Source: a virus
Taxonomy: Duplodnaviria; Heunggongvirae; Uroviricota; Caudoviricetes
IMG/VR virus record: IMGVR_UViG_2874920711_000012
Location: 1-33,220 of that record
Reading direction: 5' to 3' (one strand)
Length of the DNA stretch: 33,220 nt
Part shown: positions 1 to 33,220 of the stretch, piece by piece
Layout of the letters: each line of letters opens with the position of its first letter
Position numbering within the stretch: the first letter of the stretch is position 1
Program-made: the position numbers and the translations under genes
The notes under the pieces: model-generated
Seen by the model: the letters and a program-made list of their open reading frames with translations, nothing else
Told to the model about the DNA's origin: nothing
Databases searched by the model: none

Positions 1-41
1 ATGGACTGGCAAAAGTGTAGCGGTATTAAGCGCAGCTATTT
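1..41 (+). mobile_element. IS630 terminal segment (partial copy, body lies upstream of the window)
   Basis: Positions 1-41 are the exact inverted complement of the terminus of the complete IS630 at 23547-23589, followed by TA (42-43). Encodes the same transposase C-terminal peptide MDWQKCSGIKRSYL. Confidence 0.7.
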
Positions 42-43
42 AG

Positions 44-279
44 ATAAATGCAGAGATGATTTGGAAAGTATCTTTTCTAAAAATCTTGTTTTGACTATCG
101 ATGTTCTTTTTAACAGAAAGAGTGGGGCAACCTTAAGACATAAATTAGCACATGGTAATTTATATACTAATGCTTGTTACGATGAAACAACGACATATGC
201 ATGCATCCTGATTTTCTTTCTGTGTGCTTATCCTCTCCTACCATATTTTGATACTGTTTTTGAACAGGGCTCTGTTTGA
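44..279 (+). pseudogene. 3' fragment of an AT-rich cargo gene truncated by IS630; contains an Rx4H (HEPN-like) motif RHKLAH
   Basis: Open frame continues from the IS630 end to a stop at 279; low GC versus the phage backbone; lies just upstream of cos at the P2 old/tin-type locus. Only the C-terminal ~78 codons remain in the window. Confidence 0.45.
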
Positions 280-430
280 TAACGTATACGTTGAGGCATA
301 AAACCTATGCATACTTAGCTGCATCAATTTGCACGAGGTATTTCAGTATGCATTTTCTGCGTAATAGTAGGGATTGCTTGGTTTGGTAGTTGTAATTCAA
401 CTGCATTCAAACCGACCCATGAAGCGGGCG

Positions 431-449
431 GGCGAGGCGGGGAAAGCAC
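431..449. other. cos: P2-type cos site (19-nt cohesive end sequence GGCGAGGCGGGGAAAGCAC)
   Basis: Exact match to the recalled P2 cohesive-end sequence, located immediately beyond the 3' end of Q as in P2. Confidence 0.75.
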
Positions 450-618
450 TGCGCGCTGGCGGTGGTGCTGATTTTATTTTTTCAGCGTCTCAGCGCGTCG
501 TGACGGCGCTTAGTCTGCCCGTTGGGGTGTTGGTGTGTCTGCGGGCTGTTTTGTGCTGTGGTGAGCGTGTGAGGGCGTGATGACGGGATGTAAAAAAGCC
601 GCCCGCAGGCGGCGATGT

Positions 619-1653
619 TCAGCCGTTGTCAGTGTCCAGTGAGTAGTTTTTAAAGCGGATGACCTCCTGACCGAGCCAGCCGTTTATCTCGCGGATCCTG
701 TCCTGTAACGGGATAAGCTCATTGCGGACAAAGACCTTTGCCACTTTCTCAATATCACCCAGCGACCCGACGTTCTCCGGCTTGCCGCCCATCAACTGAA
801 AGGGGATGCGGTGCGCGTCAAGCAGGTCAGCGGCGCTGGCTTTTTTGATATTAAAAAAATCGTCCTTCGTTGCCACTTCACTGAGCGGGATAATTTTAAT
901 GCCGTCGGCTTTTCCCTGTGGGGCATAGAGAAACAGGTTTTTAAAGTTGTTGCGGCCTTTCGACTTCACCATGTTTTCGCGAAGCGTTTCGATATCGTTG
1001 CGATCCTGCACGGCATCAGTGACGTACATGATATATCCGGCATGAGCGCCGTTTTCGTAATACTTGCGGCGGAACAGCGTGGCCGACTCATTCAGCCAGG
1101 CAGAATTAAGGGCGCTGAGATATTCCGGCAGACCGTACAGCTCCTGATTAATATCCGGCTCCAGCAGGTGAAACACGGATCCGGGCGCGAAGGCTGTCGG
1201 CTCGTTAAAGGACGGCACCCACCAGTAAACATCCTCCTCCACGCCACGGCGGGTATATTTTGCCGGTGAGGTTTCCAGTCTGATGACCTTACCGGTGGTG
1301 CTGTAACGCTTTTCCAGAAACGCATTACCGAACACCAGAAAATCCAGCACAAAGCGGCTGAAATCCTGCTGGGACAGCCACGGGTGCGGGATAAACGTTG
1401 AAGCCAGAATATTACGTTTGACGTAAATCGGTGAGCTGTGATGCACGGCAGCACGCAGGCTTTTTGCCAGACCGGTAAAGCTGATTGGTGGCTCATACCA
1501 TCTGCTGTTACTGATGCATTCGACGTAATCCAGAATGTCACGGCGGTCGAGTACCGGCACCGGCTCACCAAAGGTGAATACCTCCATTTTCGGGGCGCTG
1601 GCGGTCATTGTTTTTGCCGCAGGTTGCGGTGTTTTCCCTTTTTTCTTGCTCAT
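619..1653 (-). CDS. Q: Portal protein gpQ
   Basis: 344-aa ORF whose sequence and position (next to cos, downstream of P) match the P2 portal protein as recalled. Confidence 0.9.
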   Translation of the reverse strand: MSKKKGKTPQPAAKTMTASAPKMEVFTFGEPVPVLDRRDILDYVECISNSRWYEPPISFTGLAKSLRAAVHHSSPIYVKRNILASTFIPHPWLSQQDFSRFVLDFLVFGNAFLEKRYSTTGKVIRLETSPAKYTRRGVEEDVYWWVPSFNEPTAFAPGSVFHLLEPDINQELYGLPEYLSALNSAWLNESATLFRRKYYENGAHAGYIMYVTDAVQDRNDIETLRENMVKSKGRNNFKNLFLYAPQGKADGIKIIPLSEVATKDDFFNIKKASAADLLDAHRIPFQLMGGKPENVGSLGDIEKVAKVFVRNELIPLQDRIREINGWLGQEVIRFKNYSLDTDNG

Positions 1654-1714
1654 CAGTAAAACTCCAGAATGGTGGATGTCAGCGGAGTGCTGATACCGGC
1701 GGTGAGTGGCTCAT

Positions 1715-3424
1715 TTAACAGGGCGTGCATGGTCGCCCAGGCGAGGTCGGCGTGGCTGGCTTCCTCGCTGCGGCTGGCCTCATAGGTGGCCTGCGTCCGC
1801 TGCTGGTCATGGTCTTGCGGATAGCCATGAACGAGCTGGTGATGTCGGTGGCGCTGACGTCATATTCCAGACAGCCACGGCGGATAACGTCTTTTGCCTT
1901 GAGCACCATTGCGGTTTTCATTTCCGGCGTGTAGCGGATGTCGCGCGCGGCGGGATAGAACGAGCGCACAAGCTGGAACACGCCGACACCGAGGCCGGTG
2001 GCATCAATACCGATGTATTCGACGTTGTATTTTTCGGTGAGTTTGCGGATGGATTCCGCCTGGGTGGCAAAGTCCATACCTTTCCACTGGTGACGCTCAA
2101 GTATTCTGAATTTGCCACCGGCCACCACCGGCGGTGCCAGTACCACGCATCCGGCGCTGTCGCCACGGTGTGACGGGTCGTAACCAATCCATACCGGTCG
2201 GGAGCCGAACGGATTGGCGGCAAACGGCGCATAGTCTTCCCATTCTTCCAGCGTGTCGACCATGCAGCGTTGCAGCTCCTCGAACGGGAATACCGATGCC
2301 TTGTCGTCAACAAATTCACACATGAACAGGTTTTTAAAATCGTCGGCGCTGTTTTCGCGTTTAAGCGGCTCAATGTCGAACAGCGTGCAGCCACCTTTCA
2401 GGGCGTCCTCAATGGTGACAATCTGCCGCCACTGGCCGTCCGCACAGAGAAGCCCACCGGCAAGGGCGTTATGACTGATGTCGATTTCCACGCGTTCGGC
2501 GGCGCTGGCGCGTCCCCGGTTAAACAGTTCACCCGACCAGAACGGGTAGGCGTCGTGCGCCAGCGTGGACGGGGTGGAGAAATAGGTCGAGCGCAGGTGA
2601 CTCTGTGAGGCCATACCTGATGCCATCTTACGCAGTACCTGAAAATTCGGGATCCAGAACATCTCGTCGACGTACAGGTCGCCGTTATGGCTCTGCGCGG
2701 TGTTGGAGTTGGTGCCGAGAAAAATCAGTTTTGCGCCGTTATTGCCCAGGACAATCGGGTCACCGGTCAGGTCAACGTCAACCAGCCGGGCAAAGGCGAT
2801 GATGTATTCGCGGAACACATACGCCTGTGTTTTACTGGCCGACAGAAAAATCTGGTTATGACCGGTTTTCAGGGCGCGCAGCAGCGCCTCGCGGGAAAAA
2901 TAAAACGTCGCGCCAATCTGGCGGGATTTCAGGATATCGCGGATGCGGTGCTCAAGCCCGGCGCGATACCAGTGCAACTGATATTCGAAAGACTGCTCAA
3001 AGAAAATCTGCTCCAGCTTTTCGATGGCTTCGTCACTGAAAAAATTCTTTTTCGGTTTGCGACGCCCGCCTTTGTTGCGGTTAGCGACGTTCGGATTAAG
3101 GTCTGCCTCGTTGCCGGTCTGACTGTAGCGGTTGACCCGCGCCAGTCGTTCAATCTGGCGTCCCAGCAGGTCAATTTCCTTGAAGTCACCGCCGGTTTTC
3201 TGCGGTTTGATAATGAGCTGGGTCAGCCGCGCTTCCAGACTCATTTCGACACGGCTGATGGGGGCAACGCTGTCCCAGCCGTCGCGCTGTTTCCAGCTCT
3301 GCACCGTCGGGCGTTTCATCTGCAACATGGCGGCAATCTGCGGCACGGAAAACCCCTGCCAGTACAGCAGCGCCGCCTGACGACGCGGGTCGTGCAAAAG
3401 AGTGGTGTCTGTGGTGATGGTCAT
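1715..3424 (-). CDS. P: Terminase large (ATPase) subunit gpP, with an apparent C-terminal frameshift
   Basis: N-terminus MTITTDTTLLHDPRRQAALLYWQGF matches P2 gpP as recalled. The last ~25 codons of the ORF look out of frame, so the true stop is probably near 1656. Confidence 0.85.
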   Translation of the reverse strand: MTITTDTTLLHDPRRQAALLYWQGFSVPQIAAMLQMKRPTVQSWKQRDGWDSVAPISRVEMSLEARLTQLIIKPQKTGGDFKEIDLLGRQIERLARVNRYSQTGNEADLNPNVANRNKGGRRKPKKNFFSDEAIEKLEQIFFEQSFEYQLHWYRAGLEHRIRDILKSRQIGATFYFSREALLRALKTGHNQIFLSASKTQAYVFREYIIAFARLVDVDLTGDPIVLGNNGAKLIFLGTNSNTAQSHNGDLYVDEMFWIPNFQVLRKMASGMASQSHLRSTYFSTPSTLAHDAYPFWSGELFNRGRASAAERVEIDISHNALAGGLLCADGQWRQIVTIEDALKGGCTLFDIEPLKRENSADDFKNLFMCEFVDDKASVFPFEELQRCMVDTLEEWEDYAPFAANPFGSRPVWIGYDPSHRGDSAGCVVLAPPVVAGGKFRILERHQWKGMDFATQAESIRKLTEKYNVEYIGIDATGLGVGVFQLVRSFYPAARDIRYTPEMKTAMVLKAKDVIRRGCLEYDVSATDITSSFMAIRKTMTSSGRRPPMRPAAARKPATPTSPGRPCTPC

Positions 3425-3597
3425 GAATACCTCGCCGTGATGAATACACGGCAAGGCTACTGAGTCGCGCCCCGCGATTCGCTAAGGTGCTGTTGTGTCA
3501 GTGATAAGCCATCCGGGACTGATGGCGGAGGATGCGCATCGTCGGGAAACTGATGCCGACATGTGACTCCTCTAATCACTATTCAGGACTCCTGACA
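3425..3597. promoter_or_regulatory. Divergent P/O intergenic region, expected to hold the Ogr-dependent late promoters
   Basis: Position between divergently transcribed P and O, as in P2; no promoter motif was confidently identified in the sequence. Confidence 0.3.
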
Positions 3598-4452
3598 ATG
3601 GCAAAAAAAGTCTCAAAATTCTTTCGTATCGGCGTTGAGGGTGACACCTGTGACGGGCGTGTCATCAGTGCGCAGGATATTCAGGAAATGGCCGAAACCT
3701 TTGACCCGCGTGTCTATGGTTGCCGCATTAACCTGGAACATCTGCGCGGCATCCTGCCTGACGGTATTTTTAAACGTTATGGCGATGTGGTCGAACTGAA
3801 GGCCGAAAAGATTGATGACGATTCGGCGCTGAAAGGCAAATGGGCGCTGTTTGCGAAAATCACCCCGACCGATGACCTTATCGCGATGAACAAGGCCGCG
3901 CAGAAGGTCTACACCTCAATGGAAATTCAGCCGAACTTTGCCAACACCGGCAAATGTTATCTGGTGGGGCTGGCCGTCACCGATGACCCGGCAAGCCTCG
4001 GCACGGAATATCTGGAGTTCTGCCGCACGGCAAAACACAACCCTCTGAACCGCTTCAAATTAAGCCCTGAGAACCTTATTTCAGTGGCAACGCCCGTTGA
4101 GCTGGAATTTGAAGACCTGCCTGAAACCGTGTTCACCGCCCTGACCGAAAAGGTGAAGTCCATTTTTGGCCGCAAACAGGCCAGCGATGACGCCCGCCTG
4201 AATGACGTGCATGAAGCGGTGACCGCTGTTGCTGAACATGTGCAGGAAAAACTGAGCGCCACTGAGCAGCGCCTCGCTGAGATGGAAACCGCCTTTTCCG
4301 CACTTAAGCAGGATGTGACTGACAGGGCGGATGAAACCGGCCAGGCATTCACCCGCCTGAAAAACAGTCTCGACAGCACCGAAAGTCTGACCCAGCAGCG
4401 CCGCAGCAAAGCCACCGGCGGTGGCGGTGACGCCCTGATGACGAACTGCTGA
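3598..4452 (+). CDS. O: Capsid scaffold protein gpO
   Basis: Starts MAKKVSKFFRIGVEGDTCDGRVISAQDIQEMAETFDPRVYG; P2 gpO-like sequence and synteny (the ORF-track start at 3532 is an upstream extension). Confidence 0.9.
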   Translation: MAKKVSKFFRIGVEGDTCDGRVISAQDIQEMAETFDPRVYGCRINLEHLRGILPDGIFKRYGDVVELKAEKIDDDSALKGKWALFAKITPTDDLIAMNKAAQKVYTSMEIQPNFANTGKCYLVGLAVTDDPASLGTEYLEFCRTAKHNPLNRFKLSPENLISVATPVELEFEDLPETVFTALTEKVKSIFGRKQASDDARLNDVHEAVTAVAEHVQEKLSATEQRLAEMETAFSALKQDVTDRADETGQAFTRLKNSLDSTESLTQQRRSKATGGGGDALMTNC

Positions 4453-4525
4453 CCGGCGTCAGTCAGTCCGGGAAAACCTTCACGATTAACCCTTAATTTC
4501 AGGAAAAACTATGCGCCAGGAAACC

Positions 4526-5950
4526 TAATGCCGATCAGTTAAGGATCAGTTGACCGATCCAGTGGCTGTGTAAGAATCCGGAAACGCTCACTTGTTTCCG
4601 GATTTTTTTATGCACATTGGACAGGCTCTTGATCTGGTATCCCGTTACGATTCTCTGCGTAACCCACTGACTTCTCTGGGGATTACCTCGACCCCGAACT
4701 CATCTCTCGTTGCCTTGCCGAATCAGGTACTGTAACGCTACGCAAGCGCCGTCTTCCCCTCGAAATGATGGTCTGGTGTATTGTTGGCATGGCGCTTGAG
4801 CGTAAAGAACCTCTTCACCAGATTGTGAATCGCCTGGACATCATGCTGCCGGGCAATCGCCCCTTCGTTGCCCCCAGTGCCGTTATTCAGGCCCGCCAGC
4901 GCCTGGGAAGTGAGGCTGTCCGCCGCGTGTTCACGAAAACAGCGCAGCTCTGGCATAACGCCACGCCGCATCCGCACTGGTGCGGCCTGACCCTGCTGGC
5001 CATCGATGGTGTGTTCTGGCGCACACCGGATACACCAGAGAACGATGCAGCCTTCCCCCGCCAGACACATGCCGGGAACCCGGCGCTCTACCCGCAGGTC
5101 AAAATGGTCTGCCAGATGGAACTGACCAGCCATCTGCTGACGGCTGCAGCCTTCGGCACGATGAAGAACAGCGAAAATGAGCTTGCTGAGCAACTTATAG
5201 AACAAACCGGCGATAACACTCTGACGTTAATGGATAAAGGTTATTACTCACTGGGACTGTTAAATGCCTGGAGCCTGGCGGGAGAACACCGCCACTGGAT
5301 GATACCTCTCAGAAAGGGAGCGCAATATGAAGAGTTCAGAAAACTGGGTAAAGGCGATCATCTGGTGAAGCTGAAAACCAGCCCGCAGGCACGAAAAAAG
5401 TGGCCGGGACTGGGAAATGAAGTGACAGCCCGCCTGCTGACCGTGACGCGCAAAGGAAAAGTCTGCCATCTGCTGACGTCGATGACGGACGCCATGCGCT
5501 TCCCCGGAGGAGAAATGGCGGATCTGTACAGTCATCGCTGGGAAATCGAACTGGGATACAGGGAGATAAAACAGACGATGCAACTGAGCAGGCTGACGCT
5601 GAGAAGTAAAAAGCCGGAGCTTGTGGAGCAAGAGCTGTGGGGTGTCTTACTGGCTTATAATCTGGTGAGATATCAGATGATTAAAATGGCGGAACATCTG
5701 AAAGGTTACTGGCCGAATCAACTGAGTTTCTCAGAATCATGCGGAATGGTGATGAGAATGCTGATGACATTGCAGGGCGCTTCACCGGGACGTATACCGG
5801 AGCTGATGCGCGATCTTGCAAGTATGGGACAACTTGTGAAATTACCGACGAGAAGGGAAAGGGCCTTCCCGAGAGTGGTAAAGGAGAGGCCCTGGAAATA
5901 CCCCACAGCCCCGAAAAAGAGCCAGTCAGTTGCTTAACTGACTGGCATTA
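4526..5950 (+). mobile_element. IS4 (1425 bp) with 13-bp target-site duplication GCGCCAGGAAACC
   Basis: Terminal inverted repeats TAATGCCGATCAGTTAAGG at 4526 and its complement ending 5950; identical 13-bp direct repeats at 4513-4525 and 5951-5963. Confidence 0.9.
4610..5937 (+). CDS. IS4 transposase (apparent N-terminal frameshift near 4672)
   Basis: ATG at 4610 ([20 protein letters not shown]) shifts frame in a G-run; the remainder (ORF 4765-5937) matches IS4 transposase as recalled. Confidence 0.85.
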
Positions 5951-7025
5951 GCGCCAGGAAACCCGCTTTAAATTTAATGCCTACCTGTCCCGTGTTGCCG
6001 AACTGAACGGCATCGACGCCGGTGATGTGTCGAAAAAATTCACCGTTGAACCGTCGGTCACCCAGACCCTGATGAACACCATGCAGGAGTCCTCTGACTT
6101 TCTGACCCGCATCAACATTGTGCCGGTCAGCGAAATGAAAGGGGAAAAAATTGGCATCGGTGTCACCGGCTCCATCGCCAGCACCACCGACACCGCCGGT
6201 GGCACTGAGCGTCAGCCGAAGGACTTCTCGAAGCTGGCGTCTAACAAGTACGAATGCGACCAGATTAACTTCGATTTTTATATCCGCTACAAAACGCTTG
6301 ACCTGTGGGCGCGTTATCAGGATTTCCAGCTCCGTGTCCGTAACGCCATTATCAAACGCCAGTCCCTTGATTTCATCATGGCCGGTTTTAACGGCGTGAA
6401 GCGTGCCGAAACTTCTGACCGCAGCAGCAATCCGATGTTGCAGGATGTGGCGGTCGGCTGGTTGCAGAAATACCGCAATGAAGCCCCGGCGCGCGTGATG
6501 AGCAAGGTCACTGACGAGGAAGGGCGCACCACCTCTGAGGTTATCCGCGTGGGTAAGGGCGGCGATTATGCCAGCCTTGATGCACTGGTGATGGATGCGA
6601 CCAACAACCTGATTGAACCGTGGTATCAGGAAGACCCTGACCTTGTGGTGATTGTGGGACGTCAGCTACTGGCGGACAAGTATTTCCCCATCGTCAACAA
6701 AGAGCAGGACAACAGCGAAATGCTGGCCGCTGATGTCATCATCAGCCAGAAACGCATCGGTAACCTGCCGGCGGTACGCGTCCCGTACTTCCCGGCGGAT
6801 GCGATGCTCATCACGAAGCTGGAAAACCTGTCCATCTACTACATGGATGACAGCCATCGCCGCGTGATTGTGGAAAACCCGAAACTCGACCGCGTGGAGA
6901 ACTACGAGTCAATGAACATTGATTACGTGGTGGAAGACTATGCAGCCGGTTGTCTGGTGGAGAAAATTAAGGTCGGTGATTTCTCCACACCGGCTAAAGC
7001 GACCGCAGAGCCGGGAGCGTAACCG

Positions 7026-7318
7026 ATGACGAGTCCCGCACAGCGCCACATGATGCGGGTCTCGGCAGCGATGACCGCGCAGCGGGAAGCAGCCCGCTGC
7101 GACATGCAACTGTCTATGAGCAGATGCTGGTTAAGCTCGCCGTAGACCAGCGCACACTGAAAGCAATTTATTCAAAAGAGCTGAAGGCCGCGAAAAAACG
7201 CGAACTGCTGCCGTTCTGGTTGCCGTGGGTGAATGGCGTGCTGCCGCACGGCACCGCCGTCGAACTGCCCGACGTTCAGACCGCGCCCGTGGCTGAAACT
7301 GTCAATCTGTGGGAGTAA
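7026..7318 (+). pseudogene. M: Deletion remnant: 5' part of terminase small subunit gene M fused to the 3' end of tail gene X; L absent
   Basis: Starts MTSPAQRHMMRVSAAMTAQREAA (gpM-like), shifts frame at a C-run, and ends …LPHGTAVELPDVQTAPVAETVNLWE (gpX C-terminus as recalled). Only 296 bp separate the N stop from the Y start, where P2 has M+L+X (about 1.5 kb). Confidence 0.6.
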
Positions 7319-7321
7319 CGC

Positions 7322-7602
7322 ATGACAGCAGAAGAAAAAAGCGTTCTGTCGCTTTTCATGATTGGGGTGCTGATTGTTGTCGGCAAGGTGCTTGCCGGTG
7401 GTGAACCCATCACCCGCGTCTGTTTATCGGGCGCATGTTGCTCGGTGGTTTTGTCTCGATGGTTGCCGGTGTTGTTCTGGTGCAGTTTCCTGACCTGTCA
7501 CTGCCTGCGGTGTGCGGCATTGGCTCCATGCTGGGTATCGCCGGTTATCAGGTGATTGAGATTGCCATTCAGCGCCGCTTTAAGGGCAGGGGGAAACCGT
7601 AA
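7322..7602 (+). CDS. Y: Holin gpY (apparent frameshift near 7410)
   Basis: MTAEEKSVLSLFMIGVLIVVGKVLAGGEPIT… hydrophobic holin-like start; frame breaks at a C-run and the alternate frame runs to the stop overlapping the K start. Confidence 0.75.
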
Positions 7603-8099
7603 TGCCGGTTATTAACACGCATCAGAATATCGCCGCCTTTCTCGACATGCTGGCCGTGTCCGAAGGGACGGCGAATCATCCGCTGACGAAAAAACGGGGC
7701 TATGACGTGATAGTCACCGGACTGGACGGAAAGCCGGAAATTTTCACCGACTACAGTGACCACCCGTTCGCGCATGGCCGACCGGCGAAGGTGTTTAACC
7801 GTCGCGGTGAAAAATCCACGGCCTCCGGTCGCTATCAGCAGCTTTACCTGTTCTGGCCGCACTACCGCAAACAGCTTGCCCTGCCGGATTTCAGTCCGTT
7901 GTCACAGGACAGACTTGCCATTCAGTTGATCCGTGAACGCGGTGCACTGGATGACATCCGGGCGGGACGCATTGAGCGCGCCATTTCACGCTGTCGCAAT
8001 ATCTGGGCGTCCCTGCCGGGTGCCGGTTACGGTCAGCGTGAGCATTCACTGGAAAAACTGGTCACCGTCTGGCGTACCGCTGGCGGCGTACCTGCTTAA
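7602..8099 (+). CDS. K: Endolysin gpK
   Basis: 165-aa ORF in the P2 lysis cassette position after Y; sequence consistent with P2 gpK as recalled. Confidence 0.9.
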   Translation: MPVINTHQNIAAFLDMLAVSEGTANHPLTKKRGYDVIVTGLDGKPEIFTDYSDHPFAHGRPAKVFNRRGEKSTASGRYQQLYLFWPHYRKQLALPDFSPLSQDRLAIQLIRERGALDDIRAGRIERAISRCRNIWASLPGAGYGQREHSLEKLVTVWRTAGGVPA

Positions 8100-8113
8100 A
8101 CGGAGTAAACACC

Positions 8114-8539
8114 ATGAAGAAATTATCCCTTTCACTGATGCTGAACGTGTCGCTGGCGCTGATGCTGGCACTGTCCCTGATTTACCCGCAGAGCGTGGCC
8201 GTCAATTTTGTCGCCGCCTGGGCGATTCTGGCGACGGTTATCTGTGTGGTTGCCGGTGGTATTGGCGTGTATGCCACTGAGTATGTACTGGAACTCTACG
8301 GGCGGGAGCTGCCGCCGGAATCGCTGGCCGTGAAGATTGTCACGTCGCTGTTTTTGCAGCCGGTGCCGTGGCGCAGACGGGCGGCGGCTCTGGTTGTGAT
8401 GGTGGCGACATTTATCTCGCTGGTCGCTGCCGGGTGGATTTTTACCGCGCTGATTTATCTCGTAGCGTCGCTGTTTTTCCGGCTGATACGCACGGCCTGC
8501 CGTCAGCGTCTTGAGGGGCGGGAACCATGTCAAGGCTGA
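8114..8539 (+). CDS. lysA: LysA, multi-TM lysis accessory protein
   Basis: 141-aa strongly hydrophobic ORF directly after K. Confidence 0.8.
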   Translation: MKKLSLSLMLNVSLALMLALSLIYPQSVAVNFVAAWAILATVICVVAGGIGVYATEYVLELYGRELPPESLAVKIVTSLFLQPVPWRRRAAALVVMVATFISLVAAGWIFTALIYLVASLFFRLIRTACRQRLEGREPCQG

Positions 8540-8952
8540 TGATTGTACTGATTGTGTTGTTATCGCTGGCGGTGGCGGGTCTGTTTCTGGTGAAACACAA
8601 AAATGCCAGCCTGCGCGCTTCGCTGGACAGGGCGAACAGCGTCGCCAGCGGGCAGCAGACGACCATCACCATGCTGAAAAATCAGCTTCATGTTGCGCTC
8701 ACCAGGGCAGAAAAAAACGAGCTGGCGCAGGTGGCACTGCGTCAGGAACTGGAAAACGCCGCGAAGCGTGAAGCACAGCGCGAGAAAACCATCACGAGGT
8801 TACTCAATGAAAACGAAGATTTTCGCCGCTGGTACGGTGCTGACCTGCCTGATGCTGTGCGCCGGTTGCACCAGCGTCCGGCCTGCACCGACGCCAGTGA
8901 TTGTCGCCAACGCCTGCCCGAAAGTGAGTCTTTGCCCGATGCCGGGCAGTGA
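8527..8952 (+). CDS. lysB: LysB, Rz-like inner-membrane spanin
   Basis: N-terminal TM segment followed by a charged, likely coiled-coil region; position after lysA. Confidence 0.8.
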   Translation: MSRLMIVLIVLLSLAVAGLFLVKHKNASLRASLDRANSVASGQQTTITMLKNQLHVALTRAEKNELAQVALRQELENAAKREAQREKTITRLLNENEDFRRWYGADLPDAVRRLHQRPACTDASDCRQRLPESESLPDAGQ

Positions 8953-9097
8953 CCCGCAGACGAACGGCGATTTAAGTGCTGATATCAGGCAGCTTGAGAA
9001 CGCGCTGGCACGCTGTGCCAGCCAGGTAAAAATGATTAAACACTGTCAGGACGAAAACGATGCTCAAACCCGACAGCCTGCGCAGGGCGTTGACTGA
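8807..9097 (+). CDS. lysC: LysC, Rz1-like outer-membrane lipoprotein spanin, partly embedded in lysB in another frame
   Basis: MKTKIFAAGTVLTCLMLCAGCTS… signal peptide with lipobox-like LCAGC; overlaps the lysB 3' end out of frame. Confidence 0.65.
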   Translation: MKTKIFAAGTVLTCLMLCAGCTSVRPAPTPVIVANACPKVSLCPMPGSDPQTNGDLSADIRQLENALARCASQVKMIKHCQDENDAQTRQPAQGVD

Positions 9098-9527
9098 TGC
9101 CGTCACGGTGCTGAAAACTAACCCCGATATGCTGCGGATATTCGTGGATAACGGGAGTATTGCCTCCACACTGGCGACGTCGCTGTCGTTCGAAAAGCGT
9201 TACACGCTCAATGTGATTGTGACCGACTTTACCGGTGATTTTGACCTGCTCATCGTGCCGGTGCTGGCGTGGCTGCGGGAAAATCAGCCCGACATCATGA
9301 CCACCGACGAAGGCCAGAAAAAGGGCTTCACGTTTTATGCAGACATCAACAATGACAGCAGCTTTGATATAAGCATCAGCCTGATGCTGACCGAGCGCAC
9401 GCTGGTCAGTGAGGTGGACGGCGCGCTGCATGTGAAGAATATCCCTGAACCTCCGCCGCCGGAGCCGGTTACCCGCCCGGTGGAGCTTTATATCAATGGC
9501 GAACTGGTGAGCAAGTGGGATGAATGA
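9060..9527 (+). CDS. R: Tail completion protein gpR
   Basis: 155-aa ORF, P2 gpR-like sequence and position. Confidence 0.85.
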   Translation: MLKPDSLRRALTDAVTVLKTNPDMLRIFVDNGSIASTLATSLSFEKRYTLNVIVTDFTGDFDLLIVPVLAWLRENQPDIMTTDEGQKKGFTFYADINNDSSFDISISLMLTERTLVSEVDGALHVKNIPEPPPPEPVTRPVELYINGELVSKWDE

Positions 9528-9972
9528 GTTTAAGCGTTTTGAAGACCGGCTGGCCGGACTGACTGAATCGCTGTCACCGTCAGGGCGTCGGCGACTGAGC
9601 GCCGAACTGGCGAAACGTCTGCGTCAGAGTCAGCAGCGTCGGGTGATGGCACAGAAAGCCCCGGACGGCACACCCTACGCGCCACGTCAGCAGCAGAGCG
9701 CCAGAAAAAAGACCGGTCGCGTTAAGCGAAAAATGTTTGCGAAACTTATCACCAGTCGTTTTTTGCATATCCGCGCCAGCCCGGAACAGGCATCAATGGA
9801 GTTTTACGGCGGGAAGTCACCGAAAATCGCCAGTGTGCATCAGTTCGGTCTGTCGGAAGAAAACCGGAAAGACGGTAAGAAAATTGATTATCCGGCGCGT
9901 CCTCTGCTCGGCTTTACCGGTGAGGATGTGCAGATGATTGAAGAGATTATCCTGGCTCACCTGAATCGTTAG
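9520..9972 (+). CDS. S: Tail completion protein gpS
   Basis: 150-aa ORF, P2 gpS-like sequence and position. Confidence 0.85.
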   Translation: MNEFKRFEDRLAGLTESLSPSGRRRLSAELAKRLRQSQQRRVMAQKAPDGTPYAPRQQQSARKKTGRVKRKMFAKLITSRFLHIRASPEQASMEFYGGKSPKIASVHQFGLSEENRKDGKKIDYPARPLLGFTGEDVQMIEEIILAHLNR

Positions 9973-10051
9973 CTTTAATCATCTGAGAATATAAGATAGA
10001 AATCAATTGATTAGCATAATTTATTTTGAATTTTCATGTTAATAAATAAAA

Positions 10052-10073
10052 GGCCAGTTATTGGCCTTTTATC
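10052..10073. terminator. Bidirectional intrinsic terminator between S and the cargo gene at 10075-10494
   Basis: Hairpin GGCCAGTTATTGGCC flanked by A/T runs on both sides (…ataaataaaa GGCCAgttaTTGGCC ttttatc…). Confidence 0.6.
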
Positions 10074-10074
10074 A

Positions 10075-10494
10075 TTACTTTCCATTTTTTAATGAATTGA
10101 TTAACGATGCTATTTGCTCAATGCCATCAAATGTAGATGGTATCTTATCATCGGATAGCATGATGTTTGAAAATACTACGTCTTCGAATTTTGAAAGCGC
10201 TTCCGGATTGTTTTTCCTTATCTCTGAGGAATAGTCGCTATAACTCTGAATGAACTGACAAAGGCTCTTTCTGAGTTCTATTTGCATAATCTGAGTTCGT
10301 AACGATATATGATTTAGCAGTACAACTCTAAAGTAATACATGAAAATCAATGTAACTGATGCAAAAGGTAGTGCTGACATAAAATATGTGGCAGCATTTG
10401 TCGTTTCGAGAGCTGGTAATTTATGCATTCCATAGTATATCAGCTGGGAGGGAATGATTATAGCCAAGATGATAAGAATTATTCTTGATAGCAT
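10075..10494 (-). CDS. Hypothetical two-TM membrane protein (139 aa), downstream gene of the S-V cargo module
   Basis: Intact ORF on the strand opposite the phage late genes; two N-terminal hydrophobic segments (RIILIILAIIIPSQLIYYGM and YFMSALPFASVTLIFMYYF); AT-rich. Function unknown. Confidence 0.6.
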   Translation of the reverse strand: MLSRIILIILAIIIPSQLIYYGMHKLPALETTNAATYFMSALPFASVTLIFMYYFRVVLLNHISLRTQIMQIELRKSLCQFIQSYSDYSSEIRKNNPEALSKFEDVVFSNIMLSDDKIPSTFDGIEQIASLINSLKNGK

Positions 10495-10580
10495 GATTGC
10501 ACTTTCTTTTTTTTGCCAAGTGAATTAAAGCCTTCAAACAATCCAACAAAATTAAATGCGACCTCATACCCTTTTAATGA

Positions 10581-11147
10581 CTATTTGATTGACTCTATTT
10601 TGGCATGTTGCTCCTTTAAGAAGGAGTCGCACTTTTCGAAAAATTGACGCCCTTCGTTTAAACTATCAATGTATTTTTTATATGTGTCAACATTGCTGGA
10701 GCTTAAAACTTCTTTAACCATTGCTAATGGCAGTTCTCTAAGAGAAAAGTCTATCTGTGCTCTGCTCCGCTCATCGAATTCATTATAGTTATACAGAGCA
10801 AAATCCTTGATGGTTCTTAGTGGTGAAAAGTGAGACTCTATTTCCGGAGAGAGAATGCTTGGTTCAATGATAAAGCTAAAAAAGCAAGTGAATATAAGGT
10901 TGATGCTGTTGTTATCTTCTCCCTTTTTTCTTAAGAAACTTTTAAAGGTGTCGCCAATCATAGCAATGTTGTGCTGGGATTTTTTGTCCCAATCTTCAGG
11001 GTTTTCGGAAATGAAGTTTATTGCTTGAGCAATTATTTTGTTTCTGTTTGATTCAAAGTTTGTGCCGGGAGTCAGCGTGTTCAAAAAGACCAGATAATCT
11101 TTGAACAATTCTTTCATTGTTTCTGACGAGAAAAAGTAAGTACTCAT
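10581..11147 (-). CDS. Hypothetical soluble protein (~188 aa), upstream gene of the S-V cargo module
   Basis: AT-rich ORF co-oriented with 10075-10494, 86 bp upstream of it. Start chosen at MSTYFF (11147); the ORF track extends to 11243, which would overlap the V start. No recognised motif. Confidence 0.5.
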   Translation of the reverse strand: MSTYFFSSETMKELFKDYLVFLNTLTPGTNFESNRNKIIAQAINFISENPEDWDKKSQHNIAMIGDTFKSFLRKKGEDNNSINLIFTCFFSFIIEPSILSPEIESHFSPLRTIKDFALYNYNEFDERSRAQIDFSLRELPLAMVKEVLSSSNVDTYKKYIDSLNEGRQFFEKCDSFLKEQHAKIESIK

Positions 11148-11233
11148 AATGGATTTTGTTGTCCCTTGTTGTTCTGTGCACCAGAAATCGTGGTGTGATT
11201 TACTTCGAGATTGTACAGAATCATTATTATCGA

Positions 11234-11863
11234 ATGAATGCACAATACAATGAAATTCTTCGCTTTATACGCAATATGATTCGCACTGGCATTATTGTCG
11301 AAACCGACCTTAATGCCGGTCGCTGCCGTGTGCAGACCGGCGGCATGTGCACCGACTGGCTTCAGTGGCTGACCCATCGCGCCGGACGTTCGCGCACATG
11401 GTGGGCACCTTCCGTGGGGGAACAGGTGCTGATTCTGGCCGTGGGCGGTGAACTCGACACGGCGTTCGTTCTGCCGGGGATTTATTCCTGCGATAACCCC
11501 GCGCCGTCTGCGTCGGCGGATGCCCTGCATATCCGTTTCCCTGACGGGGCGGTGATTGAGTATGAACCCGAAACCAGTGCACTCACGGTAAGCGGAATTA
11601 AAACGGCCAGCGTGACGGCTTCTGATTCTGTTACTGCCACGGTGCCGGTGGTCATGGTGAAAGCGTCAACCCGCATCACCCTGGACACCCCGGAGGTGGT
11701 CTGCACCAACAGACTGATTACCGGCACGCTGGAAGTGCAGAAGGGCGGGACGATGCGCGGCAACATTAAACATACCGGCGGTGAACTCTCATCAAACGGT
11801 AAGGTACTGCATACCCATAAACACCCCGGCGACAGCGGCGGCACAACCGGGAGTCCTCTATGA
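11234..11863 (+). CDS. V: Baseplate spike protein gpV
   Basis: …LRFIRNMIRTGIIVETDLNAGRCRVQTGGMCTDWLQW… P2 gpV-like; start at ATG 11234. Confidence 0.9.
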   Translation: MNAQYNEILRFIRNMIRTGIIVETDLNAGRCRVQTGGMCTDWLQWLTHRAGRSRTWWAPSVGEQVLILAVGGELDTAFVLPGIYSCDNPAPSASADALHIRFPDGAVIEYEPETSALTVSGIKTASVTASDSVTATVPVVMVKASTRITLDTPEVVCTNRLITGTLEVQKGGTMRGNIKHTGGELSSNGKVLHTHKHPGDSGGTTGSPL

Positions 11864-12207
11864 CAGCGCGTTATCTTGGAATGAATCGCAGTGATGGCCT
11901 GACGGTCACTGACCTTGAGCATATCAGCCAGAGTATCGGCGATATCCTGCGCACACCGGTCGGCTCACGGGTGATGCGTCGTGATTACGGCTCGTTGCTG
12001 GCGTCAATGATTGACCAGCCGCAGACCCCGGCGCTTGAGTTGCAGATTAAGGTCGCCTGTTACATGGCGGTGCTGAAATGGGAACCCCGCGTCACCCTGT
12101 CATCCGTCACCACGGCGCGCAGCTTTGATGGGCGAATGACGGTCACGTTAACCGGCCAGCACAACGACACCGGCCAGCCACTTTCGTTAACCATCCCTGT
12201 GAGTTGA
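11860..12207 (+). CDS. W: Baseplate protein gpW
   Basis: 115-aa ORF, P2 gpW-like sequence and position. Confidence 0.85.
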   Translation: MTARYLGMNRSDGLTVTDLEHISQSIGDILRTPVGSRVMRRDYGSLLASMIDQPQTPALELQIKVACYMAVLKWEPRVTLSSVTTARSFDGRMTVTLTGQHNDTGQPLSLTIPVS

Positions 12208-12211
12208 AACC

Positions 12212-13120
12212 ATGCCGATTATCGACCTGAACCAGCTACCCGCACCGGATGTGGTCGAGGAGCTGGACTTTGAAACCATTCTCGCCGAACGCAAGGCGAC
12301 ACTGATTTCCCTTTACCCGGAAGACCAGCAGGAGGCGGTCGCCCGTCCCCTGACGCTGGAATCTGAGCCTCTCGTCAAACTGCTGGAGGAAAATGCTTAT
12401 CGTGAGCTTATCTGGCGTCAGCGTGTGAATGAGGCCGCACGGGCGGTGATGCTGGCCTGTGCCGCCGGTAATGACCTTGATGTGATTGGTGCCAATTACA
12501 ACACCACGCGTCTGACTATCACCCCGGCAGATGATTCGACTATCCCGCCGACACCGGCAGTGATGGAGTCTGACACGGATTATCGTCTGCGTATTCAGCA
12601 GGCGTTTGAAGGCTTAAGCGTCGCCGGGTCGGTGGGAGCCTATCAGTATCATGGTCGCAGTGCTGACGGGCGTGTCGCGGATATCTCTGTCACCAGTCCG
12701 TCTCCGGCCTGCGTCACTATCTCCGTGCTGTCACGTGAAAATAACGGCGTCGCATCCGAAGACCTGCTGGCCGTGGTGCGTAACGCCCTTAATGGCGAGG
12801 ACGTCAGGCCGGTGGCCGACCGCGTGACCGTGCAGTCTGCCGCCATTGTTGAATATCAGATAAACGCCACACTTTACCTTTACCCAGGTCCCGAAAGCGA
12901 ACCCATCCGCGCTGCTGCCGTGAAAAAACTGGAAGCGTACATCACGGCACAGCACCGGCTGGGGCGCGACATCCGTCTGTCTGCCATTTATGCCGCTTTG
13001 CATGTGGAAGGCGTGCAGCGTGTCGAACTGACTGCACCGCTGGCTGACATCGTGCTCAACAGTACGCAGGCGTCTTTCTGTACTGAATACCGCGTCGTGA
13101 CCGGAGGCTCGGATGAGTGA
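12212..13120 (+). CDS. J: Baseplate protein gpJ
   Basis: 302-aa ORF, P2 gpJ-like sequence and position. Confidence 0.9.
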   Translation: MPIIDLNQLPAPDVVEELDFETILAERKATLISLYPEDQQEAVARPLTLESEPLVKLLEENAYRELIWRQRVNEAARAVMLACAAGNDLDVIGANYNTTRLTITPADDSTIPPTPAVMESDTDYRLRIQQAFEGLSVAGSVGAYQYHGRSADGRVADISVTSPSPACVTISVLSRENNGVASEDLLAVVRNALNGEDVRPVADRVTVQSAAIVEYQINATLYLYPGPESEPIRAAAVKKLEAYITAQHRLGRDIRLSAIYAALHVEGVQRVELTAPLADIVLNSTQASFCTEYRVVTGGSDE

Positions 13121-13643
13121 TTCGCGACTGCTGCCGACCGGCTCATCACCGCTTGAAGTCGCCGCCGCAAAAGCCTGTGCGGAAATTGAAAAAACACCGG
13201 TCAGTATTCGTGAGCTGTGGAACCCGGACACCTGCCCGGCAAATCTGCTGCCGTGGCTGGCGTGGGCGTTTTCGGTCGACAGGTGGGATGAAAAGTGGCC
13301 GGAAGCGACCAAACGCGCCGTTATTCGCGATGCCTATTTCATCCACTGTCATAAAGGCACTATAGGTGCAATCCGGCGTGTGGTGGAGCCGCTAGGCTAT
13401 CTCATCAACGTGACGGAGTGGTGGGAAACCAGTGACCCGCCGGGCACCTTCCGGCTTGATATTGGTGTACTGGAAAGTGGCATCACAGAGGCAATGTATC
13501 AGGAAATGGAACGGCTGATTGCTGATGCCAAACCTGCAAGCCGCCACCTTATTGGCCTGAACATTACCCGGGACATTCCCGGCTACCTGTTCGCCGGTGG
13601 TGTGGCTTATGACGGCGATGTAATTACGGTTTACCCCGGATAA
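13113..13643 (+). CDS. I: Baseplate protein gpI
   Basis: 176-aa ORF, P2 gpI-like sequence and position. Confidence 0.85.
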   Translation: MSDSRLLPTGSSPLEVAAAKACAEIEKTPVSIRELWNPDTCPANLLPWLAWAFSVDRWDEKWPEATKRAVIRDAYFIHCHKGTIGAIRRVVEPLGYLINVTEWWETSDPPGTFRLDIGVLESGITEAMYQEMERLIADAKPASRHLIGLNITRDIPGYLFAGGVAYDGDVITVYPG

Positions 13644-13654
13644 GTGAGGAATAA

Positions 13655-15756
13655 TGAGCACAAAATTCAGAACCGTTATCACCACTGCCGGTGCAGCAAA
13701 GCTGGCAGCGGCAACCGCACCGGGAGGCGGAAGGTCAACATTACCACGATGGCCGTCGGGATGGCGGTGGTAAATTGCCTGTCCCGGATGCCGGACAGAC
13801 CGGGCTTATCCATGAAGTCTGGCGACATGCGCTGAACAAAATCAGCCAAGACAAACGAAACAGTAATTATATTATCGCAGAGCTGGTTATTCCGCCGGAG
13901 GTGGGCGGTTTCTGGATGCGTGAGCTTGGCCTGTACGATGATGCGGGAACGTTAATTGCCGTGGCGAACATGGCCGAAAGTTATAAGCCAGCTCTTGCCG
14001 AAGGCTCAGGGCGTTCGCAGACCTGCCGTATGGTCATCATCGTCAGCAGTGTGGCCTCAGTGGAGCTGACCATTGACACCACAACGGTGATGGCGACGCA
14101 GGATTACGTTGATGACAAAATTGCAGAGCACGAACAGTCACGACGTCACCCGGACGCCTCGCTGACCGCAAAAGGTTTTACTCAGTTAAGCAGTGCGACC
14201 AACAGCATGTCTGAAACACTGGCTGCAACGTCGAGAGCGGTAAAGACCGCCTATGACCTTGCTAACGGGAAATATACCGCGCAGGATGCCACCACCGCGC
14301 GAAAAGGCCTTGTTCAGCTCAGTAGTGCGACTAACAGCACGTCTGAAACGCTCGCCGCAACGCCGAAAGCATATGACCTTGCTAACGGGAAATACACTGC
14401 ACAGGATGCCACAACAGCGCGAAAAGGCCTTGTTCAGCTCAGTAGCGCCACCAACAGTGATTCTGAAACGCAGGCTGCAACGCCAAAGGCGGTGAAGTCT
14501 GCCTATGACAATGCTGAAAAACGTCTTCAGAAAGATCAGAACGGTGCGGATATCCCTGATAAAGAACGCTTCCTGAGTAACATTAATGTTTACAGCAAAG
14601 GTGAAGTGGATAAGAAAAAGGGAATGCGAAAGTATTCGTTTGCAGCCCCTGCAAATGTCGTTGCCGGGAAGTGGTACCCCGTTATCTTTCGCCGTGCTGC
14701 CAGCCTTTCAGGAGAAATGGCATCCCGCGTTGTTATTTCCACTGGTTGTTATAACGGCGATTATGTAATGAATAACTGCGAGTTTAATGGCATGGTTATG
14801 CCCGGAGGCTGGACTGATCGTGGTTCATATGCGGCAGGTTATTACTGGACGTATCAGACTAATGAGCGTTCAATCCATTCCATTGTTACAAGCCTGAAAG
14901 ATGATGATGTATGTAGTGTTTTTTATGTTGAAGCCAGAGCTTTCCCTGTACAAATTCTTGCAGAGGAAGGGCTAACGGTTATTGTTCCGACAGAGGATTA
15001 TGTCGTCGGTCAAACGACATATAAGTGGGGGGCAACTAATCCCGCTACAGAAAGCACGAACGCACAGGCTATTCTGGATTTTAAAAATGGACGTGGTTAT
15101 TACTGTTCACATCCATTTATTTCCAGCCTTTCAGGAAATGCTGCAACAGCAACGAAGTTAGCGAACGCAAGAAATATTAATGGTGTCAGATTTGATGGCT
15201 CTGCCGATATAAATATTAATACACTGGTATCCAGAAACCGTGTTACTGCATTAGGTGGGAGCGTAAAGGGGACACCAGGTATTCAGATGTATGAGGCATA
15301 CAACAATGGCTACCCAACAGCCTATGGTAATGTGCTTCATCTCACTGGCGTAACCGCAGTAGGAGAGGGTGAGTTACTTATTGGTTGGAGTGGAACCAGC
15401 GGTGCTCATGCTCCGGCATATATTCGTTCCCGACGAGATACCACAGATGCTAACTGGTCTGGATGGGCGCAACTATATACAACTGCTCATAAACCTCAGC
15501 GGGAGATGTTGGTGCATACACCAAAACTGAGTCAGATTCACGTTATGTGAGAGACATGCGGCTGGGCGGTGCATCTACATATAAACCAGCAAATAATGGT
15601 ACTACATGGACGCATCAGGCTCCGTCAGGTTGCGTATATACCGGCATTATTGTTCAGGATACCGGCTCAAACTCTGCCGATAACATTGGTGGCGTATATT
15701 ACAGACCGGTGCAGAAATACATTAACGGGACATGGTATAACGTGGTGCAGGTATAA
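13655..15756 (+). CDS. H: Tail fiber protein gpH (apparent frameshifts near 13725, 13760 and 15545)
   Basis: ATG 13655 encodes MSTKFRTVITTAGAAKLAAATAPG (gpH N-terminus); frame breaks in G-runs; contains SSATNS…AYDLANGKYTAQDATTARKGLVQL repeats; AT-rich distal (receptor-binding) part continues into ORF 15547-15756. Confidence 0.8.
14170..14480 (+). repeat. Coding tandem repeats (~120-nt unit, about 3 copies) inside the tail fiber gene
   Basis: Repeated peptide QLSSATNS(x)SETLAATPKA…YDLANGKYTAQDATTARKGLV visible three times in the gpH translation. Confidence 0.6.
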
Positions 15757-15759
15757 TTT

Positions 15760-16287
15760 ATGCAGCATTTAAAAAATATTACGGCGGGTAATCCAAAAAC
15801 GGTTGAACAATATCAATTGACAAAGGACTTTGATGTTGTCTGGTTTTTTTCAGAAGATGGTAAGAACTGGTACGAAGAACAAAAGTATTTTGCTGATGAC
15901 ACGATAAAAATAGCGTACGACAAAGATAATATCATCCACTATGTGGAAAAGGATGTGACAGCTATCAGACCGGATGGATTAAGTGTTGTTGAAGTGGCGG
16001 ATATTACTGCTAACCGACGGGCGGACATTTCAGGGAACTGGATGTTTAAGGACGGCAAAGTGATTAAACGCGTTTATACGGCAGAGGAATTACAGCAGCA
16101 GGCAGAAATTCGGAAAGCCAGACTTCTTGCAGATGCTGAATCCGTGATTTTGCCGCTGGAGCGCGCGGTCAGACTGAACATGGCAACAGATGAGGAGCGT
16201 AGCCGACTGGAATCATGGGAACGCTACAGCGTTCTGGTCAGTCGTGTGGATCCTGCAAATCCTGAATGGCCGGAAATGCCGCAATAA
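15760..16287 (+). CDS. G: Tail fiber assembly chaperone gpG
   Basis: 175-aa ORF immediately after H, P2 gpG-like. Confidence 0.85.
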
Positions 16288-16337
16288 GTTGTATTAGCTT
16301 ACATATCTATGGCACAGAGTAAAGCCTAATCTGATAG

Positions 16338-16372
16338 TCCGCTCTGTGCCAGGAGCAGACATTACCAACGTT
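16338..16372. repeat. Copy A of a ~35-nt conserved motif (GC-rich stem with loop TGTGCCAG) that recurs at 20342-20376
   Basis: TCCGCTCTGTGCCAGGAGCAGACATTACCAACGTT versus TTCGCTTTGTGCCAGGAGCGGACGTTGCCAGCATT, about 80% identity; also pairs with an upstream arm TGGCACAGAG (16310-16319 with 16342-16351). Confidence 0.5.
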
Positions 16373-16644
16373 ATGACCCTCGATTACATCAAAGAGCCCT
16401 ATAGCCGAAACCTGCACCATAGCCATCTCTGTAGAATTCGTCCTAGGGGCTTTTAACAGACCTAGTTGTATGGATCGGAAGGAAATATTAAAGCTCAAGG
16501 CGTCAGTCCAGTGCTGTCCTGTTTGCTTACCACACGAAAGAGTGCTGCTTGTACCTGCTAACTAATGGTATGCGGAGTGAGGGGGCGGGTAGAACCAAAA
16601 GCACTTACTACGTGTGGCGCTCTCCTGGAAGAGGAGACGTCGAA

Positions 16645-16731
16645 GTGATAACGCTAACAACAGTCTTACTGGTGATGCAAATAATGCTAGCTGGTCTGGT
16701 TGTCATCAAGCAACTGACCGGACGCCCGTAA
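16645..16731 (+). CDS. Candidate small hydrophobic peptide (28 aa, GTG start), type I toxin-like
   Basis: GAGGAG Shine-Dalgarno 8 nt upstream of GTG; peptide MITLTTVLLVMQIMLAGLVVIKQLTGRP; an intrinsic terminator hairpin follows and is split by IS2. Speculative. Confidence 0.3.
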   Translation: MITLTTVLLVMQIMLAGLVVIKQLTGRP

Positions 16732-16865
16732 GGGATGGAGGAACTTGATTAAAGGCAGGGGGTTACCTCCCCTGCTAGACTGGCCCCTGAATCTCCAGAC
16801 AACCAGTATCACTTAAATAAGTGATAGTCTTAATACTAGTTTTTAGACTAGTCATTGGAGTACAG

Positions 16866-17231
16866 ATGATTGATGTCTTAGGGCCGGAGAAACGCAGACG
16901 GCGTACCACACAGGAAAAGATCGCAATTGTTCAGCAGAGCTTTGAACCGGGGATGACGGTCTCCCTCGTTGCCCGGCAACATGGTGTAGCAGCCAGCCAG
17001 TTATTTCTCTGGCGTAAGCAATACCAGGAAGGAAGTCTTACTGCTGTGGCCGCCGGAGAACAGGTTGTTCCTGCCTCTGAACTTGCTGCCGCCATGAAGC
17101 AGATTAAAGAACTCCAGCGCCTGCTCGGCAAGAAAACGATGGAAAATGAACTCCTCAAAGAAGCCGTTGAATATGGACGGGCAAAAAAGTGGATAGCGCA
17201 CGCGCCCTTATTGCCCGGGGATGGGGAGTAA
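16866..17231 (+). CDS. insC: IS2 InsC (orfA)
   Basis: [56 protein letters not shown]… IS3-family orfA. Confidence 0.85.
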
Positions 17232-18094
17232 GCTTAGTCAGCCGTTGTCTCCGGGTGTCGCGTGCGCAGTTGCACGTCATTCTCAGACGAACCGATGACT
17301 GGATGGATGGCCGCCGCAGTCGTCACACTGATGATACGGATGTGCTTCTCCGTATACACCATGTTATCGGAGAGCTGCCCACGTATGGTTATCGTCGGGT
17401 ATGGGCGCTGCTTCGCAGACAGGCAGAACTTGATGGTATGCCTGCGAACAATGCCAAACGTGTTTACCGGATCATGCGCCAGAATGCGCTGTTGCTTGAG
17501 CGAAAACCTGCTGTACCGCCATCGAAACGGGCACATACAGGCAGAGTGGCCGTGAAAGAAAGCAATCAGCGATGGTGCTCTGACGGGTTCGAGTTCTGCT
17601 GTGATAACGGAGAGAGACTGCGTGTCACGTTCGCGCTGGACTGCTGTGATCGTGAGGCACTGCACTGGGCGGTGACTACCGGCGGCTTCAACAGTGAAAC
17701 AGTACAGGACGTCATGCTGGGAGCGGTGGAACGCCGCTTCGGCAACGATCTTCCGTCGTCTCCAGTGGAGTGGCTGACGGATAATGGTTCATGCTACCGG
17801 GCTAATGAAACACGCCAGTTCGCCCGGATGTTGGGACTTGAACCGAAGAACACGGCGGTGCGGAGTCCGGAGAGTAACGGAATAGCAGAGAGCTTCGTGA
17901 AAACGATAAAGCGTGACTACATCAGTATCATGCCCAAACCAGACGGGTTAACGGCAGCAAAGAACCTTGCAGAGGCGTTCGAGCATTATAACGAATGGCA
18001 TCCGCATAGTGCGCTGGGTTATCGCTCGCCACGGGAATATCTGCGGCAGCGGGCTTGTAATGGGTTAAGTGATAACAGATGTCTGGAAATATAG
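17189..18094 (+). CDS. insD: IS2 InsD (orfB, DDE transposase domain)
   Basis: 301-aa ORF overlapping insC in another frame, typical IS3-family orfA/orfB arrangement. Confidence 0.85.
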
Positions 18095-18180
18095 GGGCAA
18101 ATCCACCTGCCTTTTTTCGTTTCTGCGCAAGTTAGCTCTGTTATTATAATCCTTACTCACACTGTAAGGACATAGTTCAA

Positions 18181-18309
18181 ATGACTGAATGGCTTAATGC
18201 ACATTTTGGTGCAGACGCAGCTACCTATCTTAGCTTATTAGTCGGCGTACTGGCACTGTTTGGTATTGGGGCGGTGTTACATATAGAATCAGACAGCAAA
18301 ACAACATAA
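18181..18309 (+). CDS. Small TM peptide ORF (42 aa); possibly the N-terminal part of one gene with 18339-18797
   Basis: ATG at 18181 with AAGGA upstream and a TATAAT at 18145-18150; hydrophobic stretch LSLLVGVLALFGIGAVL. The downstream ORF frame is open back to 18232, so a single base difference in 18232-18306 would fuse the two. Confidence 0.4.
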   Translation: MTEWLNAHFGADAATYLSLLVGVLALFGIGAVLHIESDSKTT

Positions 18310-18338
18310 AACAGAAGGCAAAGAAAACCGAGGGTGAT

Positions 18339-18797
18339 GTGAACCAGGCCGGGCGGGATATTAATCAGACCACCAACGTTTACCACACATCCAATGAATC
18401 TACTGAGGACCCTGTAAAAAAAAAGCAAGATGAACATGATCTGAAGATAATCGACCAGATCCTTGAATTGCTGCCTTATGAGGATACTACTCAATGGGTT
18501 GAGCAGAGCTACCTGAGCGGTATACGGCAAGATGTTTGCTTAAACATTGAAAAAGCTGAAAAATTTAGCGGTGAAAAGTATCGGTTATTCAATACTGAAG
18601 TGAATGGTGCGAAAGACGCTTTTTTGGACGCTATGACCGCATACGTAGATAGTACGCTACCATTTATGAGTGTTGATTACCCGAACAGAAAGCCAGTGAT
18701 GCTAAGCCTTCCCCATGACTGGAAGAGTAAGAGTGTTGAATCGGAGGCAAACTTCCGCTTTCATCAGCAAAATGTGCGTGAAACATCGGGGGGATGA
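18339..18797 (+). CDS. Hypothetical protein (152 aa as called)
   Basis: AT-rich ORF with no recognised motif; followed by a terminator hairpin that is split by the IS10-like element. Confidence 0.5.
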   Translation: MNQAGRDINQTTNVYHTSNESTEDPVKKKQDEHDLKIIDQILELLPYEDTTQWVEQSYLSGIRQDVCLNIEKAEKFSGEKYRLFNTEVNGAKDAFLDAMTAYVDSTLPFMSVDYPNRKPVMLSLPHDWKSKSVESEANFRFHQQNVRETSGG

Positions 18798-18955
18798 TTG
18801 CGCGCTATGAGGATTTTGTCAGGACATTTAAGGCTCATGGATTCATAAGCGATAAACTGTAAAGGCGCAGTGGGTCAGCGAACACCGCAACGACAGAACC
18901 GCGTAAGCGGTAAAATCAGCTTGTTAACTGGCGAGTTTATAGCCGTCCCTCCGGG

Positions 18956-20255
18956 CTGAGGGATCCCCACAAAATTACTGCTAATAAACCAGCACCATAT
19001 TTCGGTAGGTTCTGGACAGATGGTTTAGAACTGTGCTCAGTACTGTTCGTCTTAAAATAAGTGGCGAGTGTCGAAGAACATTCTTCGCTAACGTCAGATA
19101 TGAGATAACCCGCCGGGATTTAATGCTGTTAGCCTGATATTTCAGGTGTAACCCTTTATTTTCAGCGTGATAACCGAGTAACCACATTACGATAGTGCTC
19201 AACGTTGCCAGCAGACTCAGAACCAGAATTCTTCCTGTTGAACGACTTTTGCTGGCCCGAAGACCAAATCCGAAGCGCCCGTTCTTTTCATCACGAAAGT
19301 TTTGCTCTATCTGCATTCGCCGACTGTATAACTTGATGATTTCTCGCGCTCTGAAGTCATTTGTACTGCTGAAGATCAACCAGGCTTCTTTTGCTGATTT
19401 GCTCTGTTCTTTGTCTGTTTTGTTTAAACCACTCTGACCTTTCGAACGTTTCTTTTTTCGCCCTTTTGCCGATTTCTTATAGGTGTAAAAATGCCCCGGA
19501 TGCTTTTTTTCCTTTCTTTAACCAGCCTTCCAGCCCCCATATATTCCGGTGTTTTACATTCAGGGCTATCCGACACTTTTAACCATCTTTCAGGCGCGTT
19601 ATCGAGGCAATACTGAACGTTATTTCTGATCCGACCAATAAAATCCCAGCCCAGAGAAGTAATATGGTGAAACCATGCGCTCTGAAATCCAGCATCCGTG
19701 ACAATAATAACCCTGGCATCGGGGGGCAGGGATTGAGCAAGGGAATCAAGGAAATCATGTTGTATCAATGGATTATTTTGTTTTTCAGAAGGAACAACCT
19801 TACTCAATAACGGAATGGAACGCCCGTCACACAGAAGGCTGGCACGAAGAACATGATGCTCCTGGGAGGGATAGCCACTCCAGTCTACGGCTATTACACA
19901 TAAAGATAACTGCCGTGTCAGCATTGAAGTGATATTCCTGAAAATCATTGGAATATCGCGATGGAGCGCCTCATTACCCATGAGGCGATCAATACGTTTG
20001 CTCTTATTCTTAACTTGTGCATTACCCGGGAAAAAACGTCCGATACTGGTCAGCGTCAGAGATGCTCCGTTGATTAACGCCACTGTGGCATCCATCAGGG
20101 CATTTTGTCGGTACTGATGAAATGGTGCTAAGGCATCCCGGAAGAAATTCTGACATACTTTATGAACAGGCATAGCAGTGATCTCATTGAATTGTTGGCA
20201 CAAATCAGTAGATCACATAATGCTATGTCTGTCTCGTTTTCTGGGAATTCCTCAG
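18956..20255 (-). mobile_element. IS10-like element (IS4 family, ~1300 bp) with 9-bp target-site duplication CCCTCCGGG
   Basis: Imperfect terminal inverted repeats CTGAGGGATCCCCACAAAA (18956-) and complement of CTGAGGAATTCCCAGAAAA (-20255); direct repeats at 18947-18955 and 20256-20264; inserted in a terminator hairpin. Confidence 0.75.
18981..20203 (-). CDS. IS10-like DDE transposase, split into two ORFs (apparent frameshift near 19380-19425)
   Basis: N-part has KRIDRLMGN, IAVDWSG and IVTDAGF motifs; C-part has the YREK signature (YSRRMQIEQNFRDEK); clear colinearity with IS10 transposase as recalled. Confidence 0.75.
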
Positions 20256-20341
20256 CCCTCCGGGGCGGCTTTTTTATGACTATAATCGACAGAATCACCT
20301 GAACGTCCAGGTGGGTTTCCCTGACAGGACGTCAAGGAATG

Positions 20342-20376
20342 TTCGCTTTGTGCCAGGAGCGGACGTTGCCAGCATT
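20342..20376. repeat. Copy B of the ~35-nt conserved motif seen at 16338-16372
   Basis: See copy A; lies in the intergenic region ~150 bp upstream of the 20526 ORF. Confidence 0.5.
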
Positions 20377-20525
20377 GAGTTTTCAGTTTTCAAAGGTATA
20401 TCTTTAGATTTAGTTCACTTAGAATGAGCGTGTTAAAGTTTTCGGTTATGTGAGTATATTGAACATAACAAATAAACAATAATTTTTGTATTCCATTTAG
20501 GATATAAAAAAGAGGGATTTGAGTT

Positions 20526-21311
20526 ATGTACGATTATAGTTTTTTACTTACTCCATCTACAGGATTTGTTAAAGGATTATGTGGAGTTTGGTCGAATGAT
20601 TTCTCTATAAATGATGATTCTGACTCTGATTTAGGGCAAACAGATATTCATTTACTTTCATCTCCTCATTTGAATATCATATCCGACCCAAATGAATTGG
20701 CTTCCAAGTTAAAAGGTTTGTTGATGCTCATGAACGGCGCACTTAGCGTTCTTTATGGTTTTGAAAGATATCAATCTTTTGGTCCTCTTTCTATTTCTGG
20801 AAGTGAAGGCATTAATTACTCGGAAATATGCGGCTTTAAATCAATGGATGTAACTCAGGTAAACCCCTTTAATTTCCATGACATACAGCAACCACACCCT
20901 CGCGCTGATAATTTTTCACGATTAATTAATTTATCATCTAAACATGAATCCTTACGTGTTGTTTTAGGTATGTGTGCCTTAGGTTATGATTGGGTTAATC
21001 TTTATCGTTTGTGGGAAACAATTAGAGAATATGTATATGATAAATATGTGAAAGGTATACTAAATTTCCCCGACGCTTATAAAGGCAAGAAATATCAGAG
21101 AGATAAAGTAATTAGCATGGCTTTTAATATTGATGAAAAGGAAATCAGCAGATTCACGGGCACTGCTAATAGCTTTGAACTGTTAGGGTATCTTGCGAGA
21201 CATGGAAAGGGAAGTTCCGGAGGGATATTAAAAAATCCGATGTCAAGAGTTGACGCAAGCATTTTCGTACACAAAGCAACTTACAAATATTGTAAGTTAT
21301 TTTTGATGTAA
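20526..21311 (+). CDS. Hypothetical protein (261 aa), AT-rich cargo gene
   Basis: ATG with AGAGGG Shine-Dalgarno 8 nt upstream; low GC; no recognised motif; convergent with the HNH-domain gene. Confidence 0.6.
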   Translation: MYDYSFLLTPSTGFVKGLCGVWSNDFSINDDSDSDLGQTDIHLLSSPHLNIISDPNELASKLKGLLMLMNGALSVLYGFERYQSFGPLSISGSEGINYSEICGFKSMDVTQVNPFNFHDIQQPHPRADNFSRLINLSSKHESLRVVLGMCALGYDWVNLYRLWETIREYVYDKYVKGILNFPDAYKGKKYQRDKVISMAFNIDEKEISRFTGTANSFELLGYLARHGKGSSGGILKNPMSRVDASIFVHKATYKYCKLFLM

Positions 21312-21413
21312 GTAAAAAGTTGAAGCTATAATACTCAAAGTATCGAAAACTACGTTCGTCGTGCACTCGAAAACAATATGCTTATTGTGTCTGCACTAAT
21401 TACTCAAGGTCCG

Positions 21414-21450
21414 AGAAAAATGGCGAAGCTCATCTTTTTCAGGCTTCGCC
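21414..21450 (-). terminator. Intrinsic terminator for the minus-strand HNH-domain gene
   Basis: Hairpin GGCGAAGC…GCTTCGCC (21422-21450) followed on the minus strand by a U-run (plus-strand A-run 21416-21420), just past the gene's stop at 21473. Confidence 0.55.
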
Positions 21451-21472
21451 AACTTGAGTTATTGGTTAAAAT

Positions 21473-22826
<1,354 letters not shown>

Positions 22827-22898
22827 TGGAGCACCTGTGTTGTTCTGAGGTGAGCATATCACCTCTGTTCAGGTGGCCAAATTCAGTGTGCCACTTCA

Positions 22899-23475
22899 AC
22901 TCGACGATCAACGATAGCGGAGACTCAGGTGCAATCTCGGAGCGAATCGCCGTAAGAGAGAGTCGGAGCTCCTTCAAAGAATCCGAGACTCGTGCTGGAT
23001 CCTCTTGAGCATATGGCAGATAAAGAGAACTCTTGTCTTCCAATAAATGGATCAACCGCAGAGCAATTTTCTCGTCTGGGCGATGCGATAGAAATTGAAA
23101 CATTAGCCTCTTTCCTCCCTCCAAGCACTCCTTCATTAGTGATTCGTGGTCACGTTTCCATTTTCGCAAATACTCGGCGGGGTAGCCCATACCGCCATTC
23201 TTATCAACTAAATCAGCACAAGCTCCGCACAACCATATAGCATTTTTTATGCTCTTCCGCTCTGTTTCTGACTGAGACATGTCATAGCGCGGTCCGCCAG
23301 GGCTCGCCGCGCAGATATGCGCCGCCTCACCCGTCTTGATAGAAAGATTTTCCGCCAATTGATCCGGGCCGATTGTTACCCTATGACAAGAGGGATTGCT
23401 ACAAATATATGTAGCGCGCTCTGCTACCTTACCTACAACGCTTGGAGGAAAGTTGTGCCTATTTGTCTTGGTCAT
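22899..23475 (-). pseudogene. 5' part of an HNH-nuclease-domain gene (~250 aa when rejoined), interrupted by IS911
   Basis: N-terminal region has CSNPSC, AAHICAASPGGPRY and NAIWLCGACADLV, an HNH-like arrangement; the ORF-track C-terminus beyond 22899 is IS911-derived. Confidence 0.6.
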
Positions 23476-23499
23476 AAAAGTTATGCTTCTTTGTTTTTT

Positions 23500-24597
23500 T
23501 CATCTATGTGGGGAGAATAAAATCATACTTTTTATATCTGATCCTAAATAGCTGCGCTTAATACCGCTACACTTTTGCCAGTCCATGTTTGCCTCCGGGA
23601 ATGGGCTGACGGTTTCCATAAAATGGCGAACTTTTTTCAACAGTTGCCACATTGAGCGGCACTGATGATTACGCGTTATTGTGTCGTGAAGTGCCTGCCA
23701 TAGCCGTTCAACATGATTCACCCATGGCGAGTAAACCGGCTGATAAATGACCCTGAACTTCGGGTTCTCCTTCAGCCAGCTCTGTGTTTCCCGGCTTTTG
23801 TGGATAATGTAGTTGTCCACGATCAGCGTGATGGTTTTCGCCCGACGGTATGTCGCTTTAAGCCGCTTCAGCAGGCTGATGAACAGCGCCGAACTTTTGC
23901 TGTTGCCGCCCACATAGCTGACTTTACCTGTCCCGCTGTGCAGCGCTCCGGCCAGATAATATTTTTCATTCTGTCCCGGCGTGACCACCCGTTTTTGCTG
24001 TCCGCGCAGTTGCCAGTCCGCACCGATTTTGGGATGAAGATGGATATCCACTTCATCTTCATAAAAGACCGGATGCTCTGCGCTGCATTCGTCCAGTGCT
24101 TTATGGATTGCTGCCATCTTTTCATCTTTATGCGGGTCACGGATACGCAGAGTTGGCGCAGCCCTTCGCCACACAATCCCCGCAGACGGCAACCAGCGGC
24201 GAACGGTTCCGGCATTTAACTGGCAACCGGTTATCTCATTGATTTTTATTGCCAGCAGTTCTGTACTCCAGCGTGAACGCTGGTAGACAAAGTCGCCGGG
24301 AGAATGTTTTACCAGCTCACGTAACAGTGTGCAGATATGCTCAAACGGCCAGCGACGGGCACGCCCGGCAGGTAATGATTTCAGTCCCTCAACACCCGAC
24401 TGCGTGAACCAGTTAATCCAGCGTCCAACAGAGGAACGGGCGCAGCAGAGCGTTCTGGCAACGTCGCTGACACGGTCGCCCCGGTGCAGCATCAGCATGG
24501 CAGTCAGTCTGCGGGCATAATTTTTATCGTGTGTTTTATGGATGGCTTTCTGCATCAGGCGTCGTTCGTCACGGGAAATTGGTGCTATGATCGGCAT
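23500..24597 (-). CDS. IS630 transposase (ORF as called runs past the IS end)
   Basis: MPIIAPISRDERRLMQKAIHKTHDKNYARRLTAMLMLHRGDRVSDVARTLCCARSSVGRW… matches IS630 transposase as recalled; the last ~15 codons lie outside the element. Confidence 0.85.
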   Translation of the reverse strand: MPIIAPISRDERRLMQKAIHKTHDKNYARRLTAMLMLHRGDRVSDVARTLCCARSSVGRWINWFTQSGVEGLKSLPAGRARRWPFEHICTLLRELVKHSPGDFVYQRSRWSTELLAIKINEITGCQLNAGTVRRWLPSAGIVWRRAAPTLRIRDPHKDEKMAAIHKALDECSAEHPVFYEDEVDIHLHPKIGADWQLRGQQKRVVTPGQNEKYYLAGALHSGTGKVSYVGGNSKSSALFISLLKRLKATYRRAKTITLIVDNYIIHKSRETQSWLKENPKFRVIYQPVYSPWVNHVERLWQALHDTITRNHQCRSMWQLLKKVRHFMETVSPFPEANMDWQKCSGIKRSYLGSDIKSMILFSPHR

Positions 24598-24698
24598 TGC
24601 TCAGTCCGGTTGGTGATTTGTTTTGATTTGGCGATTGATCAGATCGCACAATCCGGGCTAAGTTCCCTCAAAATGATCTACTATTCCGCGCAGCTATT
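23547..24698 (-). mobile_element. IS630 (1152 bp) inserted at a CTAG target with TA duplication
   Basis: Terminal inverted repeats AATAGCTGCGC… at both ends; TA at 23545-23546 and 24699-24700, flanked by C and G. Confidence 0.85.
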
Positions 24699-24993
24699 TA
24701 GGTCTGACCAGCAACCTATTGATCAAAAAACCAAGATATTAGCTAAAAAAATCAGCATACTTGAGACCAAGCTCAATGTCCGCTCCTCGCTCAAAGCAGA
24801 CTGTCAGATTTGATAGCATTTGGGCTATGTAAATTGTCAGGCGGAAAATGAGTGAGTACAAATCAGGACAGGCGGGCGAATTGCCCGCATTTTCTTTATC
24901 TGTTGTTTCATCCCCTGACCAGCCAGGTCAAATAGCGTCTCATGCTCTGCACAACAGAAAATAGTTGCACCCATTAACCACGGAGTTAAACGG

Positions 24994-26182
24994 ATGAGTG
25001 ACTATCATCACGGCGTGCAGGTGCTGGAGATTAACGACGGCACCCGCGTCATTTCCACCGTATCCACGGCCATTGTCGGCATGGTCTGCACGGCCAGCGA
25101 TGCAGATGCGGAAACCTTCCCCTCAATAAACCGGTGCTGATTACCAATGTGCAGAGCGCAATTGCAAAGGCCGGTAAAAAAGGCACGCTGGCGGCGTCGT
25201 TACAGGCCATCGCTGACCAGTCAAAACCGGTCACCGTTGTTGTGCGCGTGGAAGACGGCACCGGCGACGACGAAGAAACGAAGCTCGCGCAGACCGTTTC
25301 CAATATCATCGGCACCACCGACGAAAACGGTCAGTACACCGGACTGAAAGCCCTGCTGGCGGCGGAGTCGGTAACCGGTGTTAAACCGCGCATTCTCGGT
25401 GTGCCGGGACTGGATACCAAAGAGGTGGCTGTTGCACTGGCATCAGTCTGTCAGAAGCTGCGCGCTTTCGGGTATATCAGCGCATGGGGCTGTAAAACCA
25501 TTTCCGAGGTGAAAGCCTACCGCCAGAATTTCAGCCAGCGTGAGCTGATGGTCATCTGGCCGGATTTCCTCGCATGGGATACGGTCACCAGTACCACCTC
25601 CACCGCGTATGCCACCGCCCGTGCGCTGGGGCTGCGCGCTAAAATCGACCAGGAGCAGGGCTGGCATAAAACGCTGTCCAACGTCGGGGTGAACGGTGTT
25701 ACCGGCATCAGCGCGTCCGTATTCTGGGATTTGCAGGAGTCCGGCACCGATGCTGACCTGCTTAACGAGTCAGGCGTCACAACGCTGATTCGCCGTGACG
25801 GTTTCCGCTTCTGGGTAACCGTACCTGCTCTGATGACCCGCTGTTCCTCTTTGAAAACTACACCCGCACCGCGCAGGTGCTGGCCGACACGATGGCTGAG
25901 GCGCACATGTGGGCGGTGGACAAGCCCATCACCGCAACGCTGATTCGCGACATCGTTGACGGCATCAATGCCAAATTCCGTGAGCTGAAAACAAACGGCT
26001 ATATCGTGGATGCGACCTGCTGGTTCAGCGAAGAATCCAACGATGCGGAAACCCTCAAGGCCGGAAAACTGTATATCGACTACGACTATACACCGGTGCC
26101 TCCTCTCGAAAACCTGACCCTGCGCCAGCGTATTACCGATAAATACCAGGCAAATCTGGTCACCTCGGTTAACAGCAATTAA
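24994..26182 (+). pseudogene. FI: Tail sheath protein gpFI with two apparent frameshifts (near 25125 and 25820)
   Basis: [43 protein letters not shown] then a stop; adding one C to the C-run restores …[11 protein letters not shown]…; a second break near GFRFW. Confidence 0.85.
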
Positions 26183-26194
26183 GGAGCCTGACCG

Positions 26195-26711
26195 ATGGCA
26201 ATGCCGCGCAAACTCAAGTTAATGAACGTCTTTCTGAACGGCTACAGCTATCAGGGCGTTGCAAAGTCCGTCACGCTGCCAAAACTGACCCGTAAACTCG
26301 AAAACTATCGCGGTGCGGGGATGAACGGAAGCGCACCGGTAGACCTCGGCCTTGATGACGATGCGCTGTCAATGGAGTGGTCGCTCGGGCTTCCCGGATT
26401 CGGTTATCTGGGAGCTCTACGCCGCAACCGGCGTGGATGCCGTACCGATTCGTTTTGCTGGCTCTTACCAGCGCGACGATACCGGCGAAACGGTGGCCGT
26501 CGAGGTGGTCATGCGTGGCCGTCAGAAAGAAATCGACACCGGCGAGGGGAAACAGGGAGAAGACACCGAGTCGAAAATCTCCGTGGTCTGCACCTATTTC
26601 CGGCTGACGATGGACGGTAAGGAGCTGGTCGAAATCGACACCATCAACATGATTGAGAAGGTGAACGGTGTCGACCGGCTGGAGCAACACCGCCGCAATA
26701 TCGGCCTGTGA
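26195..26711 (+). pseudogene. FII: Tail tube protein gpFII with one apparent frameshift near 26395
   Basis: MAMPRKLKLMNVFLNGYSYQGVAKSV… then a frame change in a G-run; remainder of the protein is in ORF 26352-26711. Confidence 0.85.
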
Positions 26712-26767
26712 TTTTCATCCGGTCAGCCAGGCTGACCGGTTAACCCTGATTCAGAAGTGAGAAAACC

Positions 26768-27193
26768 ATGAACAAAGAAAATGTGATTACCCTGGACAAT
26801 CCGGTCAAGCGTGGTGAGCAGGTTATCGAACAGGTCACGCTGATGAAACCCAATGCCGGGACGCTGCGCGGTGTCAGTCTGGCTGCGGTCGCAAACTCCG
26901 AAGTCGATGCACTGATTAAGGTGCTGCCGCGCATGACGGCACCGATGCTGACCGAGCAGGAAGTCGCCGCGCTGGAACTGCCTGACCTTGTGGCGCTGGC
27001 CGGTAAGGTGGTCGGTTTTTTGTCGCCGAACTCGGTGCAGTAACGTTCCCGAAAAATCTGTCGGTCGATGAGCTGATGGCGGATGTGGCAGTGATATTTC
27101 ACTGGCCGCCATCAGAACTGTATCCCATGAGTCTGACCGAACTCATCACATGGCGCGAAAAGGCGCTCCGGCGAAGCGGAAACACGAATGAGT
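26768..27193 (+). CDS. E: Tail assembly chaperones gpE and gpE+E' (programmed -1 frameshift at TTTTTTG near 27016)
   Basis: gpE ORF 26768-27043; slippery heptamer GGTTTTTTG near its 3' end; extension frame open to 27193, overlapping the T start. Confidence 0.75.
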
Positions 27194-29631
27194 AACAATG
27201 TAAAATTACAGGTATTGCTCAGGGCTGTTGACCAGGCATCCCGCCCGTTTAAATCCATCCGCACAGCGAGCAAGTCGCTGTCGGGGATATCCGGGAAACA
27301 CAAAAATCACTGCGCGAGCTGAACGGTCACGCATCCCGTATTGAGGGATTTCGCAAGACCAGTGCACAGCTCGCCGTGACTGGTCATGCACTTGAAAAGG
27401 CACGGCAGGAGGCCGAAGCCCTTGCCACACAGTTTAAAAACACCGAACGTCCCACCCGTGCTCAGGCGAAAGTGCTGGAATCCGCAAAGCGTGCGGCGGA
27501 GGACTTACAGGCGAAATATAACCGCCTGACGGATTCCGTTAAACGCCAGCAGCGGGAACTGGCCGCTGTGGGAATTAATACCCGCAATCTTGCACATGAT
27601 GAGCAGGGACTGAAAAACCGTATCAGTGAAACCACCGCACAACTTAACCGTCAGCGCGACGCGCTGGCGCGTGTCAGTGCGCAACAGGCAAAACTTAACG
27701 CAGTAAAACAGCGTTATCAGGCCGGAAAGGAACTGGCCGGAAATATGGCCTCAGTAGGCGCTGCCGGTGTGGGGATTGCGGCGGCGGGAACGATGGCCGG
27801 AGTTAAGTTGCTGATGCCCGGTTATGAGTTTGCGCAGAAAAACTCAGAATTGCAGGCCGTGCTAGGAGTGGCAAAAGACTCCGCCGAAATGGCCGCGCTA
27901 CGCAAGCAGGCGCGCCAGCTCGGTGACAATACCGCCGCCTCAGCGGATGATGCGGCCGGTGCGCAGATTATCATTGCGAAAGCGGGTGGAGATGTTGATG
28001 CCATTCAGGCGGCAACGCCGGTCACGCTGAATATGGCGCTGGCGAACCGCCGCACGATGGAAGAAAACGCCGCCCTGCTGATGGGATGAAATCCGCCTTT
28101 CAGCTTTCAAACGATAAGGTTGCTCATATCGGGATGTTCTCTCCATGACGATGAACAAAACCGCCGCCGATTTTGACGGCATGAGCGATGCGCTGACCTA
28201 TGCCGCACCTGTGGCAAAAAATGCCGGTGTCAGCATTGAAGAAACCGCCGCAATGGTCGGGGCACTGCATGATGCAAAAATTACCGGTTCAATGGCGGGG
28301 ACGGGAAGCCGTGCCGTGTTAAGCCGCCTGCAGGCACCGACGGGAAAAGCATGGGATGCACTGAAAGAGCTTGGTGTGAAAACCTCAGACAGCAAGGGAA
28401 ACACCCGGCCAGTATTTACCATTCTGAAAGAAATGCAGGCCAGTTTTGATAAAAACCGGCTCGGTACTGCCCAGCAGGCTGAATACATGAAAACCATTTT
28501 CGGGAGGAGGCCAGCTCAGCCGCTGCTGTGCTGATGACTGCCGCCTCAACCGGAAGGCTGGACAAACTGACCGCTGCGTTTAAAGCCTCAGACGGGAAGA
28601 CCGCGGAGCTGGTAAATATCATGCAGGACAACCTCGGCGGTGACTTTAAGGAGTTTCAGTCCGCTTATGAGGCGGTAGGGACTGACCTGTTTGACCAGCA
28701 GGAAGGCGCGCTGCGTAAGCTCACGCAGACGGCCACAAAGTATGTGTTAAAACTCGACGGCTGGATACAGAAAAACAAATCACTGGCGTCAACTATCGGC
28801 CTCATTGCCGGTGGCGCACTGGTGCTGACTGGCATCATCGGTGCCATTGGTCTTGTAGCCTGGCCGGTTATCACCGGCATCAATGCCATTATCGCGGCAG
28901 CAGGCGCAATGGGGGCAATCTTCACGACGGTTGGCAGTGCTGTTATGACGGCCATCGGGGCGATTAGCTGGCCGGTTGTGGCCGTGGTGGCCGCCATTGT
29001 CGCCGGGGCGTTGCTTATCCGTAAATACTGGGAGCCTGTCAGCGTATTCTTCGGCGGTGTGGTTGAAGGGCTGAAAGCGGCATTTGCGCCGGTGGGGGAA
29101 CTGTTCACGCCACTTAAGCCGGTGTTTGACTGGCTGGGTGAAAAGTTACAGGCCGCGTGGCAGTGGTTTAAAAACCTGATTGCACCGGTCAAAGCCACCC
29201 AGGACACCCTGAACCGTTGCCGTGACACGGGCGTCATGTTCGGGCAGGCACTGGCTGACGCGCTGATGCTGCCGCTTAATGCGTTCAACAAACTGCGCAG
29301 CGGTATTGACTGGGTACTGGAAAAACTCGGCGTCATCAACAAAGAGTCAGACACACTTGACCAGACCGCCGCCAGAACTCATGCCGCCACGTATGGCACC
29401 GGTGGTTATATTCCGGCGACCAGCTCTTATGCAGGCTATCAGGCTTATCAGCCGGTCACGGCACCGGCTGGCCGCTCTTATGTGGACCAGAGTAAAAACG
29501 AATATCACATCAGCCTGACCGGTGGTACTGCGCCGGGGACACAGCTTGACCGCCAGTTACAGGATGCGCTCGAAAAATACGAGCGGGATAAACGAGCGCG
29601 CGCCCGTGCCAGCATGATGCATGACGGTTAA
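27188..29631 (+). CDS. T: Tail tape measure protein gpT (at least three apparent frameshifts)
   Basis: ATG 27188 (MSNNVKLQVLLRAVDQASRPFKSIRTASKSLSG…) continues through ORFs 27376-28089, 28145-28534 and 28528-29631; Ala/Gly-rich hydrophobic core. Confidence 0.85.
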
Positions 29632-29645
29632 GGAGGTGACGAAAA

Positions 29646-30146
29646 ATGATGCTCGCGTTAGGTATGTTTGTTTTTATGCGCCAGACGCTGCCACATCAGA
29701 CCATGCAGCGTGAATCAGATTATCGCTGGCCGTCAAATTCCCGTATCGGTAAACGGGATGCCTATCAGTTTCTCGGTGTAGGTGAGGAGAACATCACACT
29801 TGCCGGTGTGCTTTATCCCGAACTGACTGGCGGAAAGCTGACGATGACCACGCTCAGACTGATGGCAGAGGAAGGCCGGGCGTGGCCGTTGCTGGATGGC
29901 ACCGGCATGATTTACGACATGTATGTCATCAGCAAGGTGAGTGAAACAGGGAGTATTTTCTTTGCAGACGGCACACCCCGGAAAATTGATTTTACGCTGT
30001 CGCTCACCCGCGTTGATGAGTCACTGGCCGCGCTTTATGGCGATATCGGTAAACAGGCGGAATCGCTCATCGGTAAGGCTGGCAGTATGGCGACTAAATT
30101 CACGGGTATGACGGGGCGGGATAATGCTGGATGCGCTGACATTTGA
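29646..30146 (+). CDS. U: Tail protein gpU
   Basis: 166-aa ORF between T and D, P2 gpU-like. Confidence 0.8.
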   Translation: MMLALGMFVFMRQTLPHQTMQRESDYRWPSNSRIGKRDAYQFLGVGEENITLAGVLYPELTGGKLTMTTLRLMAEEGRAWPLLDGTGMIYDMYVISKVSETGSIFFADGTPRKIDFTLSLTRVDESLAALYGDIGKQAESLIGKAGSMATKFTGMTGRDNAGCADI

Positions 30147-31287
30147 TGCAGGCAGTACGCTGACGCCGGATTACATGCTGATGCTCGACAGCAGGGATAT
30201 TACCGGCAATATCAGCGACCGTCTGATGAGCATGACCCTGACGGATAACCGGGGCTTTGAGGCTGACCAGCTTGATATTGAACTGAACGATGCCGACGGG
30301 CAGGTCGGGCTGCCGGTTCGTGGCGCTGTCCTGACGGTGTATATCGGCTGGAAAGGTTTTGCCCTGGTATGCAAAGGGAAATTTACCGTTGATGAGGTTG
30401 AACACCGGGGCGCACCGGATGTGGTCACCATCCGCGCCCGGAGTGCAGATTTTCGCGGGACGCTCAATTCCCGCCGGGAAGGCTCATGGCATGACACCAC
30501 GCTCGGTGCGATTGTTGAGGCGATAGCCTCCCGGAACAGGCTGGAAGCCAGTGTCGCTCCGTCACTGGCCGGAATTAAAATTCCGCACATCGACCAGTCG
30601 CAGGAGTCTGATGCGAAATTCCTGACCCGCCTTGCTGAACGCAACGGCGGTGAGGTGTCGGTAAAAATGGGAAAACTGCTGTTTCTCAAAGCGGGGCAGG
30701 GGGTGACGGCCAGCGGTAAAAAAATCCCGCAGATTACCATCACCCGCAGCGACGGCGACCGTCATCATTTTGCGATTGCTGACCGTGGAGCCTACACCGG
30801 CGTAATGGCAAAGTGGTTACACACCAAAGACCCGAAGCCACAAAAGCAGAAGATAAAACTGAAACGCAAAAAGAAAGAGAAACACCTGCGCGCACCGGAG
30901 CACCCGAAAGCGAAACCGGTCAGGCAGAAGAAAGCGCCTAAAGTACCGGAAGCGCGCGAAGGTGAATACATGGCCGGTGAGGCTGATAACGTTTTTGCCC
31001 TGACTACGGTATATGCCACAAAAGCGCAGGCCATGCGCGCCGCTCAGGCGAAGTGGGATAAGCTGCAACGGGGCGTGGCGGAGTTCTCCATCAGTCTGGC
31101 TACTGGTCGGGCAGATATTTACACGGAAACGCCGGTCAAAGTGTCAGGTTTTAAGCGCGTCATAGACGAGCAGGACTGGACAATCACTAAGGTGACACAC
31201 TTTCTGAATAATAGCGGCTTCACGACGTCCTTAGAGCTTGAGGTCAGGCTTTCTGATGTGGAGTACGAAACAGAAGGTGATGAGTAA
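30124..31287 (+). CDS. D: Tail protein gpD
   Basis: 387-aa ORF, P2 gpD-like, with a Lys-rich linker (KQKIKLKRKKKEKHL). Confidence 0.9.
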   Translation: MLDALTFDAGSTLTPDYMLMLDSRDITGNISDRLMSMTLTDNRGFEADQLDIELNDADGQVGLPVRGAVLTVYIGWKGFALVCKGKFTVDEVEHRGAPDVVTIRARSADFRGTLNSRREGSWHDTTLGAIVEAIASRNRLEASVAPSLAGIKIPHIDQSQESDAKFLTRLAERNGGEVSVKMGKLLFLKAGQGVTASGKKIPQITITRSDGDRHHFAIADRGAYTGVMAKWLHTKDPKPQKQKIKLKRKKKEKHLRAPEHPKAKPVRQKKAPKVPEAREGEYMAGEADNVFALTTVYATKAQAMRAAQAKWDKLQRGVAEFSISLATGRADIYTETPVKVSGFKRVIDEQDWTITKVTHFLNNSGFTTSLELEVRLSDVEYETEGDE

Positions 31288-31368
31288 TGTTTTGTTTTTA
31301 TCTGTTTGTTTTATAAGGGTAAATTAACTAAAATGGCACCATCAACAAAACCGGAAGAGGTGCTCGCG

Positions 31369-31587
31369 ATGTTTCATTGTCCTTTATGCCAGCATGCCGC
31401 ACATGCGCGTACAAGCCGCTATATCACTGACACGACAAAAGAGCGTTATCACCAGTGTCAGAACGTGAATTGCAGTGCCACGTTCATCACTTATGAGTCG
31501 GTACAGCGATACATCGTGAAGCCGGGAGAAGTCCACGCCGTAAGGCCGCACCCGTTGCCATCAGGGCAGCAAATTATGTGGATGTAA
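31369..31587 (+). CDS. ogr: Ogr zinc-finger late transcription activator
   Basis: MFHCPLCQHAAHARTSRYITDTTKERYHQCQNVNCSATF… (72 aa, CxxC…CxxxxC); the ORF track's upstream extension is unlikely. Confidence 0.85.
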   Translation: MFHCPLCQHAAHARTSRYITDTTKERYHQCQNVNCSATFITYESVQRYIVKPGEVHAVRPHPLPSGQQIMWM

Positions 31588-31597
31588 TTACAAACAG

Positions 31598-31624
31598 AAA
31601 GCCCCTCAGTCGAGGGCTTTTTTG
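31598..31624 (+). terminator. Intrinsic terminator after ogr
   Basis: Hairpin AAAGCCCCTCAGTCGAGGGCTTT followed by a T-run. Confidence 0.6.
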
Positions 31625-31687
31625 TCGATGTGGTCAATGTGTGGACGTGACCAGAAATAAATCCTTTTATTTCAATTTATTGTACGT

Positions 31688-31714
31688 AAAAAATAAGCCC
31701 GTGTAAGGGAGATT
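31688..31714. other. attR: P2 att core at the prophage right junction (attR)
   Basis: AAAAAATAAGCCCGTGTAAGGGAGATT matches the recalled P2 att core; overlaps the CyaR terminator. Confidence 0.65.
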
Positions 31715-31774
31715 ACACAGGCTAAGGAGGTGGTTCCTGGTACAGCTAGCATTTTATGGGTTATGTTTTTCAGC
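31688..31774 (-). ncRNA. cyaR: CyaR (RyeE) Hfq-dependent sRNA
   Basis: Reverse complement reads GCTGAAAAACATAACCCATAAAATGCTAGCTGTACCAGGAACCACCTCCTTAGCCTGTGTAATCTCCCTTACACGGGCTTATTTTTT, matching CyaR as recalled, including its terminator. Confidence 0.85.
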
Positions 31775-31858
31775 GAAACGGATGATAACCTTAATAAATG
31801 CAGCTGTATGTGATCGGTTTCTAAGAATTTTCCATCCGGGAAAAATAATCGAAATTAA

Positions 31859-33220
31859 TCACTTACCGTGGGGGTTACGCGTGGTTTCCCCGGAGAAATT
31901 ACGCATTAGCAGCGCGTAATTTAGCTCAAGATCCTGCGGGACCGGGAGCCACACAGTATAACCATCGCCTGGTGCGACCGGCATAGCTTCGCCTTTGGCG
32001 TTTTCCATGTGCTCAAGGGTAAAGTTAATGTTGCCTTGCGGCGTCATCAGCTCAAGACTGTCGCCAACGGAGAATTTATTTTTCACCGCTACCGCTGCGA
32101 GGTCCCCCTTGCGCTCACCGGTAAACTCACCAACAAACTGCTGGCGGTCAGAAACTGAATAACCGTATTCGTAGTTCTGATAATCGTCGTGAGTATGACG
32201 ACGCAGGAAACCTTCGGTATAGCCACGATGCGCCAGACCTTCCAGAGTTTCCAGCAGGCTGGTATCGAACGGTTTTCCCGCAGCGGCGTCATCGATAGCT
32301 TTGCGGTAAACCTGTGCGGTGCGTGCGCAATAGTAGAAAGATTTGGTACGACCTTCGATTTTCAGCGAATGCACGCCCATTTTGGTCAGGCGTTCTACAT
32401 GGGCGATGGCGCGCAGATCTTTCGAGTTCATGATGTAAGTGCCGTGCTCATCTTCAAACGCGGTCATATACTCGCCCGGACGCTGGGCCTCTTCGATCAT
32501 AAACACTTTGTCGGTTGGCGCGCCGATACCCAGCGTCGGCTCAACATTTTGCACCGGAATCGGCTCGTACTTGTGTACGATGTTGCCAACGTCATCTTCT
32601 TTCCCTTCCTGGACGTTGTACTCCCAGCGGCAGGCGTTGGTGCAGGTACCCTGGTTCGGATCGCGCTTGTTGATATAGCCAGAGAGCAGGCAGCGACCGG
32701 AGTAGGCCATGCACAGTGCGCCGTGAACGAAGATCTCGATCTCCATATCCGGCACCTGATTGCGGATCTCTTCAATCTCTTCAAGCGACAGCTCGCGAGA
32801 GAGGATCACGCGGGTCAGGCCCATTTGCTGCCAGAATTTCACCGTCGCCCAGTTTACGGCGTTAGCCTGCACCGAGAGGTGGATCGGCATTTCAGGGAAG
32901 TGCTCACGCACCAGCATAATCAGCCCTGGATCGGACATAATCAGCGCATCCGGCCCCATTTCCACCACCGGTTTCAGGTCACGGATAAAGGTTTTCAGCT
33001 TGGCGTTGTGCGGTGCAATGTTGACCACGACATAAAACTTTTTCCCCAGCGCGTGGGCTTCATTGATGCCGAGCTGAAGATTTTCGTGGTTGAATTCGTT
33101 GTTGCGCACACGTAGGGAGTAACGCGGCTGGCCCGCATAAACAGCATCTGCGCCATAAGCGAAAGCGTAACGCATATTTTTCAGCGTTCCCGCCGGGGAA
33201 AGGAGTTCCGGTTTAAACAT
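31859..33220 (-). CDS. yegQ: Peptidase U32-family protein YegQ (host gene)
   Basis: 453-aa ORF starting at the last base of the window; sequence matches enterobacterial YegQ as recalled; it flanks cyaR and the P2-like ogr locus as in E. coli K-12. Confidence 0.85.
   Translation of the reverse strand: MFKPELLSPAGTLKNMRYAFAYGADAVYAGQPRYSLRVRNNEFNHENLQLGINEAHALGKKFYVVVNIAPHNAKLKTFIRDLKPVVEMGPDALIMSDPGLIMLVREHFPEMPIHLSVQANAVNWATVKFWQQMGLTRVILSRELSLEEIEEIRNQVPDMEIEIFVHGALCMAYSGRCLLSGYINKRDPNQGTCTNACRWEYNVQEGKEDDVGNIVHKYEPIPVQNVEPTLGIGAPTDKVFMIEEAQRPGEYMTAFEDEHGTYIMNSKDLRAIAHVERLTKMGVHSLKIEGRTKSFYYCARTAQVYRKAIDDAAAGKPFDTSLLETLEGLAHRGYTEGFLRRHTHDDYQNYEYGYSVSDRQQFVGEFTGERKGDLAAVAVKNKFSVGDSLELMTPQGNINFTLEHMENAKGEAMPVAPGDGYTVWLPVPQDLELNYALLMRNFSGETTRNPHGK

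Follow-up and report, generated by a model that had tools for sequence, protein, structure and literature searches.

The closest described relative of the locus analysed here is system 13 of the P2 hotspot, which was cloned with its native promoter from E. coli S88 as pFR103 under the label 'Putative HEPN' (Rousset et al. 2022, PMC9122126), and which is the same gene as PDC-S39 of PADLOC. In the survey of Rousset et al. this system is called 'DUF4209' and carries in Table S5B the number 193, apparently a count (PMC9122126); the N-terminal sequence given there is that of the intact homologue that we have translated. The trial of the S88 allele covered eight phages, and the allele is found in Table S2B (additional systems tested), not in Table S2A (validated systems): of the eight extra P2-hotspot systems that were challenged with the eight phages three were active, none of them being this HEPN gene (PMC9122126). 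The DUF4209 domain, which defines the C6orf70 family, has been classified within the HEPN superfamily with conservation of its Rx4-6H motif, and bacterial proteins containing it are fused to TPR and found in operons related to restriction-modification (Anantharaman et al. 2013, PMC3710099). Characterised HEPN proteins such as Csm6, RnlA/LsoA, the HEPN toxins and Cas13 are metal-independent endoribonucleases; their active site consists of the Rx4-6H motifs and is usually shared across a dimer (PMC3710099).

The DNA considered here, hereafter the window, is the whole stretch of 33,220 nucleotides that was analysed. It is identical to the chromosome of Shigella dysenteriae CP026824.1 over the 10,279 bases compared and ends in yegQ/trhP, so that it spans the whole remaining right part of a P2-like prophage. 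Its beginning, which contains a remnant of the same gene as system 13, is organised as follows.

1-40, plus strand: right terminal 40 bp of IS630, with limits set from a full IS630 copy (L003)
41-42, no strand: duplicated TA of the target site, in a CTAG that belongs to the intact gene
43-279, plus strand: 3' remnant (codons 533-610 and TGA) of a 610-aa DUF7380/DUF4209 (PDC-S39) gene, identified by nucleotide identity to intact genes
136-153, plus strand: RHKLAH, a HEPN-type R-x4-H motif, corresponding to R564 and H569 of the intact protein, with an invariant G next to it
1-279, plus strand: chimeric ORF of 92 aa, made of 14 codons from the IS630 end and the 78-codon remnant, from the ORF list and exact-sequence look-ups
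431-449, no strand: P2-type cos, 19-nt cohesive end GGCGAGGCGGGGAAAGCAC, identical to the annotated cosL of NC_001895
592-613, minus strand: counterpart of the P2 rho-independent terminator tQ, downstream of the portal gene, from alignment with P2 160-181
619-1653, minus strand: portal gene gpQ, right border of the hotspot, from the ORF, PF04860 (Phage_portal) and annotated homologues

The sequence-only reading of this DNA had placed the gene fragment at a cos-proximal locus of the old/tin type, and this placement agrees with the identity of cosL, with the P2 map and with the position of the gene between gpA and cos/gpQ in intact relatives. The 190 nt that follow the window cos align to P2 at about 91%, and the coordinates of the tQ counterpart were mapped from the P2 alignment, in which positions 160-181 are annotated as terminator tQ. 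In P2 the interval between gpA and cos contains orf91, tin and old, so that old and tin, between gpA/orf91 and cos, occupy the same hotspot; however, they are transcribed the opposite way, namely away from cos, whereas the HEPN gene reads toward cos, and their products (Old being an OLD-family ATPase/nuclease) are unrelated to the HEPN protein. Indeed, Pfam and PADLOC scans of the intact protein revealed no homology to old or tin, only DUF7380/DUF4209 and PDC-S39. It had also been proposed that related prophages carry other defence genes at this position, in agreement with the variable hotspot between gpA and cos/gpQ (PMC9122126); its cargo also includes partition systems, cytolethal distending toxin and the like, which do not serve defence (Rousset et al. 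2022, PMC9122126). The window retains cos and gpQ, and gpA lies immediately upstream of the cargo gene in intact relatives; in the source prophage of the window gpA itself is deleted. RefSeq and the annotation of phage vB_EcoM-569R9 list a further ORF at 374-580 on the plus strand (6350-6547 in L001), of 65-68 aa, as 'hypothetical protein'; since it spans the cos at 431-449 and would be split in linear virion DNA, it has probably been called as a gene in error.

The left border of the remnant is formed by an IS630 of the Shigella sonnei type, a member of the Tc1/mariner-like IS630 family, the terminal 40 bp of which are identical to those of the window copy. A 45-nt query (window 1-45) gives a 100% match to IS630 ends in E. 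coli, comparison with the full copy (L003) sets the last base of the element at window 40, the stop codon TAG of its transposase lies at 18-20 and its terminal inverted repeat closes with ...GCGCAGCTATT; upstream of the window, the source chromosome (L004/L005) carries a complete IS630. At the junction intact homologues have ...CAGCTTCTAGATAAA..., in the alignment TTCTAGATAAA, and reading ...CAGCTTCTAGATAAATGC... in the intact homologues against ...GCAGCTATT-TA-GATAAATGC... in the window one sees that IS630 joined in CTAG, its known target, and that TA is the duplicated dinucleotide. The terminal inverted repeat and the TA duplication in CTAG that characterise IS630 are thus both present at the window start, and the DDE_3 transposase gene is likewise common to the known element and the copy here. 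The sequence-only reading had seen a gene cut at the end of an IS630 followed by TA, which the perfect match to IS630 ends and the junction in CTAG of the intact homologues bear out; the 41 bp that it assigned to the element are really 40 from the comparison with the full copy.

The remnant itself comprises 78 codons and TGA, covers only the C-terminal half of the HEPN domain and is, at the nucleotide level, 97-98% identical to the intact genes that phage vB_EcoM-569R9 and E. coli prophages carry. It matches phrog_5183 (E 5.6e-46), PDC-S39 (E 2.6e-10, positions 522-583 only of the HMM) and DUF4209 (E 4.4e-4), the latter with 20.7 bits against a Pfam gathering threshold of 22.3 bits. The other domain of the family, DUF7380 (PF24098), does not occur in the window, the deletion having removed codons 1-532 up to the IS630 junction at codon 532; the window copy of the PDC-S39 gene is thus partial and disrupted. 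Its GC content of 33.8% is close to that of the full intact gene (33.0%), in comparison with 55.6% for the neighbouring portal and terminase genes. Regarding what had been read from the letters, the fragment is AT-rich as described (34% GC), runs for 78 codons toward cos and contains RHKLAH at window 136-153, and its frame is coding in homologues, where the 610-aa gene is found intact; it starts at 43, however, since the frame from 44 that had been given produces stops.

Intact versions of the gene are common. Megablast of window 1-620 retrieved about 53 complete E. coli genomes plus phage vB_EcoM-569R9, in which bases 33-620 are matched at 97-98% identity and the annotation of the matched feature names a DUF7380 or DUF4209 domain protein. 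The intact gene of E. coli FDAARGOS_1261 and phage vB_EcoM-569R9 has 1833 bp, encodes 610 aa, stands as a single gene between the replication endonuclease gene gpA and cos/gpQ and is read in the direction of cos; the intact prophage of FDAARGOS_1261 occupies the same yegR-side chromosomal site. The comparison with IS-free P2-like prophages that had been proposed for this locus consequently finds the intact gene at the same position between gpA and cos/gpQ. The same holds for S88-type alleles, which have 97-98% DNA identity to the window fragment and lie in the same position from gpA to cos/gpQ; unlike system 13 of S88, the window keeps only codons 533-610, the rest of the gene and gpA being deleted with IS630 in their place. 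The intact protein has DUF7380 at the N-terminus (residues 4-184, E 4.9e-39), a helical middle part and DUF4209 (PF13910) at the C-terminus (residues 524-590, 19.5 bits and hence below the cutoff of 22.3); PADLOC assigns residues 7-598 to PDC-S39 (E 1.5e-84) and PHROGs gives phrog_5183, and a scan of the protein against NCBIfam returned no family. The DUF7380-DUF4209 family is large, with about 3,400 clusters at 50% identity: exhaustive profile search found 3358 cluster representatives at E<=1e-3, 614 of them at E<=1e-30, almost all with 600-640 aa and matching end to end. Two of its members, with 27% (P0024) and 55% (P0015) identity, lie between gpA and the portal gene in P2/186-like prophages.

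Is the C-terminal domain truly HEPN? The presence of RHKLAH, residues 32-37 of the fragment, is by itself weak evidence, because an R-x4-H arises in 7% of shuffles of the 78-aa fragment, and its weight comes from conservation. Across 69 full-length relatives with 20-37% identity, all 69 have DUF7380 and 51 have DUF4209 at E<=1e-3 (best 9.4e-13), and only nine columns are invariant in these diverse homologues. They include R564, H569 and G570 of the RHKLAHG motif as well as L495, P497, E500 and R504, which form one helix (LxPxxE...R) earlier in the same domain; the R, the H and the following G are also invariant in 20 close homologues. The full-length structural model (pLDDT 78.5) found in Foldseek searches against the PDB only weak TPR-like solenoid matches (E>1e-3, TM about 0.1-0.2), which would be in line with a predicted helical repeat region between the two terminal domains. 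Since this search was uninformative on the HEPN question, the C-terminal domain was modelled apart from the full-length protein, and it shows a fold match to HEPN RNases. Hence the two hallmarks of the superfamily, a conserved R-x4-6-H motif and an all-alpha helical-bundle fold, are found together. That RHKLAH is a chance occurrence, and the gene encodes some other helical accessory protein of phages, would conform to the shuffling frequency, to the intact protein's DUF4209 score below the Pfam threshold, to the TPR-like repeats that are all the full-length model finds and to profile searches with full-length and C-terminal alignments against PDB sequences, which returned nothing meaningful and no sequence relative; we regard it nonetheless as very unlikely. 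The family-level DUF4209 matches, the invariant motif, the fold match to HEPN RNases and the published assignment of DUF4209 (PMC3710099) support that the Rx4H motif belongs to a real HEPN-type domain. On this point the original reading of RHKLAH has held up well: the family search that it had advised for the rejoined protein, made instead with the intact homologue and its relatives, leads to DUF4209 in 51 of the 69 relatives.

This assignment needs to be qualified with respect to known HEPN proteins. DUF4209 proteins of the C6orf70/ERMARD type have, as here, a C-terminal helical domain with a conserved Rx4H, but the intact protein's own score lies just under the Pfam threshold and its N-terminal DUF7380 is specific to bacterial and phage proteins. 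There is no detectable sequence similarity of the intact protein to Csm6, RnlA/LsoA, the C-terminal HEPN of AbiA or MNT-HEPN toxins, and it is devoid of the CARF, RT and NRD/DBD domains of characterised HEPN RNases. Unlike toxin-antitoxin HEPNs, moreover, it is encoded by a single gene, with no cognate antitoxin or partner gene at the loci examined.

In genomic terms, the remnant creates a puzzle: How did the gene lose its first 532 codons? A simple insertion of IS630, which would leave the 5' part intact just upstream and the gene rejoinable across the element, was implied by the sequence-only reading and is what the window alone suggests; both IS630 junctions are canonical, with TA in CTAG. 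Yet the sequence on the far side of the element is not that of the gene. To the left of IS630, CP026824.1 has the last 45 codons of a P2-type integrase followed by attL, yegR, yegS and the gat operon. The same left flank (int 3' end, attL, yegR) occurs in a second S. dysenteriae genome, and in neither of the two does the stretch from yegR to IS630 contain gpA, B, cox or C. The left junction lies in a CTAG of int, where the intact sequence ...GTGTGGCCTAGTATCC... has changed to ...GTGTGACC-TA-IS630 (in L005, ...CC-TA-IS630). The CTAG sites thus joined, at codon 293 of the 337 of int and at codon 532 of the 610 of the HEPN gene, are about 7.43 kb apart in the intact prophage. The element is therefore ordinary in itself but, unlike the usual case, a single copy bridges two distant CTAG sites and so marks a deletion. 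One IS630 therefore stands where the intact prophage has C, cox, B, the small early genes and gpA, together with the 5' portion of int and 87% of the HEPN gene. Simple insertion thus becomes practically inconceivable, with about 7.4 kb gone, and because the far side of IS630 abuts int codon 293, the gene cannot be rejoined here: the upstream sequence, across which rejoining had been proposed, is int from codon 293 on instead of codons 1-532.

The most likely explanation for this deletion is that two IS630 copies inserted in the same orientation and that recombination between them would then have removed about 7.4 kb. A single insertion followed by an IS-mediated adjacent deletion may give the same product, and it is just conceivable that the missing 5' part was relocated elsewhere in the S. 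dysenteriae chromosome instead of being lost.

What remains in the window retains the Rx4H helix and the last long helix, and is missing the helix with the invariant E500 and R504, the remaining HEPN domain and everything N-terminal. No HEPN activity would be expected from the 78-residue remnant, which has lost the N-terminal half of the HEPN fold with all that precedes it; the earlier view that the gene is disrupted and probably inactive in this strain is therefore sound, codons 1-532 being missing and less than half a HEPN domain being left. The fusion with the insertion element deserves separate mention, for the right end of IS630 (L003 1592-1603; window 1-3) provides GGAGG, a 5-nt spacer and ATG at the beginning of an outward-reading frame that is open to the tip of the element, so that an in-frame insertion makes a translatable fusion ORF with downstream DNA. 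The 92-aa chimera thus formed is on record in four contigs and annotated as a hypothetical protein of S. dysenteriae. It could be argued that this chimera is produced in the cell and has taken on a role of its own, given that IS630 supplies the GGAGG, spacer and ATG in frame with the remnant and that the ORF is kept in several S. dysenteriae assemblies. However, less than half a HEPN domain is present in it, without the invariant E500/R504 helix, and its conservation in S. dysenteriae is explained by clonal descent; an expressed and functional chimera is thus extremely improbable. Taken together, window 43-279 is very probably the dead relic of a single-gene cargo ('moron') of P2-like prophages.

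What, then, would the intact protein do? By analogy with characterised HEPNs it would most likely be an endoribonuclease that needs no metal, the Rx4H motifs of two subunits in a dimer together making up the active site, while its N-terminal and helical sensor part would either hold the HEPN domain inactive or activate it. RNA cleavage on infection could then produce phage exclusion of the abortive-infection type. Such a single-protein sensor-effector fits the arrangement of DUF7380 and helical repeats before HEPN in a single-gene locus; the AT-rich composition, which is that of a horizontally acquired gene, and the recurrent cos-proximal hotspot of P2/186 phages fit it as well. The literature searched contains no demonstration of RNase or defence activity for a protein of the DUF7380-DUF4209 family, no papers were found on DUF7380 or on ERMARD together with HEPN, and PDC-S39 is mentioned only in lists of predicted systems. 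Defence is accordingly a candidate function, and for the intact gene only. The family might also be one of HEPN fold with a role other than anti-phage defence, for instance in processing or regulation of prophage RNA or in host fitness, the hotspot merely tolerating cargo. Such a role would be in line with the lack of reported protection by the S88 allele against eight phages, with the partition systems and cytolethal distending toxin that share the hotspot (PMC9122126) and with the fact that C6orf70/ERMARD, a eukaryotic DUF4209 member, is not an immune protein (PMC3710099). Nevertheless, PADLOC lists the family as a defence candidate, the gene turns up at this hotspot again in P2/186-like phages that are only distantly related, bacterial DUF4209 members are found in the abovementioned operons related to restriction-modification (PMC3710099) and a negative result from eight phages in one host is weak evidence; we thus consider a non-defence role possible but rather unlikely. 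That the intact family represents a genuine single-protein abortive-infection RNase, the trigger of which was missing from the eight-phage panel, is a tentative reading, plausible and still somewhat short of probable. If true, it would provide a prokaryotic counterpart of the uncharacterised HEPN domain of eukaryotic ERMARD/C6orf70, and the S. dysenteriae copy in the window would still be only a dead relic.

The locus matters little in itself, as a pseudogene in an IS-riddled, decaying P2-like prophage, and the family and the hotspot have already been catalogued. Nothing here is new in kind: a known candidate gene in a known hotspot was destroyed by a known insertion sequence. Its value is modest and lies in offering a clean case of a prophage that IS630 has stripped of immunity, replication and cargo genes in the context of Shigella genome reduction, the genome of S. 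dysenteriae being known for IS expansion; the family, for its part, combines large size and an invariant HEPN signature with a function that is only a candidate one. A 2026 survey of P2/P4 hotspots has reported that defence-like pseudogenes are rare, about 2% in P2 (PMC13586616), and the remnant of the window would be one such rare case.

Decay is not restricted to the hotspot, as can be seen in the remaining prophage.

1715-3424, minus strand: terminase large subunit gpP, from the gene call and Pfam, shortened at its 3' end
4765-5937, plus strand: IS4-family transposase gene (Nterm_IS4 and DDE_Tnp_1), inserted at the 5' end of the major capsid gene gpN
17189-18094 (plus strand), 19424-20203 (minus strand) and 21473-22336 (minus strand): transposase ORFs, two of the IS3 family with rve and one with DDE_Tnp_1
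23547-24698, inverted with respect to the copy at the window start: second complete IS630, with TA at 23545-23546 and 24699-24700

The gpP gene has a 1-nt deletion near window 1790, a C being missing in comparison with the P gene of an intact E. coli prophage, and the resulting frameshift ends the ORF 62 nt before the start of gpQ, which the intact version overlaps; this is another sign of prophage decay. Downstream of the IS4-family insertion, the small terminase gene gpM is truncated (64-97 aa call), and the three transposase ORFs at 17189-22336 are clustered within 5 kb in the tail region. The AT-rich DNA that received the second IS630 lies upstream of the tail sheath gene (25134-25943), and the joined flanks of this copy read CTAG (...GATCC-TA-IS-TA-GGTCTG...). 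An inversion between the inverted IS630 copies (1-40 and 23547-24698) was considered as the origin of the junction at the window start and discarded: the first copy has on either side the same order as the intact prophage, namely yegR-attL-int 3' end on the left and gene 3' end-cos-Q on the right, and the matching TA/CTAG flanks of the second copy look like simple insertion.

In the interval with IS elements that separates the tail-fibre assembly and sheath genes, two AT-rich ORFs, at 20526-21311 (plus strand) and 22807-23475 (minus strand), have no Pfam match; the prophage may have a second variable locus here, of which they would be disrupted cargo. From about 22900 to 23546 the DNA shares 99.8% identity with a hypothetical gene of E. 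coli EC_J_9 (L010), which is about 1.2 kb from a type I restriction-modification operon. Finally, on the other side of the prophage, upstream of the window, gatY and gatZ are split into two and three ORFs in CP026824.1 (L004 531-2670; two F_bP_aldolase and three GatZ_KbaZ-like matches), which agrees with a galactitol operon that has decayed to pseudogenes in Shigella dysenteriae.

Follow-up and report, generated by a model that had tools for sequence, protein, structure and literature searches.

Assemblies built from PacBio reads only have been reported to lose single G/C bases systematically in short homopolymers; in the study of the ARAMIS pipeline (PMC8574707), the affected runs were 4-6 bases long in the two high-GC bacteria examined, and proteins were truncated even at high coverage. 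Spectra linked to mismatch-repair deficiency have been described as dominated by transitions, along with small indels (PMC5854121). The window analysed here, a stretch of 33,220 nucleotides, holds a P2-like prophage remnant that adjoins trhP/yegQ in a host lineage of the Shigella dysenteriae type. Intact E. coli P2 prophages (L001 and L002 among the loci) served as the reference, and against them the window carries 27 small frame-relevant lesions. Twenty-five of the 27 single-base losses are private to one GenBank record, CP026824.1, and sequence comparison indicates that these 25 are very probably consensus errors of that assembly, not mutations.

The record CP026824.1, which belongs to assembly GCA_002949875.1, is identical to the window (100%) wherever a source locus was compared, the stretch 1-13424 included, and beyond 13424 further source loci of the record continue the window. 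A passage of PMC7819885 credits CP026774 and CP026878 to a collection of 59 historical Shigella strains sequenced with PacBio (Kim et al. 2018); the accession CP026824 falls between these two, and its place in that range suggests a PacBio long-read origin for CP026824.1. The comparison set consisted of 24 further assemblies of this prophage, namely the Sanger assembly of S. dysenteriae 1012 (AAMJ02), drafts, assemblies of SRA runs and another two long-read genomes, with 2-10 independent assemblies covering each of the 25 sites. At 23 of these sites every other assembly covering the site has the longer run; at the remaining two (18788 and 27283) all others do except the long-read genome CP027027.1, which matches the window.

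The spectrum of the private changes is narrow. The initial annotation had described both gains and losses, a claim that does not hold, since none of the 25 private indels is an insertion in the comparison with other assemblies of the prophage, and at the lone apparent gain, in IS4 (4603-4609), the T7 of the window is normal for that element and it is the sister genome CP027027.1 that deviates. Twenty-four of the 25 deletions lie in G/C runs whose true length is 3-7 bases; the other is in an A8 run. Only two substitutions, at 14231 and 16364, are private to the record, against 25 private indels in 33 kb. G/C runs of at least 3 bases make up 5.9% of the window yet contain 24/25 private indels (binomial P ~1e-27, calculated on 24/26 before one T-run site was reclassified), and among runs of at least 4 bases, 22/115 G/C runs were struck versus 1/378 A/T runs (Fisher P 4e-14). 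The miss rate per run rises with true length, from 0.4% at 3 bases to 12% at 4 and 42% at 5, with 3/5 struck at 6-7 bases. The density of false frameshifts is ~0.75 per kb in the window region and their spread is uneven: window 13.6-31.7 kb holds 21 deletions versus 11.6 expected, and none falls in the right-hand host genes (9.6 kb) versus 4.8 expected (permutation P ~2e-4, for segments picked post hoc). Such a distribution along the region is not predicted by a uniform error process.

Over 5-8.5 kb, short-read contigs that match the window without a single mismatch differ from it at these runs alone. L031 (8546 bp) shows 10 gaps and L039 (5011 bp) shows 5, and L022, L024 and L025, likewise with 0 mismatches, show two each, all at runs; L039 also carries the otherwise private substitutions at 14231 and 16364 but is without the run deletions. 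The longer runs are present alike in Sanger (AAMJ02), draft, SRA-run and long-read assemblies, and unrelated E. coli sequences, both intact P2 prophages and IS copies, have them too. When the 25 bases are added back, full-length reading frames are regained for Y (93 aa), H (701), FI (396), T (815) and U (159), for the transposases of IS4 (442 aa), ISSfl1 (397) and IS630 (343), and for a cargo ORF (227).

At the left end of the window, genuine and spurious lesions stand side by side. The terminase gene P (minus strand) has lost one base at 1790..1791, where the canonical GGCGCTG reads GGCCTG; the change (GCGC to GCC) involves no homopolymer, and on this point the attribution of breaks to C or G runs fails, although it stands for 24/25 private deletions. 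This deletion is common to the 10/10 independent assemblies covering the site, 8 of them draft or short-read. The resulting protein has 569 aa and an altered C-terminus, and exactly this product is recorded in 41 blocks of the assembly collection. An IS4 at 4526..5950 (plus strand), flanked by a 13-bp target duplication, separates the start codon of the major capsid gene N from the rest of the gene; CP027027.1 and UYIS01 have IS4 at the same position, and short-read contigs stop there. Within its transposase, the run at 4678..4681 (plus strand) is G4 where the relatives have G5, splitting an ORF of 442 aa (corrected) into 41 + 390 aa; the only three sequences covering this site, the long-read relatives CP027027.1 and UYIS01 and an E. 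coli copy of IS4 (L004), all have G5. Further right and on the plus strand, the M remnant reads C3 for C4 at 7093..7095 and the holin gene Y reads C3 for C4 at 7413..7415, with C4 in 6/6 other assemblies at both sites; these two artefacts shorten the M-X fusion ORF to 64 aa versus 97 aa in all relatives, and Y to 77 aa versus 93 aa. The fusion itself is genuine: at 7238..7253 (plus strand) ~1.25 kb has been lost, comprising the end of M, the whole of L and the first part of X, with HSPs joining L001 8232 to 9479 and the 97-aa fusion ORF present in all relatives.

In the tail-fibre gene H (plus strand) three runs are classed as artefacts, G2 for G3 at 13726..13727, G3 for G4 at 13758..13760 and, close to the 3' end, C2 for C3 at 15494..15495; the longer form is found in 10/10 other assemblies at each, and H is 701 aa in the relatives and in the corrected window. 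The same 10/10 applies to two intergenic runs that read G5 for G6, one downstream of G (16581..16585) and one immediately left of IS2 (16758..16762). The IS2 insertion (16776..18105, plus strand) is genuine, with a 5-bp target duplication and intact OrfA (121 aa) and OrfB (301 aa); its left terminal repeat carries an artefactual C4 for C5 at 16784..16787 (plus strand; C5 in 6/6 others). The 227-aa cargo ORF (plus strand) is struck twice, by an artefact at 18268..18271 (G4 for G5; G5 in 6/6 others and three E. coli homologues) and a probable one at 18788..18793 (G6 for G7; G7 in 5/6 others and three E. coli homologues), G6 at the latter being found elsewhere only in long-read CP027027.1. The doubt that the initial annotation extended to the cargo ORFs is therefore justified, as this ORF is among the genes broken in the record only, apart from the change at 18788 shared with CP027027.1.

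Three further insertions, all on the minus strand and all genuine, follow in the cargo region. The element previously called IS10-like is in fact ISSfl1, of the IS4 family (18956..20255, with a 9-bp target duplication), and its transposase run at 19494..19497 (minus strand) is an artefactual C4 for C5 (C5 in 4/4 others; 249 aa versus 397 aa in relatives). An IS911 at 21655..22898 interrupts a DUF6650-like cargo gene and has two artefacts in orfB, both on the minus strand, one close to the 3' end (21718..21721, G4 for G5) through which the ORF runs into flanking DNA, and one in the 5' part (22471..22473, C3 for C4), the longer run being present in 3/3 others at both. An IS630 at 23547..24698, inserted at TA, reads G3 for G4 close to the 3' end of its transposase (23597..23599, minus strand; G4 in 5/5 others; 365 aa versus 343 aa in relatives). 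Measured against E. coli reference copies (1301, 1246 and 1153 bp), the ISSfl1, IS911 and IS630 of the window (1300, 1244 and 1152 bp) fall short by exactly 1, 2 and 1 bases. A second IS630 copy in the same genome has G4 at this run but its own, different run deletion, so that two copies with 0 mismatches differ solely by two run-length changes. The insertions of IS4, IS2, ISSfl1, IS911 and IS630 and the M-L-X deletion are shared with relatives. The IS load amounts to five elements of five kinds within 33 kb.

The sites in FI, FII, T and U that follow are on the plus strand. The intergenic run upstream of FI (24745..24751), which reads A7 for A8, is the sole A/T-run site; A8 is found in 5/5 others and in three E. 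coli homologues. In the tail-sheath gene FI two artefacts, C4 for C5 at 25119..25122 and G3 for G4 at 25813..25815 (longer in 5/5 others at both), are superimposed on a gene of 396 aa in the relatives and in the corrected window. The tail-tube gene FII is a mixed case: the run at 26387..26389 is G5 in the intact phages L001 and L002, G4 in five relatives (5/5) and G3 in the window, one base having been genuinely lost and one being an artefact, and FII is still frameshifted once the artefact is corrected. The two examples that had been singled out earlier, in FI and FII, are correctly placed. For the tape-measure gene T at least three breaks had been counted and the actual number is four: a probable artefact at 27283..27286 (G4 for G5; G5 in 4/5 others, only long-read CP027027.1 also having G4) and G3 for G4 at 28083..28085, 28131..28133 and 28502..28504 (G4 in 5/5 others at each); T is 815 aa in the relatives and in the corrected window. 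The final codons of U read G4 for G5 at 30113..30116 (G5 in 5/5 others), giving 166 aa versus 159 aa in relatives, and in the hairpin after ogr (CCCCTCAGTCGAGGGG then T6) the run at 31614..31616 is G3 for G4 (G4 in 5/5 others; intergenic).

Natural programmed -1 frameshift sites account for the frame changes at IS2 orfA/B (A6G at 17183), IS911 orfA/B (A6G at 22575) and E/E' (T6G at 27016); these are not lesions, and the heptamers are unchanged and identical in all relatives. Frame breaks were confirmed in every gene of the initial annotation's list (P, IS4 transposase, M, Y, H with three, FI with two, FII, T, the IS2 end, IS911 orfB and the ISSfl1 transposase), and its suggestion that homopolymer sequencing error explains their density at least as well as real decay was upheld by the break-by-break comparison with close relatives that it had called for. 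It had overlooked the breaks in U (30113-30116), IS630 (23597-23599), the second in IS911 (21718-21721) and those in the cargo ORF (18268-18271 and 18788-18793), as well as four intergenic runs. The expectation that the structural genes, once polished, would prove intact but for the IS4 insertion and the M-X deletion is nearly correct, except that the frameshifts of P and FII (G5 to G4) remain. Since both are common to every relative, the P frameshift and the one FII base are, on the compared sequences, taken as real lesions. Beneath the errors the prophage is truly dead, through lesions common to all relatives: P and FII are frameshifted, N has IS4 at its start, the M-L-X segment is deleted, the G/FI cargo carries four IS insertions and the whole early region is lost. 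The P deletion, FII G4, the IS insertions and M-L-X are shared across assemblies of the lineage, and the 25 run deletions are not. For the deletions at 18788 and 27283, which CP027027.1 shares, the case for error is weaker, and shared ancestry instead of recurrent error could explain them.

As to the cause, long-read base calls of the PacBio CLR type would systematically lose one base in G/C homopolymers, and polishing of the consensus without short reads would leave the missing bases unrecovered, with low local usable read depth probably contributing; gene callers would then report split Y, H, FI, T, U, IS4, ISSfl1, IS911, IS630 and cargo ORFs. That local coverage underlies the uneven spread is a guess.

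An alternative is that the 25 run losses are real and specific to the isolate, acquired in a mutator episode or over decades of storage, while selection kept the flanking host genes clean. Homopolymer single-base indels whose rate rises with run length are indeed a known signature of mismatch-repair loss (PMC5854121); however, 25 indels versus 2 substitutions in 33 kb is unlike mismatch-repair-deficient spectra (PMC5854121). Frameshifts would be neutral in a prophage already dead, and the prophage and IS region does have a higher density of deletions than the host flank on the right, but selection is a weak account of that clean flank, since its genes mdtBCD and baeSR are non-essential. Nor does genuine decay fit with losses only, 24/25 of them in G/C runs and with 1 of 378 A/T runs of at least 4 bases struck, with different run losses in each of two IS630 copies of one genome, or with a short-read assembly that has the source's private SNPs and is without the deletions; a loss of 12-42% per 4-5-base run would moreover imply a load with as many substitutions. 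Isolate-specific pseudogenisation is thus very unlikely and close to refuted. A localised, G/C-run-specific deletion process acting in a silent prophage without substitutions, such as slippage-prone repair or replication limited to this segment, by which the deletions or at least the dense 13.6-31.7 kb cluster would be real, appears very improbable indeed.

That the window is correct and its relatives are wrong, or bear real insertions from a common ancestor, is a formal possibility only, even with two of the comparison genomes also being long-read, and it deserves next to no credence: the longer runs occur across Sanger, draft, SRA-run and long-read assemblies and in unrelated E. coli P2 prophages and IS copies, and full-length ORFs arise from them, so that this reading is refuted in effect. 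Programmed -1 frameshifting does exist in the window, at IS2, IS911 and E/E', which might invite the view that the runs have a function as slippery or phase-variable tracts, be it as contingency loci or as programmed frameshift sites. The runs are just 3-7 bases long, however, and spread over unrelated genes, IS ends and intergenic DNA; the real slippery heptamers sit elsewhere, unaltered; and no run-length variation was found among the 24 other assemblies at the 25 sites, bar CP027027.1 at two. A functional role for the runs is accordingly vanishingly improbable. Consensus error of CP026824.1 is the preferred reading; it brings no new biology, and its value is one of quality control. False frameshifts in this 'complete' Shigella genome inflate pseudogene counts and break transposase, tail and cargo (candidate defence) ORFs, and unpolished use of the record could mislead work on Shigella genome decay, IS activity and prophage integrity; the real prophage lesions (P, FII, IS4 in N, M-L-X and the IS insertions) are now told apart from the false ones.

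Compared with known systems, the deletions resemble programmed -1 frameshifting of the IS3 family and the P2 E/E' tail chaperone in that a gene that is intact looks frame-broken, but the sites of the latter are A6G/T6G heptamers, a motif found at none of the 25 deletion sites. As in phase-variable homopolymer tracts, a change in G/C run length shifts the reading frame; unlike contingency loci, the runs are short, lie in arbitrary genes and non-coding DNA, change in one direction and are invariant in other isolates (CP027027.1 at two excepted). Genuine Shigella genome decay is recognised in the five IS kinds in 33 kb, the shared P and FII frameshifts and two large deletions, whereas the 25 run deletions occur in no close relative, CP027027.1 at two sites excepted, and come without the expected substitutions. 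The likeness is to the PacBio-only (CLR) errors of PMC8574707, with single G/C losses, a minority of short runs struck and truncated proteins despite polishing, although in that study longer runs were struck no more often and in the window the rate climbs steeply with run length; the window density of ~0.75 per kb is also high and locally clustered, for a record whose technology is inferred. The errors of PMC8574707 were removed by short reads.

A P2-like prophage is represented in the window by its late-gene half (Q P O N M ... FI FII E T U D ogr), which adjoins CyaR and trhP/yegQ and is interrupted by five insertion sequences: IS4 (4526-5950), IS2 (16776-18105), ISSfl1 (18956-20255), IS911 (21655-22898) and IS630 (23547-24698). 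An exact-protein look-up with the frameshifted terminase showed positions 1-13424 to be 100% identical to CP026824.1 (GCA_002949875.1), and the remaining sequence, with about 8 kb beyond either end, was recovered by further look-ups; a scan of species-representative genomes for a 30-mer specific to the window gave no match. Such look-ups also supplied the comparators, namely the same prophage in 24 other assemblies: AAMJ02 (S. dysenteriae 1012, serotype 4, sequenced by TIGR), two other long-read genomes (CP027027.1 and UYIS01), eight further NCBI drafts and 13 assemblies from public SRA runs. The draft and SRA-run contigs stop at IS copies, as is typical of short-read contigs, and these assemblies are presumably short-read. 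Coverage was counted once per independent assembly and not per locus, since several loci can share one assembly; the alignment references were the intact E. coli P2-type prophage at locus L001 (96-97% identity) and the cargo copies at L002 and L003 (99.4% identical).

When intact proteins were used as tblastn queries, broken frames were found in P, M, Y, H (three), FI (two), FII, T (four) and U, and unbroken ones in Q, O, K, lysABC, R, S, V, W, J, I, G, E/E', D, ogr and trhP; the IS-borne breaks lie in the transposase genes of IS4, ISSfl1, IS911 (two) and IS630, and in the IS2 terminal repeat. Alignment and tblastn confirmed every break listed in the initial annotation, a list that proved incomplete. 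All but one of the small gaps relative to L001 and L002/L003 are bases absent from the window, nearly all in G or C runs. Of the private indels, those seen in CP026824.1 and absent from other assemblies of the same prophage, 24 of 25 fall in G/C runs of at least three bases, which make up 5.9% of the sequence (binomial P ~1e-27, calculated from an earlier count of 24 of 26 that preceded the reclassification of one T-run site). Among runs of at least four bases, 22 of 115 G/C runs were struck versus 1 of 378 A/T runs (P 4e-14), and the miss rate climbs with true run length, from 2 of 491 at three bases through 11 of 91 at four, 8 of 19 at five and 2 of 4 at six to the single run of seven (1 of 1). 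A flanking-sequence motif was rejected as the determinant: GGGGAT is frequent at struck runs, but many unstruck runs share the same contexts. The base 3' of the run, in G orientation and with all sites tallied, is A in 9 cases, C in 8 and T in 3.

Comparison with relatives separates two kinds of lesion. The P lesion (GCGC to GCC, 1790/1791) is present in all 10 covering assemblies, eight of them draft or short-read, and is therefore real. At FII the run is G5 in intact phages, whereas all five relatives have G4 and the window has G3; one of the lost bases is real and the other private. Besides the FII base, CP026824.1 has 24 private losses: for 22 of them the longer run is found in every other assembly (2-10 per site), and for the remaining two, 18788 and 27283, everywhere except in the long-read CP027027.1. 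Locus L031 aligns to 24675-33220 with no mismatches and 10 gaps, every gap at a run; L039 aligns to 11763-16773 with no mismatches and five gaps, and L022, L024 and L025 show no mismatches and two gaps apiece. The only two otherwise source-private substitutions, 14231 and 16364, also occur in L039, the nearest known relative, which nevertheless carries none of the deletions; the assembly GCA_026140245.1 has the source's private SNPs as well. The private changes in the window amount to 25 deletions, no insertions and two substitutions. The initial annotation had suspected homopolymer sequencing error and advised comparing each break with close relatives; that comparison yielded the 25 private single-base losses, and the longer runs in other assemblies of the same prophage support the suspicion. 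Its description of both gains and losses did not hold, no private insertion being found; the lone apparent gain, T7 in IS4, is not an inserted base, since an E. coli IS4 copy and UYIS01 show T7 to be normal and CP027027.1 to be the deviating sequence.

Restoring the 25 bases yields full-length Y (93 aa), H (701), FI (396), T (815) and U (159), full-length transposases of IS4 (442), ISSfl1 (397) and IS630 (343), and a cargo ORF of 227 aa; the lesions that remain are exactly the shared ones. Two IS630 copies within the same genome show no mismatches and are separated only by two different run-length changes, and E. coli copies exceed those of the window by exactly one (ISSfl1), two (IS911) and one (IS630) bases. 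The comparisons argue that the run deletions are an assembly artefact overlying a genuinely defective prophage. The initial annotation was largely right: the breaks are present, and the relatives support error.

The deletions are unevenly spread. The right half of the prophage (13601-31700) holds 21 versus 11.6 expected with run length allowed for, and the 9.6 kb of right-hand host genes (31701-41287 of the extended source) none versus 4.8 expected, so that deletions cease sharply at the prophage/host boundary on this side (permutation P ~2e-4, with segments picked post hoc). On the left flank, run deletions occur in gatZ and in the second IS630 copy, where the sole comparator is one other long-read genome. 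No flanking motif explaining the uneven spread was found around struck versus unstruck runs; usable read depth might have dipped locally around the IS cluster during polishing. CP027027.1 (loci L007/L017/L028) shares with the window G6 for G7 (18788) and G4 for G5 (27283), has T6 for T7 in IS4 (window-equivalent 4603-4609) and has an additional A that splits gatD (upstream -4651); it is probably affected by the same error class, at a much lower rate.

The real lesions comprise the small frameshifts in P and FII, the separation of N from its start codon by IS4, a 1.25-kb deletion spanning M-L-X, four IS insertions in the cargo between G and FI, and the lost early region, with IS630 and yegR directly left of the window. 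A 92-aa ORF at 1-279 preserves only the C-terminal end of a large PDC-S39/DUF4209-like protein, whose gene is cut by the IS630 copy immediately to the left, followed by yegR; the whole prophage early region is therefore gone. The E. coli relative L004 has a complete DUF7380 gene at the position of this ORF. IS-driven erosion of the prophage is real and ongoing within the lineage. In S. dysenteriae 1012, CP027027.1 and AMJQ01 (L027-L029) an extra IS30-family element (383-aa transposase) lies within IS911 at 22564/22565, and is absent from the IS911 of the window; from S. dysenteriae 1012 the whole segment between Q and mid-H is missing too, and IS630 there adjoins an H remnant. The H gene contains internal repeat blocks of ~130 bp (14170-14515) with 12-bp length differences among phages, relative L034 differing from the window by 12 bp, and the short-read contigs of relatives break in H at 14161.

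The cargo between G and FI (16360-24778) is a three-gene cassette of 227-aa and 261-aa ORFs, neither with a family match, and a 250-aa DUF6650-type protein whose first ~120 residues match the PADLOC candidate defence family PDC-M68A (E 4e-24) and also HNH endonuclease effectors of CBASS/SAVED systems. IS911 genuinely interrupts this third gene. Copies of the cassette at ~99.4% identity occur in many E. coli, and the one at L003 sits among non-phage genes. Cargo also lies between S and V (9978-11269), a second slot with two minus-strand ORFs of 188 aa and 139 aa that lack a convincing match in Pfam or PADLOC; the 188-aa protein is unchanged across all relatives. The CyaR (RyeE) sRNA gene is intact between ogr and trhP (31691-31776, minus strand; 100.7 bits), and a nearby hairpin 3' of ogr (31602-31622) bears one artefactual G-run deletion.

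The only serious rival, a true mutator history, fails on the spectrum: mismatch-repair loss yields transitions alongside homopolymer indels (PMC5854121), whereas in the window private substitutions are nearly absent, private insertions are absent, and A/T runs are spared. Sequencing error remains the preferred reading, and its use is as a warning on the public record CP026824.1, the finding being otherwise of little interest. Accessions CP026774 to CP026878 have been attributed to a PacBio dataset covering 59 historical Shigella strains (PMC7819885); CP026824 falls within this range and is therefore probably PacBio-only. PacBio-only assemblies have been reported to carry systematic single-base G or C deletions in short homopolymers (4-6 bases long in the pair of high-GC bacteria studied), which survive high coverage and truncate proteins (PMC8574707), and the deletion spectrum of the window is the one reported there.

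What the first reader, a model, noticed from the sequence alone, without database searches (positions are those of the whole stretch)
4511..7022. Major capsid gene N split by IS4 after codon 5
IS4 (4526-5950) has intact inverted repeats and an exact 13-bp duplication (GCGCCAGGAAACC) that separates the N start codon and RBS from the rest of the ORF. That should abolish capsid production. The IS4 transposase itself has an N-terminal frame break.
Basis: seen in the sequence. Interest (0 to 1): 0.45.

Follow-up and report, generated by a model that had tools for sequence, protein, structure and literature searches.

The report
IS4 insertion splitting prophage capsid gene
A standard IS4 jumping gene sits after codon 5 of the major capsid gene of a P2-like prophage remnant in a Shigella-type chromosome, but the prophage is dead for several other reasons, so this is ordinary genome decay.

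Summary
A canonical IS4 lies at 4526-5950, 1425 bp long and 99.9% identical to annotated IS4. It has the usual imperfect 18-bp terminal inverted repeats and an exact 13-bp target duplication, GCGCCAGGAAACC, at 4513-4525 and 5951-5963. It splits a P2-type N gene after codon 5. Removing IS4 and one repeat copy restores an intact 357-aa ORF 99.4% identical to P2 gpN.

The insertion is inherited, not a misassembly. The same junction is in AKNA01000058.1 and in short-read contigs of other strains. The window comes from NCBI CP026824.1, and one relative is S. dysenteriae 1012.

The interpretation needs two corrections.

- N::IS4 is only one of several lethal lesions. The relatives share a 1256-bp deletion of M'-L-X' and frameshifts in P and FII. 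The source strain has also lost the whole early region from int to A.
- The IS4 transposase frame break is a G5-to-G4 contraction. It is one of about 19 one-base G/C-run contractions seen only in this assembly, and the sister copy at the same site is intact. It is most likely a long-read consensus error.

This is an ordinary finding of low interest.

The parts
4501..4528 (+). Orphaned 5' end of capsid gene N: Shine-Dalgarno AGGA (4501-4504), ATG (4511-4513), codons 1-5 (MRQET), then an in-frame TAA supplied by the first three bases of IS4 (4526-4528).
   Evidence: The alignment to P2 stops at P2 4094, which is window 4525.
4513..4525 (.). Left copy of the 13-bp target-site duplication GCGCCAGGAAACC.
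   Evidence: family D12, 100% identity. P2 4082-4094 is present on both sides of IS4.
4526..5950 (+). IS4 (canonical E. coli/Shigella IS4), 1425 bp, in the same orientation as N. Left inverted repeat 4526-4543, right inverted repeat 5933-5950.
   Evidence: 99.8-99.9% identity over 100% of the query to annotated IS4 elements of 1426 bp; two differences from an intact copy; terminal inverted repeat. Pfam PF13006 Nterm_IS4 and PF01609 DDE_Tnp_1.
4572..4607 (+). IS4 leader hairpin followed by a run of 7 T, immediately upstream of the transposase ATG. It looks like a terminator and is expected to stop read-through from the P2 late promoter, which would be polar on M-S.
   Evidence: I4, 14-nt arms, 93% complementary; centroid -18.8 and MFE -22 kcal/mol, z = -5.2, 0 of 200 shuffles as stable. 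The terminator function is inferred.
4610..4735 (+). 5' piece of the IS4 transposase gene (41 codons plus stop). It goes out of frame at the G4 run 4678-4681, which is G5 in intact IS4.
4765..5937 (+). Remaining IS4 transposase ORF, 390 aa from the first in-frame ATG. It lacks the N-terminal 52 aa of the 442-aa protein.
5951..5963 (.). Right copy of the 13-bp target-site duplication. With the last TA of IS4, its first base forms a TAG (5949-5951) in the N frame.
5952..7022 (+). Promoterless, start-less remainder of major capsid gene N (codons 2-357 plus TAA), otherwise undamaged. The first possible in-frame start is GTG 6027 (codon 27).
   Evidence: 99.4% aa identity to P2 gpN residues 2-357 with 0 gaps; the reconstructed ORF is 357 aa. 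PF05125 Phage_cap_P2. ORF 6027-7022.
7026..7315 (+). Context: truncated terminase small-subunit gene M fused to the 3' end of X across a 1256-bp deletion (P2 5376-6631). The junction lies at 7238-7243 on a 6-bp microhomology, GTGCTG. This is a second, independent lethal lesion in the same operon.
   Evidence: The same deletion is in relatives L024, L025 and L026 and in one IMG/VR contig.

Best explanation
**What it is.** A canonical IS4 transposed into the first codons of major capsid gene N of a P2-like (Peduovirus) prophage. The prophage is integrated between yegR and yegQ/trhP in a Shigella-type Escherichia chromosome (NCBI CP026824.1).

**How the insertion arose.** The staggered cut and repair typical of this DDE transposase duplicated 13 bp of target. 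The site has the A-run/T-run signature (AAA-N20-TTT) that IS4 favours.

**Effect on N.**
- The insertion leaves the ribosome-binding site and ATG attached to a 5-codon stub that ends at IS4's own TAA.
- The other 352 codons have no start codon, and a TAG lies immediately upstream in frame. Full-length gpN cannot be made.
- The terminator-like hairpin at the IS4 left end should also be polar on the rest of the late O operon. This step is inferred.

**Age and context.** The event is old and vertically inherited within a lineage that includes relatives of S. dysenteriae 1012. It is one of several independent hits on a prophage remnant that is beyond rescue:
- a P frameshift;
- the deletion of M'-L-X';
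- an FII frameshift;
- four further IS elements;
- in this strain, loss of the entire early region.

**The transposase frame break.** It is most likely a homopolymer consensus error of this particular assembly, not a real mutation.
For: **Identity and anatomy of IS4**
- establish the element, its ends, its duplication and its transposase domains.
- Target duplications of 11-14 bp were seen at 23 other IS4 insertions collected here.
- 8 of those 23 sites match AAA-N20-TTT. Only 27 of 31,782 positions of the repaired window do (0.08%), and the N site is one of them.

**Gene identity and the split**
- Searches identify N and locate the break.

**Inheritance**
- One colinear 14.5-kb alignment at 99.7% identity crosses both IS4 junctions in AKNA01000058.1.
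- Short-read contigs from other assemblies begin inside the IS4 right end and continue into N codon 2.
- One IMG/VR contig carries both the N::IS4 junction and the deletion junction.
- One relative is S. dysenteriae 1012 (accession AAMJ identified in PMC2974192).

**Other lesions**
-.

**Artefact reading of the frame break**
- In 9.1 kb, the window differs from its closest relative (L025) by 1 substitution and 4 one-base contractions (3 in G/C runs of four, 1 in a run of three), all in the window.
- In about 20 kb, the source differs from CP027027.1 by 3 substitutions and 12 one-base deletions, 11 of them in G/C runs.
- FI, T, U, Y and the M stub are in frame in the relatives.
- Runs of G/C of 4 or more were contracted in 12 of 41 cases, against 1 of 13 A/T runs of 6 or more. 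This is not what replication slippage gives, since slippage rises steeply with run length (established knowledge). It is typical of long-read consensus errors.
Against: - Loss of capsid protein was not measured. An N-terminally truncated product from GTG 6027 cannot be formally excluded.
- The terminator function of the IS4 hairpin is inferred from structure only. The simple terminator scan did not list it.
- Artefact reading: the contractions are not spread evenly. There are 12 of 41 in the prophage/IS part against 0 of 25 G/C runs in the adjoining 9.6 kb of host DNA. A uniform sequencing error rate does not predict this, and I could not explain it.
- The order of N::IS4 relative to the other shared lesions could not be resolved. 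Every genome I found with one lesion has the others.
- A position-weight model built from 16 independent IS4 sites ranks the N site only in the top 3.4% of positions. It is a permissible site, not a hot one.
Confidence: 0.9

Rival explanations
1. The IS4 transposase frameshift, and the other one-base G/C-run contractions, are real mutations of this strain. This IS4 copy would then be a non-autonomous element with intact ends that can move only if another IS4 copy supplies transposase.
For: The contractions are confined to prophage and IS DNA: 12 of 41 G/C runs against 0 of 25 in the neighbouring host genes. That is what relaxed selection on dead DNA would look like. The sequence as deposited does contain G4.
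Against: - All of about 19 events are -1, and nearly all are in G/C runs of 4-5. Long A/T runs are almost untouched.
- They accompany only 1-3 substitutions over 9-20 kb relative to the closest strains.
- Relatives with the same long-dead prophage have not accumulated them.
- Selection could not purge frameshifts from non-essential host genes such as mdtBCD on that timescale (inference).
Confidence: 0.15
2. The IS4 in N is an assembly artefact: a repeat copy placed wrongly by the assembler.
For: IS4 is multi-copy in such genomes, up to 32 places per genome in E. coli. This assembly also has consensus errors.
Against: - A perfect 13-bp target duplication flanks the element.
- The identical junction is present in an independent draft assembly (AKNA01000058.1) and an IMG/VR contig.
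- Several short-read contigs end inside the IS4 right end next to N codon 2.
Confidence: 0.02
3. Capsid protein is still made. Translation would restart at GTG 6027 (codon 27) and give a protein close to mature N*, since gpO normally removes residues 1-31. On this reading the insertion is not a null allele.
For: - ORF 6027-7022 is open for 331 aa.
- P2 gpN is normally processed by removal of its first 31 residues (PMC7552001).
Against: - There is no convincing Shine-Dalgarno at the right spacing before GTG 6027.
- No promoter-like site was found at the IS4 right end.
- The IS4 leader hairpin should terminate late-promoter transcripts.
- Residues 1-14 of gpN form a helix that contacts neighbouring capsomers in the procapsid (PMC7552001).
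- Even if the protein were made, there is no L and no intact M or P.
Confidence: 0.03
4. One reading: an otherwise functional P2-like prophage that was knocked out by this single IS4 hit.
For: N apart from the insertion, and most other late genes, remain 97-100% identical in protein sequence to P2.
Against: - The M'-L-X' deletion and the P and FII frameshifts are shared with relatives.
- The early region from int to A is missing in the source strain.
- Four more IS elements lie in the window.
Confidence: 0.02

Closest known systems
IS4 of Escherichia coli K-12 / Shigella (type element of the IS4 family, IS4 subgroup; ISfinder IS4)
   Same: - 99.9% nucleotide identity over the full length.
- Same imperfect 18-bp terminal inverted repeats.
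- A single DDE transposase gene with the Nterm_IS4 and DDE_Tnp_1 domains.
- Same leader hairpin.
- Target duplication in the known 11-13 bp range.
- Target with an A-run upstream and a T-run downstream.

PMC2266710 notes striking target-arm specificity in this subgroup and expansion of the IS4 family in Shigella.
   Different: It is one G shorter (1425 against 1426 bp), which breaks the transposase frame in this assembly. It also has one Leu-to-Phe substitution at 5335. The first difference is probably not real.
Bacteriophage P2 gene N (major capsid protein gpN, Pfam PF05125) and the P2 late O operon
   Same: The gene order is Q-P / O-N-M...S, as in P2. Nucleotide identity is about 97%, and gpN residues 2-357 are 99.4% identical in protein sequence. 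The cos site, attR and ogr lie where P2 has them.
   Different: N is split after codon 5. M is truncated, L is absent and X is truncated. P and FII are frameshifted. The early region is absent, and the cargo regions in the orf30 and fun(Z) positions are unrelated to those of P2.
IS-riddled cryptic prophages and pseudogenes of Shigella genomes
   Same: There are multiple IS families within one 33-kb prophage remnant: IS4, IS2, an IS3-family element, an IS630-family element and an IS4-family fragment. There are also IS-associated deletions. This matches the known IS expansion and genome decay of Shigella (PMC2266710 and its references 44-47).
   Different: Nothing substantive. This is one more instance.

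Membership tests
IS4 (type element, IS4 family) | Length of about 1426 bp and near-identity to the reference element. | tested here: met
   1425 bp, at 99.8-99.9% identity over 100% of its length to annotated IS4 copies. Two differences from an intact copy.
IS4 (type element, IS4 family) | Imperfect 18-bp terminal inverted repeats starting TAATGCC. | tested here: met
   Arms at 4526-4543 and 5933-5950, identical to those of the intact reference copy.
IS4 (type element, IS4 family) | Direct target duplication of 11-13 bp. | tested here: met
   Exact 13-bp duplication. The range was 11-14 bp at 23 other IS4 sites collected here.
IS4 (type element, IS4 family) | A single intact DDE transposase ORF (442 aa; 448 aa as annotated in RefSeq). 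| tested here: not met
   The G5-to-G4 change at 4678-4681 splits the ORF into 41 and 390 aa. The domains PF13006 and PF01609 are present. The break is probably an assembly error: the sister copy at the same site is intact.
IS4 (type element, IS4 family) | Target preference: A-rich left arm and T-rich right arm (AAA-N20-TTT as I recall it from the older literature; PMC2266710 reports strong arm specificity). | tested here: met
   The N site reads AAAAActat[GCGCCAGGAAACC]cgcTTTAAA. The strict pattern occurs at 0.08% of positions in the repaired window and at 8 of 23 other IS4 sites. A weight-matrix score places the site only in the top 3.4%.
P2-family major capsid protein gpN (PF05125) | Sequence homology across the whole protein. 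| tested here: met
   99.4% aa identity over residues 2-357. PF05125 is recorded for the 331-aa ORF.
P2-family major capsid protein gpN (PF05125) | A continuous ORF with its own start codon downstream of scaffold gene O. | tested here: not met
   The start codon and codons 1-5 are 1438 bp away from codon 6, with stop codons on both sides of IS4.
Functional (inducible) P2-like prophage | A complete set of essential genes: int, cox, A, B, Q, P, O, N, M, L, the tail genes and the lysis genes. | tested here: not met
   - N is split; M, L and X are deleted in whole or in part.
- P and FII are frameshifted in the relatives as well.
- Of the early region from int to A, only the last 45 int codons remain, and there is no gpA upstream in the source strain.

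The most novel reading that the evidence does not exclude
The roughly 19 one-base contractions of G/C runs, including the one in the IS4 transposase, would be real. They are restricted to prophage and IS DNA and stop exactly at attR. On that reading, some strain-specific process frameshifts mobile DNA preferentially while sparing the adjacent host genes.
Probability: 0.04. Interest if true: 0.55.

Novelty: already known. Interest (0 to 1): 0.07.

Why it matters
It matters little beyond annotation. The locus should be labelled as a multiply defective P2-like remnant with N::IS4, not as an inducible prophage. The shared N::IS4 junction could serve as a lineage marker for this Shigella clade.

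The practical lesson is that the single-base frame breaks in this assembly should not be read as pseudogenes without checking the reads. That includes the break in the IS4 transposase.

Tried and rejected
1. **N::IS4 junction in other collections.** I searched the left junction in 5,426 complete E. coli genomes and found no record spanning it. The two longest partial hits were the unrelated yhiJ/yhiM IS4 site. The exact junction in the one-genome-per-species collection gave 0 hits.
2. **Order of events.** I tried to date N::IS4 against the M-L-X deletion. No E. coli genome has the deletion junction. The only IMG/VR contig with either junction has both. The order remains unresolved.
3. **IS4 target model.** A weight matrix from 16 independent IS4 sites gave the consensus AAAAAAACGC|CACC...GGTG|GCGTTTTTTT. 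The N site ranks 1065 of 31,742, so it is not a hot spot by that model.
4. **Tailocin idea.** I considered that the head module is dead while the tail and lysis modules are kept. I rejected it because FII is frameshifted in every relative, X is truncated, and the lysis, R and S genes lie downstream of the polar IS4.
5. **Repeat-limited polishing.** This could explain why the contractions are confined to the prophage. It is not supported for the tail region, because short-read contigs of relatives run uninterrupted from FI into host DNA, which implies a single copy there. It is left unexplained.
6. **Literature search for the accession.** Searching for CP026824, GCA_002949875 and CP027027 found no paper naming them. 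The species name of the source is therefore inferred from relatives only.
7. **YegQ look-up.** The protein is too widespread to identify the source strain.

Full report
**1. The observation**

Reading 4300-7200 shows the P2 N start: AGGA at 4501-4504 and ATG at 4511-4513. After ATG CGC CAG GAA ACC the sequence runs directly into TAATGCCGATCAGTTAAGG.

- The repeat search finds the exact 13-nt direct repeat GCGCCAGGAAACC at 4513-4525 and 5951-5963.
- It also finds the terminal inverted repeat at 4526-4543 and 5933-5950.
- The 1425-bp stretch 4526-5950 matches annotated 'IS4-like element IS4 family transposase' elements at 99.8-99.9% over its full length. Such elements occur in 2,687 of 5,426 complete E. 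coli genomes, and the matched elements are 1426 bp long.
- A base-by-base alignment to one intact copy shows two differences: one G missing from a G5 run, and a C-to-T change at 5335.

**2. What the surrounding DNA is**

The window is the late half of a P2-like prophage. Alignment to phage P2 (NC_001895) gives these colinear blocks:

| Window | P2 |
|---|---|
| 431-4525 | 1-4094 |
| 5951-7243 | 4082-5375 |
| 7238-9977 | 6632-9372 |
| 11270-14370 | 10350-13452 |
| 24779-31714 | 17433-24382 |

- All blocks are about 97% identical to P2. The last one ends in the attP core.
- P2 bases 4082-4094 appear on both sides of IS4, which is the target duplication.
- The host gene beyond attR is yegQ/trhP.
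- tblastn with every P2 protein finds one N only: residues 2-357 at 5952-7019, 99.4% identical, with no gaps.
- Deleting IS4 and one repeat copy restores a 357-aa ORF.
- The stub reads MRQET, then TAA from IS4. At the right junction, TAG (5949-5951) closes the N frame just before codon 2. No fusion protein can read into N.

**3. Origin and inheritance**

The exact 390-aa transposase fragment occurs in a single record, NCBI CP026824.1, a 4.97-Mb chromosome.

The look-up of the 331-aa N ORF gave these results:

- **AKNA01000058.1.** The window aligns to it in one block of 14.5 kb at 99.7% identity, straight across both IS4 junctions.
- **Short-read contigs from other assemblies.** They begin 27-74 nt inside the IS4 right end and continue into N.

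The look-up of the gpD protein finds the same prophage next to yegQ in S. dysenteriae 1012 (AAMJ; identified through PMC2974192), in CP027027.1 and in other records.

An IMG/VR contig also carries the junction. No complete E. coli genome does, and neither does any species-representative genome.

The insertion is therefore real, old and vertically inherited in a Shigella lineage. The IS4 copies in the two lineages differ at three substitutions. This is in line with the 0.15% divergence of the flanking DNA.

**4. Mechanism**

IS4 is a DDE transposon whose staggered target cleavage gives 11-13 bp duplications. I collected 23 other complete IS4 insertions with duplications from genome and viral contigs, and these had duplications of 11-14 bp.

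- Their targets share an A-run 3-5 nt upstream and a T-run downstream, often around a palindrome.
- The consensus from 16 independent sites is AAAAAAACGC|CACC...GGTG|GCGTTTTTTT.
- The N site reads AAAAActat[GCGCCAGGAAACC]cgcTTTAAA. It satisfies the strict AAA-N20-TTT pattern that I recalled from the older IS4 literature.
- That pattern is met by 8 of the 23 other sites, but by only 27 of 31,782 positions of the repaired window.
- The weight-matrix score of the N site is unremarkable, in the top 3.4%.
- PMC2266710 reports 'spectacular' target-arm specificity for this subgroup and expansion of the family in Shigella.

The consequence for N follows directly from the sequence: full-length gpN cannot be made. 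IS4 also carries a strong hairpin followed by U7 at 4572-4607 (z = -5.2). Because IS4 lies in the same orientation as the O operon, this should terminate late transcripts and be polar on the downstream genes. That step is inferred, not shown.

The only conceivable rescue is initiation at GTG 6027 (codon 27). This is close to the natural gpO cleavage site after residue 31 (PMC7552001). Three points make rescue unlikely:

- there is no suitable ribosome-binding site;
- there is no promoter-like site at the IS4 right end;
- the missing residues 1-14 form a helix used in procapsid contacts.

**5. The prophage is dead several times over**

Lesions shared with relatives, and therefore genuine:

- a 1256-bp deletion of P2 5376-6631, on a 6-bp microhomology, which fuses M codon ~73 to the end of X and removes L;
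- a frameshift at P codon ~545;
- a frameshift at FII codon 66, present in all five relatives examined, including short-read assemblies.

The window also holds four more IS elements in the region that replaces fun(Z): IS2, an IS4-family fragment, an IS3-family element and an IS630-family element.

Upstream of the window, the source strain has yegR, then the last 45 codons of int, then an IS630-family fragment, then the window start. The whole early region is gone there, whereas AKNA01000058.1 still has gpA.

N::IS4 is thus one lesion among many. Its order relative to the others could not be resolved.

**6. The transposase frame break**

Against P2, nearly all indels in the window are losses of one base from G or C runs of 4-5.

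- **Against the closest relative (L025), over 9.1 kb:** 1 substitution and 4 such contractions.
- **Against CP027027.1, over about 20 kb:** 3 substitutions and 12 one-base deletions, 11 of them in G/C runs.
- **Gene status in relatives:** Y, the M stub, H, FI, T and U are in frame.
- **The same IS4 in AKNA01000058.1:** it has G5 and a full-length transposase gene.
- **Run statistics:** 12 of 41 G/C runs of 4 or more are contracted, against 1 of 13 A/T runs of 6 or more.

This spectrum has three features: it goes in one direction only, it is specific to G/C, and it is insensitive to run length. That is typical of long-read consensus errors and not of replication slippage (established knowledge). 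I therefore rate the frame break as an artefact at about 0.8.

One thing is not explained. The contractions stop at attR, with 0 of 25 G/C runs contracted in the next 9.6 kb of host DNA. Repeat-limited polishing would explain this. However, the relatives' short-read contigs run from the tail genes into host DNA, which argues against a second copy of that region.

**7. Verdict**

This is the canonical IS4 doing what IS elements do in Shigella, inside a prophage remnant that was not viable anyway. Nothing about the element, the target or the mechanism is new, and interest is low.

Noticed in passing
window 7238-7243 (junction); P2 5376-6631 missing: A 1256-bp deletion on a 6-bp microhomology (GTGCTG) removes the 3' two-thirds of M, all of L and the 5' part of X. 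It leaves an in-frame M'::'X fusion, called as 97 aa in relatives. AKNA01000058.1, several short-read assemblies and one IMG/VR contig share it. No complete E. coli genome has it.
   Followed up: yes
window 7092, 7412, 13725, 13757, 21717, 22470, 23596, 24744, 25118, 25812, 26386, 27282, 28082, 28130, 28501, 30112, 31613 (plus 4678-4681): One-base contractions, almost all in G/C runs of 4-5, are absent from closely related assemblies. They break M, Y, H (a compensating pair), the IS3-family and IS630-family transposases, FI, FII, T and U. None occurs in the 9.6 kb of host DNA beyond attR. They are probably consensus errors, but the restriction to prophage and IS DNA is unexplained.
   Followed up: partly
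window 1790 (gene P, minus strand) and 26386-26388 (gene FII): These frameshifts are not homopolymer contractions, and relatives share them: P codon ~545 in AKNA01000058.1, and FII codon 66 in five relatives. They are genuine inactivating mutations of the large terminase and the tail tube.
   Followed up: yes
window 16821-18094; 19424-20203; 21473-22862; 23500-24597: Four further IS elements lie in the region that replaces P2 fun(Z): IS2 (orfA and orfB intact), an IS4-family transposase fragment, an IS3-family element and an IS630-family element. Their exact ends were not mapped.
   Followed up: partly
window 22807-23475 (minus strand): A 222-aa ORF in the P2 cargo hotspot matches the PADLOC candidate defence family PDC-M68A (E = 5e-24) and nuclease effector models. 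The E. coli counterpart is annotated DUF6650. Here the neighbouring IS3-family insertion appears to truncate it.
   Followed up: partly
window 1-279, and L023 1-1974 (upstream in CP026824.1): The 92-aa ORF at the window start is the C-terminal fragment of a 458-aa cargo gene that is intact in AKNA01000058.1. It gives a weak, sub-threshold DUF4209 hit, and PADLOC PDC-S39 at E = 3e-10. Upstream in the source strain lie an IS630-family fragment, the last 45 codons of P2 int, and yegR. The whole early region of the prophage has been deleted.
   Followed up: yes
window 14367, and 14370-15750: Tail-fibre gene H lacks 12 bp that are present in the two more distant relatives compared (AKNA01000058.1 and one short-read contig) but not in the closest one. 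Its C-terminal half is unrelated to P2 H. In AKNA01000058.1 and one short-read contig H is called at only 322 aa, in the former next to a transposase gene.
   Followed up: no
window 9978-11269 (ORF 10581-11243, minus strand): The P2 orf30 position holds an unrelated 188-220 aa ORF with no Pfam, NCBIfam or PADLOC match.
   Followed up: partly
loci L001, L032-L105 (IS4 insertion sites elsewhere): Sixteen independent IS4 target sites give a palindromic consensus, AAAAAAACGC|CACC...GGTG|GCGTTTTTTT, with 11-14 bp duplications. Many look like rho-independent terminators, which suggests that IS4 prefers terminator-like hairpins.
   Followed up: partly

Follow-up and report, generated by a model that had tools for sequence, protein, structure and literature searches.

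An in-frame junction of genes M and X in a P2-like prophage of Shigella, a probable scar of short-homology deletion

Phage P2 encodes its small terminase in gene M and its head-completion protein in gene L, and both genes are essential. The decay of defective prophages through insertion sequence (IS) insertion, short-repeat deletion and frameshifts in IS-rich Shigella is generally well documented, and deletions formed by slippage between short direct repeats in E. coli reportedly have their classic description in lacI. A further relevant system is E. coli K-12, which carries what we take to be a cryptic P2 remnant adjoining yegQ (ogrK/yegZ). We analyzed a P2-like prophage in a 33,220-nucleotide stretch of viral DNA (IMG/VR record IMGVR_UViG_2874920711_000012, positions 1 to 33,220; hereafter the window), in which most of M, all of L and most of X are missing. 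The window follows P2 (AF063097) in gene order and shares about 97% nucleotide identity with it over cos-Q-P-O-N-M', 'X-Y-K-lysA-lysB-R-S, V-W-J-I-H and FI-ogr-attP, and the start of M and the end of X are identical to P2 in position and frame. Unlike P2, the window lacks 1,262 bp between these two gene ends, carries an IS4 in N, has frameshifts in P, M', Y, FI, FII and T, and has other DNA in its orf30 and fun(Z) slots. The locus has a close relative in the prophage of Shigella boydii 965-58 (AKNA01000058.1), which has the same M/X junction and the same IS4 in N; unlike the window, it keeps the A region, an open 97-aa chimera and an open 93-aa Y gene, and has a transposase gene adjoining a shortened H gene. 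We conclude that the locus is very probably a scar of neutral decay, formed by a short-homology deletion in a cryptic P2-like (Peduovirus) prophage of Shigella.

The P2-like sequence of the window falls into blocks that follow P2 coordinates. The first contains cos, Q, P, O and the start of N (window 431–4525, P2 1–4094), and is followed by N and M' (5951–7243, P2 4082–5375), 'X to S (7238–9977, P2 6632–9372), V to the 5′ part of H (11270–14370, P2 10350–13452), and FI to ogr with the attP core (24779–31714, P2 17433–24382). With the attP core (P2 24382) the prophage comes to its end, and beyond it lies a gene for a 453-aa U32 peptidase (31859–33220, minus strand). A comparison over 17.3 kb shows the window to be 100% identical to the complete chromosome CP026824.1, where its immediate left neighbors are an IS630-type transposase gene and host genes of the yegR/yegS type. 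Since the prophage has a U32 peptidase gene on one side and these yegR/yegS-type genes on the opposite side, its chromosomal site may be that of the K-12 remnant; the two differ in extent, the K-12 remnant presumably spanning a few hundred bases and the prophage of the window about 24 kb of P2-like sequence.

We mapped the interval between capsid gene N and holin gene Y, in which all features are encoded on the plus strand. An IS4-type insertion sequence occupies the first codons of N (4526–5950; Nterm_IS4 and DDE_Tnp_1 domains), with a 390-aa transposase ORF (4765–5937), terminal inverted repeats and a 13-bp target duplication, GCGCCAGGAAACC (4513–4525 and 5951–5963). The portion of N lying 3′ of the IS4 (5951–7022) corresponds to P2 4082–5153 by blastn and to P2 N residues 2–357 at 99.4% identity by tblastn, and terminates at a TAA stop codon at 7020–7022. 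The ATG of M follows at 7026 and that of Y at 7322. An earlier sequence-only reading of this DNA had placed 296 bp between the N stop and Y; that length belongs to 7026–7321, counted from the M ATG through the last base before Y, and the N stop is separated from Y by 299 nt. The counterpart of this interval in P2 holds M (744 bp), L (510 bp) and X (204 bp).

Alignment of the interval to P2 and to three further intact references (Yersinia phage vB_YpM_115, Escherichia phage pro483 and the prophage of E. coli 00-3076) bears out the proposal that the ORF found here fuses the start of M to the end of X. Removal of L, part of the same proposal, is likewise upheld, since a tblastn search with P2 proteins finds no match to L across the window. 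In the pairwise alignment to AF063097, window 6950–7243 equals P2 5081–5375, covering the end of N and M codons 1–73, and window 7238–7400 equals P2 6632–6794, covering X from codon 42 onward and Y. The P2 alignments of the two flanks overlap by six bases, GTGCTG, at 7238–7243. P2 contains this hexamer twice, at 5370–5375 within M (codons 72–73) and at 6632–6637 within X (codons 42–43), and the junction keeps one copy. The remnant of M (7026–7243) matches P2 5157–5375 at 97% identity and is frameshifted, and the remnant of X, comprising codons 44–67 and the stop codon (7244–7318), aligns with P2 6638–6712. Absent from the window are M codons 74–247, the whole of L and X codons 1–43.

In all four intact references GTGCTG stands at both ends of the missing interval, and the interval measures 1,262 bp in each, a length mapped on relatives about 97–99% identical and not on the true parent sequence; the first estimate of about 1.1 kb was too small. 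Aligning the locus with the M-L-X region of P2, a check suggested with the sequence-only reading, thus confirmed both the breakpoints and the presence of microhomology, and the placement of the junction inside a short direct repeat held in every reference. The repeat itself proved shorter than described. The 8-bp stretch originally named, GCGTGCTG, is the junction sequence of the M side only. In X the corresponding bases are G(C/T)GCGGTGCTG; beyond the hexamer the similarity is therefore imperfect, and the exact microhomology shared by the two sides is 6 bp. The flanks of the hexamer are only loosely alike, reading GGGTGAACGGCGTGCTG on the M side and GGGTGCGGTGCTG or GGGGGCGGTGCTG on the X side, and the full 32-nt junction sequence is CCGTGGGTGAAYGGCGTGCTGCCRCACGGCAC.

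We compared this overlap with chance expectation in P2. An overlap of at least 6 bp occurs at 0.26% of 200,000 random P2 junctions and at 0.28% of all pairings of an M position with an X position, and a frequency of about 0.3% at random junctions makes chance an unlikely source of the repeat and fits a short-homology deletion. On either side the sequence runs parallel to P2 at about 97% identity, and the two sides meet at a single clean breakpoint with no inserted DNA. As in slippage deletions of E. coli, one repeat copy is kept, the interval between the copies is gone and nothing has been inserted; unlike those deletions, this one is known from its scar alone, and its interval of 1.26 kb is long for slippage at a repeat of 6 bp. 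Six bases is a modest repeat, and the microhomology fits slippage without proving it. A search at the P2 deletion ends for structures that favor slippage, inverted repeats and longer direct repeats among them, returned nothing convincing: no hairpin-forming inverted repeat pairs the two ends, and the deletion did not use the longer imperfect direct repeats that the lost interval contains. The deletion was a rare event, visible only because it became fixed in a lineage.

Deletion by other machinery has to be weighed at the same breakpoint. The prophage is rich in IS elements, with an IS4 in N and IS630-type, IS3-family and other copies elsewhere, and on this basis an IS-mediated adjacent deletion, or else the action of a site-specific recombinase, might have removed the interval. 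IS-mediated adjacent deletions leave an IS at the junction, however, and positions 7238–7243 contain no IS end or other IS sequence, no terminal inverted repeat, no target duplication and no foreign base, with both flanks continuing directly into phage sequence. We consider such an origin very unlikely and favor deletion between the two GTGCTG copies.

The deletion fuses M codon 73 in frame to X codon 44. The resulting 64-aa ORF (7124–7318) begins at what was formerly the internal Met33 of gpM, as seen by translation, and joins M residues 33–73 to X residues 44–67. Pfam analysis detects positions 1–44 of 130 of Phage_term_smal (PF05944) and positions 41–60 of 60 of Phage_tail_X (PF05489), the latter scoring 22.0 bits where the cut-off is 22. 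Upstream of this ORF the M part carries a C>A substitution at 7091 beside the loss of one nucleotide in a C run, leaving CCC at 7093–7095 where P2 and S. boydii 965-58 have CCCC (frameshift site 7091–7095 by three-way comparison). Because of this frameshift, the ORF that starts at the M ATG is limited to 39 aa and ends at 7145 (7026–7145, by translation). The protein quoted in the sequence-only reading as a single ORF, 'MTSPAQ...REAA...WLPWVNGVL', is not continuous in the window, as its ellipsis spans the frameshift at 7093–7095. No full-length gpM (247 aa in P2; 130-position profile) is encoded, only M residues 1–73 being present, and no uninterrupted frame extends from the M start codon; nor is there a gpX with a full 60-position domain and its own start codon, X codons 1–43 being absent. 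In S. boydii 965-58 the same chimera is an open 97-aa ORF, M(1–73)::X(44–67). The GenBank entry for the 64-aa ORF, EIQ29164.1, is named 'putative terminase [Shigella boydii 965-58]'.

Holin gene Y (7322–7602), immediately downstream, is also frameshifted. One C has been lost from a CCCC run, now at 7413–7415, yielding ORFs of 77 aa and 55 aa, and tblastn with P2 proteins places the split at codon 31; Y is intact in P2 and in S. boydii 965-58 (93 aa in the latter). The single-C losses in M (7093–7095) and Y (7413–7415) could be homopolymer assembly errors. If both were errors, neither strain would have a disrupted chimera, and the argument that it is free of selection would be weaker; an error in M is made less likely by the adjacent substitution at 7091.

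A different account of the chimera would have it kept because it is useful to the host, as a putative truncated small-terminase decoy that, if expressed, would block packaging of superinfecting P2-like phages, and on that account the deletion persisted because it is protective. Compatible with such a role are the in-frame fusion, the intact 97-aa ORF in S. boydii 965-58 and the open state of K, lysA, lysB, R and S downstream. Against it, an in-frame result is expected by chance in one case out of three, the chimera is frameshifted in the window and is known from two assemblies only, and it lies downstream of the IS4 in N, an insertion that, to judge by the annotated operon map of P2, probably exerts polarity on the Ogr-dependent O operon. 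A decoy function appears highly doubtful to us, and we infer that the chimera lacks function, as a neutral decay scar would.

We next consider where the junction occurs. The 64-aa protein is found on two records, CP026824.1, a complete chromosome of 4.97 Mb, and AKNA01000058.1, a draft contig of 176 kb from S. boydii 965-58. The latter is 99.7% identical to the window over 14.5 kb and shares with it the junction as well as the IS4 in N, and the two records differ elsewhere in the prophage. Its recovery from two separately deposited assemblies indicates that the junction is a real inherited deletion. Several single-base indels in homopolymer runs of the window could be sequencing errors, and by extension the junction might be a sequencing artefact or the product of a collapsed assembly; yet a 6-bp repeat is far too short to cause assembly collapse, and the identical junction is present in a complete chromosome and in a draft contig that differ elsewhere in the prophage, which makes an artefact extremely unlikely.

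Searches of wider sequence collections returned the M and X halves side by side nowhere beyond this lineage. By megablast, the halves are contiguous in 0 of 114 matching phage records (among 50,697 phage records searched) and in 0 of 5,426 complete E. coli genomes, 1,503 of which contain matching P2-like sequence. Two exact or degenerate patterns spanning the junction are absent from GTDB species representatives, and a pattern scan of IMG/VR returned one locus, which agrees with the contig of S. boydii 965-58 at every one of 4,131 bases (100% identity). The possibility that the ORF at 7124–7318 is a natural small gene, which had been named as the finding that would overturn the sequence-only reading, failed in these searches: the 64-aa ORF or its 97-aa form as a natural gene of a subgroup of P2-like phages has in its favor an open reading frame, an in-frame fusion and the GenBank name 'putative terminase', but its halves are never contiguous in phage records or in complete E. 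coli or species-representative genomes, the only IMG/VR match is that to the S. boydii 965-58 contig, each half is 97–99% identical in DNA to part of an intact M or X, and each spans just a fragment of its Pfam domain, leaving this reading vanishingly unlikely.

A protein search with the conceptual 97-aa chimera returned truncated or rearranged gpM fragments and the known 64-aa protein, with no further M::X fusion among its matches. PGAP-style pseudogene calls leave no protein, so a search of this kind cannot gauge how far the deletion has spread in Shigella. Two further proteins, both from E. coli contigs, are independent rearrangements of gpM with breaks within about 20 bp of the junction: in P0017, ...VNGVLE continues into the C-terminus of gpM (...RTLKPKPE...), and in P0018, ...WLPWV is followed by part of the lysA region read out of frame. 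These breaks could mark a deletion-prone spot or could be an effect of the query ending at M residue 73. Literature searches on CP026824, on P2-like prophages in Shigella boydii and on prophage decay with microhomology turned up nothing on this locus in the portions of the publications that they covered.

Lesions are not confined to the N–Y interval, and at least a dozen of them disrupt or remove P2 genes in this prophage. The large-terminase gene P (1656–3424) is divided between two frames with a break near codon 545 (near 1790). By tblastn, the sheath gene FI (24994–26179) lies in three frames and the tube gene FII (26195–26708) in two, and the tape-measure gene T (27188–29628) matches in four segments. 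These frameshifts, affecting FI, FII and T in two to four frames or segments each, and the truncation of X rule out a domesticated tail (tailocin). With P2 proteins as tblastn queries, orf30, fun(Z), int, C, cox, B, A, tin and old have no match in the window. A fragment of cosR (387–449, 87% identical) and a 92-aa ORF (1–279) precede cos; on the same left side S. boydii 965-58 still has gene A and a 458-aa cargo gene. The window combines P2 gene order and a host att site with essential genes that are lost or disrupted, the features of a cryptic prophage. Inability to package DNA, which the sequence-only reading had drawn from the loss of M and L, does follow from P2 genetics; as an account of this prophage it is incomplete, many other lesions being disabling as well. 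The deletion is one lesion among many and not the cause of the prophage's defectiveness.

Several segments of the prophage have been replaced or expanded. The orf30 slot (9978–11269) is foreign to P2 and has a G+C content of 32–37%, against about 55–58% in the flanking sequence. Its two minus-strand ORFs, of 139 aa (10075–10494) and 220 aa (10581–11243), have no significant Pfam match and look like a putative cargo ('moron') cassette. The fun(Z) slot between G and FI (16365–24778) is expanded to about 8.4 kb and contains two IS3-family transposase genes, a split transposase gene of the DDE_Tnp_1 type and an IS630-type transposase gene (23500–24597), with pieces of a cargo region between the transposases; in P2-like prophages elsewhere in E. 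coli this cargo region is unbroken and about 3.4 kb long. Between the IS630 copy and the one left of the prophage in CP026824.1, identity is 99.8%. Tail-fibre gene H (13691–15550, 619 aa) matches P2 H at 97.5% identity for residues 37–240 only, its distal part being at most 44% identical to P2, and G is 75% identical; this pattern is the usual host-range mosaic of P2-like phages.

Differences between the window and S. boydii 965-58 suggest an order of events for the neutral decay scar, and for this order and for slippage as the mechanism we infer the following scheme. The ancestor would have carried a normal O-N-M-L-X-Y late operon, from which a single RecA-independent short-homology event, by replication slippage or illegitimate recombination, would have excised 1,262 bp between the two GTGCTG copies and left one. 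The frame would have been kept by chance, producing the 97-aa M(1–73)::X(44–67) chimera that is still open in S. boydii 965-58. The deletion and the IS4 insertion in N would predate the split of the two strains, and the chimera would later have been frameshifted in the lineage of the window, as expected for a pseudogene without selection; the later frameshift in M in turn speaks against the chimera being under selection. Only the lineage of the window probably has the frameshifts in M' and Y, and loss of the early region is apparently confined to it as well, because S. boydii 965-58 retains gene A. What the latter strain has instead is a transposase gene beside its shortened H.

Every component of the locus is a standard P2 part, and the junction is an ordinary pseudogene scar with nothing new in kind; the finding carries little weight beyond annotation and touches no open question. 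For annotation its consequence is direct: the 'putative terminase' ORF at 7124–7318 is a chimera of M and X, for which pseudogene remnant would be the proper label. The junction could also serve as a lineage marker. For Shigella, the locus offers a clean and dated case of a prophage decaying step by step, in which an IS4 insertion and a short-repeat deletion common to two strains were followed by strain-specific frameshifts and IS-associated losses.

Follow-up and report, generated by a model that had tools for sequence, protein, structure and literature searches.

It was found that the 488 bases that follow gene G in the window (the whole stretch of 33,220 nucleotides of phage DNA that was analysed) are probably a composite of two unrelated elements that adjoin each other and do not form one unit. 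The first element, at positions 16296-16363, is the left boundary repeat of the Z/fun cargo hotspot of P2, which has already been described. The second, at positions 16511-16775 together with a displaced T tract, is in the same composite reading the probable 3′ two-thirds of a type I toxin-antitoxin locus. Judging from sequence, complete versions with both a toxin and an antisense RNA appear to lie unannotated on about 30 enterobacterial plasmids, and the copy in the window has most likely fallen silent, as an orphan remnant carried in a mobile cargo cassette. The features of the window on which this reading rests are as follows.

15760-16287: gene G, a phage tail fibre assembly gene (Caudo_TAP match)
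16296-16363, plus strand: left inverted repeat of the P2 Z/fun hotspot, including the 10-bp inverted repeat 16310-16319 / 16342-16351
16337-16372, plus strand: junction palindrome, copy 1 (repeat family D1/D2), arms GTCCGCTC / GAGCAGAC around the 8-nt spacer TGTGCCAG
16364-16510, plus strand: cassette-specific upstream segment, in the position of the sRNA gene and toxin promoter of the plasmid loci
16511-16644, plus strand: conserved part of the toxin 5′ UTR (alignments A3 and A4)
16542-16563, plus strand: putative target box for the antisense RNA, GTGCTGCTTGTACCTGCTAACT, lying 82-103 nt before the start codon and present once in the window
16616-16641, plus strand: predicted hairpin burying the ribosome-binding site (GGCG-C-TCTCCT / AGGAGA-CGTC)
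16645-16731, plus strand: small ORF with a GTG start for a hydrophobic peptide of 28 aa, an allele, shortened by a 3-codon deletion, of a 31-aa peptide that is conserved
16751-16775, plus strand: intrinsic terminator stem-loop of the toxin transcript, its T tract moved away by IS2
16776-18105, plus strand: IS2 insertion (terminal inverted repeats I1; ORFs with HTH_Tnp_1 and rve), delimited by comparison with uninterrupted loci
18106-18180, plus strand: displaced T tract (18112-18117), then the downstream promoter
18181-18862, plus strand: downstream cargo gene for a 227-aa protein, frameshifted here (GGGG instead of GGGGG)
20341-20376, plus strand: junction palindrome, copy 2, in direct orientation, closing the cassette
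24774-24838, minus strand: right inverted repeat of the hotspot (inverted repeat I4, a profile match), with a variant-spacer inverted copy of the palindrome

An earlier note had read positions 16288-16775 as a structured non-coding leader that ends in a gene for a small hydrophobic peptide and a split terminator. All of the features it described are present at these coordinates, and there is indeed no long ORF; the longest frames encode 63 aa (minus strand) and 60 aa (plus strand). Matches to the hairpin region occur in about 630 Escherichia coli genomes and 70 phage records, while the ORF and the terminator were found again in 33 genomes of E. coli, in two of Serratia, and on 30 plasmids. Since they are conserved across genomes and plasmids, the features are more than chance. 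It was their assignment to a single unit that had to be revised.

The 10-bp perfect inverted repeat (TGGCACAGAG at 16310-16319 with CTCTGTGCCA at 16342-16351) lies in a 66-nt segment with a predicted folding energy of -20.7 kcal/mol (z = -2.98; 2 of 200 shuffles folded equally well). The alternative hairpin, GTCCGCTC..GAGCAGAC at 16337-16360, is also real (-11.1 kcal/mol, z = -2.44, by folding). The two folds are mutually exclusive because some bases of the small hairpin also belong to the right arm of the larger repeat. However, these hairpins are not a leader of the peptide gene. The roughly 630 E. coli genomes and 70 phage records match the query at its positions 9-76 only, corresponding to 16296-16363; the matches stop at query positions 64-88, and the flanks diverge directly after GACRTT. 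In P2-like phages, the repeat is present irrespective of the cargo between its copies, and GenBank entries AJ512676-AJ512680 label this region as the left inverted repeat. According to the summary of Nilsson 2004 in PMC8987985, fun is bounded by inverted repeats, and site-specific recombination at the repeats was proposed there. In sequence and in position, immediately downstream of G and ahead of the FI promoter, the repeat in the window is the same as the Z/fun repeats of Nilsson, Karlsson and Haggard-Ljungquist 2004; here, too, the left and right copies are inverted, with the cargo replaced between them. The window differs in having a third copy, in direct orientation, inside the hotspot (20341). 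The right repeat lies just upstream of the FI promoter region, with FI beginning at 24996, and P2 itself has a segment homologous to it.

The earlier note's model, in which the two exclusive hairpins at 16310-16360 would act as a regulatory leader governing peptide synthesis, is thus already contradicted by the distribution data and has hardly any probability left. Both folds exist and exclude each other, and according to PMC5066626, dinQ translation is regulated by mutually exclusive structures. Nevertheless, hundreds of P2-like prophages with unrelated cargo and no peptide gene have these hairpins as their left inverted repeat, and the hairpins end about 150 nt upstream of position ~16511, where homology to the toxin loci begins. 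The small hairpin also stands after the cassette and in many unrelated elements, the left arm of the large repeat is missing from the Serratia cassettes, and the plasmid loci have the complete system without any such hairpins.

The inner end of the left boundary repeat is a palindrome of about 30 nt, and the alternative hairpin of the earlier note is copy 1 of this junction palindrome. One copy of the palindrome stands at each end of the cargo cassette (16337 and 20341), and an inverted one marks the right-hand limit of the hotspot (24774). The palindrome pattern is found twice in the window against none expected, and copy 2 folds into a 12-pair hairpin of -14.6 kcal/mol. Direct copies bound the cassette in every context examined, namely P2, island, and Serratia contexts, and further occurrences of the core palindrome are in CP4-like islands, Serratia, the K-12 Qin prophage, and some plasmid records. 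The Qin copy adjoins relBE-hokD. The arms, GTCCGCTY / GAGCRGAC, are 8-11 bp long and inverted around an asymmetric 8-nt spacer. Two spacer types bracket the cargo: TGTGCCAG and, in the inverted copy of the window, TGAGCGAG (read on the same strand). Since inverted arms with an asymmetric spacer are the core-site architecture of tyrosine recombinases, it may tentatively be suggested that the alternative hairpin is a recombination site and that exchange between like sites swaps whole cassettes, as a natural form of recombinase-mediated cassette exchange. If so, exchange would connect P2 hotspots, CP4-like islands, lambdoid prophages, Serratia chromosomes, and plasmids; the proposal of Nilsson 2004 would then be extended by the broader distribution, the direct copy inside the hotspot, and the existence of two spacer types. 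Two other readings of the palindrome were rejected. A sigma-54 site formed with TTGC does not fit, as TTGC accompanies only about a quarter of the copies, and an integron attC site was judged not to fit because the palindrome is too short and has no R''/R' core pattern. A search beside the palindrome copies for tRNA genes gave fragments only, and a full-text literature search with the palindrome sequence returned no papers. In any case, a palindrome at the cassette junctions offers a concrete, testable handle on cargo exchange in the P2 defence hotspot.

The second element begins around position 16511, from which 271 nt align by blastn with plasmid loci at 75-77% identity (E values from 1e-47 to 1e-53). 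The GAGGAG-GTG start of the earlier note is there, with GAGGAG at 16631-16636, an 8-nt spacer, and GTG at 16645, and so is the hydrophobic peptide of 28 codons, MITLTTVLLVMQIMLAGLVVIKQLTGRP, which ends with TAA at 16729-16731. By tblastn, full-length relatives of the peptide that are 58-76% identical were found on 30 plasmids. In all nine of the diverged loci, the ORF has 31 codons and a GTG start. With 28 aa here and 31 aa in these nine homologues, the peptide falls among small hydrophobic single-helix toxins of about 27-31 aa. In peptide alignment A5, a hydrophobic core and the polar C-terminus KQLTGRP are conserved. Pairwise dN/dS among the nine diverged loci is below 1 in all 36 pairs, with a median of 0.48, so that the ORF is under purifying selection in plasmids. 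The chromosomal copies of the cassette are 98-99% identical within E. coli and are therefore uninformative on selection. Deletion alleles of 28 aa and 24 aa, the latter in S. proteamaculans, were found in chromosomal copies only; in the window, three codons were lost in frame within the membrane helix.

No matches to the peptide were found in Pfam, NCBIfam, or PADLOC. Neither the 28-aa nor the 31-aa form matched the DinQ model NF041472 or the DqlB model NF041473 at E values up to 10; as a control, the reference DinQ and DqlB matched their own models (1e-14 and 9e-21) and cross-matched weakly. In a profile comparison of the peptide with DqlB, hhalign gave a probability of 0.45%. Protein database searches with extended ORFs returned a handful of entries called 'hypothetical protein', exact-pattern scans of metagenomes and viruses returned near-identical copies only, and a full-text literature search with the peptide returned no papers. 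The reading of the ORF as the pseudogene of a larger protein was rejected, as no larger protein has the same C-terminus and a +40 nt indel in Serratia breaks all other frames of the leader. A candidate cis-antisense promoter inside the ORF (TTGATG-17-CATTAT, with the end of the -10 element near 16681) was also rejected; its score equals the best regional scores, it is deleted in S. proteamaculans, and no terminator goes with it.

Upstream of the ORF, the folding prediction places GAGGAG in a hairpin at 16616-16641, with a probability of being unpaired of about 0 at five of the six bases and 1.0 at the first G. The hairpin over the ribosome-binding site is predicted in all 11 homologues, with compensated changes. 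A possible long-range helix between the 5′ and 3′ parts is also predicted, with one-sided changes only. On these predictions, the structured element that is proper to the toxin mRNA is the hairpin at 16616-16641 and not those at 16310-16360.

Downstream of the ORF, the claim that a terminator has been split by an insertion proved correct. The stem-loop is at 16751-16775, and its T tract is now at 18112-18117. Between them lies an element of about 1.33 kb that has two overlapping transposase ORFs, terminal inverted repeats, and a 5-bp target duplication, CCTGC, on either side (16771-16775 and 18106-18110); by the sequence of its ends, it is taken to be IS2, of the IS3 family. The uninterrupted homologues read AAAGGCAGGGGGGTACCTCCCCTGCCTTTTTT, which is a 13-pair terminator, and its stem co-varies across the family. 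Five overlapping terminator-like calls fall on this hairpin, whereas 0.6 were expected from shuffles. An intact intrinsic terminator, with the hairpin directly before the T tract, is found in the homologues and not in the window. E. coli SE11, cM2a, and strain 144 have the intact cassette. The strong terminator would be the one part with an obvious remaining role, which is to stop read-through from the late tail operon in intact cassettes.

What do the complete loci look like? On the plasmids, they are arranged like tisB/istR and dinQ/agrB, with a predicted divergent gene for an sRNA of about 97 nt. Examples of complete loci are those of Klebsiella pHNLDL3-2 (NZ_MN319465.1, 42575-43085) and Erwinia billingiae (NZ_CP031696.1, about 72280-72820). 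The free 5′ end of the sRNA matches a box of 16-24 nt in the toxin UTR. In seven of the eight loci, one copy of the box lies in the UTR and another in the divergent sRNA gene, at its 5′ end; the box falls into two sequence classes, and both copies co-vary. A minus-strand promoter was found in two loci (L106 and L109) and a minus-strand terminator in all three that were scanned (L106, L109, and L112); together, these signals delimit the sRNA. The plus-strand toxin promoter, TTGCGG-17-TATACT, was read off the plasmid alignment; a consensus scan made no call. The sRNA consensus has a free 5′ end, with compensatory changes in 8 of its 21 pairs, and the agrB of pOXA-48 aligns with it. Rfam gave nothing relevant for the whole window at the gathering threshold, for 16200-16800 at E values up to 10, or for five plasmid loci at E values up to 1. 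In the proposed mechanism, the toxin mRNA of the plasmid loci would have a 5′ UTR of about 190 nt with its ribosome-binding site locked in the hairpin. The sRNA of about 97 nt, transcribed divergently from the upstream region, would pair through its free 5′ end with the 16-24 nt box some 80-100 nt upstream of the start codon and block toxin synthesis. After plasmid loss, the sRNA would decay and the 31-aa membrane peptide would kill the cell. Both the toxicity of the peptide family and its repression by the predicted sRNA are presumed from the architecture.

The closest known system is agrB/dqlB of pOXA-48, whose toxin has 31 aa and for which toxicity and rescue were demonstrated experimentally in 2025 (PMC12365149). 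Both systems have a hydrophobic toxin ORF of 31 codons, a long 5′ UTR with a box complementary to a divergent upstream sRNA, and a plasmid location beside maintenance and leading-region genes. The form of the sRNA terminator, AAAAAAACCCG..CGGGTTTT, and the UTR box AACAGGTGGTGCTGT are common to both, and the 3′ terminators are alike, AAAGGCGGGG..CCCCGCCTTTT. Among these common landmarks (the sRNA terminator, the AACAGGTGGTGCTGT box, the length and position of the ORF, and the 3′ terminator), the window keeps the last three. However, by the model and profile comparisons described above (NF041473, NF041472, and hhalign), the peptides are unrelated, and the target box has another sequence and is 16-24 nt long instead of 35 nt. 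A DNA search with the Klebsiella locus found 33 plasmids, none of them among the IncL/M, IncI, and IncX carriers of dqlB, and the window copy differs further in having neither the sRNA gene nor the promoter. As for dinQ/agrA-agrB of E. coli K-12, PMC3567139 and PMC5066626 describe a single-pass membrane peptide of about 30 aa, as here, and a divergent sRNA that is complementary to the toxin mRNA as an antisense RNA. They also state that the primary transcript of dinQ is translationally inert owing to RNA structure; the ribosome-binding site is predicted to be buried here also. In contrast, dinQ is chromosomal and SOS-regulated according to PMC3567139, and there is no similarity between the peptides. 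Since the peptide matches neither the DinQ nor the DqlB model, it looks like a third DinQ-like branch. From the non-coding landmarks and the layout, the family looks like an unnamed sister branch of the DinQ/DqlB family, and this likeness could partly be convergent.

More distant parallels come from tisB/istR-1, zorO/orzO, and shoB/ohsC, type I systems with a divergent gene for a trans-pairing sRNA upstream. Short complementarity far upstream of the start codon is shared, here at 82-103 nt, a distance that resembles the standby-site arrangement of tisB. There is no sequence relationship, and those systems are chromosomal core or island genes, while the new family is plasmid-borne and the window copy an orphan. 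The type I likeness pointed out in the earlier note therefore stands for the family: the peptide looks like a relative of type I toxins, the complete plasmid loci have a type I layout, and the non-coding landmarks are shared with the validated agrB/dqlB. It fails for the window, which is not a functional toxin-antitoxin locus and has neither an antisense or antitoxin gene nor a convincing promoter.

The window copy keeps only the 3′ 270 nt, comprising the target box, the ribosome-binding-site hairpin, the ORF, and the terminator. Segment 16364-16510 gave chance matches only when compared with the plasmid toxin loci by blastn at word size 7. In a position-weight scan, no convincing sigma-70 promoter was found in the leader (16364-16644), nor did a terminator scan find a minus-strand terminator at the window locus, and there is no matching sRNA gene in 5426 E. 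coli genomes. The Serratia copies have indels of +12 and +40 nt in the equivalent of 16364-16510. The proposed history is that this copy was captured together with the gene of the 227-aa protein into a mobile cassette, which travels among P2 hotspots, CP4-like islands, and Serratia chromosomes. Within this cassette, the sRNA gene and the toxin promoter would have been replaced by unrelated sequence and the peptide would have lost three codons from its membrane helix; in the window, IS2 then cut the terminator. From the loss of the sRNA gene and promoter, the codon deletion, and IS2, it is most likely that the copy is a weakly transcribed, translationally locked, and probably harmless remnant. 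There may be a weak or non-canonical promoter in 16364-16510, or read-through from gene G.

Is the small ORF instead a working gene of the cassette? It could encode a small membrane protein or an attenuated toxin that acts with the 227-aa protein, for example in phage exclusion; its transcripts would then be extensions of those of the late tail operon, or start at a promoter that was not recognised as such. No copy seen has a broken ORF, and both chromosomal deletions are in frame, which has a chance of about 1 in 9 under neutrality; thus, the peptide could still be used. The toxin unit and the 227-aa gene always occur together between two copies of the palindrome, the hotspot is known to harbour a stock of anti-phage genes (PMC9122126), and a neighbouring cargo gene with an HNH-like domain matches the candidate defence family PDC-M68A. 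The 227-aa protein is intact as WP_000141343.1, and a hydrophobic stretch at its N-terminus was read by eye as a possible membrane anchor. On the other hand, the 227-aa gene has its own promoter after the strong terminator, with an extended -10 element (TGTTATTAT / TATAAT, within 18106-18180) and the best promoter score of the region, whereas for the ORF the scan found none and the ribosome-binding site is predicted to be buried. Six distant homologues of the 227-aa protein (37-59% identical, within an overall range of 36-63%) lie in other mobile elements with no such ORF or leader upstream, and an obligate partnership was rejected on this ground. A working cassette gene is therefore an unlikely reading. 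Still less probable is that selection keeps an RNA element, either the strong terminator, shielding the cargo gene from late-operon read-through, or a 3′ end that acts as an Hfq-type sRNA, with the ORF as a passenger. The 13-pair terminator is preceded by an A/U-rich stretch, P2 itself has a terminator directly after G, and the hairpins after G in the window would not stop the tail-operon transcript because they have no T tract. Yet a terminator alone needs no 270 nt of conserved UTR and ORF, and the plasmid ORF is under purifying selection.

The remnant of a type I locus thus remains the preferred reading of the second element, and keeping it apart from the boundary repeat of the hotspot avoids a wrong annotation. 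The window would be a natural example of the decay or domestication of a toxin in a phage cargo cassette, in which a toxin gene has been parted from its antitoxin, with loss of the promoter, in-frame deletions in the membrane helix, and an IS insertion. Apparently unannotated type I loci of the same family are carried by plasmids of Pantoea, Erwinia, Serratia, Klebsiella, Mixta, Proteus, and Providencia, the classical plasmid Rts1 among them, and the loci match no model in Pfam, NCBIfam, or Rfam. In the study of pOXA-48, it was noted that dqlB itself is often left unannotated because of its small size (PMC12365149). If these loci are post-segregational killers like agrB/dqlB, they would be relevant to plasmid persistence and to plasmid-curing strategies.

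The window is a P2-like prophage, in which I studied the 488 bases bounded by the tail gene G and an IS2 element. The Z/fun locus is one of two variable cargo regions in P2-like phages (PMC9122126), and in P2 itself fun(Z) occupies the position between G and the FI late promoter. The features of this hotspot in the window are as follows.

Features in and around the cargo hotspot
15760-16287, gene G, tail fibre assembly (Caudo_TAP, E 1.5e-33)
16337-16372, palindrome, copy 1
16776-18105, IS2 (named from its end sequence), target duplication CCTGC
~18975-20236, IS4-family element with a broken transposase
20341-20376, palindrome, copy 2, direct, with a 12-pair stem
~21648-22902, IS3-family element
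22807-23475, minus strand, cargo gene (RefSeq annotation DUF6650), HNH-like nuclease domain at the N-terminus
~23480-24702, IS630-family element
24774-24806, palindrome, copy 3, inverted, with a variant spacer
24774-24838, right repeat of the hotspot, just upstream of the FI promoter region

The prophage looks defective; the frame from the FI (tail sheath) ATG (24996-25943) contains two stop codons, and the tail genes downstream of FI appear as several shorter ORFs. The tail fibre gene H (13691-15550) has an internal tandem duplication of a ~35-aa segment at 14253-14495 (…TAKGFTQLSSATNS…AYDLANGKYTAQDATTARKGLVQLSSATNS…), and its long ORF has a GTG start downstream of a short overlapping ATG ORF. 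At the right edge lies the CyaR sRNA gene (Rfam RF00112, 100.7 bits; 31691-31776, minus strand). This prophage remnant also occurs in E. coli cM2a, where it adjoins yegS-yegR and the gat operon.

The earlier note had described this region as a structured leader followed by a candidate gene for a small hydrophobic peptide, in a layout like that of type I toxin or small membrane-protein loci. The observation was borne out, every listed feature being found in its place, and the interpretation was partly right. The 10-bp inverted repeat (16310-16319 with 16342-16351) folds at -20.7 kcal/mol (z = -2.98), and the overlapping GTCCGCTC..GAGCAGAC hairpin reaches -11.1 kcal/mol when folded alone. Since bases are common to both, the two folds are mutually exclusive. 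GAGGAG (16631-16636) stands 8 nt before the GTG at 16645, which opens a hydrophobic ORF of 28 codons ending at 16731. The terminator behind it (stem 16751-16775) is split by IS2, inserted exactly between stem and T tract; in uninterrupted homologues the intact terminator reads AAAGGCAGGGGGGTACCTCCCCTGCCTTTTTT.

The hairpins, proposed as the leader of the peptide gene, proved to have another affiliation. Used as a megablast query on 5426 complete E. coli genomes, the 488-base region matched 663, only 32 of which cover it entirely. In the ~630 others the match is limited to query positions 9-76 (16296-16363), as it is in 70 phage records, all P2-like. GenBank entries AJ512676-AJ512680 (Nilsson and co-workers) annotate this stretch as the 'left inverted repeat' of the Z region, and its partner, the right repeat, is present in P2 itself. 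The hairpins at 16310-16360 are part of the hotspot and not of the peptide unit. The 10-bp repeat exists because, 22 nt before the palindrome, P2-type left repeats have an additional half-copy of it in inverted orientation (TGGCACAGAG).

The smaller hairpin, GTCCGCTC-TGTGCCAG-GAGCAGAC, is one copy of a ~30-nt imperfect palindrome with the consensus GTCCGCTY TGTGCCAG GAGCRGACRTT. The exact pattern TGTGCCAGGAGCRGACRTT occurs in at least 80 viral-contig DNA stretches in many contexts. A 40-nt consensus was found in about half of the E. coli genomes, at 1-5 places each, including the Qin prophage of K-12 inside 'ydfV' beside relBE-hokD (L103, 2498-2530); a few matches fall on plasmid records. The palindrome lies at cargo junctions of P2 hotspots, CP4-like islands, Serratia and the Qin prophage (the window copies and the loci L020-L096 and L103), and homology between contexts ends directly after GACRTT. 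An inverted subtype with a different spacer is often back to back with the main type. The arms vary without clear compensation in this sample, which was ascertained on the right arm. The palindrome may be a recombinase site, a short-homology linker or an RNA element.

Two direct palindrome copies flank the same cassette in every context, namely P2 hotspots (those of E. coli cM2a and of three viral contigs), two Serratia chromosomes, and CP4-like islands, where it adjoins a divergent GTPase-Ag43 block. The cassette is made up of ~410 nt of non-coding DNA that include the small ORF and its terminator, an extended -10 promoter, and a 227-aa gene with a terminator. The 227-aa protein has a hydrophobic N-terminal stretch; in the window (18181-18862) its gene is frameshifted by a run of 4 G instead of 5. 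The small ORF is not an obligate partner of this gene, because six more distant homologues (37-59% identical; all matches 36-63%) lie on other mobile elements with no such ORF upstream. The 227-aa protein belongs to a small family of 16 clusters, always encoded on mobile elements; the homologue in Vibrio alginolyticus (L101) lies amid repeated 29-36 aa pseudo-ORFs resembling integron attC repeats. Beyond IS2, the rest of the hotspot has three further IS elements, making four within 8.5 kb. The window probably derives from an IS-rich Shigella-like genome; a 100% identical cargo protein fragment was found on a record from Shigella dysenteriae (P0005). In E. coli E24377A (L104, NC_009801.1 ~3363860), IS66 interrupts the cassette leader after 150 nt, another independent IS insertion. 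The DUF6650 cargo gene, truncated (222 aa versus 250 aa) beside the IS3-family element, has matches to CBASS/SAVED-HNH effectors and to PDC-M68A, a candidate defence family in PADLOC.

The small ORF belongs to a real gene family. When 72,556 plasmids were searched by tblastn with the 31-aa allele from Serratia, 30 records, of Pantoea, Erwinia, Serratia, Klebsiella, Mixta, Proteus (Rts1), Providencia, Citrobacter and Escherichia, matched it over its full length at 58-76% identity. In all eight plasmid records fetched, the ORF lies in unannotated DNA or within an over-long 'hypothetical protein' call, such as the 84-aa one that conceals it in Rts1 (NC_003905.1 ~209930-210400). A GTG start and exactly 31 codons are common to these eight loci and Serratia montpellierensis. 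Among the nine loci, dN/dS stays under 1 in each of the 36 pairwise comparisons (median 0.48); the chromosomal copies resemble one another too closely to reveal selection. Substitutions largely exchange I, V, L and M for one another, and the C-terminal (I/V)IKQLTGRP hardly varies. The E. coli (28 aa) and S. proteamaculans (24 aa) alleles have in-frame deletions within the hydrophobic helix, which are weak evidence either way.

In a ~450-nt alignment and consensus scans, the plasmid loci show the layout of a type I toxin-antitoxin system. All three loci scanned have an intrinsic terminator on the minus strand (AAAAAAAACCCGG..CCGGGTT as read on the plus strand), and a minus-strand sigma-70 promoter (TTGACG-16/17-TAAAAT or TAATAT) ~100 nt from it was called in two (L106 and L109). 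Thus, a divergent sRNA of ~97 nt is predicted. At its 5′ end, ~22 nt match in reverse complement a box that lies in the toxin 5′ UTR, 80-100 nt ahead of the GTG; seven of the eight loci repeat the box identically over 16-24 bases. Two box classes exist, GTGCTGCTTGTACCTGCTAACT and CTGCATGTATCGACTCG, and both copies change together. In the consensus structure of the sRNA, a free 5′ end is followed by a stem-loop in the middle and by the terminator, with compensatory changes in 8 of 21 pairs. The ribosome-binding site lies within a predicted hairpin in 11 of 11 sequences, with compensated changes (TCTCCT/AGGAGA, CCTCCT/AGGAGG, CTCTCC/GGAGAG), and the 3′ terminator stem also co-varies among loci. 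From the conserved TATAAT/TATACT with TTGCGG 17 nt upstream in the alignment, I infer the toxin promoter; the plus-strand consensus scan did not call the TTGCGG/TATACT element. Complete unannotated loci, with a 31-aa predicted toxin and the sRNA, are on ~30 plasmids (L105-L112; e.g. NZ_MN319465.1 42575-43085), near the maintenance and leading-region genes psiA, parM/parA and umuC, a resolvase-type integrase gene and the H-NS gene.

A 2025 study of pOXA-48 identified and validated agrB/dqlB as a DinQ-like type I system (PMC12365149). The DqlB peptide is toxic, the agrB sRNA rescues through a 35-nt pairing region in which compensatory mutations restore rescue, and the system causes killing after plasmid loss (PMC12365149). 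The RefSeq record of pOXA-48 annotates dqlB as a 31-aa ORF. The plasmid loci have the same order of parts and share the sRNA terminator, the AACAGGTGGTGCTGT UTR box and the 3′ terminator, and agrB aligns with their predicted sRNA. DqlB has no recognisable relation to the new peptides (hhalign probability 0.45%). DqlB and DinQ match their own NCBIfam models and cross-match weakly, whereas the new peptides match neither model and so fall outside both named families by sequence. A DNA search with the Klebsiella locus found 33 plasmids only, against thousands bearing dqlB. Because layout and landmarks resemble agrB/dqlB yet the peptide matches neither model, I read the family as a third, unnamed DinQ-like branch that would work like agrB/dqlB.

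The window copy is an orphan. Its homology to the plasmid loci starts at ~16511 and extends over 271 nt as far as the terminator (75-77% identity, E as low as 1e-53), with no match in 16364-16510. The target box (16542-16563) is single; no minus-strand terminator was found in the window locus, and no convincing sigma-70 promoter upstream of the small ORF. The Erwinia-type antitoxin sRNA gene was absent from the 5426 E. coli genomes, which gave the 22-nt box alone. Thus, the cassette unit consists of the target box, a ribosome-binding site predicted to be locked, the ORF and the terminator, with no antitoxin and no recognisable promoter. Given this, together with the IS2 insertion and with in-frame helix deletions that affect two of the three chromosomal lineages, the simplest reading of the sequence is that the window copy would be a silenced, decaying toxin gene. 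Since the hairpins that follow G lack a T tract, transcription of the late tail genes would otherwise continue into the cargo; the strong terminator may stay useful in intact cassettes by stopping it there. Of the proposed type I locus, the kind of peptide stands, while the leader and a functional toxin-antitoxin pair in the window do not. The most useful outcome is the unannotated plasmid family.

Follow-up and report, generated by a model that had tools for sequence, protein, structure and literature searches.

The 33,220-nt stretch of DNA analysed here (the window) carries three copies (A, B and C) of a motif between genes G and FI of a P2-like prophage. They belong to a family of sites of two types, in which orientation rules hold, cassette junctions lie within the site and a tyrosine recombinase gene is linked to it; as judged from sequence comparison, these sites and a putative recombinase probably constitute an integron-like, site-specific cassette system. 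The features concerned (positions in the window; IS, insertion sequence) are:

15760-16287, plus strand: gene G, tail fibre assembly, left hotspot backbone (175-aa ORF)
16258-16336, plus strand: backbone part of the P2 'left inverted repeat' (aligns to the AJ512680 repeat_region of that name)
16337-16372, plus strand: site A, L type; arms 16337-16345 GTCCGCTCT (left) and 16352-16360 GGAGCAGAC (right) around the centre GTGCCA (16346-16351), then a weakly conserved tail (16361-16372); the SE11 island is homologous from 16338 on
16352-20349, plus strand: cassette 1, between A and B; same cassette in L003 (SE11) at 7708-9071, in L002 and in L076
about 16776-18103, plus strand: IS3-family (IS2-like) IS in cassette 1; inverted ends 16778-16816 and 18065-18103
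18956-20255, minus strand: IS4-family IS with split transposase (DDE_Tnp_1 in both ORF pieces)
20341-20376, plus strand: site B, L type; arms 20341-20349 GTTCGCTTT (left) and 20356-20364 GGAGCGGAC (right) around the centre GTGCCA (20350-20355), then a tail (20365-20376); SE11 homology stops at 20364
20356-24786, no strand assigned: cassette 2, between B and C; same 2.06-kb cassette in the e14-like prophage L002
21652-22898, minus strand: IS3-family (IS911-like) IS in the HNH gene; inverted ends 21648-21678 and 22872-22902
23547-24698, minus strand: IS630-family IS in cassette 2, missing from L002
24766-24801, minus strand: site C, R type; arms 24801-24793 GTCTGCTTT (left) and 24786-24778 GGAGCGGAC (right) around the centre GAGCGA (24792-24787), then a tail as far as 24766; L002 homology stops at 24801; aligns to the AJ512680 'right inverted repeat'
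24802-24993, plus strand: right backbone, upstream of FI (93% identity to AJ512680 3169-3412)

Copies A (GTCCGCTCTGTGCCAGGAGCAGACATTACCAACGTT) and B (GTTCGCTTTGTGCCAGGAGCGGACGTTGCCAGCATT) are equal at 29 of 36 bases (81% identity) and all seven mismatches are transitions; the degenerate 20-mer GCTYTGTGCCAGGAGCRGAC, with up to three mismatches allowed, was found at three places in the window versus 0.00 expected from 100 shuffles. These values bear out the earlier sequence-only reading in so far as it had regarded A and B as diverged, transition-rich homologues. It had counted only two copies and had placed B directly after the terminator of the 18181-18797 gene; both statements need correction, as a third copy, C, lies inverted on the minus strand (24778-24797, or 24778-24801 if its arm is included), with 192 nt between it and the downstream start of the tail-sheath gene FI (24994), and the IS4-family element intervenes between that terminator and B.

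The flanks of the P2 Z/fun region have already been annotated as inverted repeats (Nilsson, Karlsson & Haggard-Ljungquist 2004; GenBank AJ512680 and related records), and by alignment A and C belong to these known left and right inverted repeats of the hotspot. The 3' end of gene G matches the annotated gpG of L-413C, pro147 and P2; GGCACAGAG (16311-16319) in the left backbone pairs with CTCTGTGCC (16342-16350), and a longer hairpin spanning 16310-16351 reaches −9.7 kcal/mol (z −2.4). The outer sequence of the right inverted repeat (…CTGTCAGATTTGATAGC…) falls in the right backbone, as does a hairpin that has a run of T and resembles a terminator (about 24871-24897); the equivalent region of the P2 record is annotated with the pF activator site and a transcription start. 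The earlier proposal that the motif might mark the G-proximal boundary agrees with its presence in P2, P2-EC46 and L-413C and at 25 other gpG-adjacent sites, gpG being the outer neighbour of these 25 L-type sites in other loci. The gpG backbone alone bears 16 distinct cargo flanks, the FI backbone 11.

Both cassettes recur in other replicons: cassette 1 in a CP4-like island of E. coli SE11 and in an e14-like prophage, cassette 2 in the same e14-like prophage, there between L(+) and R(−) sites. In IS-free relatives, cassette 1 is 1364 bp long, with its own terminator-like hairpin and a 227-aa gene whose function is unknown and whose product matched nothing in Pfam, NCBIfam or PADLOC. In the window, the counterpart of this gene (18181-18862) is broken by two frameshifts. 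Cassette 2 contains a 261-aa gene (20526-21311, plus strand) and, convergent with it, a minus-strand gene for an HNH nuclease of 250 aa, which is split by an IS into pieces 23475-22900 and 21655-21473; the 250-aa protein matches PADLOC PDC-M68A (2e-24) and HNH effector models.

The A-C region is cluttered by four IS elements. The element upstream of the cassette 1 gene, presumably IS2 to judge by its end sequence, is missing from L003, L002 and L076, and its ORFs match HTH_Tnp_1 and rve. The IS4-family element interrupts the terminator hairpin of the cassette 1 gene with a 9-bp target duplication (L003 8986-8994 is found on its two sides) and is missing from L003 and L002. The IS911-like element (matching HTH_Tnp_1 and rve) is missing from L002 and L076; the 365-aa ORF of the IS630-family element matches DDE_3 and HTH domains.

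After removal of the IS elements, homology between the window and the SE11 island extends over 16338-20364, and homology to the e14-like prophage stops at 24801. Eighteen E. coli genomes have only the first 94-99 nt of the query in common, to about 20364-20369, and diverge thereafter; this limit corresponds to the centre and right arm of B. In each case homology starts or stops inside the motif, in accordance with the earlier suggestion that successive recombination, in stacking two cassettes in tandem, left the copies behind as boundaries; B is the internal junction between the two. The motif is best read as a short recombination site that marks where foreign cassettes would have been spliced into the P2-like prophage.

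Pattern scans gave matches in more than 119 viral contigs and more than 120 stretches of species-representative genomes, both of these being lower bounds; cassettes of numerous other phages, islands and plasmids have the site at their borders. Its members are sites of about 24 bp composed of two inverted arms of about 9 bp each, GTCYGCTNY and RSAGCRGAC, with frequent mismatches to perfect dyad symmetry, and a 6-bp centre; only this centre distinguishes the L type (GTGCCA) from the R type (GAGCGA). Its two degenerate positions vary together almost without exception (TC 130, AG 90, other 7 among 227 unique sites). Orientation is equally regular among 375 sites: convergent neighbours are heterotypic (L with R) in 58 cases and homotypic in none, direct neighbours homotypic (L-L or R-R) in 43 and heterotypic in 2, and back-to-back neighbours heterotypic in 22, 18 of these within about 46 nt, and homotypic in none. 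The motif is near-identical across bacterial classes. An IS110-family (ISEsa2-like) element has inserted at one fixed position of the site in six of six independent places (...GWGCSANN^AGCRGAC, in L and R types alike), which also speaks for the cassette system proposed here. The motif is indeed a common repeat, which the sequence-only reading would have held against its proposals; its abundance is explained by a family of recombination sites.

The sites are likely served by a FimB/Xer-like tyrosine recombinase of about 200 aa that comprises only the PF00589 catalytic domain. All 23 full-length recombinase genes, of which 17 were fetched through the protein alone, have an L site just past the stop codon; within about 20 nt of the stop the sequence reads AGGGCTG-N6-CAGCCCT-GTGCCA-RRAGCGGAC and diverges beyond. 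Seven of the 12 loci examined have an inverted R site about 50-60 nt upstream of the start codon, this site being missing or degenerate in the other five. Homologues with 77-96% identity occur in Enterobacterales, Idiomarina, Pseudoalteromonas, Cycloclasticus and others, a range that includes unusual taxa where the motif is also present; in Proteus the gene is found within L...R-bounded arrays with defence-like cargo. Adjacency and this common taxonomic range suggest the link between recombinase and sites. Adjacency alone is weaker than it looks, given that any cassette gene adjoins a site; what sets the recombinase apart is that the arms next to it are constant and that sites of both types flank it. 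In E. coli close homologues are rare, and none was found in isolated P2-like phage genomes or in the window; the enzyme would therefore have acted in trans or historically.

Breakpoint mapping, with positions numbered from the G of GCT as 0, placed the crossover between site positions 4 and 11, i.e. in the 6-bp centre. Pairs with the same outer flank and different cargo (272 pairs, mostly related P2 backbones and not 272 independent events) were identical at the outer-arm positions −1, 3 and 4 in fractions of 1.00, 0.87 and 1.00, and at the inner-arm positions 11, 12, 16 and 20 in 0.48, 0.67, 0.78 and 0.39. The reverse was observed for the same cargo with different outer flanks: 0.50, 0.38 and 0.77 versus 0.81, 0.81, 0.88 and 1.00, in a sample of 26 pairs in which linkage at positions 11-12 is 0.81 and not 1.0. 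The background with both flanks different was 0.43, 0.34 and 0.80 for the outer and 0.52, 0.57, 0.73 and 0.45 for the inner arm.

These values bear directly on a rather unlikely alternative, namely that the motif is a conserved functional sequence (such as an insulator or protein-binding site) that, as the only sequence in common, would offer otherwise unrelated elements a short stretch of homology for RecA-, Red- or RecET-type recombination. Homologies of 30-50 bp can sustain exchange driven by phage recombinases, as in recombineering, and the window as well as most E. coli genomes are devoid of the tyrosine recombinase. Recent work leaves the exchange mechanism open and discusses homologous recombination (PMC13586616; PMC9122126). 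However, crossovers were confined to the 6-bp centre, the variable positions 1-7 bp away showing no linkage to the wrong flank; a homology patch would neither impose the L/R rule on convergent neighbours nor explain the constant site past the recombinase stop codon.

In the site-specific cassette system proposed instead, A, B and C would be double-strand sites whose strands are exchanged in the 6-bp centre. The host backbone (in the window, the P2-like prophage between G and FI) offers an L site at one side of the hotspot and an inverted R site at the other, with the cargo between them; the outer arm of each site stays with the backbone or the preceding cassette, and the inner arm moves with the cargo. 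L would recombine solely with L and R solely with R because their centres differ, and cargo could therefore be inserted or swapped without inversion or deletion against the opposite end. Cassette 1 would represent an 'L-only' cassette, whose circular form would hold one complete L site and whose insertion at the phage L site would have left the direct repeats A and B, and cassette 2 (B to C) a segment closed by an R site. The recombinase gene is itself placed between two sites, an inverted R site on its upstream side and an L site on its downstream side; as it is absent from the window, the enzyme would have worked in trans or in an earlier host. Catalysis by the recombinase, circular intermediates and the order of events are what we infer from these arrangements.

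A function at the level of RNA or transcription (5'-UTR hairpin, terminator or insulator, or promoter module), which would resemble the promoter-stem-loop cassettes of T4-type phages, is very unlikely. The motif, called hairpin-forming in the sequence-only reading, does have dyad symmetry, with arms of 7-8 bp; many copies are followed by a weakly conserved tail RTTGCTAACA and a −10-like TAATCT, and T:G, the commonest pair at stem 4:11, would suit RNA. Hairpin formation, however, was not supported: A, B and C fold as single strands no better than chance, since their energies of −3.7 to −4.5 kcal/mol correspond to z values of only −0.2 to −0.9 against shuffles. Compensatory covariation in the stem, the conserved structure that had been suggested as a check, was absent across 227 unique members (including pairs −1:16 and 3:12). 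A T run after the hairpin and an Rfam match are likewise missing, the first cargo gene may point either towards or away from the site, and the loop is the most conserved part and the site of the junctions. The motif as an RNA element or terminator, and with it the shared regulatory element considered earlier, was rejected for want of an Rfam match, folding signal and covariation.

It is highly improbable that the copies are REP/BIME-like selfish palindromes, mobilized by a RAYT-type enzyme and gathering in intergenic accessory regions. The motif does not resemble the E. coli REP consensus, the sites lie exactly at cassette homology breakpoints and not merely downstream of genes, the linked gene encodes a tyrosine recombinase and not a RAYT, and near-identity across bacterial classes is unlike the species-specific REPs. 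In favor of such an origin, two types are paired in alternating inverted orientation, and the back-to-back doublets recall BIMEs and REPINs. Moreover, they are targeted by the IS110-family element, just as REPs are by others (PMC1525189).

That the copies end a cargo-carrying, non-autonomous DDE transposon (MITE-like or composite) as its terminal inverted repeats has almost no likelihood and is contradicted by the junction positions: inverted copies of about 24-36 bp do flank cargo rich in transposases, but the outer arm of each copy remains with the backbone, the outer flanks lack target-site duplications, direct homotypic repeats make up arrays, and each of the four IS elements possesses ends of its own and is missing from IS-free relatives of the same cassettes.

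Compared with known systems, A and C are the inner ends of the Z/fun inverted repeats, given the same G-FI position and alignable sequence, and the published idea that these repeats allow site-specific recombination, and thus cargo exchange, as summed up in a review (PMC8987985), is the one supported here. In the literature searched, which excluded the text of Nilsson 2004, no mention was found of the internal direct copy B, the L/R centre split, the base-level crossover window, the motif in lambdoid prophages, CP4-like islands, plasmids and other bacterial classes, a candidate recombinase, or a site-targeting IS; these may partly be contained in Nilsson et al. 2004.

Integrons are similar in that a tyrosine recombinase gene has its own adjacent site, promoterless or self-contained cassettes stand in tandem with a split site at the ends of each (cassette 1: right arm of A plus left arm of B), and the cargo is often defence-like; IS110/IS1111-type elements specifically target integron cassette sites (PMC11187229), as is the case here. 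In contrast, the present recombinase of about 200 aa fails integron-integrase models (16.6 bits versus a cutoff of 435) and is usually missing from the cassette-holding locus, and the sites are compact 24-bp dyads with a conserved centre, of two heterospecific types in inverted orientation, unlike the folded 57-141-nt attC sites with GTTRRRY cores.

The pdif (Xer) modules of Acinetobacter plasmids likewise combine discrete cargo with short inverted recombination sites on many replicons, and their exchange is presumably site-specific without a transposase. However, the present sites appear unrelated to dif, an 11-6-11 XerC/XerD site, and the enzyme proposed is a mobile 200-aa recombinase, not the host XerCD. 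The sfx sequences of the R64 shufflon, with arms on both sides of the spacer GTGCCAA (PMC4176322), are similar in part: L sites with A at position 11 contain this spacer, and in both systems the sites, of tyrosine-recombinase type, have a conserved centre and are better conserved in the right arm; the sfx right arm TCCGGTACGTGG, however, does not match. Rci has an extra C-terminal domain missing in related tyrosine recombinases (PMC11852207). It catalyzes only inversions within pilV, whereas the products here are whole-cassette insertions and swaps. Novel ORFs in hyperplastic regions of T4-type phages are likewise flanked by short repeated motifs, those of the PeSL mobile cassettes, for which a role in modular shuffling has been proposed; the present sites, for which a promoter/stem-loop function is unsupported, differ in that their junctions fall at a fixed centre and that they are linked to a dedicated recombinase.

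The short motif in the cargo region between the tail-fibre assembly gene G (end at 16287) and the tail-sheath gene FI of this P2-like prophage is present in three copies, two of them L sites (centre GTGCCA) and one an R site (centre GAGCGA):

16337-16372, plus strand: copy A, L type, 49 nt past the G stop codon
20341-20376, plus strand: copy B, L type, direct repeat of A
24778-24797 (24778-24801 including the outer arm), minus strand: copy C, R type, 192 nt upstream of the FI start codon (24994)

The sequence-only reading had described a pair of diverged copies differing mostly by transitions; this holds for A and B (29 of 36 positions identical, all seven differences being transitions), while the third, inverted copy C had been overlooked. 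A degenerate 20-mer made from A and B matched three places in the window versus none in 100 shuffles. The motif has dyad symmetry (GTCYGCT, about 10 nt, AGCRGAC). Comparison with three relatives, i.e. an IS-poor copy of the same prophage (L076, missing two of the four insertion sequences), an e14-like prophage (L002) and a CP4-like island of E. coli SE11 (L003), allowed the 8.5-kb cargo region to be parsed into two cassettes, three sites and four IS elements, the latter accounting for 5 kb:

about 16776-18103: IS2-like element, IS3 family
18181-18862: gene of the 227-aa protein of cassette 1 (A to B), read in three frames with two frameshifts
18956-20255: split-transposase element, IS4 family, with a 9-bp target duplication, inside the terminator hairpin of the upstream gene
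20526-21311, plus strand: gene of the 261-aa protein of cassette 2 (B to C)
23475-22900 and 21655-21473, minus strand: convergent HNH gene of cassette 2, in two parts
21652-22898: IS911-like element, IS3 family, splitting the HNH gene
23547-24698: IS630-like element, IS630 family

The names IS2 and IS911 presumably apply, judged from the end sequences together with Pfam family assignments; four insertion sequences in 8.5 kb are a load typical of Shigella-like genomes. Cassette 1 measures 1364 bp in SE11 and carries the 227-aa gene of unknown function, cassette 2 measures 2.06 kb in the e14-like prophage and carries the 261-aa gene (annotated as DUF6650 in some RefSeq records) and the 250-aa gene, whose product has an N-terminal HNH nuclease domain and matches the PADLOC candidate PDC-M68A (2e-24). 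The 227-aa and 261-aa proteins had no match in Pfam, NCBIfam or PADLOC. Judged from their sequences, the 261-aa and HNH proteins plausibly form a two-gene anti-phage system, inactivated here by the insertion. FI is likewise read in three frames with two frameshifts (24994-26179), and the tape-measure region (about 27376-29631) consists of several ORFs instead of one; together with the frameshifted 227-aa gene, this reflects either a decaying prophage or assembly indel errors. Near the right end of the prophage lies a full-length CyaR/RyeE sRNA gene (31691-31776, minus strand; RF00112, 100.7 bits), a probable marker of the chromosomal sequence flanking the integration site.

Homology between the window (IS elements removed) and the SE11 island extends from 16338 to 20364, homology to the e14-like prophage reaches as far as 24801, and 18 other E. 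coli genomes have in common 94-99 nt that end inside B and diverge beyond. The three copies in SE11 are likewise oriented plus, plus, minus, with cassette 1 in first place and a different second cassette. Homology to unrelated backbones starts and stops inside A, B and C, which bears out the earlier suggestion that the motif is a boundary left by stacked cassettes. A far-reaching and tentative reading, rather less likely than not, takes the motif for the attachment site of an integron-like system that has gone largely unrecognised. In it, a mobile tyrosine recombinase of about 200 aa would act on heterospecific 24-bp L and R sites and thereby insert and swap often anti-phage cassettes; prophages of the P2-like and lambdoid kinds, CP4-like islands, ICEs and plasmids would thus be connected across Gamma- and Alphaproteobacteria.

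Sites were collected from viral contigs and from one-genome-per-species contigs by an IUPAC core pattern, which matched more than 119 of the former and more than 120 stretches of the latter. The matches listed belonged mostly to many Enterobacterales genera, and also to Idiomarina, Pseudidiomarina, Alteromonas and alphaproteobacterial MAGs. Among them, bases outside the pattern were conserved (G 92%, T 77% and C 93% at positions -4 to -2), and the two degenerate centre positions were linked (TC 130, AG 90, other combinations 7 in 227 unique sites); chance matches would have neither property and can therefore be dismissed. The resulting 24-bp consensus reads GTCYGCTNY-GWGCSA-RSAGCRGAC. On the outer (backbone) side, the 375 sites of the matches listed were bordered by 226 protein clusters: gpG was always next to an L site and FI always next to an R site, the other neighbours including the ydaV-DUF977 end of the Rac-like lambdoid replication module, umuDC, vapC and ordinary chromosomal genes. 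Adjacent sites followed strict orientation rules.

Orientation and type of adjacent site pairs (375 sites, among the matches listed)
Convergent: 58 heterotypic, 0 homotypic
Direct: 2 heterotypic, 43 homotypic
Back-to-back (divergent): 22 heterotypic, 0 homotypic

Sites with unlike centres were never found in a homotypic-style partnership among these 375. The back-to-back pairs of the matches listed were doublets about 46 nt apart in 18 of 22 cases; these doublets are the joints of neighbouring cassettes.

The position of the crossover was mapped by comparing site pairs that share the outer flank with pairs that share the cargo (position 0 being the G of GCT); the pair counts are inflated by common ancestry of the backbones, and the same-cargo sample of 26 pairs is small.

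Fraction of identical bases at positions -1, 3, 4 (outer arm) and 11, 12, 16, 20 (inner arm)
Same outer flank, different cargo (272 pairs): 1.00, 0.87, 1.00 and 0.48, 0.67, 0.78, 0.39
Same cargo, different outer flank (26 pairs): 0.50, 0.38, 0.77 and 0.81, 0.81, 0.88, 1.00
Background: 0.43, 0.34, 0.80 and 0.52, 0.57, 0.73, 0.45

The outer arm is thus inherited with the backbone and the inner arm with the cargo, in L and R sites separately, and from this flank-linked identity it follows that the exchange is confined to the invariant 6-bp centre (positions 5-10). Among the matches listed, 16 different cargo flanks were seen next to the gpG backbone and 11 next to the FI backbone. Since the centre alone distinguishes the types, L pairs with L only and R with R only. 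A generic tyrosine-recombinase core site has two inverted binding arms on either side of an overlap of 6-8 bp, in which the exchange takes place and which has to match between partners. With arms of about 9 bp, a 6-bp centre, junctions within positions 5-10 and the pairing of like centres, the motif has this layout as far as sequence can tell. That the motif serves instead as a short patch of homology for homologous recombination is improbable, given how sharply the breakpoints are placed and how strictly the L/R rule is kept.

The loci found by the motif repeatedly encoded a tyrosine recombinase of about 200 aa that comprises the PF00589 catalytic domain only; the LRGCD, HSMRR and GH...RY motifs are readable in its sequence, the named models closest to it are of the Xer and FimB/E types, each scoring far under its cutoff, and a search against solved structures gave no match at E up to 0.001. 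Homologues of 77-96% identity were found in Proteus, Providencia, Pantoea, Erwinia, Pectobacterium, Sodalis, Klebsiella and a few E. coli, as well as in Idiomarina, Bowmanella, Pseudoalteromonas, Rheinheimera and Cycloclasticus, which include the unusual motif-bearing taxa; they are almost never present in isolated phage genomes, and the window contains none. All 23 genes inspected (17 loci fetched via the protein alone and six full-length genes from motif-derived loci) have AGGGCTG-N6-CAGCCCT-GTGCCA-RRAGCGGAC no more than about 20 nt past their stop codon. This is an L-type site whose left arm is special, and beyond it the sequence is unrelated from locus to locus. An inverted R site with a special proximal arm (GTCCGCTYY-TCGCTC-ATAAGGGAC) precedes the start codon by about 50-60 nt in seven of 12 loci, is degenerate in two and absent from three. 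With R upstream and L downstream, the recombinase gene therefore lies on the outer side of both sites, and the sequences indicate that this is the geometry of the 46-nt doublets, the short spacer being replaced by the gene. The Proteus copies are found within L...R arrays at prophage tail ends or beside umuDC, the array cargo comprising TIR, SMC-like, SIR2 and restriction-modification genes. Distant homologues (45-60% identity) are encoded on plasmids of Rhizobiales, Rhodobacterales and Sphingomonadales (H114-H120), and the system may therefore reach well past the Gammaproteobacteria. At least one distant homologue, in an alphaproteobacterial MAG (L160, 3521-3900), has a hairpin and TTGTGCCATCAACGGAC downstream.

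The doublets and the alternation of two types resemble BIMEs, and the copies might accordingly be read as REP/BIME-like extragenic palindromes, which occur many times per genome and are associated with a RAYT; this is less likely, given that the copies coincide with the breakpoints of cassettes and adjoin a tyrosine recombinase gene. Terminal repeats of a DDE transposon or MITE were rejected because the outer arm stays behind with the backbone and no target duplications flank the units. The regulatory or RNA element with conserved secondary structure that had also been envisaged found no support: as single strands, A, B and C fold at -3.7 to -4.5 kcal/mol (z -0.2 to -0.9), no better than shuffles; position -1 is T in about 27% of sites both where position 16 is A and where it is G, a lack of compensatory covariation to be expected if each arm of a site comes from a different parent; an Rfam scan of the whole window yielded nothing at the motif reaching the gathering threshold, CyaR being its sole match; and no T run follows A or B, which excludes an intrinsic terminator. 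A coding remnant was ruled out, the conservation being without 3-base periodicity. By eye, we know of no match to the crossover sites of Din-family invertases, to LexA, CRP or CsrA boxes or to dif, and the likeness to ERIC is, we assume, a resemblance over 10 nt.

The comparisons establish the structure of the site, its two types, the orientation rules, the position of the junctions and the linkage of recombinase and site. In the proposed integron-like mechanism, the recombinase would bind the arms and exchange strands in the centre. A circle with one L site would insert at any L site and generate direct L repeats, and cassette 1 may have reached its position between A and B in this manner; a circle with recombinase, cargo, one L and one R site could insert at sites of either type and leave "R-recombinase-L" joints. 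Two backbones would swap the whole content of their hotspots when an L x L and an R x R event occur as a pair. The unlike centres would block L x R events, which would invert the cargo. The events in the window would be old, no recombinase being left and the cassettes having since been struck by four IS elements and by frameshifts.

Several further elements border the sites. A longer, backbone-specific hairpin at 16310-16351 (GGCACAGAG, 22 nt, CTCTGTGCC) extends over A's left arm and centre and folds above chance (z -2.4); its counterpart in lambdoid backbones is an inverted copy (TGGCACAGGG) that precedes the L site by about 20 nt. The hairpin might have an accessory function or be what is left of an inverted half-site. 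Upstream of B (20300-20340) no R-type partner was found; a GTCC...GGAC palindrome (GTCCAGGTGGGTTTCCCTGACAGGAC) located 10 nt ahead of its left arm may be the decayed R site of an older back-to-back joint. On the cassette side, RTTGCTAACAGC and, some 12 nt further on, TG-N-TAATCT come after many L and many R sites (+20 to +45 after the core; e.g. L015, L009, L037, L109); in A and B just the first part of this tail is recognisable. TG-N-TAATCT resembles an extended -10 element; the tail could act as a promoter that faces inward, or else bind an accessory factor.

With regard to P2 itself, L-413C, pro147, P2 and other Peduoviridae share the region that begins at the end of G and takes in most of A, so that the check proposed earlier, whether the motif marks the G-proximal boundary in P2-like phages, has a positive answer; the B region as query had no match in a BLAST search of the phage collection. 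Window positions 16258-16363 align to positions 1-118 of GenBank AJ512680 (P2-EC46 'Z-region') with 85% identity and 24781-25023 to positions 3169-3412 with 93%, and the stretches homologous to the A and C regions are annotated there as 'left inverted repeat' and 'right inverted repeat'. P2 has an L site following G and an R site preceding pF, both slightly degenerate and one on either side of fun(Z); they are visible by eye although an nhmmer site profile gave no match in the short P2 locus. Located between G and FI on both sides of non-essential cargo, A and C are members of the published P2 Z-locus inverted repeats, and B is a cassette junction. What is new for this window is the base position at which homology to unrelated backbones begins and ends.

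An IS110-family element provides a separate line of evidence that the motif is a genetic site in its own right, and an abundant one. In the e14-like prophage L002 (6213-6225, 7723-7729) the A-equivalent copy is split by such an element, and five more insertions of this ISEsa2-like element ('ISEsa2 family' being the annotation in some records) were found in three plasmids and two chromosomes (L262-L266, around position 1700). The insertion point was ...GWGCSANN^AGCRGAC in all six independent places, in L and R types. The element looks like a site-specific parasite of the recombination sites, similar to the group of IS1111-family elements that target integron attC sites (PMC11187229).

A keyword search of the openly accessible literature for integron-like, cassette-exchange and tyrosine-recombinase defence systems returned no description of the L/R site family or of this recombinase; in text searches, the site strings occurred in no paper and the recombinase-site strings in unrelated eukaryotic primers only, and the P2 hotspot papers say nothing of border repeats or hairpins. 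According to a 2026 survey that covered P2 and P4 elements by the thousands, the mechanism of exchange with unrelated mobile elements is unknown (PMC13586616). P2-like phages, lambdoid prophages and genomic islands have hotspots at fixed places in which defence and virulence genes turn over fast, and an integron-like system, if real, would be the missing mechanism of this rapid turnover of phage defence. If sites and small recombinase perform the exchange, hotspot borders would be predictable at base resolution, and the L/R ends could be used, as attC sites are, to collect cassettes by computation, among them defence systems so far unannotated. In that case, the compact recombinase and its sites, heterospecific by nature, might also be usable as a tool for cassette exchange.

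Among the known systems, pdif modules are similar in being bounded by inverted sites; by eye, the E. coli dif sequence itself (28 bp with XerC/XerD arms) is not known to resemble the motif. The 7-bp spacer GTGCCAA of the shufflon sfx sites is the same in L sites with A at position 11, a match we treat as a lead only: the conserved right arm of sfx in R64 (TCCGGTNNNTGG; PMC4176322) is unrelated to RSAGCRGAC, and Rci is a differently built enzyme (PMC11852207). The shufflon performs inversions only, inside one gene, in contrast to the intergenic sites, direct repeats and cargo replacement seen here. As regards integrons, the linked recombinase of about 200 aa differs from IntI (about 320 aa with an integron-specific insertion) and scored 16.6 and 15.9 bits against integron integrase models with cutoffs of 435 and 265; the window contains no integron integrase, and the 24-bp site has neither the R''/L''-L'/R' boxes nor the GTTRRRY core of attC. 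The integron layout of recombinase gene, adjacent primary site and array nevertheless recurs in 23 of 23 genes, a likeness of organisation and not of membership: in both cases, a recombinase with its own site and stacked cassettes with split sites are accompanied by a dedicated IS parasite.

What the first reader, a model, noticed from the sequence alone, without database searches (positions are those of the whole stretch)
18181..18797. Possible single TM-anchored protein hidden as two ORFs
The 42-aa TM peptide ORF (18181-18309) and the 152-aa ORF (18339-18797) are in frames one base apart. The downstream frame stays open back to 18232, so a one-base difference in 18232-18306 (for example the GGGG or AAAA runs) would give a ~205-aa protein with one N-terminal TM helix. 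Given the homopolymer indels elsewhere, this is plausible. Function is unknown.
Basis: inference. Interest (0 to 1): 0.5.

Follow-up and report, generated by a model that had tools for sequence, protein, structure and literature searches.

The report
Split prophage membrane-protein gene
The breaks are single missing G's in G-runs that look like assembly errors, and the protein belongs to a rare, uncharacterised family that sits next to anti-phage defence genes.

Summary
DNA 99.4-99.7% identical in 35 complete E. coli genomes carries one 684-nt CDS here (WP_000141343.1, 227 aa, "hypothetical protein").

The gene is therefore in three pieces, not two: 18181-18309, 18234/18339-18797 and 18797-18862. 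Restoring both G's gives a product identical to WP_000141343.1.

The breaks are probably technical. Against the nearest relative there are 15 one-base indels and only 10 substitutions in 11.8 kb. Thirteen are bases missing from window homopolymers, 11 of them G/C runs. All four G/C runs of 5 or more in the cargo DNA are one short. A real mutation at site 1 is not excluded, because the G4 allele occurs in four other assemblies.

The protein has an N-out/C-in single TM helix, a G-x-x-x-Q-x-G-x-D linker motif and a confidently modelled cytoplasmic helical bundle. It has no Pfam, NCBIfam, PADLOC or PHROG match.

The gene sits in the P2 tail-gene (Z/fun) cargo hotspot. Homologues are stand-alone cargo of an integron, prophages, plasmids, a CAST transposon and islands, usually beside defence genes. 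A defence or exclusion role is inferred, not shown.

The parts
18181..18862 (+). Whole gene. It is 682 nt as written and 684 nt once one G is restored in each of two G-runs. It encodes a 227-aa single-pass membrane protein identical to WP_000141343.1.
   Evidence: Alignment to E. coli AH62 and elppa5. The repaired translation is identical to the AH62 CDS.
18181..18309 (+). Fragment 1: 42-aa ORF. Residues 1-30 are authentic (extracytoplasmic N-tail plus most of the TM helix), followed by 12 out-of-frame residues.
   Evidence: The exact 42-aa product is also called in 4 other assemblies.
18268..18271 (+). Frameshift site 1: G4 run. It is G5 in intact alleles and encodes G30-G32 at the cytoplasmic end of the TM helix.
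18234..18797 (+). Fragment 2: the frame carrying residues 31-205. It is open from 18234, its first start codon is GTG at 18339 (152-aa ORF), and its stop is TGA at 18795-18797.
   Evidence: The exact 152-aa product is found on only one contig in the collection, CP026824.1.
18416..18424 (+). A9 tract (KKK, residues 80-82) at the linker/C-domain boundary. It is intact here but is A8 or A10 in many other genomes, giving 87-aa or 84-aa plus 131-aa splits.
18788..18793 (+). Frameshift site 2: G6 run (G7 in all intact alleles). It creates the premature TGA.
18797..18862 (+). Fragment 3: the orphaned C-terminal tail IARYEDFVRTFKAHGFISDKL plus stop, which is the last helix of the bundle.
   Evidence: It is conserved in all homologues.
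18102..18180 (+). The 79 nt of native upstream DNA left after the IS2 insertion. It holds a perfect TATAAT (18145-18150) and an AAGGA Shine-Dalgarno inside a CCTTAC/GTAAGG hairpin.
   Evidence: Read directly from the sequence. The consensus scan did not call a full promoter here.
16776..18101 (+). IS2 copy (insC/insD) inserted in the gene's upstream region.
   Evidence: ORFs. The breakpoint comes from comparison with AH62 and L030. The IS2 name rests on my own recognition of the InsC/InsD sequences.
18956..20255 (-). ISSfl1 (IS4 family) inserted 93 nt after the stop. It is 1300 nt against 1301 nt in reference copies, and its transposase is frameshifted at a C-run (19493).
15760..16287 (+). P2-type tail-fibre assembly gene, the left border of the cargo hotspot.
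   Evidence: Caudo_TAP call. Synteny with E. coli P2-like prophages is.
25134..26182 (+). P2-type tail sheath gene (split by a G-run contraction at 25812), the right border of the cargo hotspot.

Best explanation
Window 18181-18862 is one gene, not two. It encodes a 227-residue protein identical to E. coli WP_000141343.1. The gene is written in three frames because one G is missing from each of two G-runs: G5->G4 at 18268-18271 and G7->G6 at 18788-18793. These losses are most likely base-calling or assembly errors of this genome (CP026824.1), which under-calls G/C homopolymers throughout the window. In the real organism the ORF is therefore probably intact.

The protein has several parts:
- A short conserved N-terminal tail (M-x-x-W-L-N-x-x-x-G-x-D).
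- A single TM helix (about residues 13-33) with the positive charge on its C-terminal side, so the N-terminus faces out and the rest faces the cytoplasm.
- A basic juxtamembrane stretch.
- A G-[DN]-V-x-Q-A-G-R-D-I-N motif in a linker that the model leaves disordered.
- A helical bundle of about 150 residues.

The gene is a stand-alone cargo gene in the tail-gene (Z/fun) accessory hotspot of a P2-like prophage.

Inferred, not shown: it is a single-gene anti-phage or superinfection-exclusion factor. The cytoplasmic bundle would sense or regulate, and the conserved N-tail/TM module would act at the inner membrane.

Confidence by step: one ancestral gene split at two G-runs, about 0.98; the splits are artefacts, about 0.75-0.85; a defence or exclusion function, about 0.45.
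For: One gene:
- 35 of 5426 complete E. coli genomes hold 99.4-99.7% identical DNA with a single 684-nt CDS.
- The alignment shows exactly two 1-nt gaps in G-runs, and the repaired ORF gives an identical protein.
- 16 homologues from E. coli, Salmonella, Vibrio, Pseudoalteromonas and metagenomes are colinear proteins of 219-234 aa.
- P2-like phage contigs L028 and L029 carry the intact gene (G5/A9/G7) at the same hotspot.

Artefact:
- Against E. coli ST2350, all 9 small indels in 8.4 kb are G or C missing from a run in the window.
- G/C runs shortened: 7 of 38 of length 4 and 4 of 10 of length 5. In the cargo, 4 of 4 runs of length 5 or more are shortened, against 0 of 139 A/T runs.
- Against the nearest relative L030 (99.4-99.8% identical, sharing the ISSfl1 and IS630-family insertions) there are 15 one-base indels and 10 substitutions. 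Thirteen are window deficits and 11 of those are in G/C runs.
- The ISSfl1 copy is 1 nt short of reference copies.
- The 152-aa ORF occurs on only this contig in the whole collection.
- Shigella dysenteriae short-read partial proteins read through both G-run sites intact.
- The window carries C at 18152, like the G5 haplotype. All G4-allele assemblies carry T there.

Protein:
- There is one hydrophobic segment (KD19 of 1.89 at residues 13-35). The N-terminal flank has charge -2 and the C-terminal flank +4.
- In the AF2 model, residues 78-227 form a helical bundle at pLDDT of about 90.

Context:
- The gene lies between the tail-fibre assembly gene and the sheath gene.
- This hotspot holds about 16% of P2 defence systems (PMC13586616).
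- Homologues are cargo of a Vibrio chromosomal integron array, a prophage, a plasmid, a Tn7-like I-F CAST and genomic islands, with no conserved neighbour.
- Neighbours within 6 kb include PifA and AbiD, PDC-S28, RmrA, HEC-08 and LeoBC, type I RM, a PDC-M68A-like HNH gene and putAbiC.
- The C-domain is also found fused to TIR_2 (E = 1.2e-7), next to AbiEii.
- The N-module is also found on LPO_1073/Vpar_1526 proteins and as a translationally coupled small gene upstream of a TPR protein.
Against: Artefact claim:
- No reads are available.
- The identical G4 allele (42 aa + 174 aa) is present in four other assemblies. One of them is an E. coli P2-like prophage with the same cargo (L021-L024). Site 1 is therefore a genuine natural mutation site and could be real here too.
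- The host looks like an IS-ridden Shigella-type genome, where real pseudogenes abound.

Function claim:
- It rests only on guilt by association and domain-fusion logic.
- There is no hit in PADLOC, Pfam, NCBIfam or PHROGs.
- No experiment or paper mentions the protein.
- Frequent frameshift alleles (A8, A10, G4) could equally mean the gene is dispensable or decaying.
Confidence: 0.72

Rival explanations
1. Genuine pseudogene. One or both G-run contractions are real slipped-strand mutations fixed in this strain, and the gene is dead. This would fit decay of an IS-ridden prophage in a Shigella-type genome.
For: The G4 allele exists in four other assemblies, apparently short-read or metagenomic, in two different genomic contexts. 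A8 and A10 frameshift alleles of the same gene are common in E. coli, S. boydii, Morganella, Serratia and Raoultella. Four IS elements have already wrecked the hotspot and the neighbouring HNH-like gene.
Against: The window shows a one-directional deficit restricted to G/C runs. One-base indels outnumber substitutions 15 to 10 against the nearest relative, and every G/C run of 5 or more in the cargo is short. That pattern is not what natural mutation produces. The nearest relative L030 has G5 and G7. S. dysenteriae short-read assemblies have both sites intact. The window's SNP at 18152 matches the G5 haplotype, not the G4 one.
Confidence: 0.2
2. Contingency locus or recoding. The G5, A9 and G7 tracts would make expression phase-variable, or would be bypassed by transcriptional slippage or ribosomal frameshifting. 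Frameshifted alleles would then still yield some full-length protein, or deliberately yield a TM-only peptide.
For: Tract-length variants occur at two of the three tracts in nature. The tracts are longer in the E. coli allele than at the same sites in distant homologues: G4, A5-A7, and G4 or none. The A9 tract sits exactly at the boundary between the N-module and the C-domain. That N-module also exists as a separate small gene elsewhere. A 55%-identical homologue also has A9 at this site.
Against: G5 is too short for efficient slippage. A run of three AAA lysine codons is expected by codon usage alone. There is no within-strain ON/OFF evidence. In the window the A9 tract is unchanged, and the two changed tracts follow the assembly-wide G/C error pattern. 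Most complete E. coli genomes carry the intact allele: 29 of the 30 listed hits.
Confidence: 0.05
3. Two real, separate genes: a 42-aa membrane peptide and a 152-aa soluble protein acting as a pair, like the small-TM-gene plus TPR-gene operon seen elsewhere.
For: The N-module occurs as an independent, translationally coupled small gene in L027. A GAGGG Shine-Dalgarno-like sequence lies 4 nt before the GTG at 18339.
Against: The break falls inside the TM helix's cytoplasmic end. It removes the conserved basic stretch and the Q-A-G-R-D motif from the peptide and leaves 12 nonsense residues. All 16 close and distant homologues are fused. The 152-aa ORF also lacks the conserved last helix and is unique to this one contig.
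Confidence: 0.02
4. The gene is real and intact but is not a defence gene. It could be another kind of accessory membrane protein, for example an envelope-stress, adhesion-island or phage lysis/lysogeny accessory factor. Its place beside defence genes would then only reflect shared cargo hotspots.
For: No homology to any known defence protein. In E. coli it often sits at the edge of Ag43/GTPase CP4-type islands. Hotspots also carry non-defence cargo, such as partition systems and toxins (PMC9122126).
Against: A recognised or candidate defence gene lies within 6 kb in most of the 12 independent contexts examined. The C-domain is fused to TIR next to AbiEii. The family is carried by integron, CAST, prophage and plasmid cargo slots.
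Confidence: 0.35

Closest known systems
WP_000141343.1, 'hypothetical protein' (227 aa) of E. coli and near-identical copies in Serratia, Morganella, Hafnia and Raoultella
   Same: 100% identical once the two G's are restored. The flanking 855-bp module is the same. The P2 hotspot cargo set is the same in L021, L028 and L029.
   Different: In the window it is written in three frames (G4 and G6) and is flanked by IS2 and ISSfl1. Nothing is known about its function.
Cargo of the P2 tail-gene (Z/fun) accessory hotspot
   Same: The position is the same, between the tail-fibre assembly gene (G) and the sheath gene (FI) of a P2-like prophage. The hotspot is documented to hold defence systems (PMC13586616). 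That P2's own Z/fun gene blocks phage T5 is from my own knowledge.
   Different: No sequence relation to any catalogued system was found (PADLOC). I could not compare it with the P2 Z/fun protein itself.
Small prophage-encoded inner-membrane superinfection-exclusion proteins (HK97 gp15, T4 Imm, P22 SieA)
   Same: A prophage moron encoding a short protein with an N-terminal TM anchor, which could act at the inner membrane. This is an analogy from my own knowledge, not a tested relation.
   Different: No detectable sequence or fold relation: PHROGs hits have E > 0.1 and BFVD Foldseek has E > 0.04. This protein has a conserved 150-aa helical bundle and a conserved N-tail that those proteins are not known to share.
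Single-protein or two-protein abortive-infection architectures that pair a TM or TIR effector with a sensor domain (for example the PADLOC TIR-TM models and the TM effectors of CBASS and Pycsar)
   Same: The logic is modular. The C-domain is fused alternatively to a 1-TM module, to multi-TM N-termini or to TIR_2. The N-module is fused or coupled alternatively to this C-domain, to Vpar_1526/LPO_1073 or to TPR proteins.
   Different: There are no nucleotide-signal components, no match to those models and no evidence of membrane disruption.
LPO_1073/Vpar_1526 family proteins (NF045477, PF28206)
   Same: A subset (P0039, P0044, P0063) carries the same N-terminal W-L-N/TM/G-x-x-I-Q-x-G-G-D module.
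   Different: The C-terminal domain is unrelated, and the window protein does not match NF045477.
Generic four-helix bundles (talin rod, MCP 4HB ligand-binding domains, de novo bundles)
   Different: Identity is 6-13% with no shared motifs. These are typical of any up-down helical bundle and are not evidence of homology.

Membership tests
WP_000141343.1-type 227-aa family (unnamed) | Colinear full-length alignment (about 220-234 aa) including the N-terminal TM segment and the C-terminal FI[ST]DK end | tested here: met
   After restoring two G's the product is identical to the AH62 CDS. 16 homologues align end to end.
WP_000141343.1-type 227-aa family (unnamed) | Family motifs: W4, N6, G10, D12; Q-A-G-R-D; L-P-Y-E-D-T; E-x-F-x-G; P-x-D-W-K; Y-x-x-F | tested here: met
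   Invariant and near-invariant columns of alignment A2 are all present in the three window fragments.
Any curated protein family (Pfam-A, NCBIfam, PHROGs) | Score above the family threshold | tested here: not met
   Pfam has 0 hits at E <= 1. The best NCBIfam hit has E = 0.16 at 11 bits against a cutoff of 500. The best PHROGs hit has E = 0.12.
Known or candidate anti-phage defence systems (PADLOC-DB v2.0.0) | Match to a defence protein model | tested here: not met
   0 families at E <= 1.
Anti-phage defence gene (functional class) | Recurrent co-location with known defence genes on mobile elements | tested here: met
   Neighbours are PifA and AbiD (L008), PDC-S28 (L032), RmrA (L031), HEC-08 and LeoBC (L017), type I RM and a PDC-M68A-like gene (L001 and the window), a PDC-S66-like gene (L035) and putAbiC in CAST cargo (L014). 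No formal enrichment statistic was computed.
Anti-phage defence gene (functional class) | Protection against phage when expressed | not testable with these tools
   Needs cloning and plaque assays. No paper mentions the accession.
Cargo of the P2 tail-gene (Z/fun) hotspot | Located between the tail-fibre assembly gene (G) and the tail sheath gene (FI) of a P2-like prophage | tested here: met
   The window's gene order, and the same order in L021, L028, L029 and L030 without the IS2 insertion.
Single-pass N-out/C-in inner-membrane protein | One hydrophobic segment of about 20 residues with the positive charge bias on the cytoplasmic side | tested here: met
   KD19 is 1.89 at residues 13-35, with no second segment above 1.0. 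Flank charges are -2 (N) and +4 (C). The AF2 helix spans residues 12-26 at low confidence. The topology is predicted only.
Phase-variable contingency locus | Tract-length polymorphism among strains at homopolymers inside the ORF | tested here: met
   A8, A9 and A10, and G4 and G5, alleles occur in several genera.
Phase-variable contingency locus | Reversible ON/OFF switching within a clone at useful frequency | not testable with these tools
   Needs population sequencing or reporter assays. The G5 and A9 tracts are short for this.
Phage XM1 gp11-like baseplate hub protein | Robust sequence similarity and a shared beta-sandwich tube fold | tested here: not met
   Profile A2 hit 7kh1 gp11 at E = 5.6e-5. 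The hit disappeared with the broader C-domain profile A3. gp11 is a beta-sandwich (PMC10457771), whereas this domain is modelled as an all-helical bundle.
LPO_1073/Vpar_1526 family | Match to NF045477 or PF28206 in the C-terminal domain | tested here: not met
   The window protein has no hit. Only the N-terminal module is shared with some members.

The most novel reading that the evidence does not exclude
The 227-aa protein would be the founding member of a new stand-alone, membrane-anchored anti-phage (abortive-infection or exclusion) family. It is built from two portable modules. The first is a conserved N-tail/TM/Q-x-G-x-D module, also used by Vpar_1526/LPO_1073 proteins and coupled to TPR proteins. 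The second is a cytoplasmic helical bundle, also fused to TIR and to multi-TM effectors. Its homopolymer tracts (G5, A9, G7) would make it unusually easy to switch off, which would explain the many frameshifted alleles in nature.
Probability: 0.35. Interest if true: 0.55.

Novelty: new member of a known kind. Interest (0 to 1): 0.3.

Why it matters
For this window the practical point is quality control. The "two ORFs" are one gene. The same G/C-homopolymer under-calling breaks the sheath, tube, tape-measure, tail-fibre and transposase genes nearby. ORF-level oddities in this sequence should therefore not be read as biology without reads.

Biologically, the repaired gene is an unannotated, rare, highly mobile cargo gene in a documented prophage defence hotspot. 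It uses the effector-plus-sensor domain swapping that has repeatedly flagged new immune systems. That makes it a cheap, well-defined candidate for a phage-challenge screen. If it protects, it adds a single-gene membrane system and assigns a role to the N-terminal module shared with the uncharacterised Vpar_1526/LPO_1073 proteins.

Tried and rejected
- **Family libraries.** Pfam, NCBIfam, PADLOC and PHROGs scans of the intact protein found nothing usable.
- **XM1 gp11.** The PDB profile search hit the phage XM1 baseplate protein gp11 (E = 5.6e-5), which suggested tail-assembly mimicry. I rejected this because the hit vanished with a broader 27-sequence C-domain profile and gp11 is a beta-sandwich.
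- **Conserved partner gene.** None exists. Neighbours differ in every context, and the 261-aa gene downstream in the window is absent in strain 144.
- **Inherited G4 allele.** I asked whether the window's G4 came from the natural G4 haplotype (L021-L024). This is not supported: those all carry T at 18152, the window carries C like the G5 alleles, and the nearest relative L030 has G5.
- **Selection on the A9 tract.** Homologues have A5-A7 there and one has A9, which codon usage alone can explain.
- **Literature.** Searches for WP_000141343, CP026824, GCA_002949875 and LPO_1073 returned no papers.
- **Profile word-index search.** A second search with the C-domain profile added no annotated relatives.
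- **Species of CP026824.1.** Not verified. Neighbouring accessions CP026837 and CP026844 are Shigella boydii plasmids.
Full report
**Observation.** The frames are one base apart. The downstream frame is closed by TAG at 18231-18233 and is open from 18234, so a one-base change anywhere in 18234-18306 would fuse them. A GGGG run sits at 18268-18271.

**What the sequence really is.**
- A megablast of 18100-18980 found 99.4-99.7% identical DNA in 35 of 5426 complete E. coli genomes. In 29 of the 30 listed hits it is 855 bp against the window's 854 and lies under one annotated CDS.
- In strains AH62 and 144 this CDS is WP_000141343.1, a 227-aa "hypothetical protein".
- The three-way alignment shows no substitutions in the gene. 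It shows exactly two one-base gaps in the window: G5->G4 at 18268-18271 and G7->G6 at 18788-18793.
- The second gap creates the TGA at 18795-18797 and strands the last 21 codons (IARYEDFVRTFKAHGFISDKL) at 18797-18862 in the third frame.
- Putting one G back into each run gives a 684-nt ORF whose product is identical to the AH62 protein.
- A database search returned 16 relatives (36-100% identity) from E. coli, Salmonella, Vibrio, Pseudoalteromonas and metagenomes. All are colinear single ORFs of 219-234 aa, apart from obvious fragments.

**Artefact or mutation?** The window comes from CP026824.1 (GCA_002949875.1), the only contig in the collection that encodes the exact 152-aa product. Several results point to systematic under-calling of G/C homopolymers.
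1. Against the P2-like prophage of E. coli ST2350, all nine 1-2-nt indels in 8.4 kb are G's or C's missing from runs in the window.
2. Run by run, 7 of 38 G/C runs of length 4 and 4 of 10 of length 5 are shorter in the window. In the cargo DNA compared with AH62, all four G/C runs of 5 or more are shorter, none of six runs of length 4, and none of 139 A/T runs.
3. Against the nearest relative found (IMG/VR contig L030, 99.4-99.8% identical, sharing the ISSfl1 and IS630-family insertions), 11.8 kb shows 15 one-base indels and only 10 substitutions. Thirteen are deficits in window homopolymers and 11 of those are in G/C runs. L030 has G5 and G7.
4. The ISSfl1 copy next door is 1300 nt against 1301 nt in reference copies.
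5. Short-read Shigella dysenteriae assemblies give partial proteins that read through both G-run sites intact.

There is a caveat. The 42-aa product, and hence the G4 allele, is also called in four other assemblies. These are an E. coli isolate whose P2-like prophage carries the same cargo without IS elements (L021), an SRA assembly (L022) and two metagenome contigs (L023, L024). All of them have G7 intact. Site 1 is therefore a real natural mutation site. Those four share T at window position 18152, whereas the window has C like the G5 alleles. Inheritance of that haplotype is therefore not indicated. I put the artefact explanation at about 0.75 for site 1 and about 0.85 for site 2. Only reads can settle it.

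**A hypermutable gene in nature.** Cluster look-ups show that the A9 tract (18416-18424, encoding KKK at the linker/domain boundary) varies in other genomes. A8 gives an 87-aa N-fragment plus a 131-aa C-fragment in E. coli, S. boydii, Morganella and Serratia. A10 gives an 84-aa fragment in E. coli elppa5, Raoultella and Serratia. L030 has A8. Distant homologues have shorter runs at the three sites. This could reflect dispensability, counter-selection of a costly gene, or phase variation. I could not distinguish these.

**The protein.**
- There is one hydrophobic segment (residues 13-35, KD19 of 1.89). The 12-residue N-tail has net charge -2 and the following 20 residues +4, which predicts N-out/C-in.
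- The N-tail is strongly conserved (W4, N6, G10, D12, A14, Y16).
- A basic stretch and a G-D-V-x-Q-A-G-R-D-I-N motif follow. The motif is triplicated in one homologue.
- AlphaFold2 with the 16-sequence alignment gives pLDDT below 50 for residues 1-74 and about 90 for a helical bundle at 78-227.
- Pfam, NCBIfam, PADLOC and PHROGs give nothing.
- A PDB profile hit to phage XM1 gp11 did not survive a broader profile, and the fold disagrees.

**Modularity.** An exhaustive profile search returned 60 hits. Three patterns stand out.
- The N-module alone recurs as small ORFs of 58-87 aa. One overlaps a Vpar_1526 ORF in another frame (L025). Another is translationally coupled, with a 4-nt overlap, to a TPR protein (L027).
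- The N-module also recurs fused to the LPO_1073/Vpar_1526 domain.
- The C-domain recurs behind multi-TM N-termini and behind a TIR_2 domain (PF13676, E = 1.2e-7). That TIR fusion sits next to AbiEii.

**Genomic context.**
- The window is a P2-like prophage next to yegQ.
- The gene lies between the tail-fibre assembly gene (15760-16287) and the sheath gene (25134 onward), which is the tail-gene (Z/fun) accessory hotspot.
- Intact P2-like contigs carry the same cargo trio there: this gene, a 261-aa unknown gene, and a 250-aa DUF6650/PDC-M68A-like HNH gene.
- In the window the hotspot has been hit by IS2 (79 nt upstream of the ATG), ISSfl1 (93 nt after the stop), an IS3-family element and an IS630-family element.
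- The literature describes this P2 hotspot as holding about 16% of P2 defence systems (PMC13586616; PMC9122126).
- Elsewhere the gene is stand-alone cargo. It is found in CP4-type E. coli islands beside HEC-08 and LeoBC or a type I RM system, a Vibrio chromosomal integron array, another prophage's post-tail-fibre slot and a Salmonella plasmid-like element. It is also found in Tn7-like I-F CAST cargo beside putAbiC, beside PifA and AbiD, beside PDC-S28 in Serratia and beside RmrA in a viral contig.
- No neighbour is conserved.
- The family is rare: four hits among 185,579 species representatives and four IMG/VR contigs, in pattern-limited scans.

**Interpretation.**
- Shown: this is one gene, split at two G-runs, in a window with a pervasive G/C-run deficit. 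It encodes a predicted single-pass membrane protein of an unannotated family and is mobile cargo usually found beside defence genes.
- Inferred: the splits are technical, and the protein is a single-gene defence or exclusion factor. Its cytoplasmic bundle would sense or regulate, and its conserved N-tail/TM module would act at the membrane.
- Rivals are a true pseudogene (about 0.2), a phase-variable or recoded locus (about 0.05), two genuine genes (about 0.02) and a non-defence accessory function (about 0.35 of the functional question).

**Verdict.** The finding is correct but ordinary as a sequence feature: a frameshift-split copy of an already catalogued hypothetical protein, most likely from assembly error. 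The residual interest lies in the uncharacterised family as a defence candidate.

Noticed in passing
window 13725, 13757, 19493, 23596, 25812, 26386, 27282, 28082, 28130, 28501, 30112, 31613 (and others): Single G or C bases are missing from homopolymer runs relative to close relatives. This splits the tail-fibre, ISSfl1 transposase, sheath, tube, tape-measure and gpD-like genes. It is an assembly-wide pattern, so other frameshift findings in this window are suspect.
   Followed up: yes
window 16776-18101, 18956-20255, 21652-22898, 23547-24698: Four IS elements (IS2, ISSfl1, an IS3-family element and an IS630-family element) are packed into the 8.8-kb cargo hotspot of the prophage. The nearest relative L030 shares only the ISSfl1 and IS630-family insertions.
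   Followed up: partly
window 21473-21651 + 22899-23475 (- strand): A 250-aa DUF6650 gene whose N-terminal part matches PADLOC PDC-M68A and CBASS-type HNH endonuclease effector models (E = 6.6e-24). It is split by the IS3-family insertion, and the IS630-family element sits just upstream of it.
   Followed up: partly
window 20526-21311 (+): A 261-aa ORF with no Pfam or PADLOC match. It travels with the TM gene in P2 hotspots (L021, L028, L029) and in strain AH62, but is absent in strain 144. Function unknown.
   Followed up: partly
window 18416-18424; L002, L030: The A9 tract in the gene is A8 or A10 in many E. coli, Shigella, Morganella, Serratia and Raoultella assemblies, producing 87- or 84-aa and 131-aa ORF pairs that databases list as separate hypothetical proteins.
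   Followed up: partly
L025:898-1897; L027:65-1521: The N-terminal W-L-N/TM/G-x-x-I-Q-x-G-G-D module also occurs as a small separate ORF upstream of a Vpar_1526-domain ORF (overlapping in another frame at an A5 run, possibly another frameshift) and upstream of a TPR protein (4-nt overlap, a genuine two-gene operon).
   Followed up: partly
window 10075-11243 (- strand): Two minus-strand ORFs (139 and 220 aa) sit between the P2 gpS-like and gpV-like genes. The relative L021 has a different 347-aa minus-strand gene there, so this may be a second variable cargo slot.
   Followed up: no
window 14367: A 12-nt in-frame deletion in the tail-fibre gene relative to L030, in a repeated AAAGGC/GGTAAAGGC-like stretch. 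The flanking region aligns to itself at about 80% identity, so the gene is internally repetitive here.
   Followed up: no
window 18145-18171: A perfect TATAAT (18145-18150) and a CCTTAC-N7-GTAAGG hairpin (18151-18169) that overlaps the AAGGA Shine-Dalgarno of the TM gene. This could affect translation. The IS2 insertion leaves only 79 nt of native upstream DNA.
   Followed up: no
L017:8998-10098 and 11314-14645; L032:9238-11754; L008:5370-7613: Immediate neighbours of the gene in other genomes are strong matches to the PADLOC models HEC-08, LeoBC (dynamin-like), PDC-S28 and PifA. These loci are compact defence islands.
   Followed up: partly

What the first reader, a model, noticed from the sequence alone, without database searches (positions are those of the whole stretch)
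20526..21311. Uncharacterised 261-aa AT-rich protein convergent with the HNH-domain gene
This is an intact ORF with a good RBS and the lowest GC in the locus. It has no motif I recognise. It lies tail-to-tail with the HNH-domain gene and shares the hairpin terminator between them. It may be a stand-alone defence gene or a partner of the HNH protein.
Basis: partly seen in the sequence, partly recalled or inferred. Interest (0 to 1): 0.6.

Follow-up and report, generated by a model that had tools for sequence, protein, structure and literature searches.

The report
Known single-gene phage defence DS-29
This intact 261-codon gene is a near-identical copy (260 of 261 residues) of DS-29, a one-gene anti-phage defence protein already shown by experiment to protect E. 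coli, so the finding is real but not new; only how the protein works is still open.

Summary
The ORF at 20526-21311 (+) is real: 261 aa, GC 0.35, under purifying selection. It differs at one residue (I246N) from WP_061089765.1. That protein is "DS-29" (working id HEP3) of the DefensePredictor study (Science 2026, PMC13092281). Cloned alone with its own promoter in E. coli MG1655, DS-29 cut plating of T4 (10^5), Bas60 (10^6.3) and Candy (10^3.7).

The stand-alone defence reading is therefore right and already published. The "partner of the HNH gene" reading is not supported. The gene sits in a 3.4-kb cargo cassette at the variable cargo site of a decaying P2-like prophage, between the tail-fibre and tail-sheath genes. 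Four IS elements cut the cassette. The HNH gene is split and the upstream gene is frameshifted; only this gene is intact. Homologues at 45-90% identity occur without any HNH gene.

The parts
20526..21311 (+). DS-29 allele: 261-aa single-gene anti-phage defence protein (stop included)
   Evidence: ORF. It is 260/261 identical to WP_061089765.1 (DS-29/HEP3), with the single difference I246N (sequence taken from Table S8). The exact protein is on record in 109 contigs as 'hypothetical protein [Enterobacteriaceae]'.
20348..20525 (+). Conserved upstream leader/promoter region that travels with the gene
   Evidence: About 178 bp upstream are conserved between this window, Klebsiella, Pantoea agglomerans and Proteus copies, in unrelated flanks, and the similarity stops at this left boundary. 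The consensus scan did not pinpoint a promoter. The IS4-family insertion ends at 20255, upstream of this block.
20512..20516 (+). Shine-Dalgarno GAGGG, 9 nt before the ATG
   Evidence: Read directly from the sequence.
20526..20909 (+). N-terminal alpha/beta domain (aa 1-128), fold without a confident relative; candidate sensor or regulatory domain (inferred)
20910..21308 (+). C-terminal HEPN-like four-helix bundle (aa 129-261)
21198..21203 (+). Codons for Arg225-His226, the invariant dyad at the end of predicted helix 3 (putative active site)
   Evidence: Conserved in 61/61 of a family alignment at 18-61% identity. The position matches where HEPN domains carry Rx4-6H (PMC3710099).
21421..21451 (-). 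Hairpin (10-bp stem, 11-nt loop) followed by UUUUUCU on the minus strand: intrinsic terminator of the HNH gene
   Evidence: Folds. The strict scan does not call it because the loop exceeds 8 nt. There is no U-tract after it on the + strand.
21473..21651 (-). Context, not part of the system: C-terminal fragment of the HNH gene (DUF6650-like region)
   Evidence: Maps to L001 13174-13352. The precomputed annotation of the fused ORF in L028, which has the same gene layout as this window, gives 'DUF6650 (weak)'.
22899..23475 (-). Context: N-terminal HNH fragment of the same gene
   Evidence: Maps to L001 13350-13926. PADLOC hits: PDC-M68A 5e-24, CBASS HNH effectors, SduA N-terminus.
21652..22898 (-). 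Context: IS3-family element (IS911 by its ends, named from memory) splitting the HNH gene, 3-bp duplication ACT
   Evidence: HTH_Tnp_1 and rve domains.
18956..20255 (-). Context: IS4-family (IS10-like) element, 9-bp duplication CCCTCCGGG, ending 270 bp upstream of the target's ATG
   Evidence: DDE_Tnp_1 domain.
18181..18862 (+). Context: upstream 227-aa gene ('geneA'), a pseudogene here through two 1-bp deletions
   Evidence: Intact copies are in L001 and L002.
16354..24801 (.). Extent of the 3.4-kb cargo cassette (geneA, DS-29, HNH) as broken up by four IS elements, between the tail-fibre assembly gene and the tail-sheath gene
   Evidence: blastn against the uninterrupted cassette L001 10694-14099. 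Prophage context.

Best explanation
The ORF is an allele of DS-29, a self-sufficient one-gene anti-phage defence protein. It is carried here as cargo at the variable site of a degraded P2-like prophage, between the tail-fibre and tail-sheath genes.

Shown:
- It is near-identical to the experimentally validated protein.
- It occurs as a stand-alone gene across mobile elements.
- It is under purifying selection.
- It is intact where its neighbours are broken.

Predicted from structure: a two-domain protein. The N-terminal alpha/beta domain has no clear relative. The C-terminal four-helix bundle has HEPN topology. At the end of helix 3 it carries an invariant Arg225-His226-Gly227. It also has an invariant acidic residue (164) in helix 2 and a near-invariant Asn215.

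Inferred mechanism (about 50% confidence): the N-terminal domain keeps the HEPN-like domain off until it senses a phage cue. The HEPN-like domain, probably as a dimer, then cuts RNA without metal. This stops translation and aborts the infection.

The neighbouring HNH gene and the upstream 227-aa gene are separate cargo, not partners.
For: Identity and function:
- The protein is 260/261 identical to DS-29/HEP3.
- Table S6 lists HEP3 as a single CDS with defensive=TRUE, named DS-29.
- Table S7 gives -log10 EOP of 6.34 for Bas60, 5.0 for T4, 3.70 for Candy and 1.26 for RB69.
- The result was replicated.
- Constructs carried the transcription unit with its native promoter on a low-copy plasmid in MG1655.

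Stand-alone occurrence:
- Homologues sit alone next to integrases, in an ICE, in prophages, on a Pantoea plasmid, and in Bacillus, cyanobacterial and other genomes. No partner gene recurs.
- The gene plus about 178 bp upstream moves as one unit.

Family: 474 clusters at 50% identity reach E<=1e-3, and nearly all are 230-290 aa.

Fold:
- AF2 model, pLDDT 85, pTM 0.85.

Motif geometry:
- R225/H226 are conserved in 61/61, D/E164 in 61/61 and N215 in 59/61 members.
- The HEPN motif lies at the end of helix 3, the residue after the Arg is typically N, D or H, and an acidic residue sits in helix 2 (PMC3710099).

The authors also filed DS-29 under HEPN (HHpred, PF18867, residues 157-252, probability 0.59).
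Against: - The canonical Rx4-6H motif is not present. No His is conserved 5-7 residues after Arg225.
- No HEPN Pfam model matches any of 61 family members.
- hhalign against two HEPN defence proteins finds nothing.
- Foldseek against the PDB finds nothing significant.
- The published HHpred probability is only 0.59.
- No catalytic mutant, RNase assay or abortive-infection test of DS-29 is reported in the paper text I read.
- The defence phenotype was measured on the N246 allele, not this I246 allele. Position 246 is variable in the family.
Confidence: 0.8

Rival explanations
1. Two-gene system: the 261-aa protein and the convergent HNH (DUF6650-like) nuclease work together, for example one as sensor or signal source and the other as effector.
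For: - In E. coli the two genes occur in exactly the same 15 of 5426 complete genomes, at fixed spacing.
- The same pair, with the same 160-bp spacer, recurs in Klebsiella in at least three different flanks.
- Across these two hosts the proteins are 90% (target) and 96% (HNH) identical.
- DUF6650 is the signal-sensing effector domain of type VI Thoeris (bioRxiv 10.64898/2025.12.03.692087). An HNH-DUF6650 protein would therefore need a signal source.
Against: - DS-29 alone defends MG1655.
- The pair is convergent, so not co-transcribed.
- The 90%-identical Pantoea copy has no HNH ORF downstream.
- Homologues at 45-66% identity have none.
- tblastn of the HNH protein finds 18 plasmid records covering at least 80% of it. 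tblastn of DS-29 hits only one plasmid, a different one, and the three HNH loci I inspected show no DS-29 gene.
- The HNH gene is broken in this window and in two related IS-rich loci, while the target stays intact.
- All E. coli copies are at least 99% identical, so 15/15 is one cassette and not 15 independent observations.
Confidence: 0.07
2. The C-terminal bundle is a non-catalytic HEPN-like or nucleotide-binding module, like the substrate-binding domains attached to nucleotidyltransferases. DS-29 then defends by something other than RNA cleavage, such as binding or sequestering a nucleotide or a phage factor.
For: - The distal catalytic His of Rx4-6H is missing.
- HEPN families that lose the motif are described as likely substrate-binding (PMC3710099).
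Against: - An absolutely invariant Arg-His-Gly sits at the HEPN active-site position, together with an invariant helix-2 acidic residue and Asn215. That is the conservation pattern of an active site.
- HEPN families with relocated His residues are known.
- No nucleotidyltransferase partner is nearby in any locus inspected.
Confidence: 0.25
3. Toxin-antitoxin pair with the upstream 227-aa gene (geneA) as antitoxin or regulator.
For: geneA lies directly upstream on the same strand in the E. coli/Shigella cassette. Its cluster has a positive DefensePredictor score of 6.6.
Against: - geneA is frameshifted here while the target is intact.
- DS-29 was cloned without geneA and the strain was viable.
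- The genes are 354 bp apart.
- E. coli SE11 has geneA followed by different cargo. The 65-70 bp flank downstream of geneA recurs in 18 E. coli genomes that lack DS-29, but only SE11 was inspected.
- The Klebsiella, Pantoea and Proteus copies lack geneA.
Confidence: 0.02
4. An ordinary phage structural or housekeeping gene of the P2-like prophage.
For: It lies inside a prophage, between tail genes.
Against: - There is no tblastn match in 50,697 phage genomes and no PHROG hit.
- The same prophage site carries gapS4a/b in another strain.
- The gene also occurs in islands, an ICE and a plasmid.
- Its GC is 17 points below that of the window as a whole.
Confidence: 0.01

Closest known systems
DS-29 (working id HEP3, WP_061089765.1), DefensePredictor study, Science 2026, PMC13092281
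   Same: 260/261 identical. Same length and the same single-gene unit. E. coli copies of this gene (WP_001375234.1) are listed in that study's prediction table with log-odds 10.9.
   Different: One substitution (I246 here, N246 in the tested allele) at a variable position. Here the gene sits in an IS-ridden prophage, with an IS4-family element 270 bp upstream.
HEPN superfamily RNases (HEPN-MNT toxins, Csm6/Csx1, Cas13, AbiD/F-type proteins; Anantharaman et al. 2013, PMC3710099)
   Same: - A predicted four-helix bundle with an insert between helices 2 and 3.
- An invariant Arg at the end of helix 3, followed by a polar residue (His).
- An invariant acidic residue in helix 2.
- A defence context.
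   Different: - There is no Rx4-6H motif. The only conserved His is directly next to the Arg.
- No HEPN sequence model matches.
- The N-terminal domain is not CARF, SAVED or MNT.
- No antitoxin gene is present.
HEC-08 / DS-38-type single-gene HEPN (DUF3644) defence proteins
   Same: These are also one-gene, HEPN-annotated defence cargo. An HEC-08 gene lies next to the cassette in E. coli BE311.
   Different: No detectable sequence similarity to DS-29, and a different domain make-up.
Type VI Thoeris effector ThsG (DUF6650), as a comparison for the neighbouring HNH gene only
   Same: The neighbour is annotated as DUF6650 in precomputed Pfam hits and in 4 of 15 RefSeq records.
   Different: - There is no TIR gene in the cassette.
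- My own hmmscan does not reproduce the DUF6650 hit. The best result is E=0.032, on a plasmid homologue.
- Whatever the neighbour is, it is not needed by DS-29.

Membership tests
DS-29 single-gene defence system (DefensePredictor) | Sequence identity to the validated protein WP_061089765.1 | tested here: met
   260/261 identical; the only difference is I246N (sequence).
DS-29 single-gene defence system (DefensePredictor) | Confers phage resistance as a single gene | not testable with these tools
   Published for the N246 allele: -log10 EOP of 5.0 for T4, 6.34 for Bas60 and 3.70 for Candy, replicated. Not measured for this allele.
DS-29 single-gene defence system (DefensePredictor) | Occurs without a conserved partner gene | tested here: met
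   The neighbours differ in the Klebsiella aerogenes, Pantoea, Proteus, Bacillus and cyanobacterial loci and in an unnamed prophage-like locus (L008).
HEPN superfamily | Four-helix up-down bundle with an insert between helices 2 and 3 | tested here: met
HEPN superfamily | Rx4-6H motif at the end of helix 3 | tested here: not met
   Arg225 is invariant and correctly placed. The only conserved His is at +1 (His226), and none is conserved at +5 to +7 (definition).
HEPN superfamily | Conserved acidic residue in helix 2 near the motif | tested here: met
   Position 164 is D or E in 61/61 sequences and lies in helix 156-175.
HEPN superfamily | Match to a HEPN sequence model | tested here: not met
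   No Pfam hit for the target or for 61 relatives. hhalign against two HEPN defence proteins gives probability below 1%. The published HHpred probability to PF18867 is 0.59.
HEPN superfamily | Metal-independent RNase activity | not testable with these tools
   Needs biochemistry.
CARF/SAVED-HEPN effectors (Csm6/Csx1-like) | N-terminal CARF or SAVED ligand-binding fold | tested here: not met
Two-gene system with the HNH/DUF6650-like neighbour (Thoeris-VI-like) | Conserved co-occurrence of the two genes across divergent homologues | tested here: not met
   Linked only in the closely related E. coli/Klebsiella cassette. Absent in Pantoea at 90% identity and in the 45-66% homologues. HNH homologues occur alone.
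Two-gene system with the HNH/DUF6650-like neighbour (Thoeris-VI-like) | Signal-producing TIR partner adjacent | tested here: not met
   No TIR gene in the cassette. One Klebsiella locus (L018) has a TIR gene two genes upstream.
Cargo at the variable site of P2-like prophages between the tail-fibre and tail-sheath genes | Lies between the tail-fibre assembly gene and the tail-sheath gene, at a site that carries different defence genes in related prophages | tested here: met
   Tail-fibre and Caudo_TAP genes lie upstream and the sheath gene downstream. The same site holds gapS4a/gapS4b in E. coli ECE218. Calling this the P2 'hotspot' rests on my own knowledge of the literature.

The most novel reading that the evidence does not exclude
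DS-29 may not be a conventional HEPN RNase. The family-wide Arg-His-Gly dyad has replaced Rx4-6H. It is joined to an N-terminal alpha/beta domain with no structural relative. Together these could define a new active-site variant, or a non-nuclease activity, coupled to a new phage-sensing fold. A more remote reading is that, in the enterobacterial cassette, it feeds a signal to the adjacent HNH/DUF6650-like nuclease.
Probability: 0.25. Interest if true: 0.5.

Novelty: already known. Interest (0 to 1): 0.27.

Why it matters
As a discovery it adds little: the gene's defence function is already published.

What this locus does add:
- Natural evidence that DS-29 works, or at least persists, on its own. 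It is the only intact gene in a cassette hit by four IS elements, in several IS-rich lineages.
- The gene is a mobile unit of one ORF plus about 178 bp.
- It is prophage cargo that could protect the lysogen against T-even-type phages.
- A concrete, testable active-site proposal (R225, H226, D/E164, N215) for a defence protein whose mechanism is not yet reported.

Tried and rejected
- Sequence libraries: Pfam, NCBIfam, PHROGs and PADLOC give nothing for the target. Pfam gives nothing for 61 relatives. PADLOC gives one AbiLii hit at E=0.006 among 61 proteins, which I treat as chance.
- A PDB search with a sequence profile finds nothing.
- Foldseek against the PDB finds nothing below E=0.7. The afdb50 library was unavailable.
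- tblastn against 50,697 phage genomes finds no match.
- hhalign of the family profile against the DS-28 HEPN nuclease and against HEC-08 shows no similarity. This is uninformative, given how divergent HEPN families are.
- Partnership with the HNH gene or with geneA is rejected on co-occurrence and on the published single-gene result.
- Promoter: the consensus scan found no convincing sigma-70 site in the conserved leader, so I do not name one.
- DUF6650 on the HNH neighbour: my hmmscan could not reproduce it, so I leave it as 'DUF6650-like, mixed support'.

Full report
**Observation.** The ORF at 20526..21311 (+) exists as described: ATG start, 261 codons plus stop. A GAGGG Shine-Dalgarno sits at 20512-20516, 9 nt upstream. 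Its GC is 0.349 against 0.516 for the window, and GC3 is 0.28. That is the lowest GC within the cargo region, but the 500-nt bin at 10001-10500 is lower still at 0.330. At this composition, 261 stop-free codons have a probability of about 4e-9 per start. The protein is conserved at 45-90% identity in Dickeya, Klebsiella, Serratia, Citrobacter, Providencia, Proteus and Pantoea. dN/dS is 0.14-0.36. It is a real gene under purifying selection.

**Surroundings.** The window is a P2-like prophage next to trhP/yegQ. The region between the tail-fibre assembly gene (15760-16287) and the tail-sheath gene (from 25134) holds a 3.4-kb cassette. That cassette is uninterrupted in E. coli, for example at L001 10694-14099.

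In the window, four insertion sequences cut it (family assignments from the domains, specific IS names from my memory of the terminal repeats):
- an IS3-family element (IS2) at 16776-18101;
- an IS4-family, IS10-like element at 18956-20255, with a 9-bp duplication CCCTCCGGG;
- an IS3-family element (IS911) at 21652-22898, with a 3-bp duplication ACT;
- an IS630-family element at 23547-24698.

The intact cassette has three genes: a 227-aa gene ("geneA", +), the 261-aa gene (+) and a 250-aa HNH gene (-). In the window, geneA (18181-18862) carries two 1-bp deletions. The HNH gene is split into 22899-23475 and 21473-21651. Only the 261-aa gene is intact.

It has a U-run only on the minus strand, so it is the HNH gene's terminator and not a canonical shared one.

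In a related P2-like prophage, E. coli ECE218, the same site carries gapS4a/gapS4b. From my own knowledge, this is the tail-fibre/sheath defence hotspot of P2-like phages.

**What it is.** No curated library recognises the protein. The literature does.
- Table S8 of the DefensePredictor paper (PMC13092281, Science 2026) prints the sequence of WP_061089765.1, working id HEP3. It differs from the window protein only at residue 246 (I here, N there).
- Table S6 lists HEP3 as a single CDS with defensive=TRUE, named DS-29.
- Table S7 gives -log10 EOP of 6.34 for Bas60, 5.0 for T4, 3.70 for Candy and 1.26 for RB69.
- Table S8 marks the result as replicated.
- The constructs carried each transcription unit with its native promoter on a low-copy plasmid in E. 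coli MG1655.
- The E. coli copy WP_001375234.1 is also in the paper's prediction table, with log-odds 10.9.

The gene is therefore a validated one-gene defence system. Position 246 is variable in the family, and N occurs naturally in other members.

**Partner or not.**
- In E. coli, the 261-aa gene and the HNH gene occur in the same 15 of 5426 complete genomes.
- In Klebsiella, the pair recurs at the same spacing in at least three different flanks.
- All E. coli copies are at least 99% identical, so this is one cassette.
- A 90%-identical copy on a Pantoea agglomerans plasmid has no HNH ORF downstream.
- The 66%, 62% and 45% homologues sit alone in a prophage, an ICE and a Klebsiella aerogenes island.
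- Distant relatives in Bacillus, a cyanobacterium and other genomes share no partner gene.
- tblastn of the HNH protein against plasmids finds 18 records covering at least 80% of it. They include pKPN5 and plasmids of Moellerella and Ketogulonicigenium.
- DS-29 hits only one plasmid, a different one, and the three HNH loci I inspected show no DS-29 gene.
- About 178 bp upstream of the ATG (20348-20525) is conserved across the window and the Klebsiella, Pantoea and Proteus copies. Similarity ends there, so the mobile unit is this leader plus the ORF.
- Two other IS-rich loci with the same prophage cargo site (L031, L033) also keep this gene intact, with the HNH gene destroyed.
- In E. coli SE11, geneA is followed by different cargo that includes a DUF2971 protein. 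The flank downstream of geneA recurs in 18 E. coli genomes that lack DS-29.

The partner reading is not supported.

**Family and structure.** A profile search of 1.84 billion representatives finds 474 clusters at E<=1e-3, nearly all 230-290 aa. None of the 61 I sampled hits Pfam.

Residues conserved across those 61 sequences, which are 18-61% identical to the target:
- Arg225 and His226: 61/61
- Gly227: 58/61
- Asp/Glu164: 61/61
- Asn215: 59/61
- Ser46 and Gly71: 59/61 each

The AF2 model (pLDDT 85.3, pTM 0.85) has an N-terminal alpha/beta part (strands 5-9, 27-30, 42-45 and 89-94; long helix 55-77). The C-terminal part is helical, with helices at 141-150, 156-175, 204-225 and 241-260 and an insert at 176-203.

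The HEPN review (PMC3710099) makes three relevant points:
- The residue after the Arg is usually N, D or H.
- A conserved acidic residue lies in helix 2.

Arg225-His226 at the end of helix 204-225, and D/E164 in helix 156-175, fit that geometry. The distal His is missing. The domain is therefore HEPN-like in fold and layout, but it fails the canonical motif test and every sequence-model test. The authors' own HEPN label rests on an HHpred probability of 0.59 to PF18867.

**Mechanism.** Shown in the published work: the near-identical allele blocks T4-type and other phages by 10^4-10^6. Shown here: the gene is self-contained and mobile.

Inferred: the HEPN-like domain is an RNase whose active site uses Arg225, His226, D/E164 and perhaps Asn215. 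The N-terminal domain senses infection or holds the nuclease off. The outcome is translation arrest and abortive infection. I put this at about 50%.

**Verdict.** The stand-alone defence reading is right but already published, so novelty is "already known" and interest is low. What remains open is the mechanism, for which the mutants listed under next steps would be decisive.

Noticed in passing
window 22899-23475 and 21473-21651 (-), split by the IS at 21652-22898: The neighbouring 250-aa gene pairs an N-terminal HNH domain with a C-terminal region of uncertain assignment.
- HNH domain: PADLOC PDC-M68A 5e-24, plus CBASS HNH effectors.
- C-terminal region: precomputed Pfam hits and 4 of 15 RefSeq records call it DUF6650, the 2'cADPR-sensing effector domain of type VI Thoeris. 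My own hmmscan does not reproduce this; the best result is E=0.032, on a pKPN5 homologue.
- No TIR partner is in the cassette, so it may be an orphan or stand-alone effector.
   Followed up: partly
L018 3117-3899 (Klebsiella, GCA_054849875.1): In one Klebsiella locus a TIR-domain gene (TIR_2, 2.8e-27) lies two genes upstream of the DS-29/HNH pair. It could be the missing signal producer for the HNH/DUF6650-like protein. It is absent from the otherwise similar locus L020.
   Followed up: no
window 18181-18862 (+): The upstream 227-aa gene (geneA) is a pseudogene here, through two 1-bp deletions. It matches no family library. Its cluster has a DefensePredictor log-odds of 6.6. In E. coli SE11 the same gene is followed by different cargo that includes a DUF2971 protein. 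A related DUF2971 protein in K. aerogenes matches the PADLOC candidate PDC-S31. geneA may therefore mark the edge of a variable defence slot in CP4-type islands.
   Followed up: partly
window 16354-24801: Four IS elements of three families (IS3 twice, IS4, IS630) sit inside a 3.4-kb cassette, each with clean target-site duplications. Related loci L031 and L033 show different IS patterns at the same site. The IS load suggests a Shigella-type genome. The exact protein is recorded under accession EDX36414.1, and a partial cluster member is labelled Shigella dysenteriae.
   Followed up: partly
window 10000-11300 (-): ORFs 10075-10494 and 10581-11243: A second low-GC island (0.33-0.36) lies between the prophage's virion-morphogenesis gene and its baseplate gene. 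It holds two minus-strand ORFs (139 and 220 aa) with no significant Pfam hit and no PADLOC hit. E. coli ECE218 carries an unrelated 260-aa ORF at the same site. This is probably another variable cargo slot.
   Followed up: partly
window 25134-25943 (+): The tail-sheath gene appears truncated or split here: 269 aa plus a 91-aa fragment in L028, the locus with the same layout as the window, against 396 aa in L031 and L033. The prophage is therefore probably defective.
   Followed up: no
L002 14184-15284 (E. coli BE311): In the CP4-type island copy, the gene next to the cassette is a 366-aa HEC-08/DUF3644 HEPN protein (PADLOC 5e-174). It has the same length as the validated DS-38 protein, so this island stacks several single-gene defence candidates.
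   Followed up: partly
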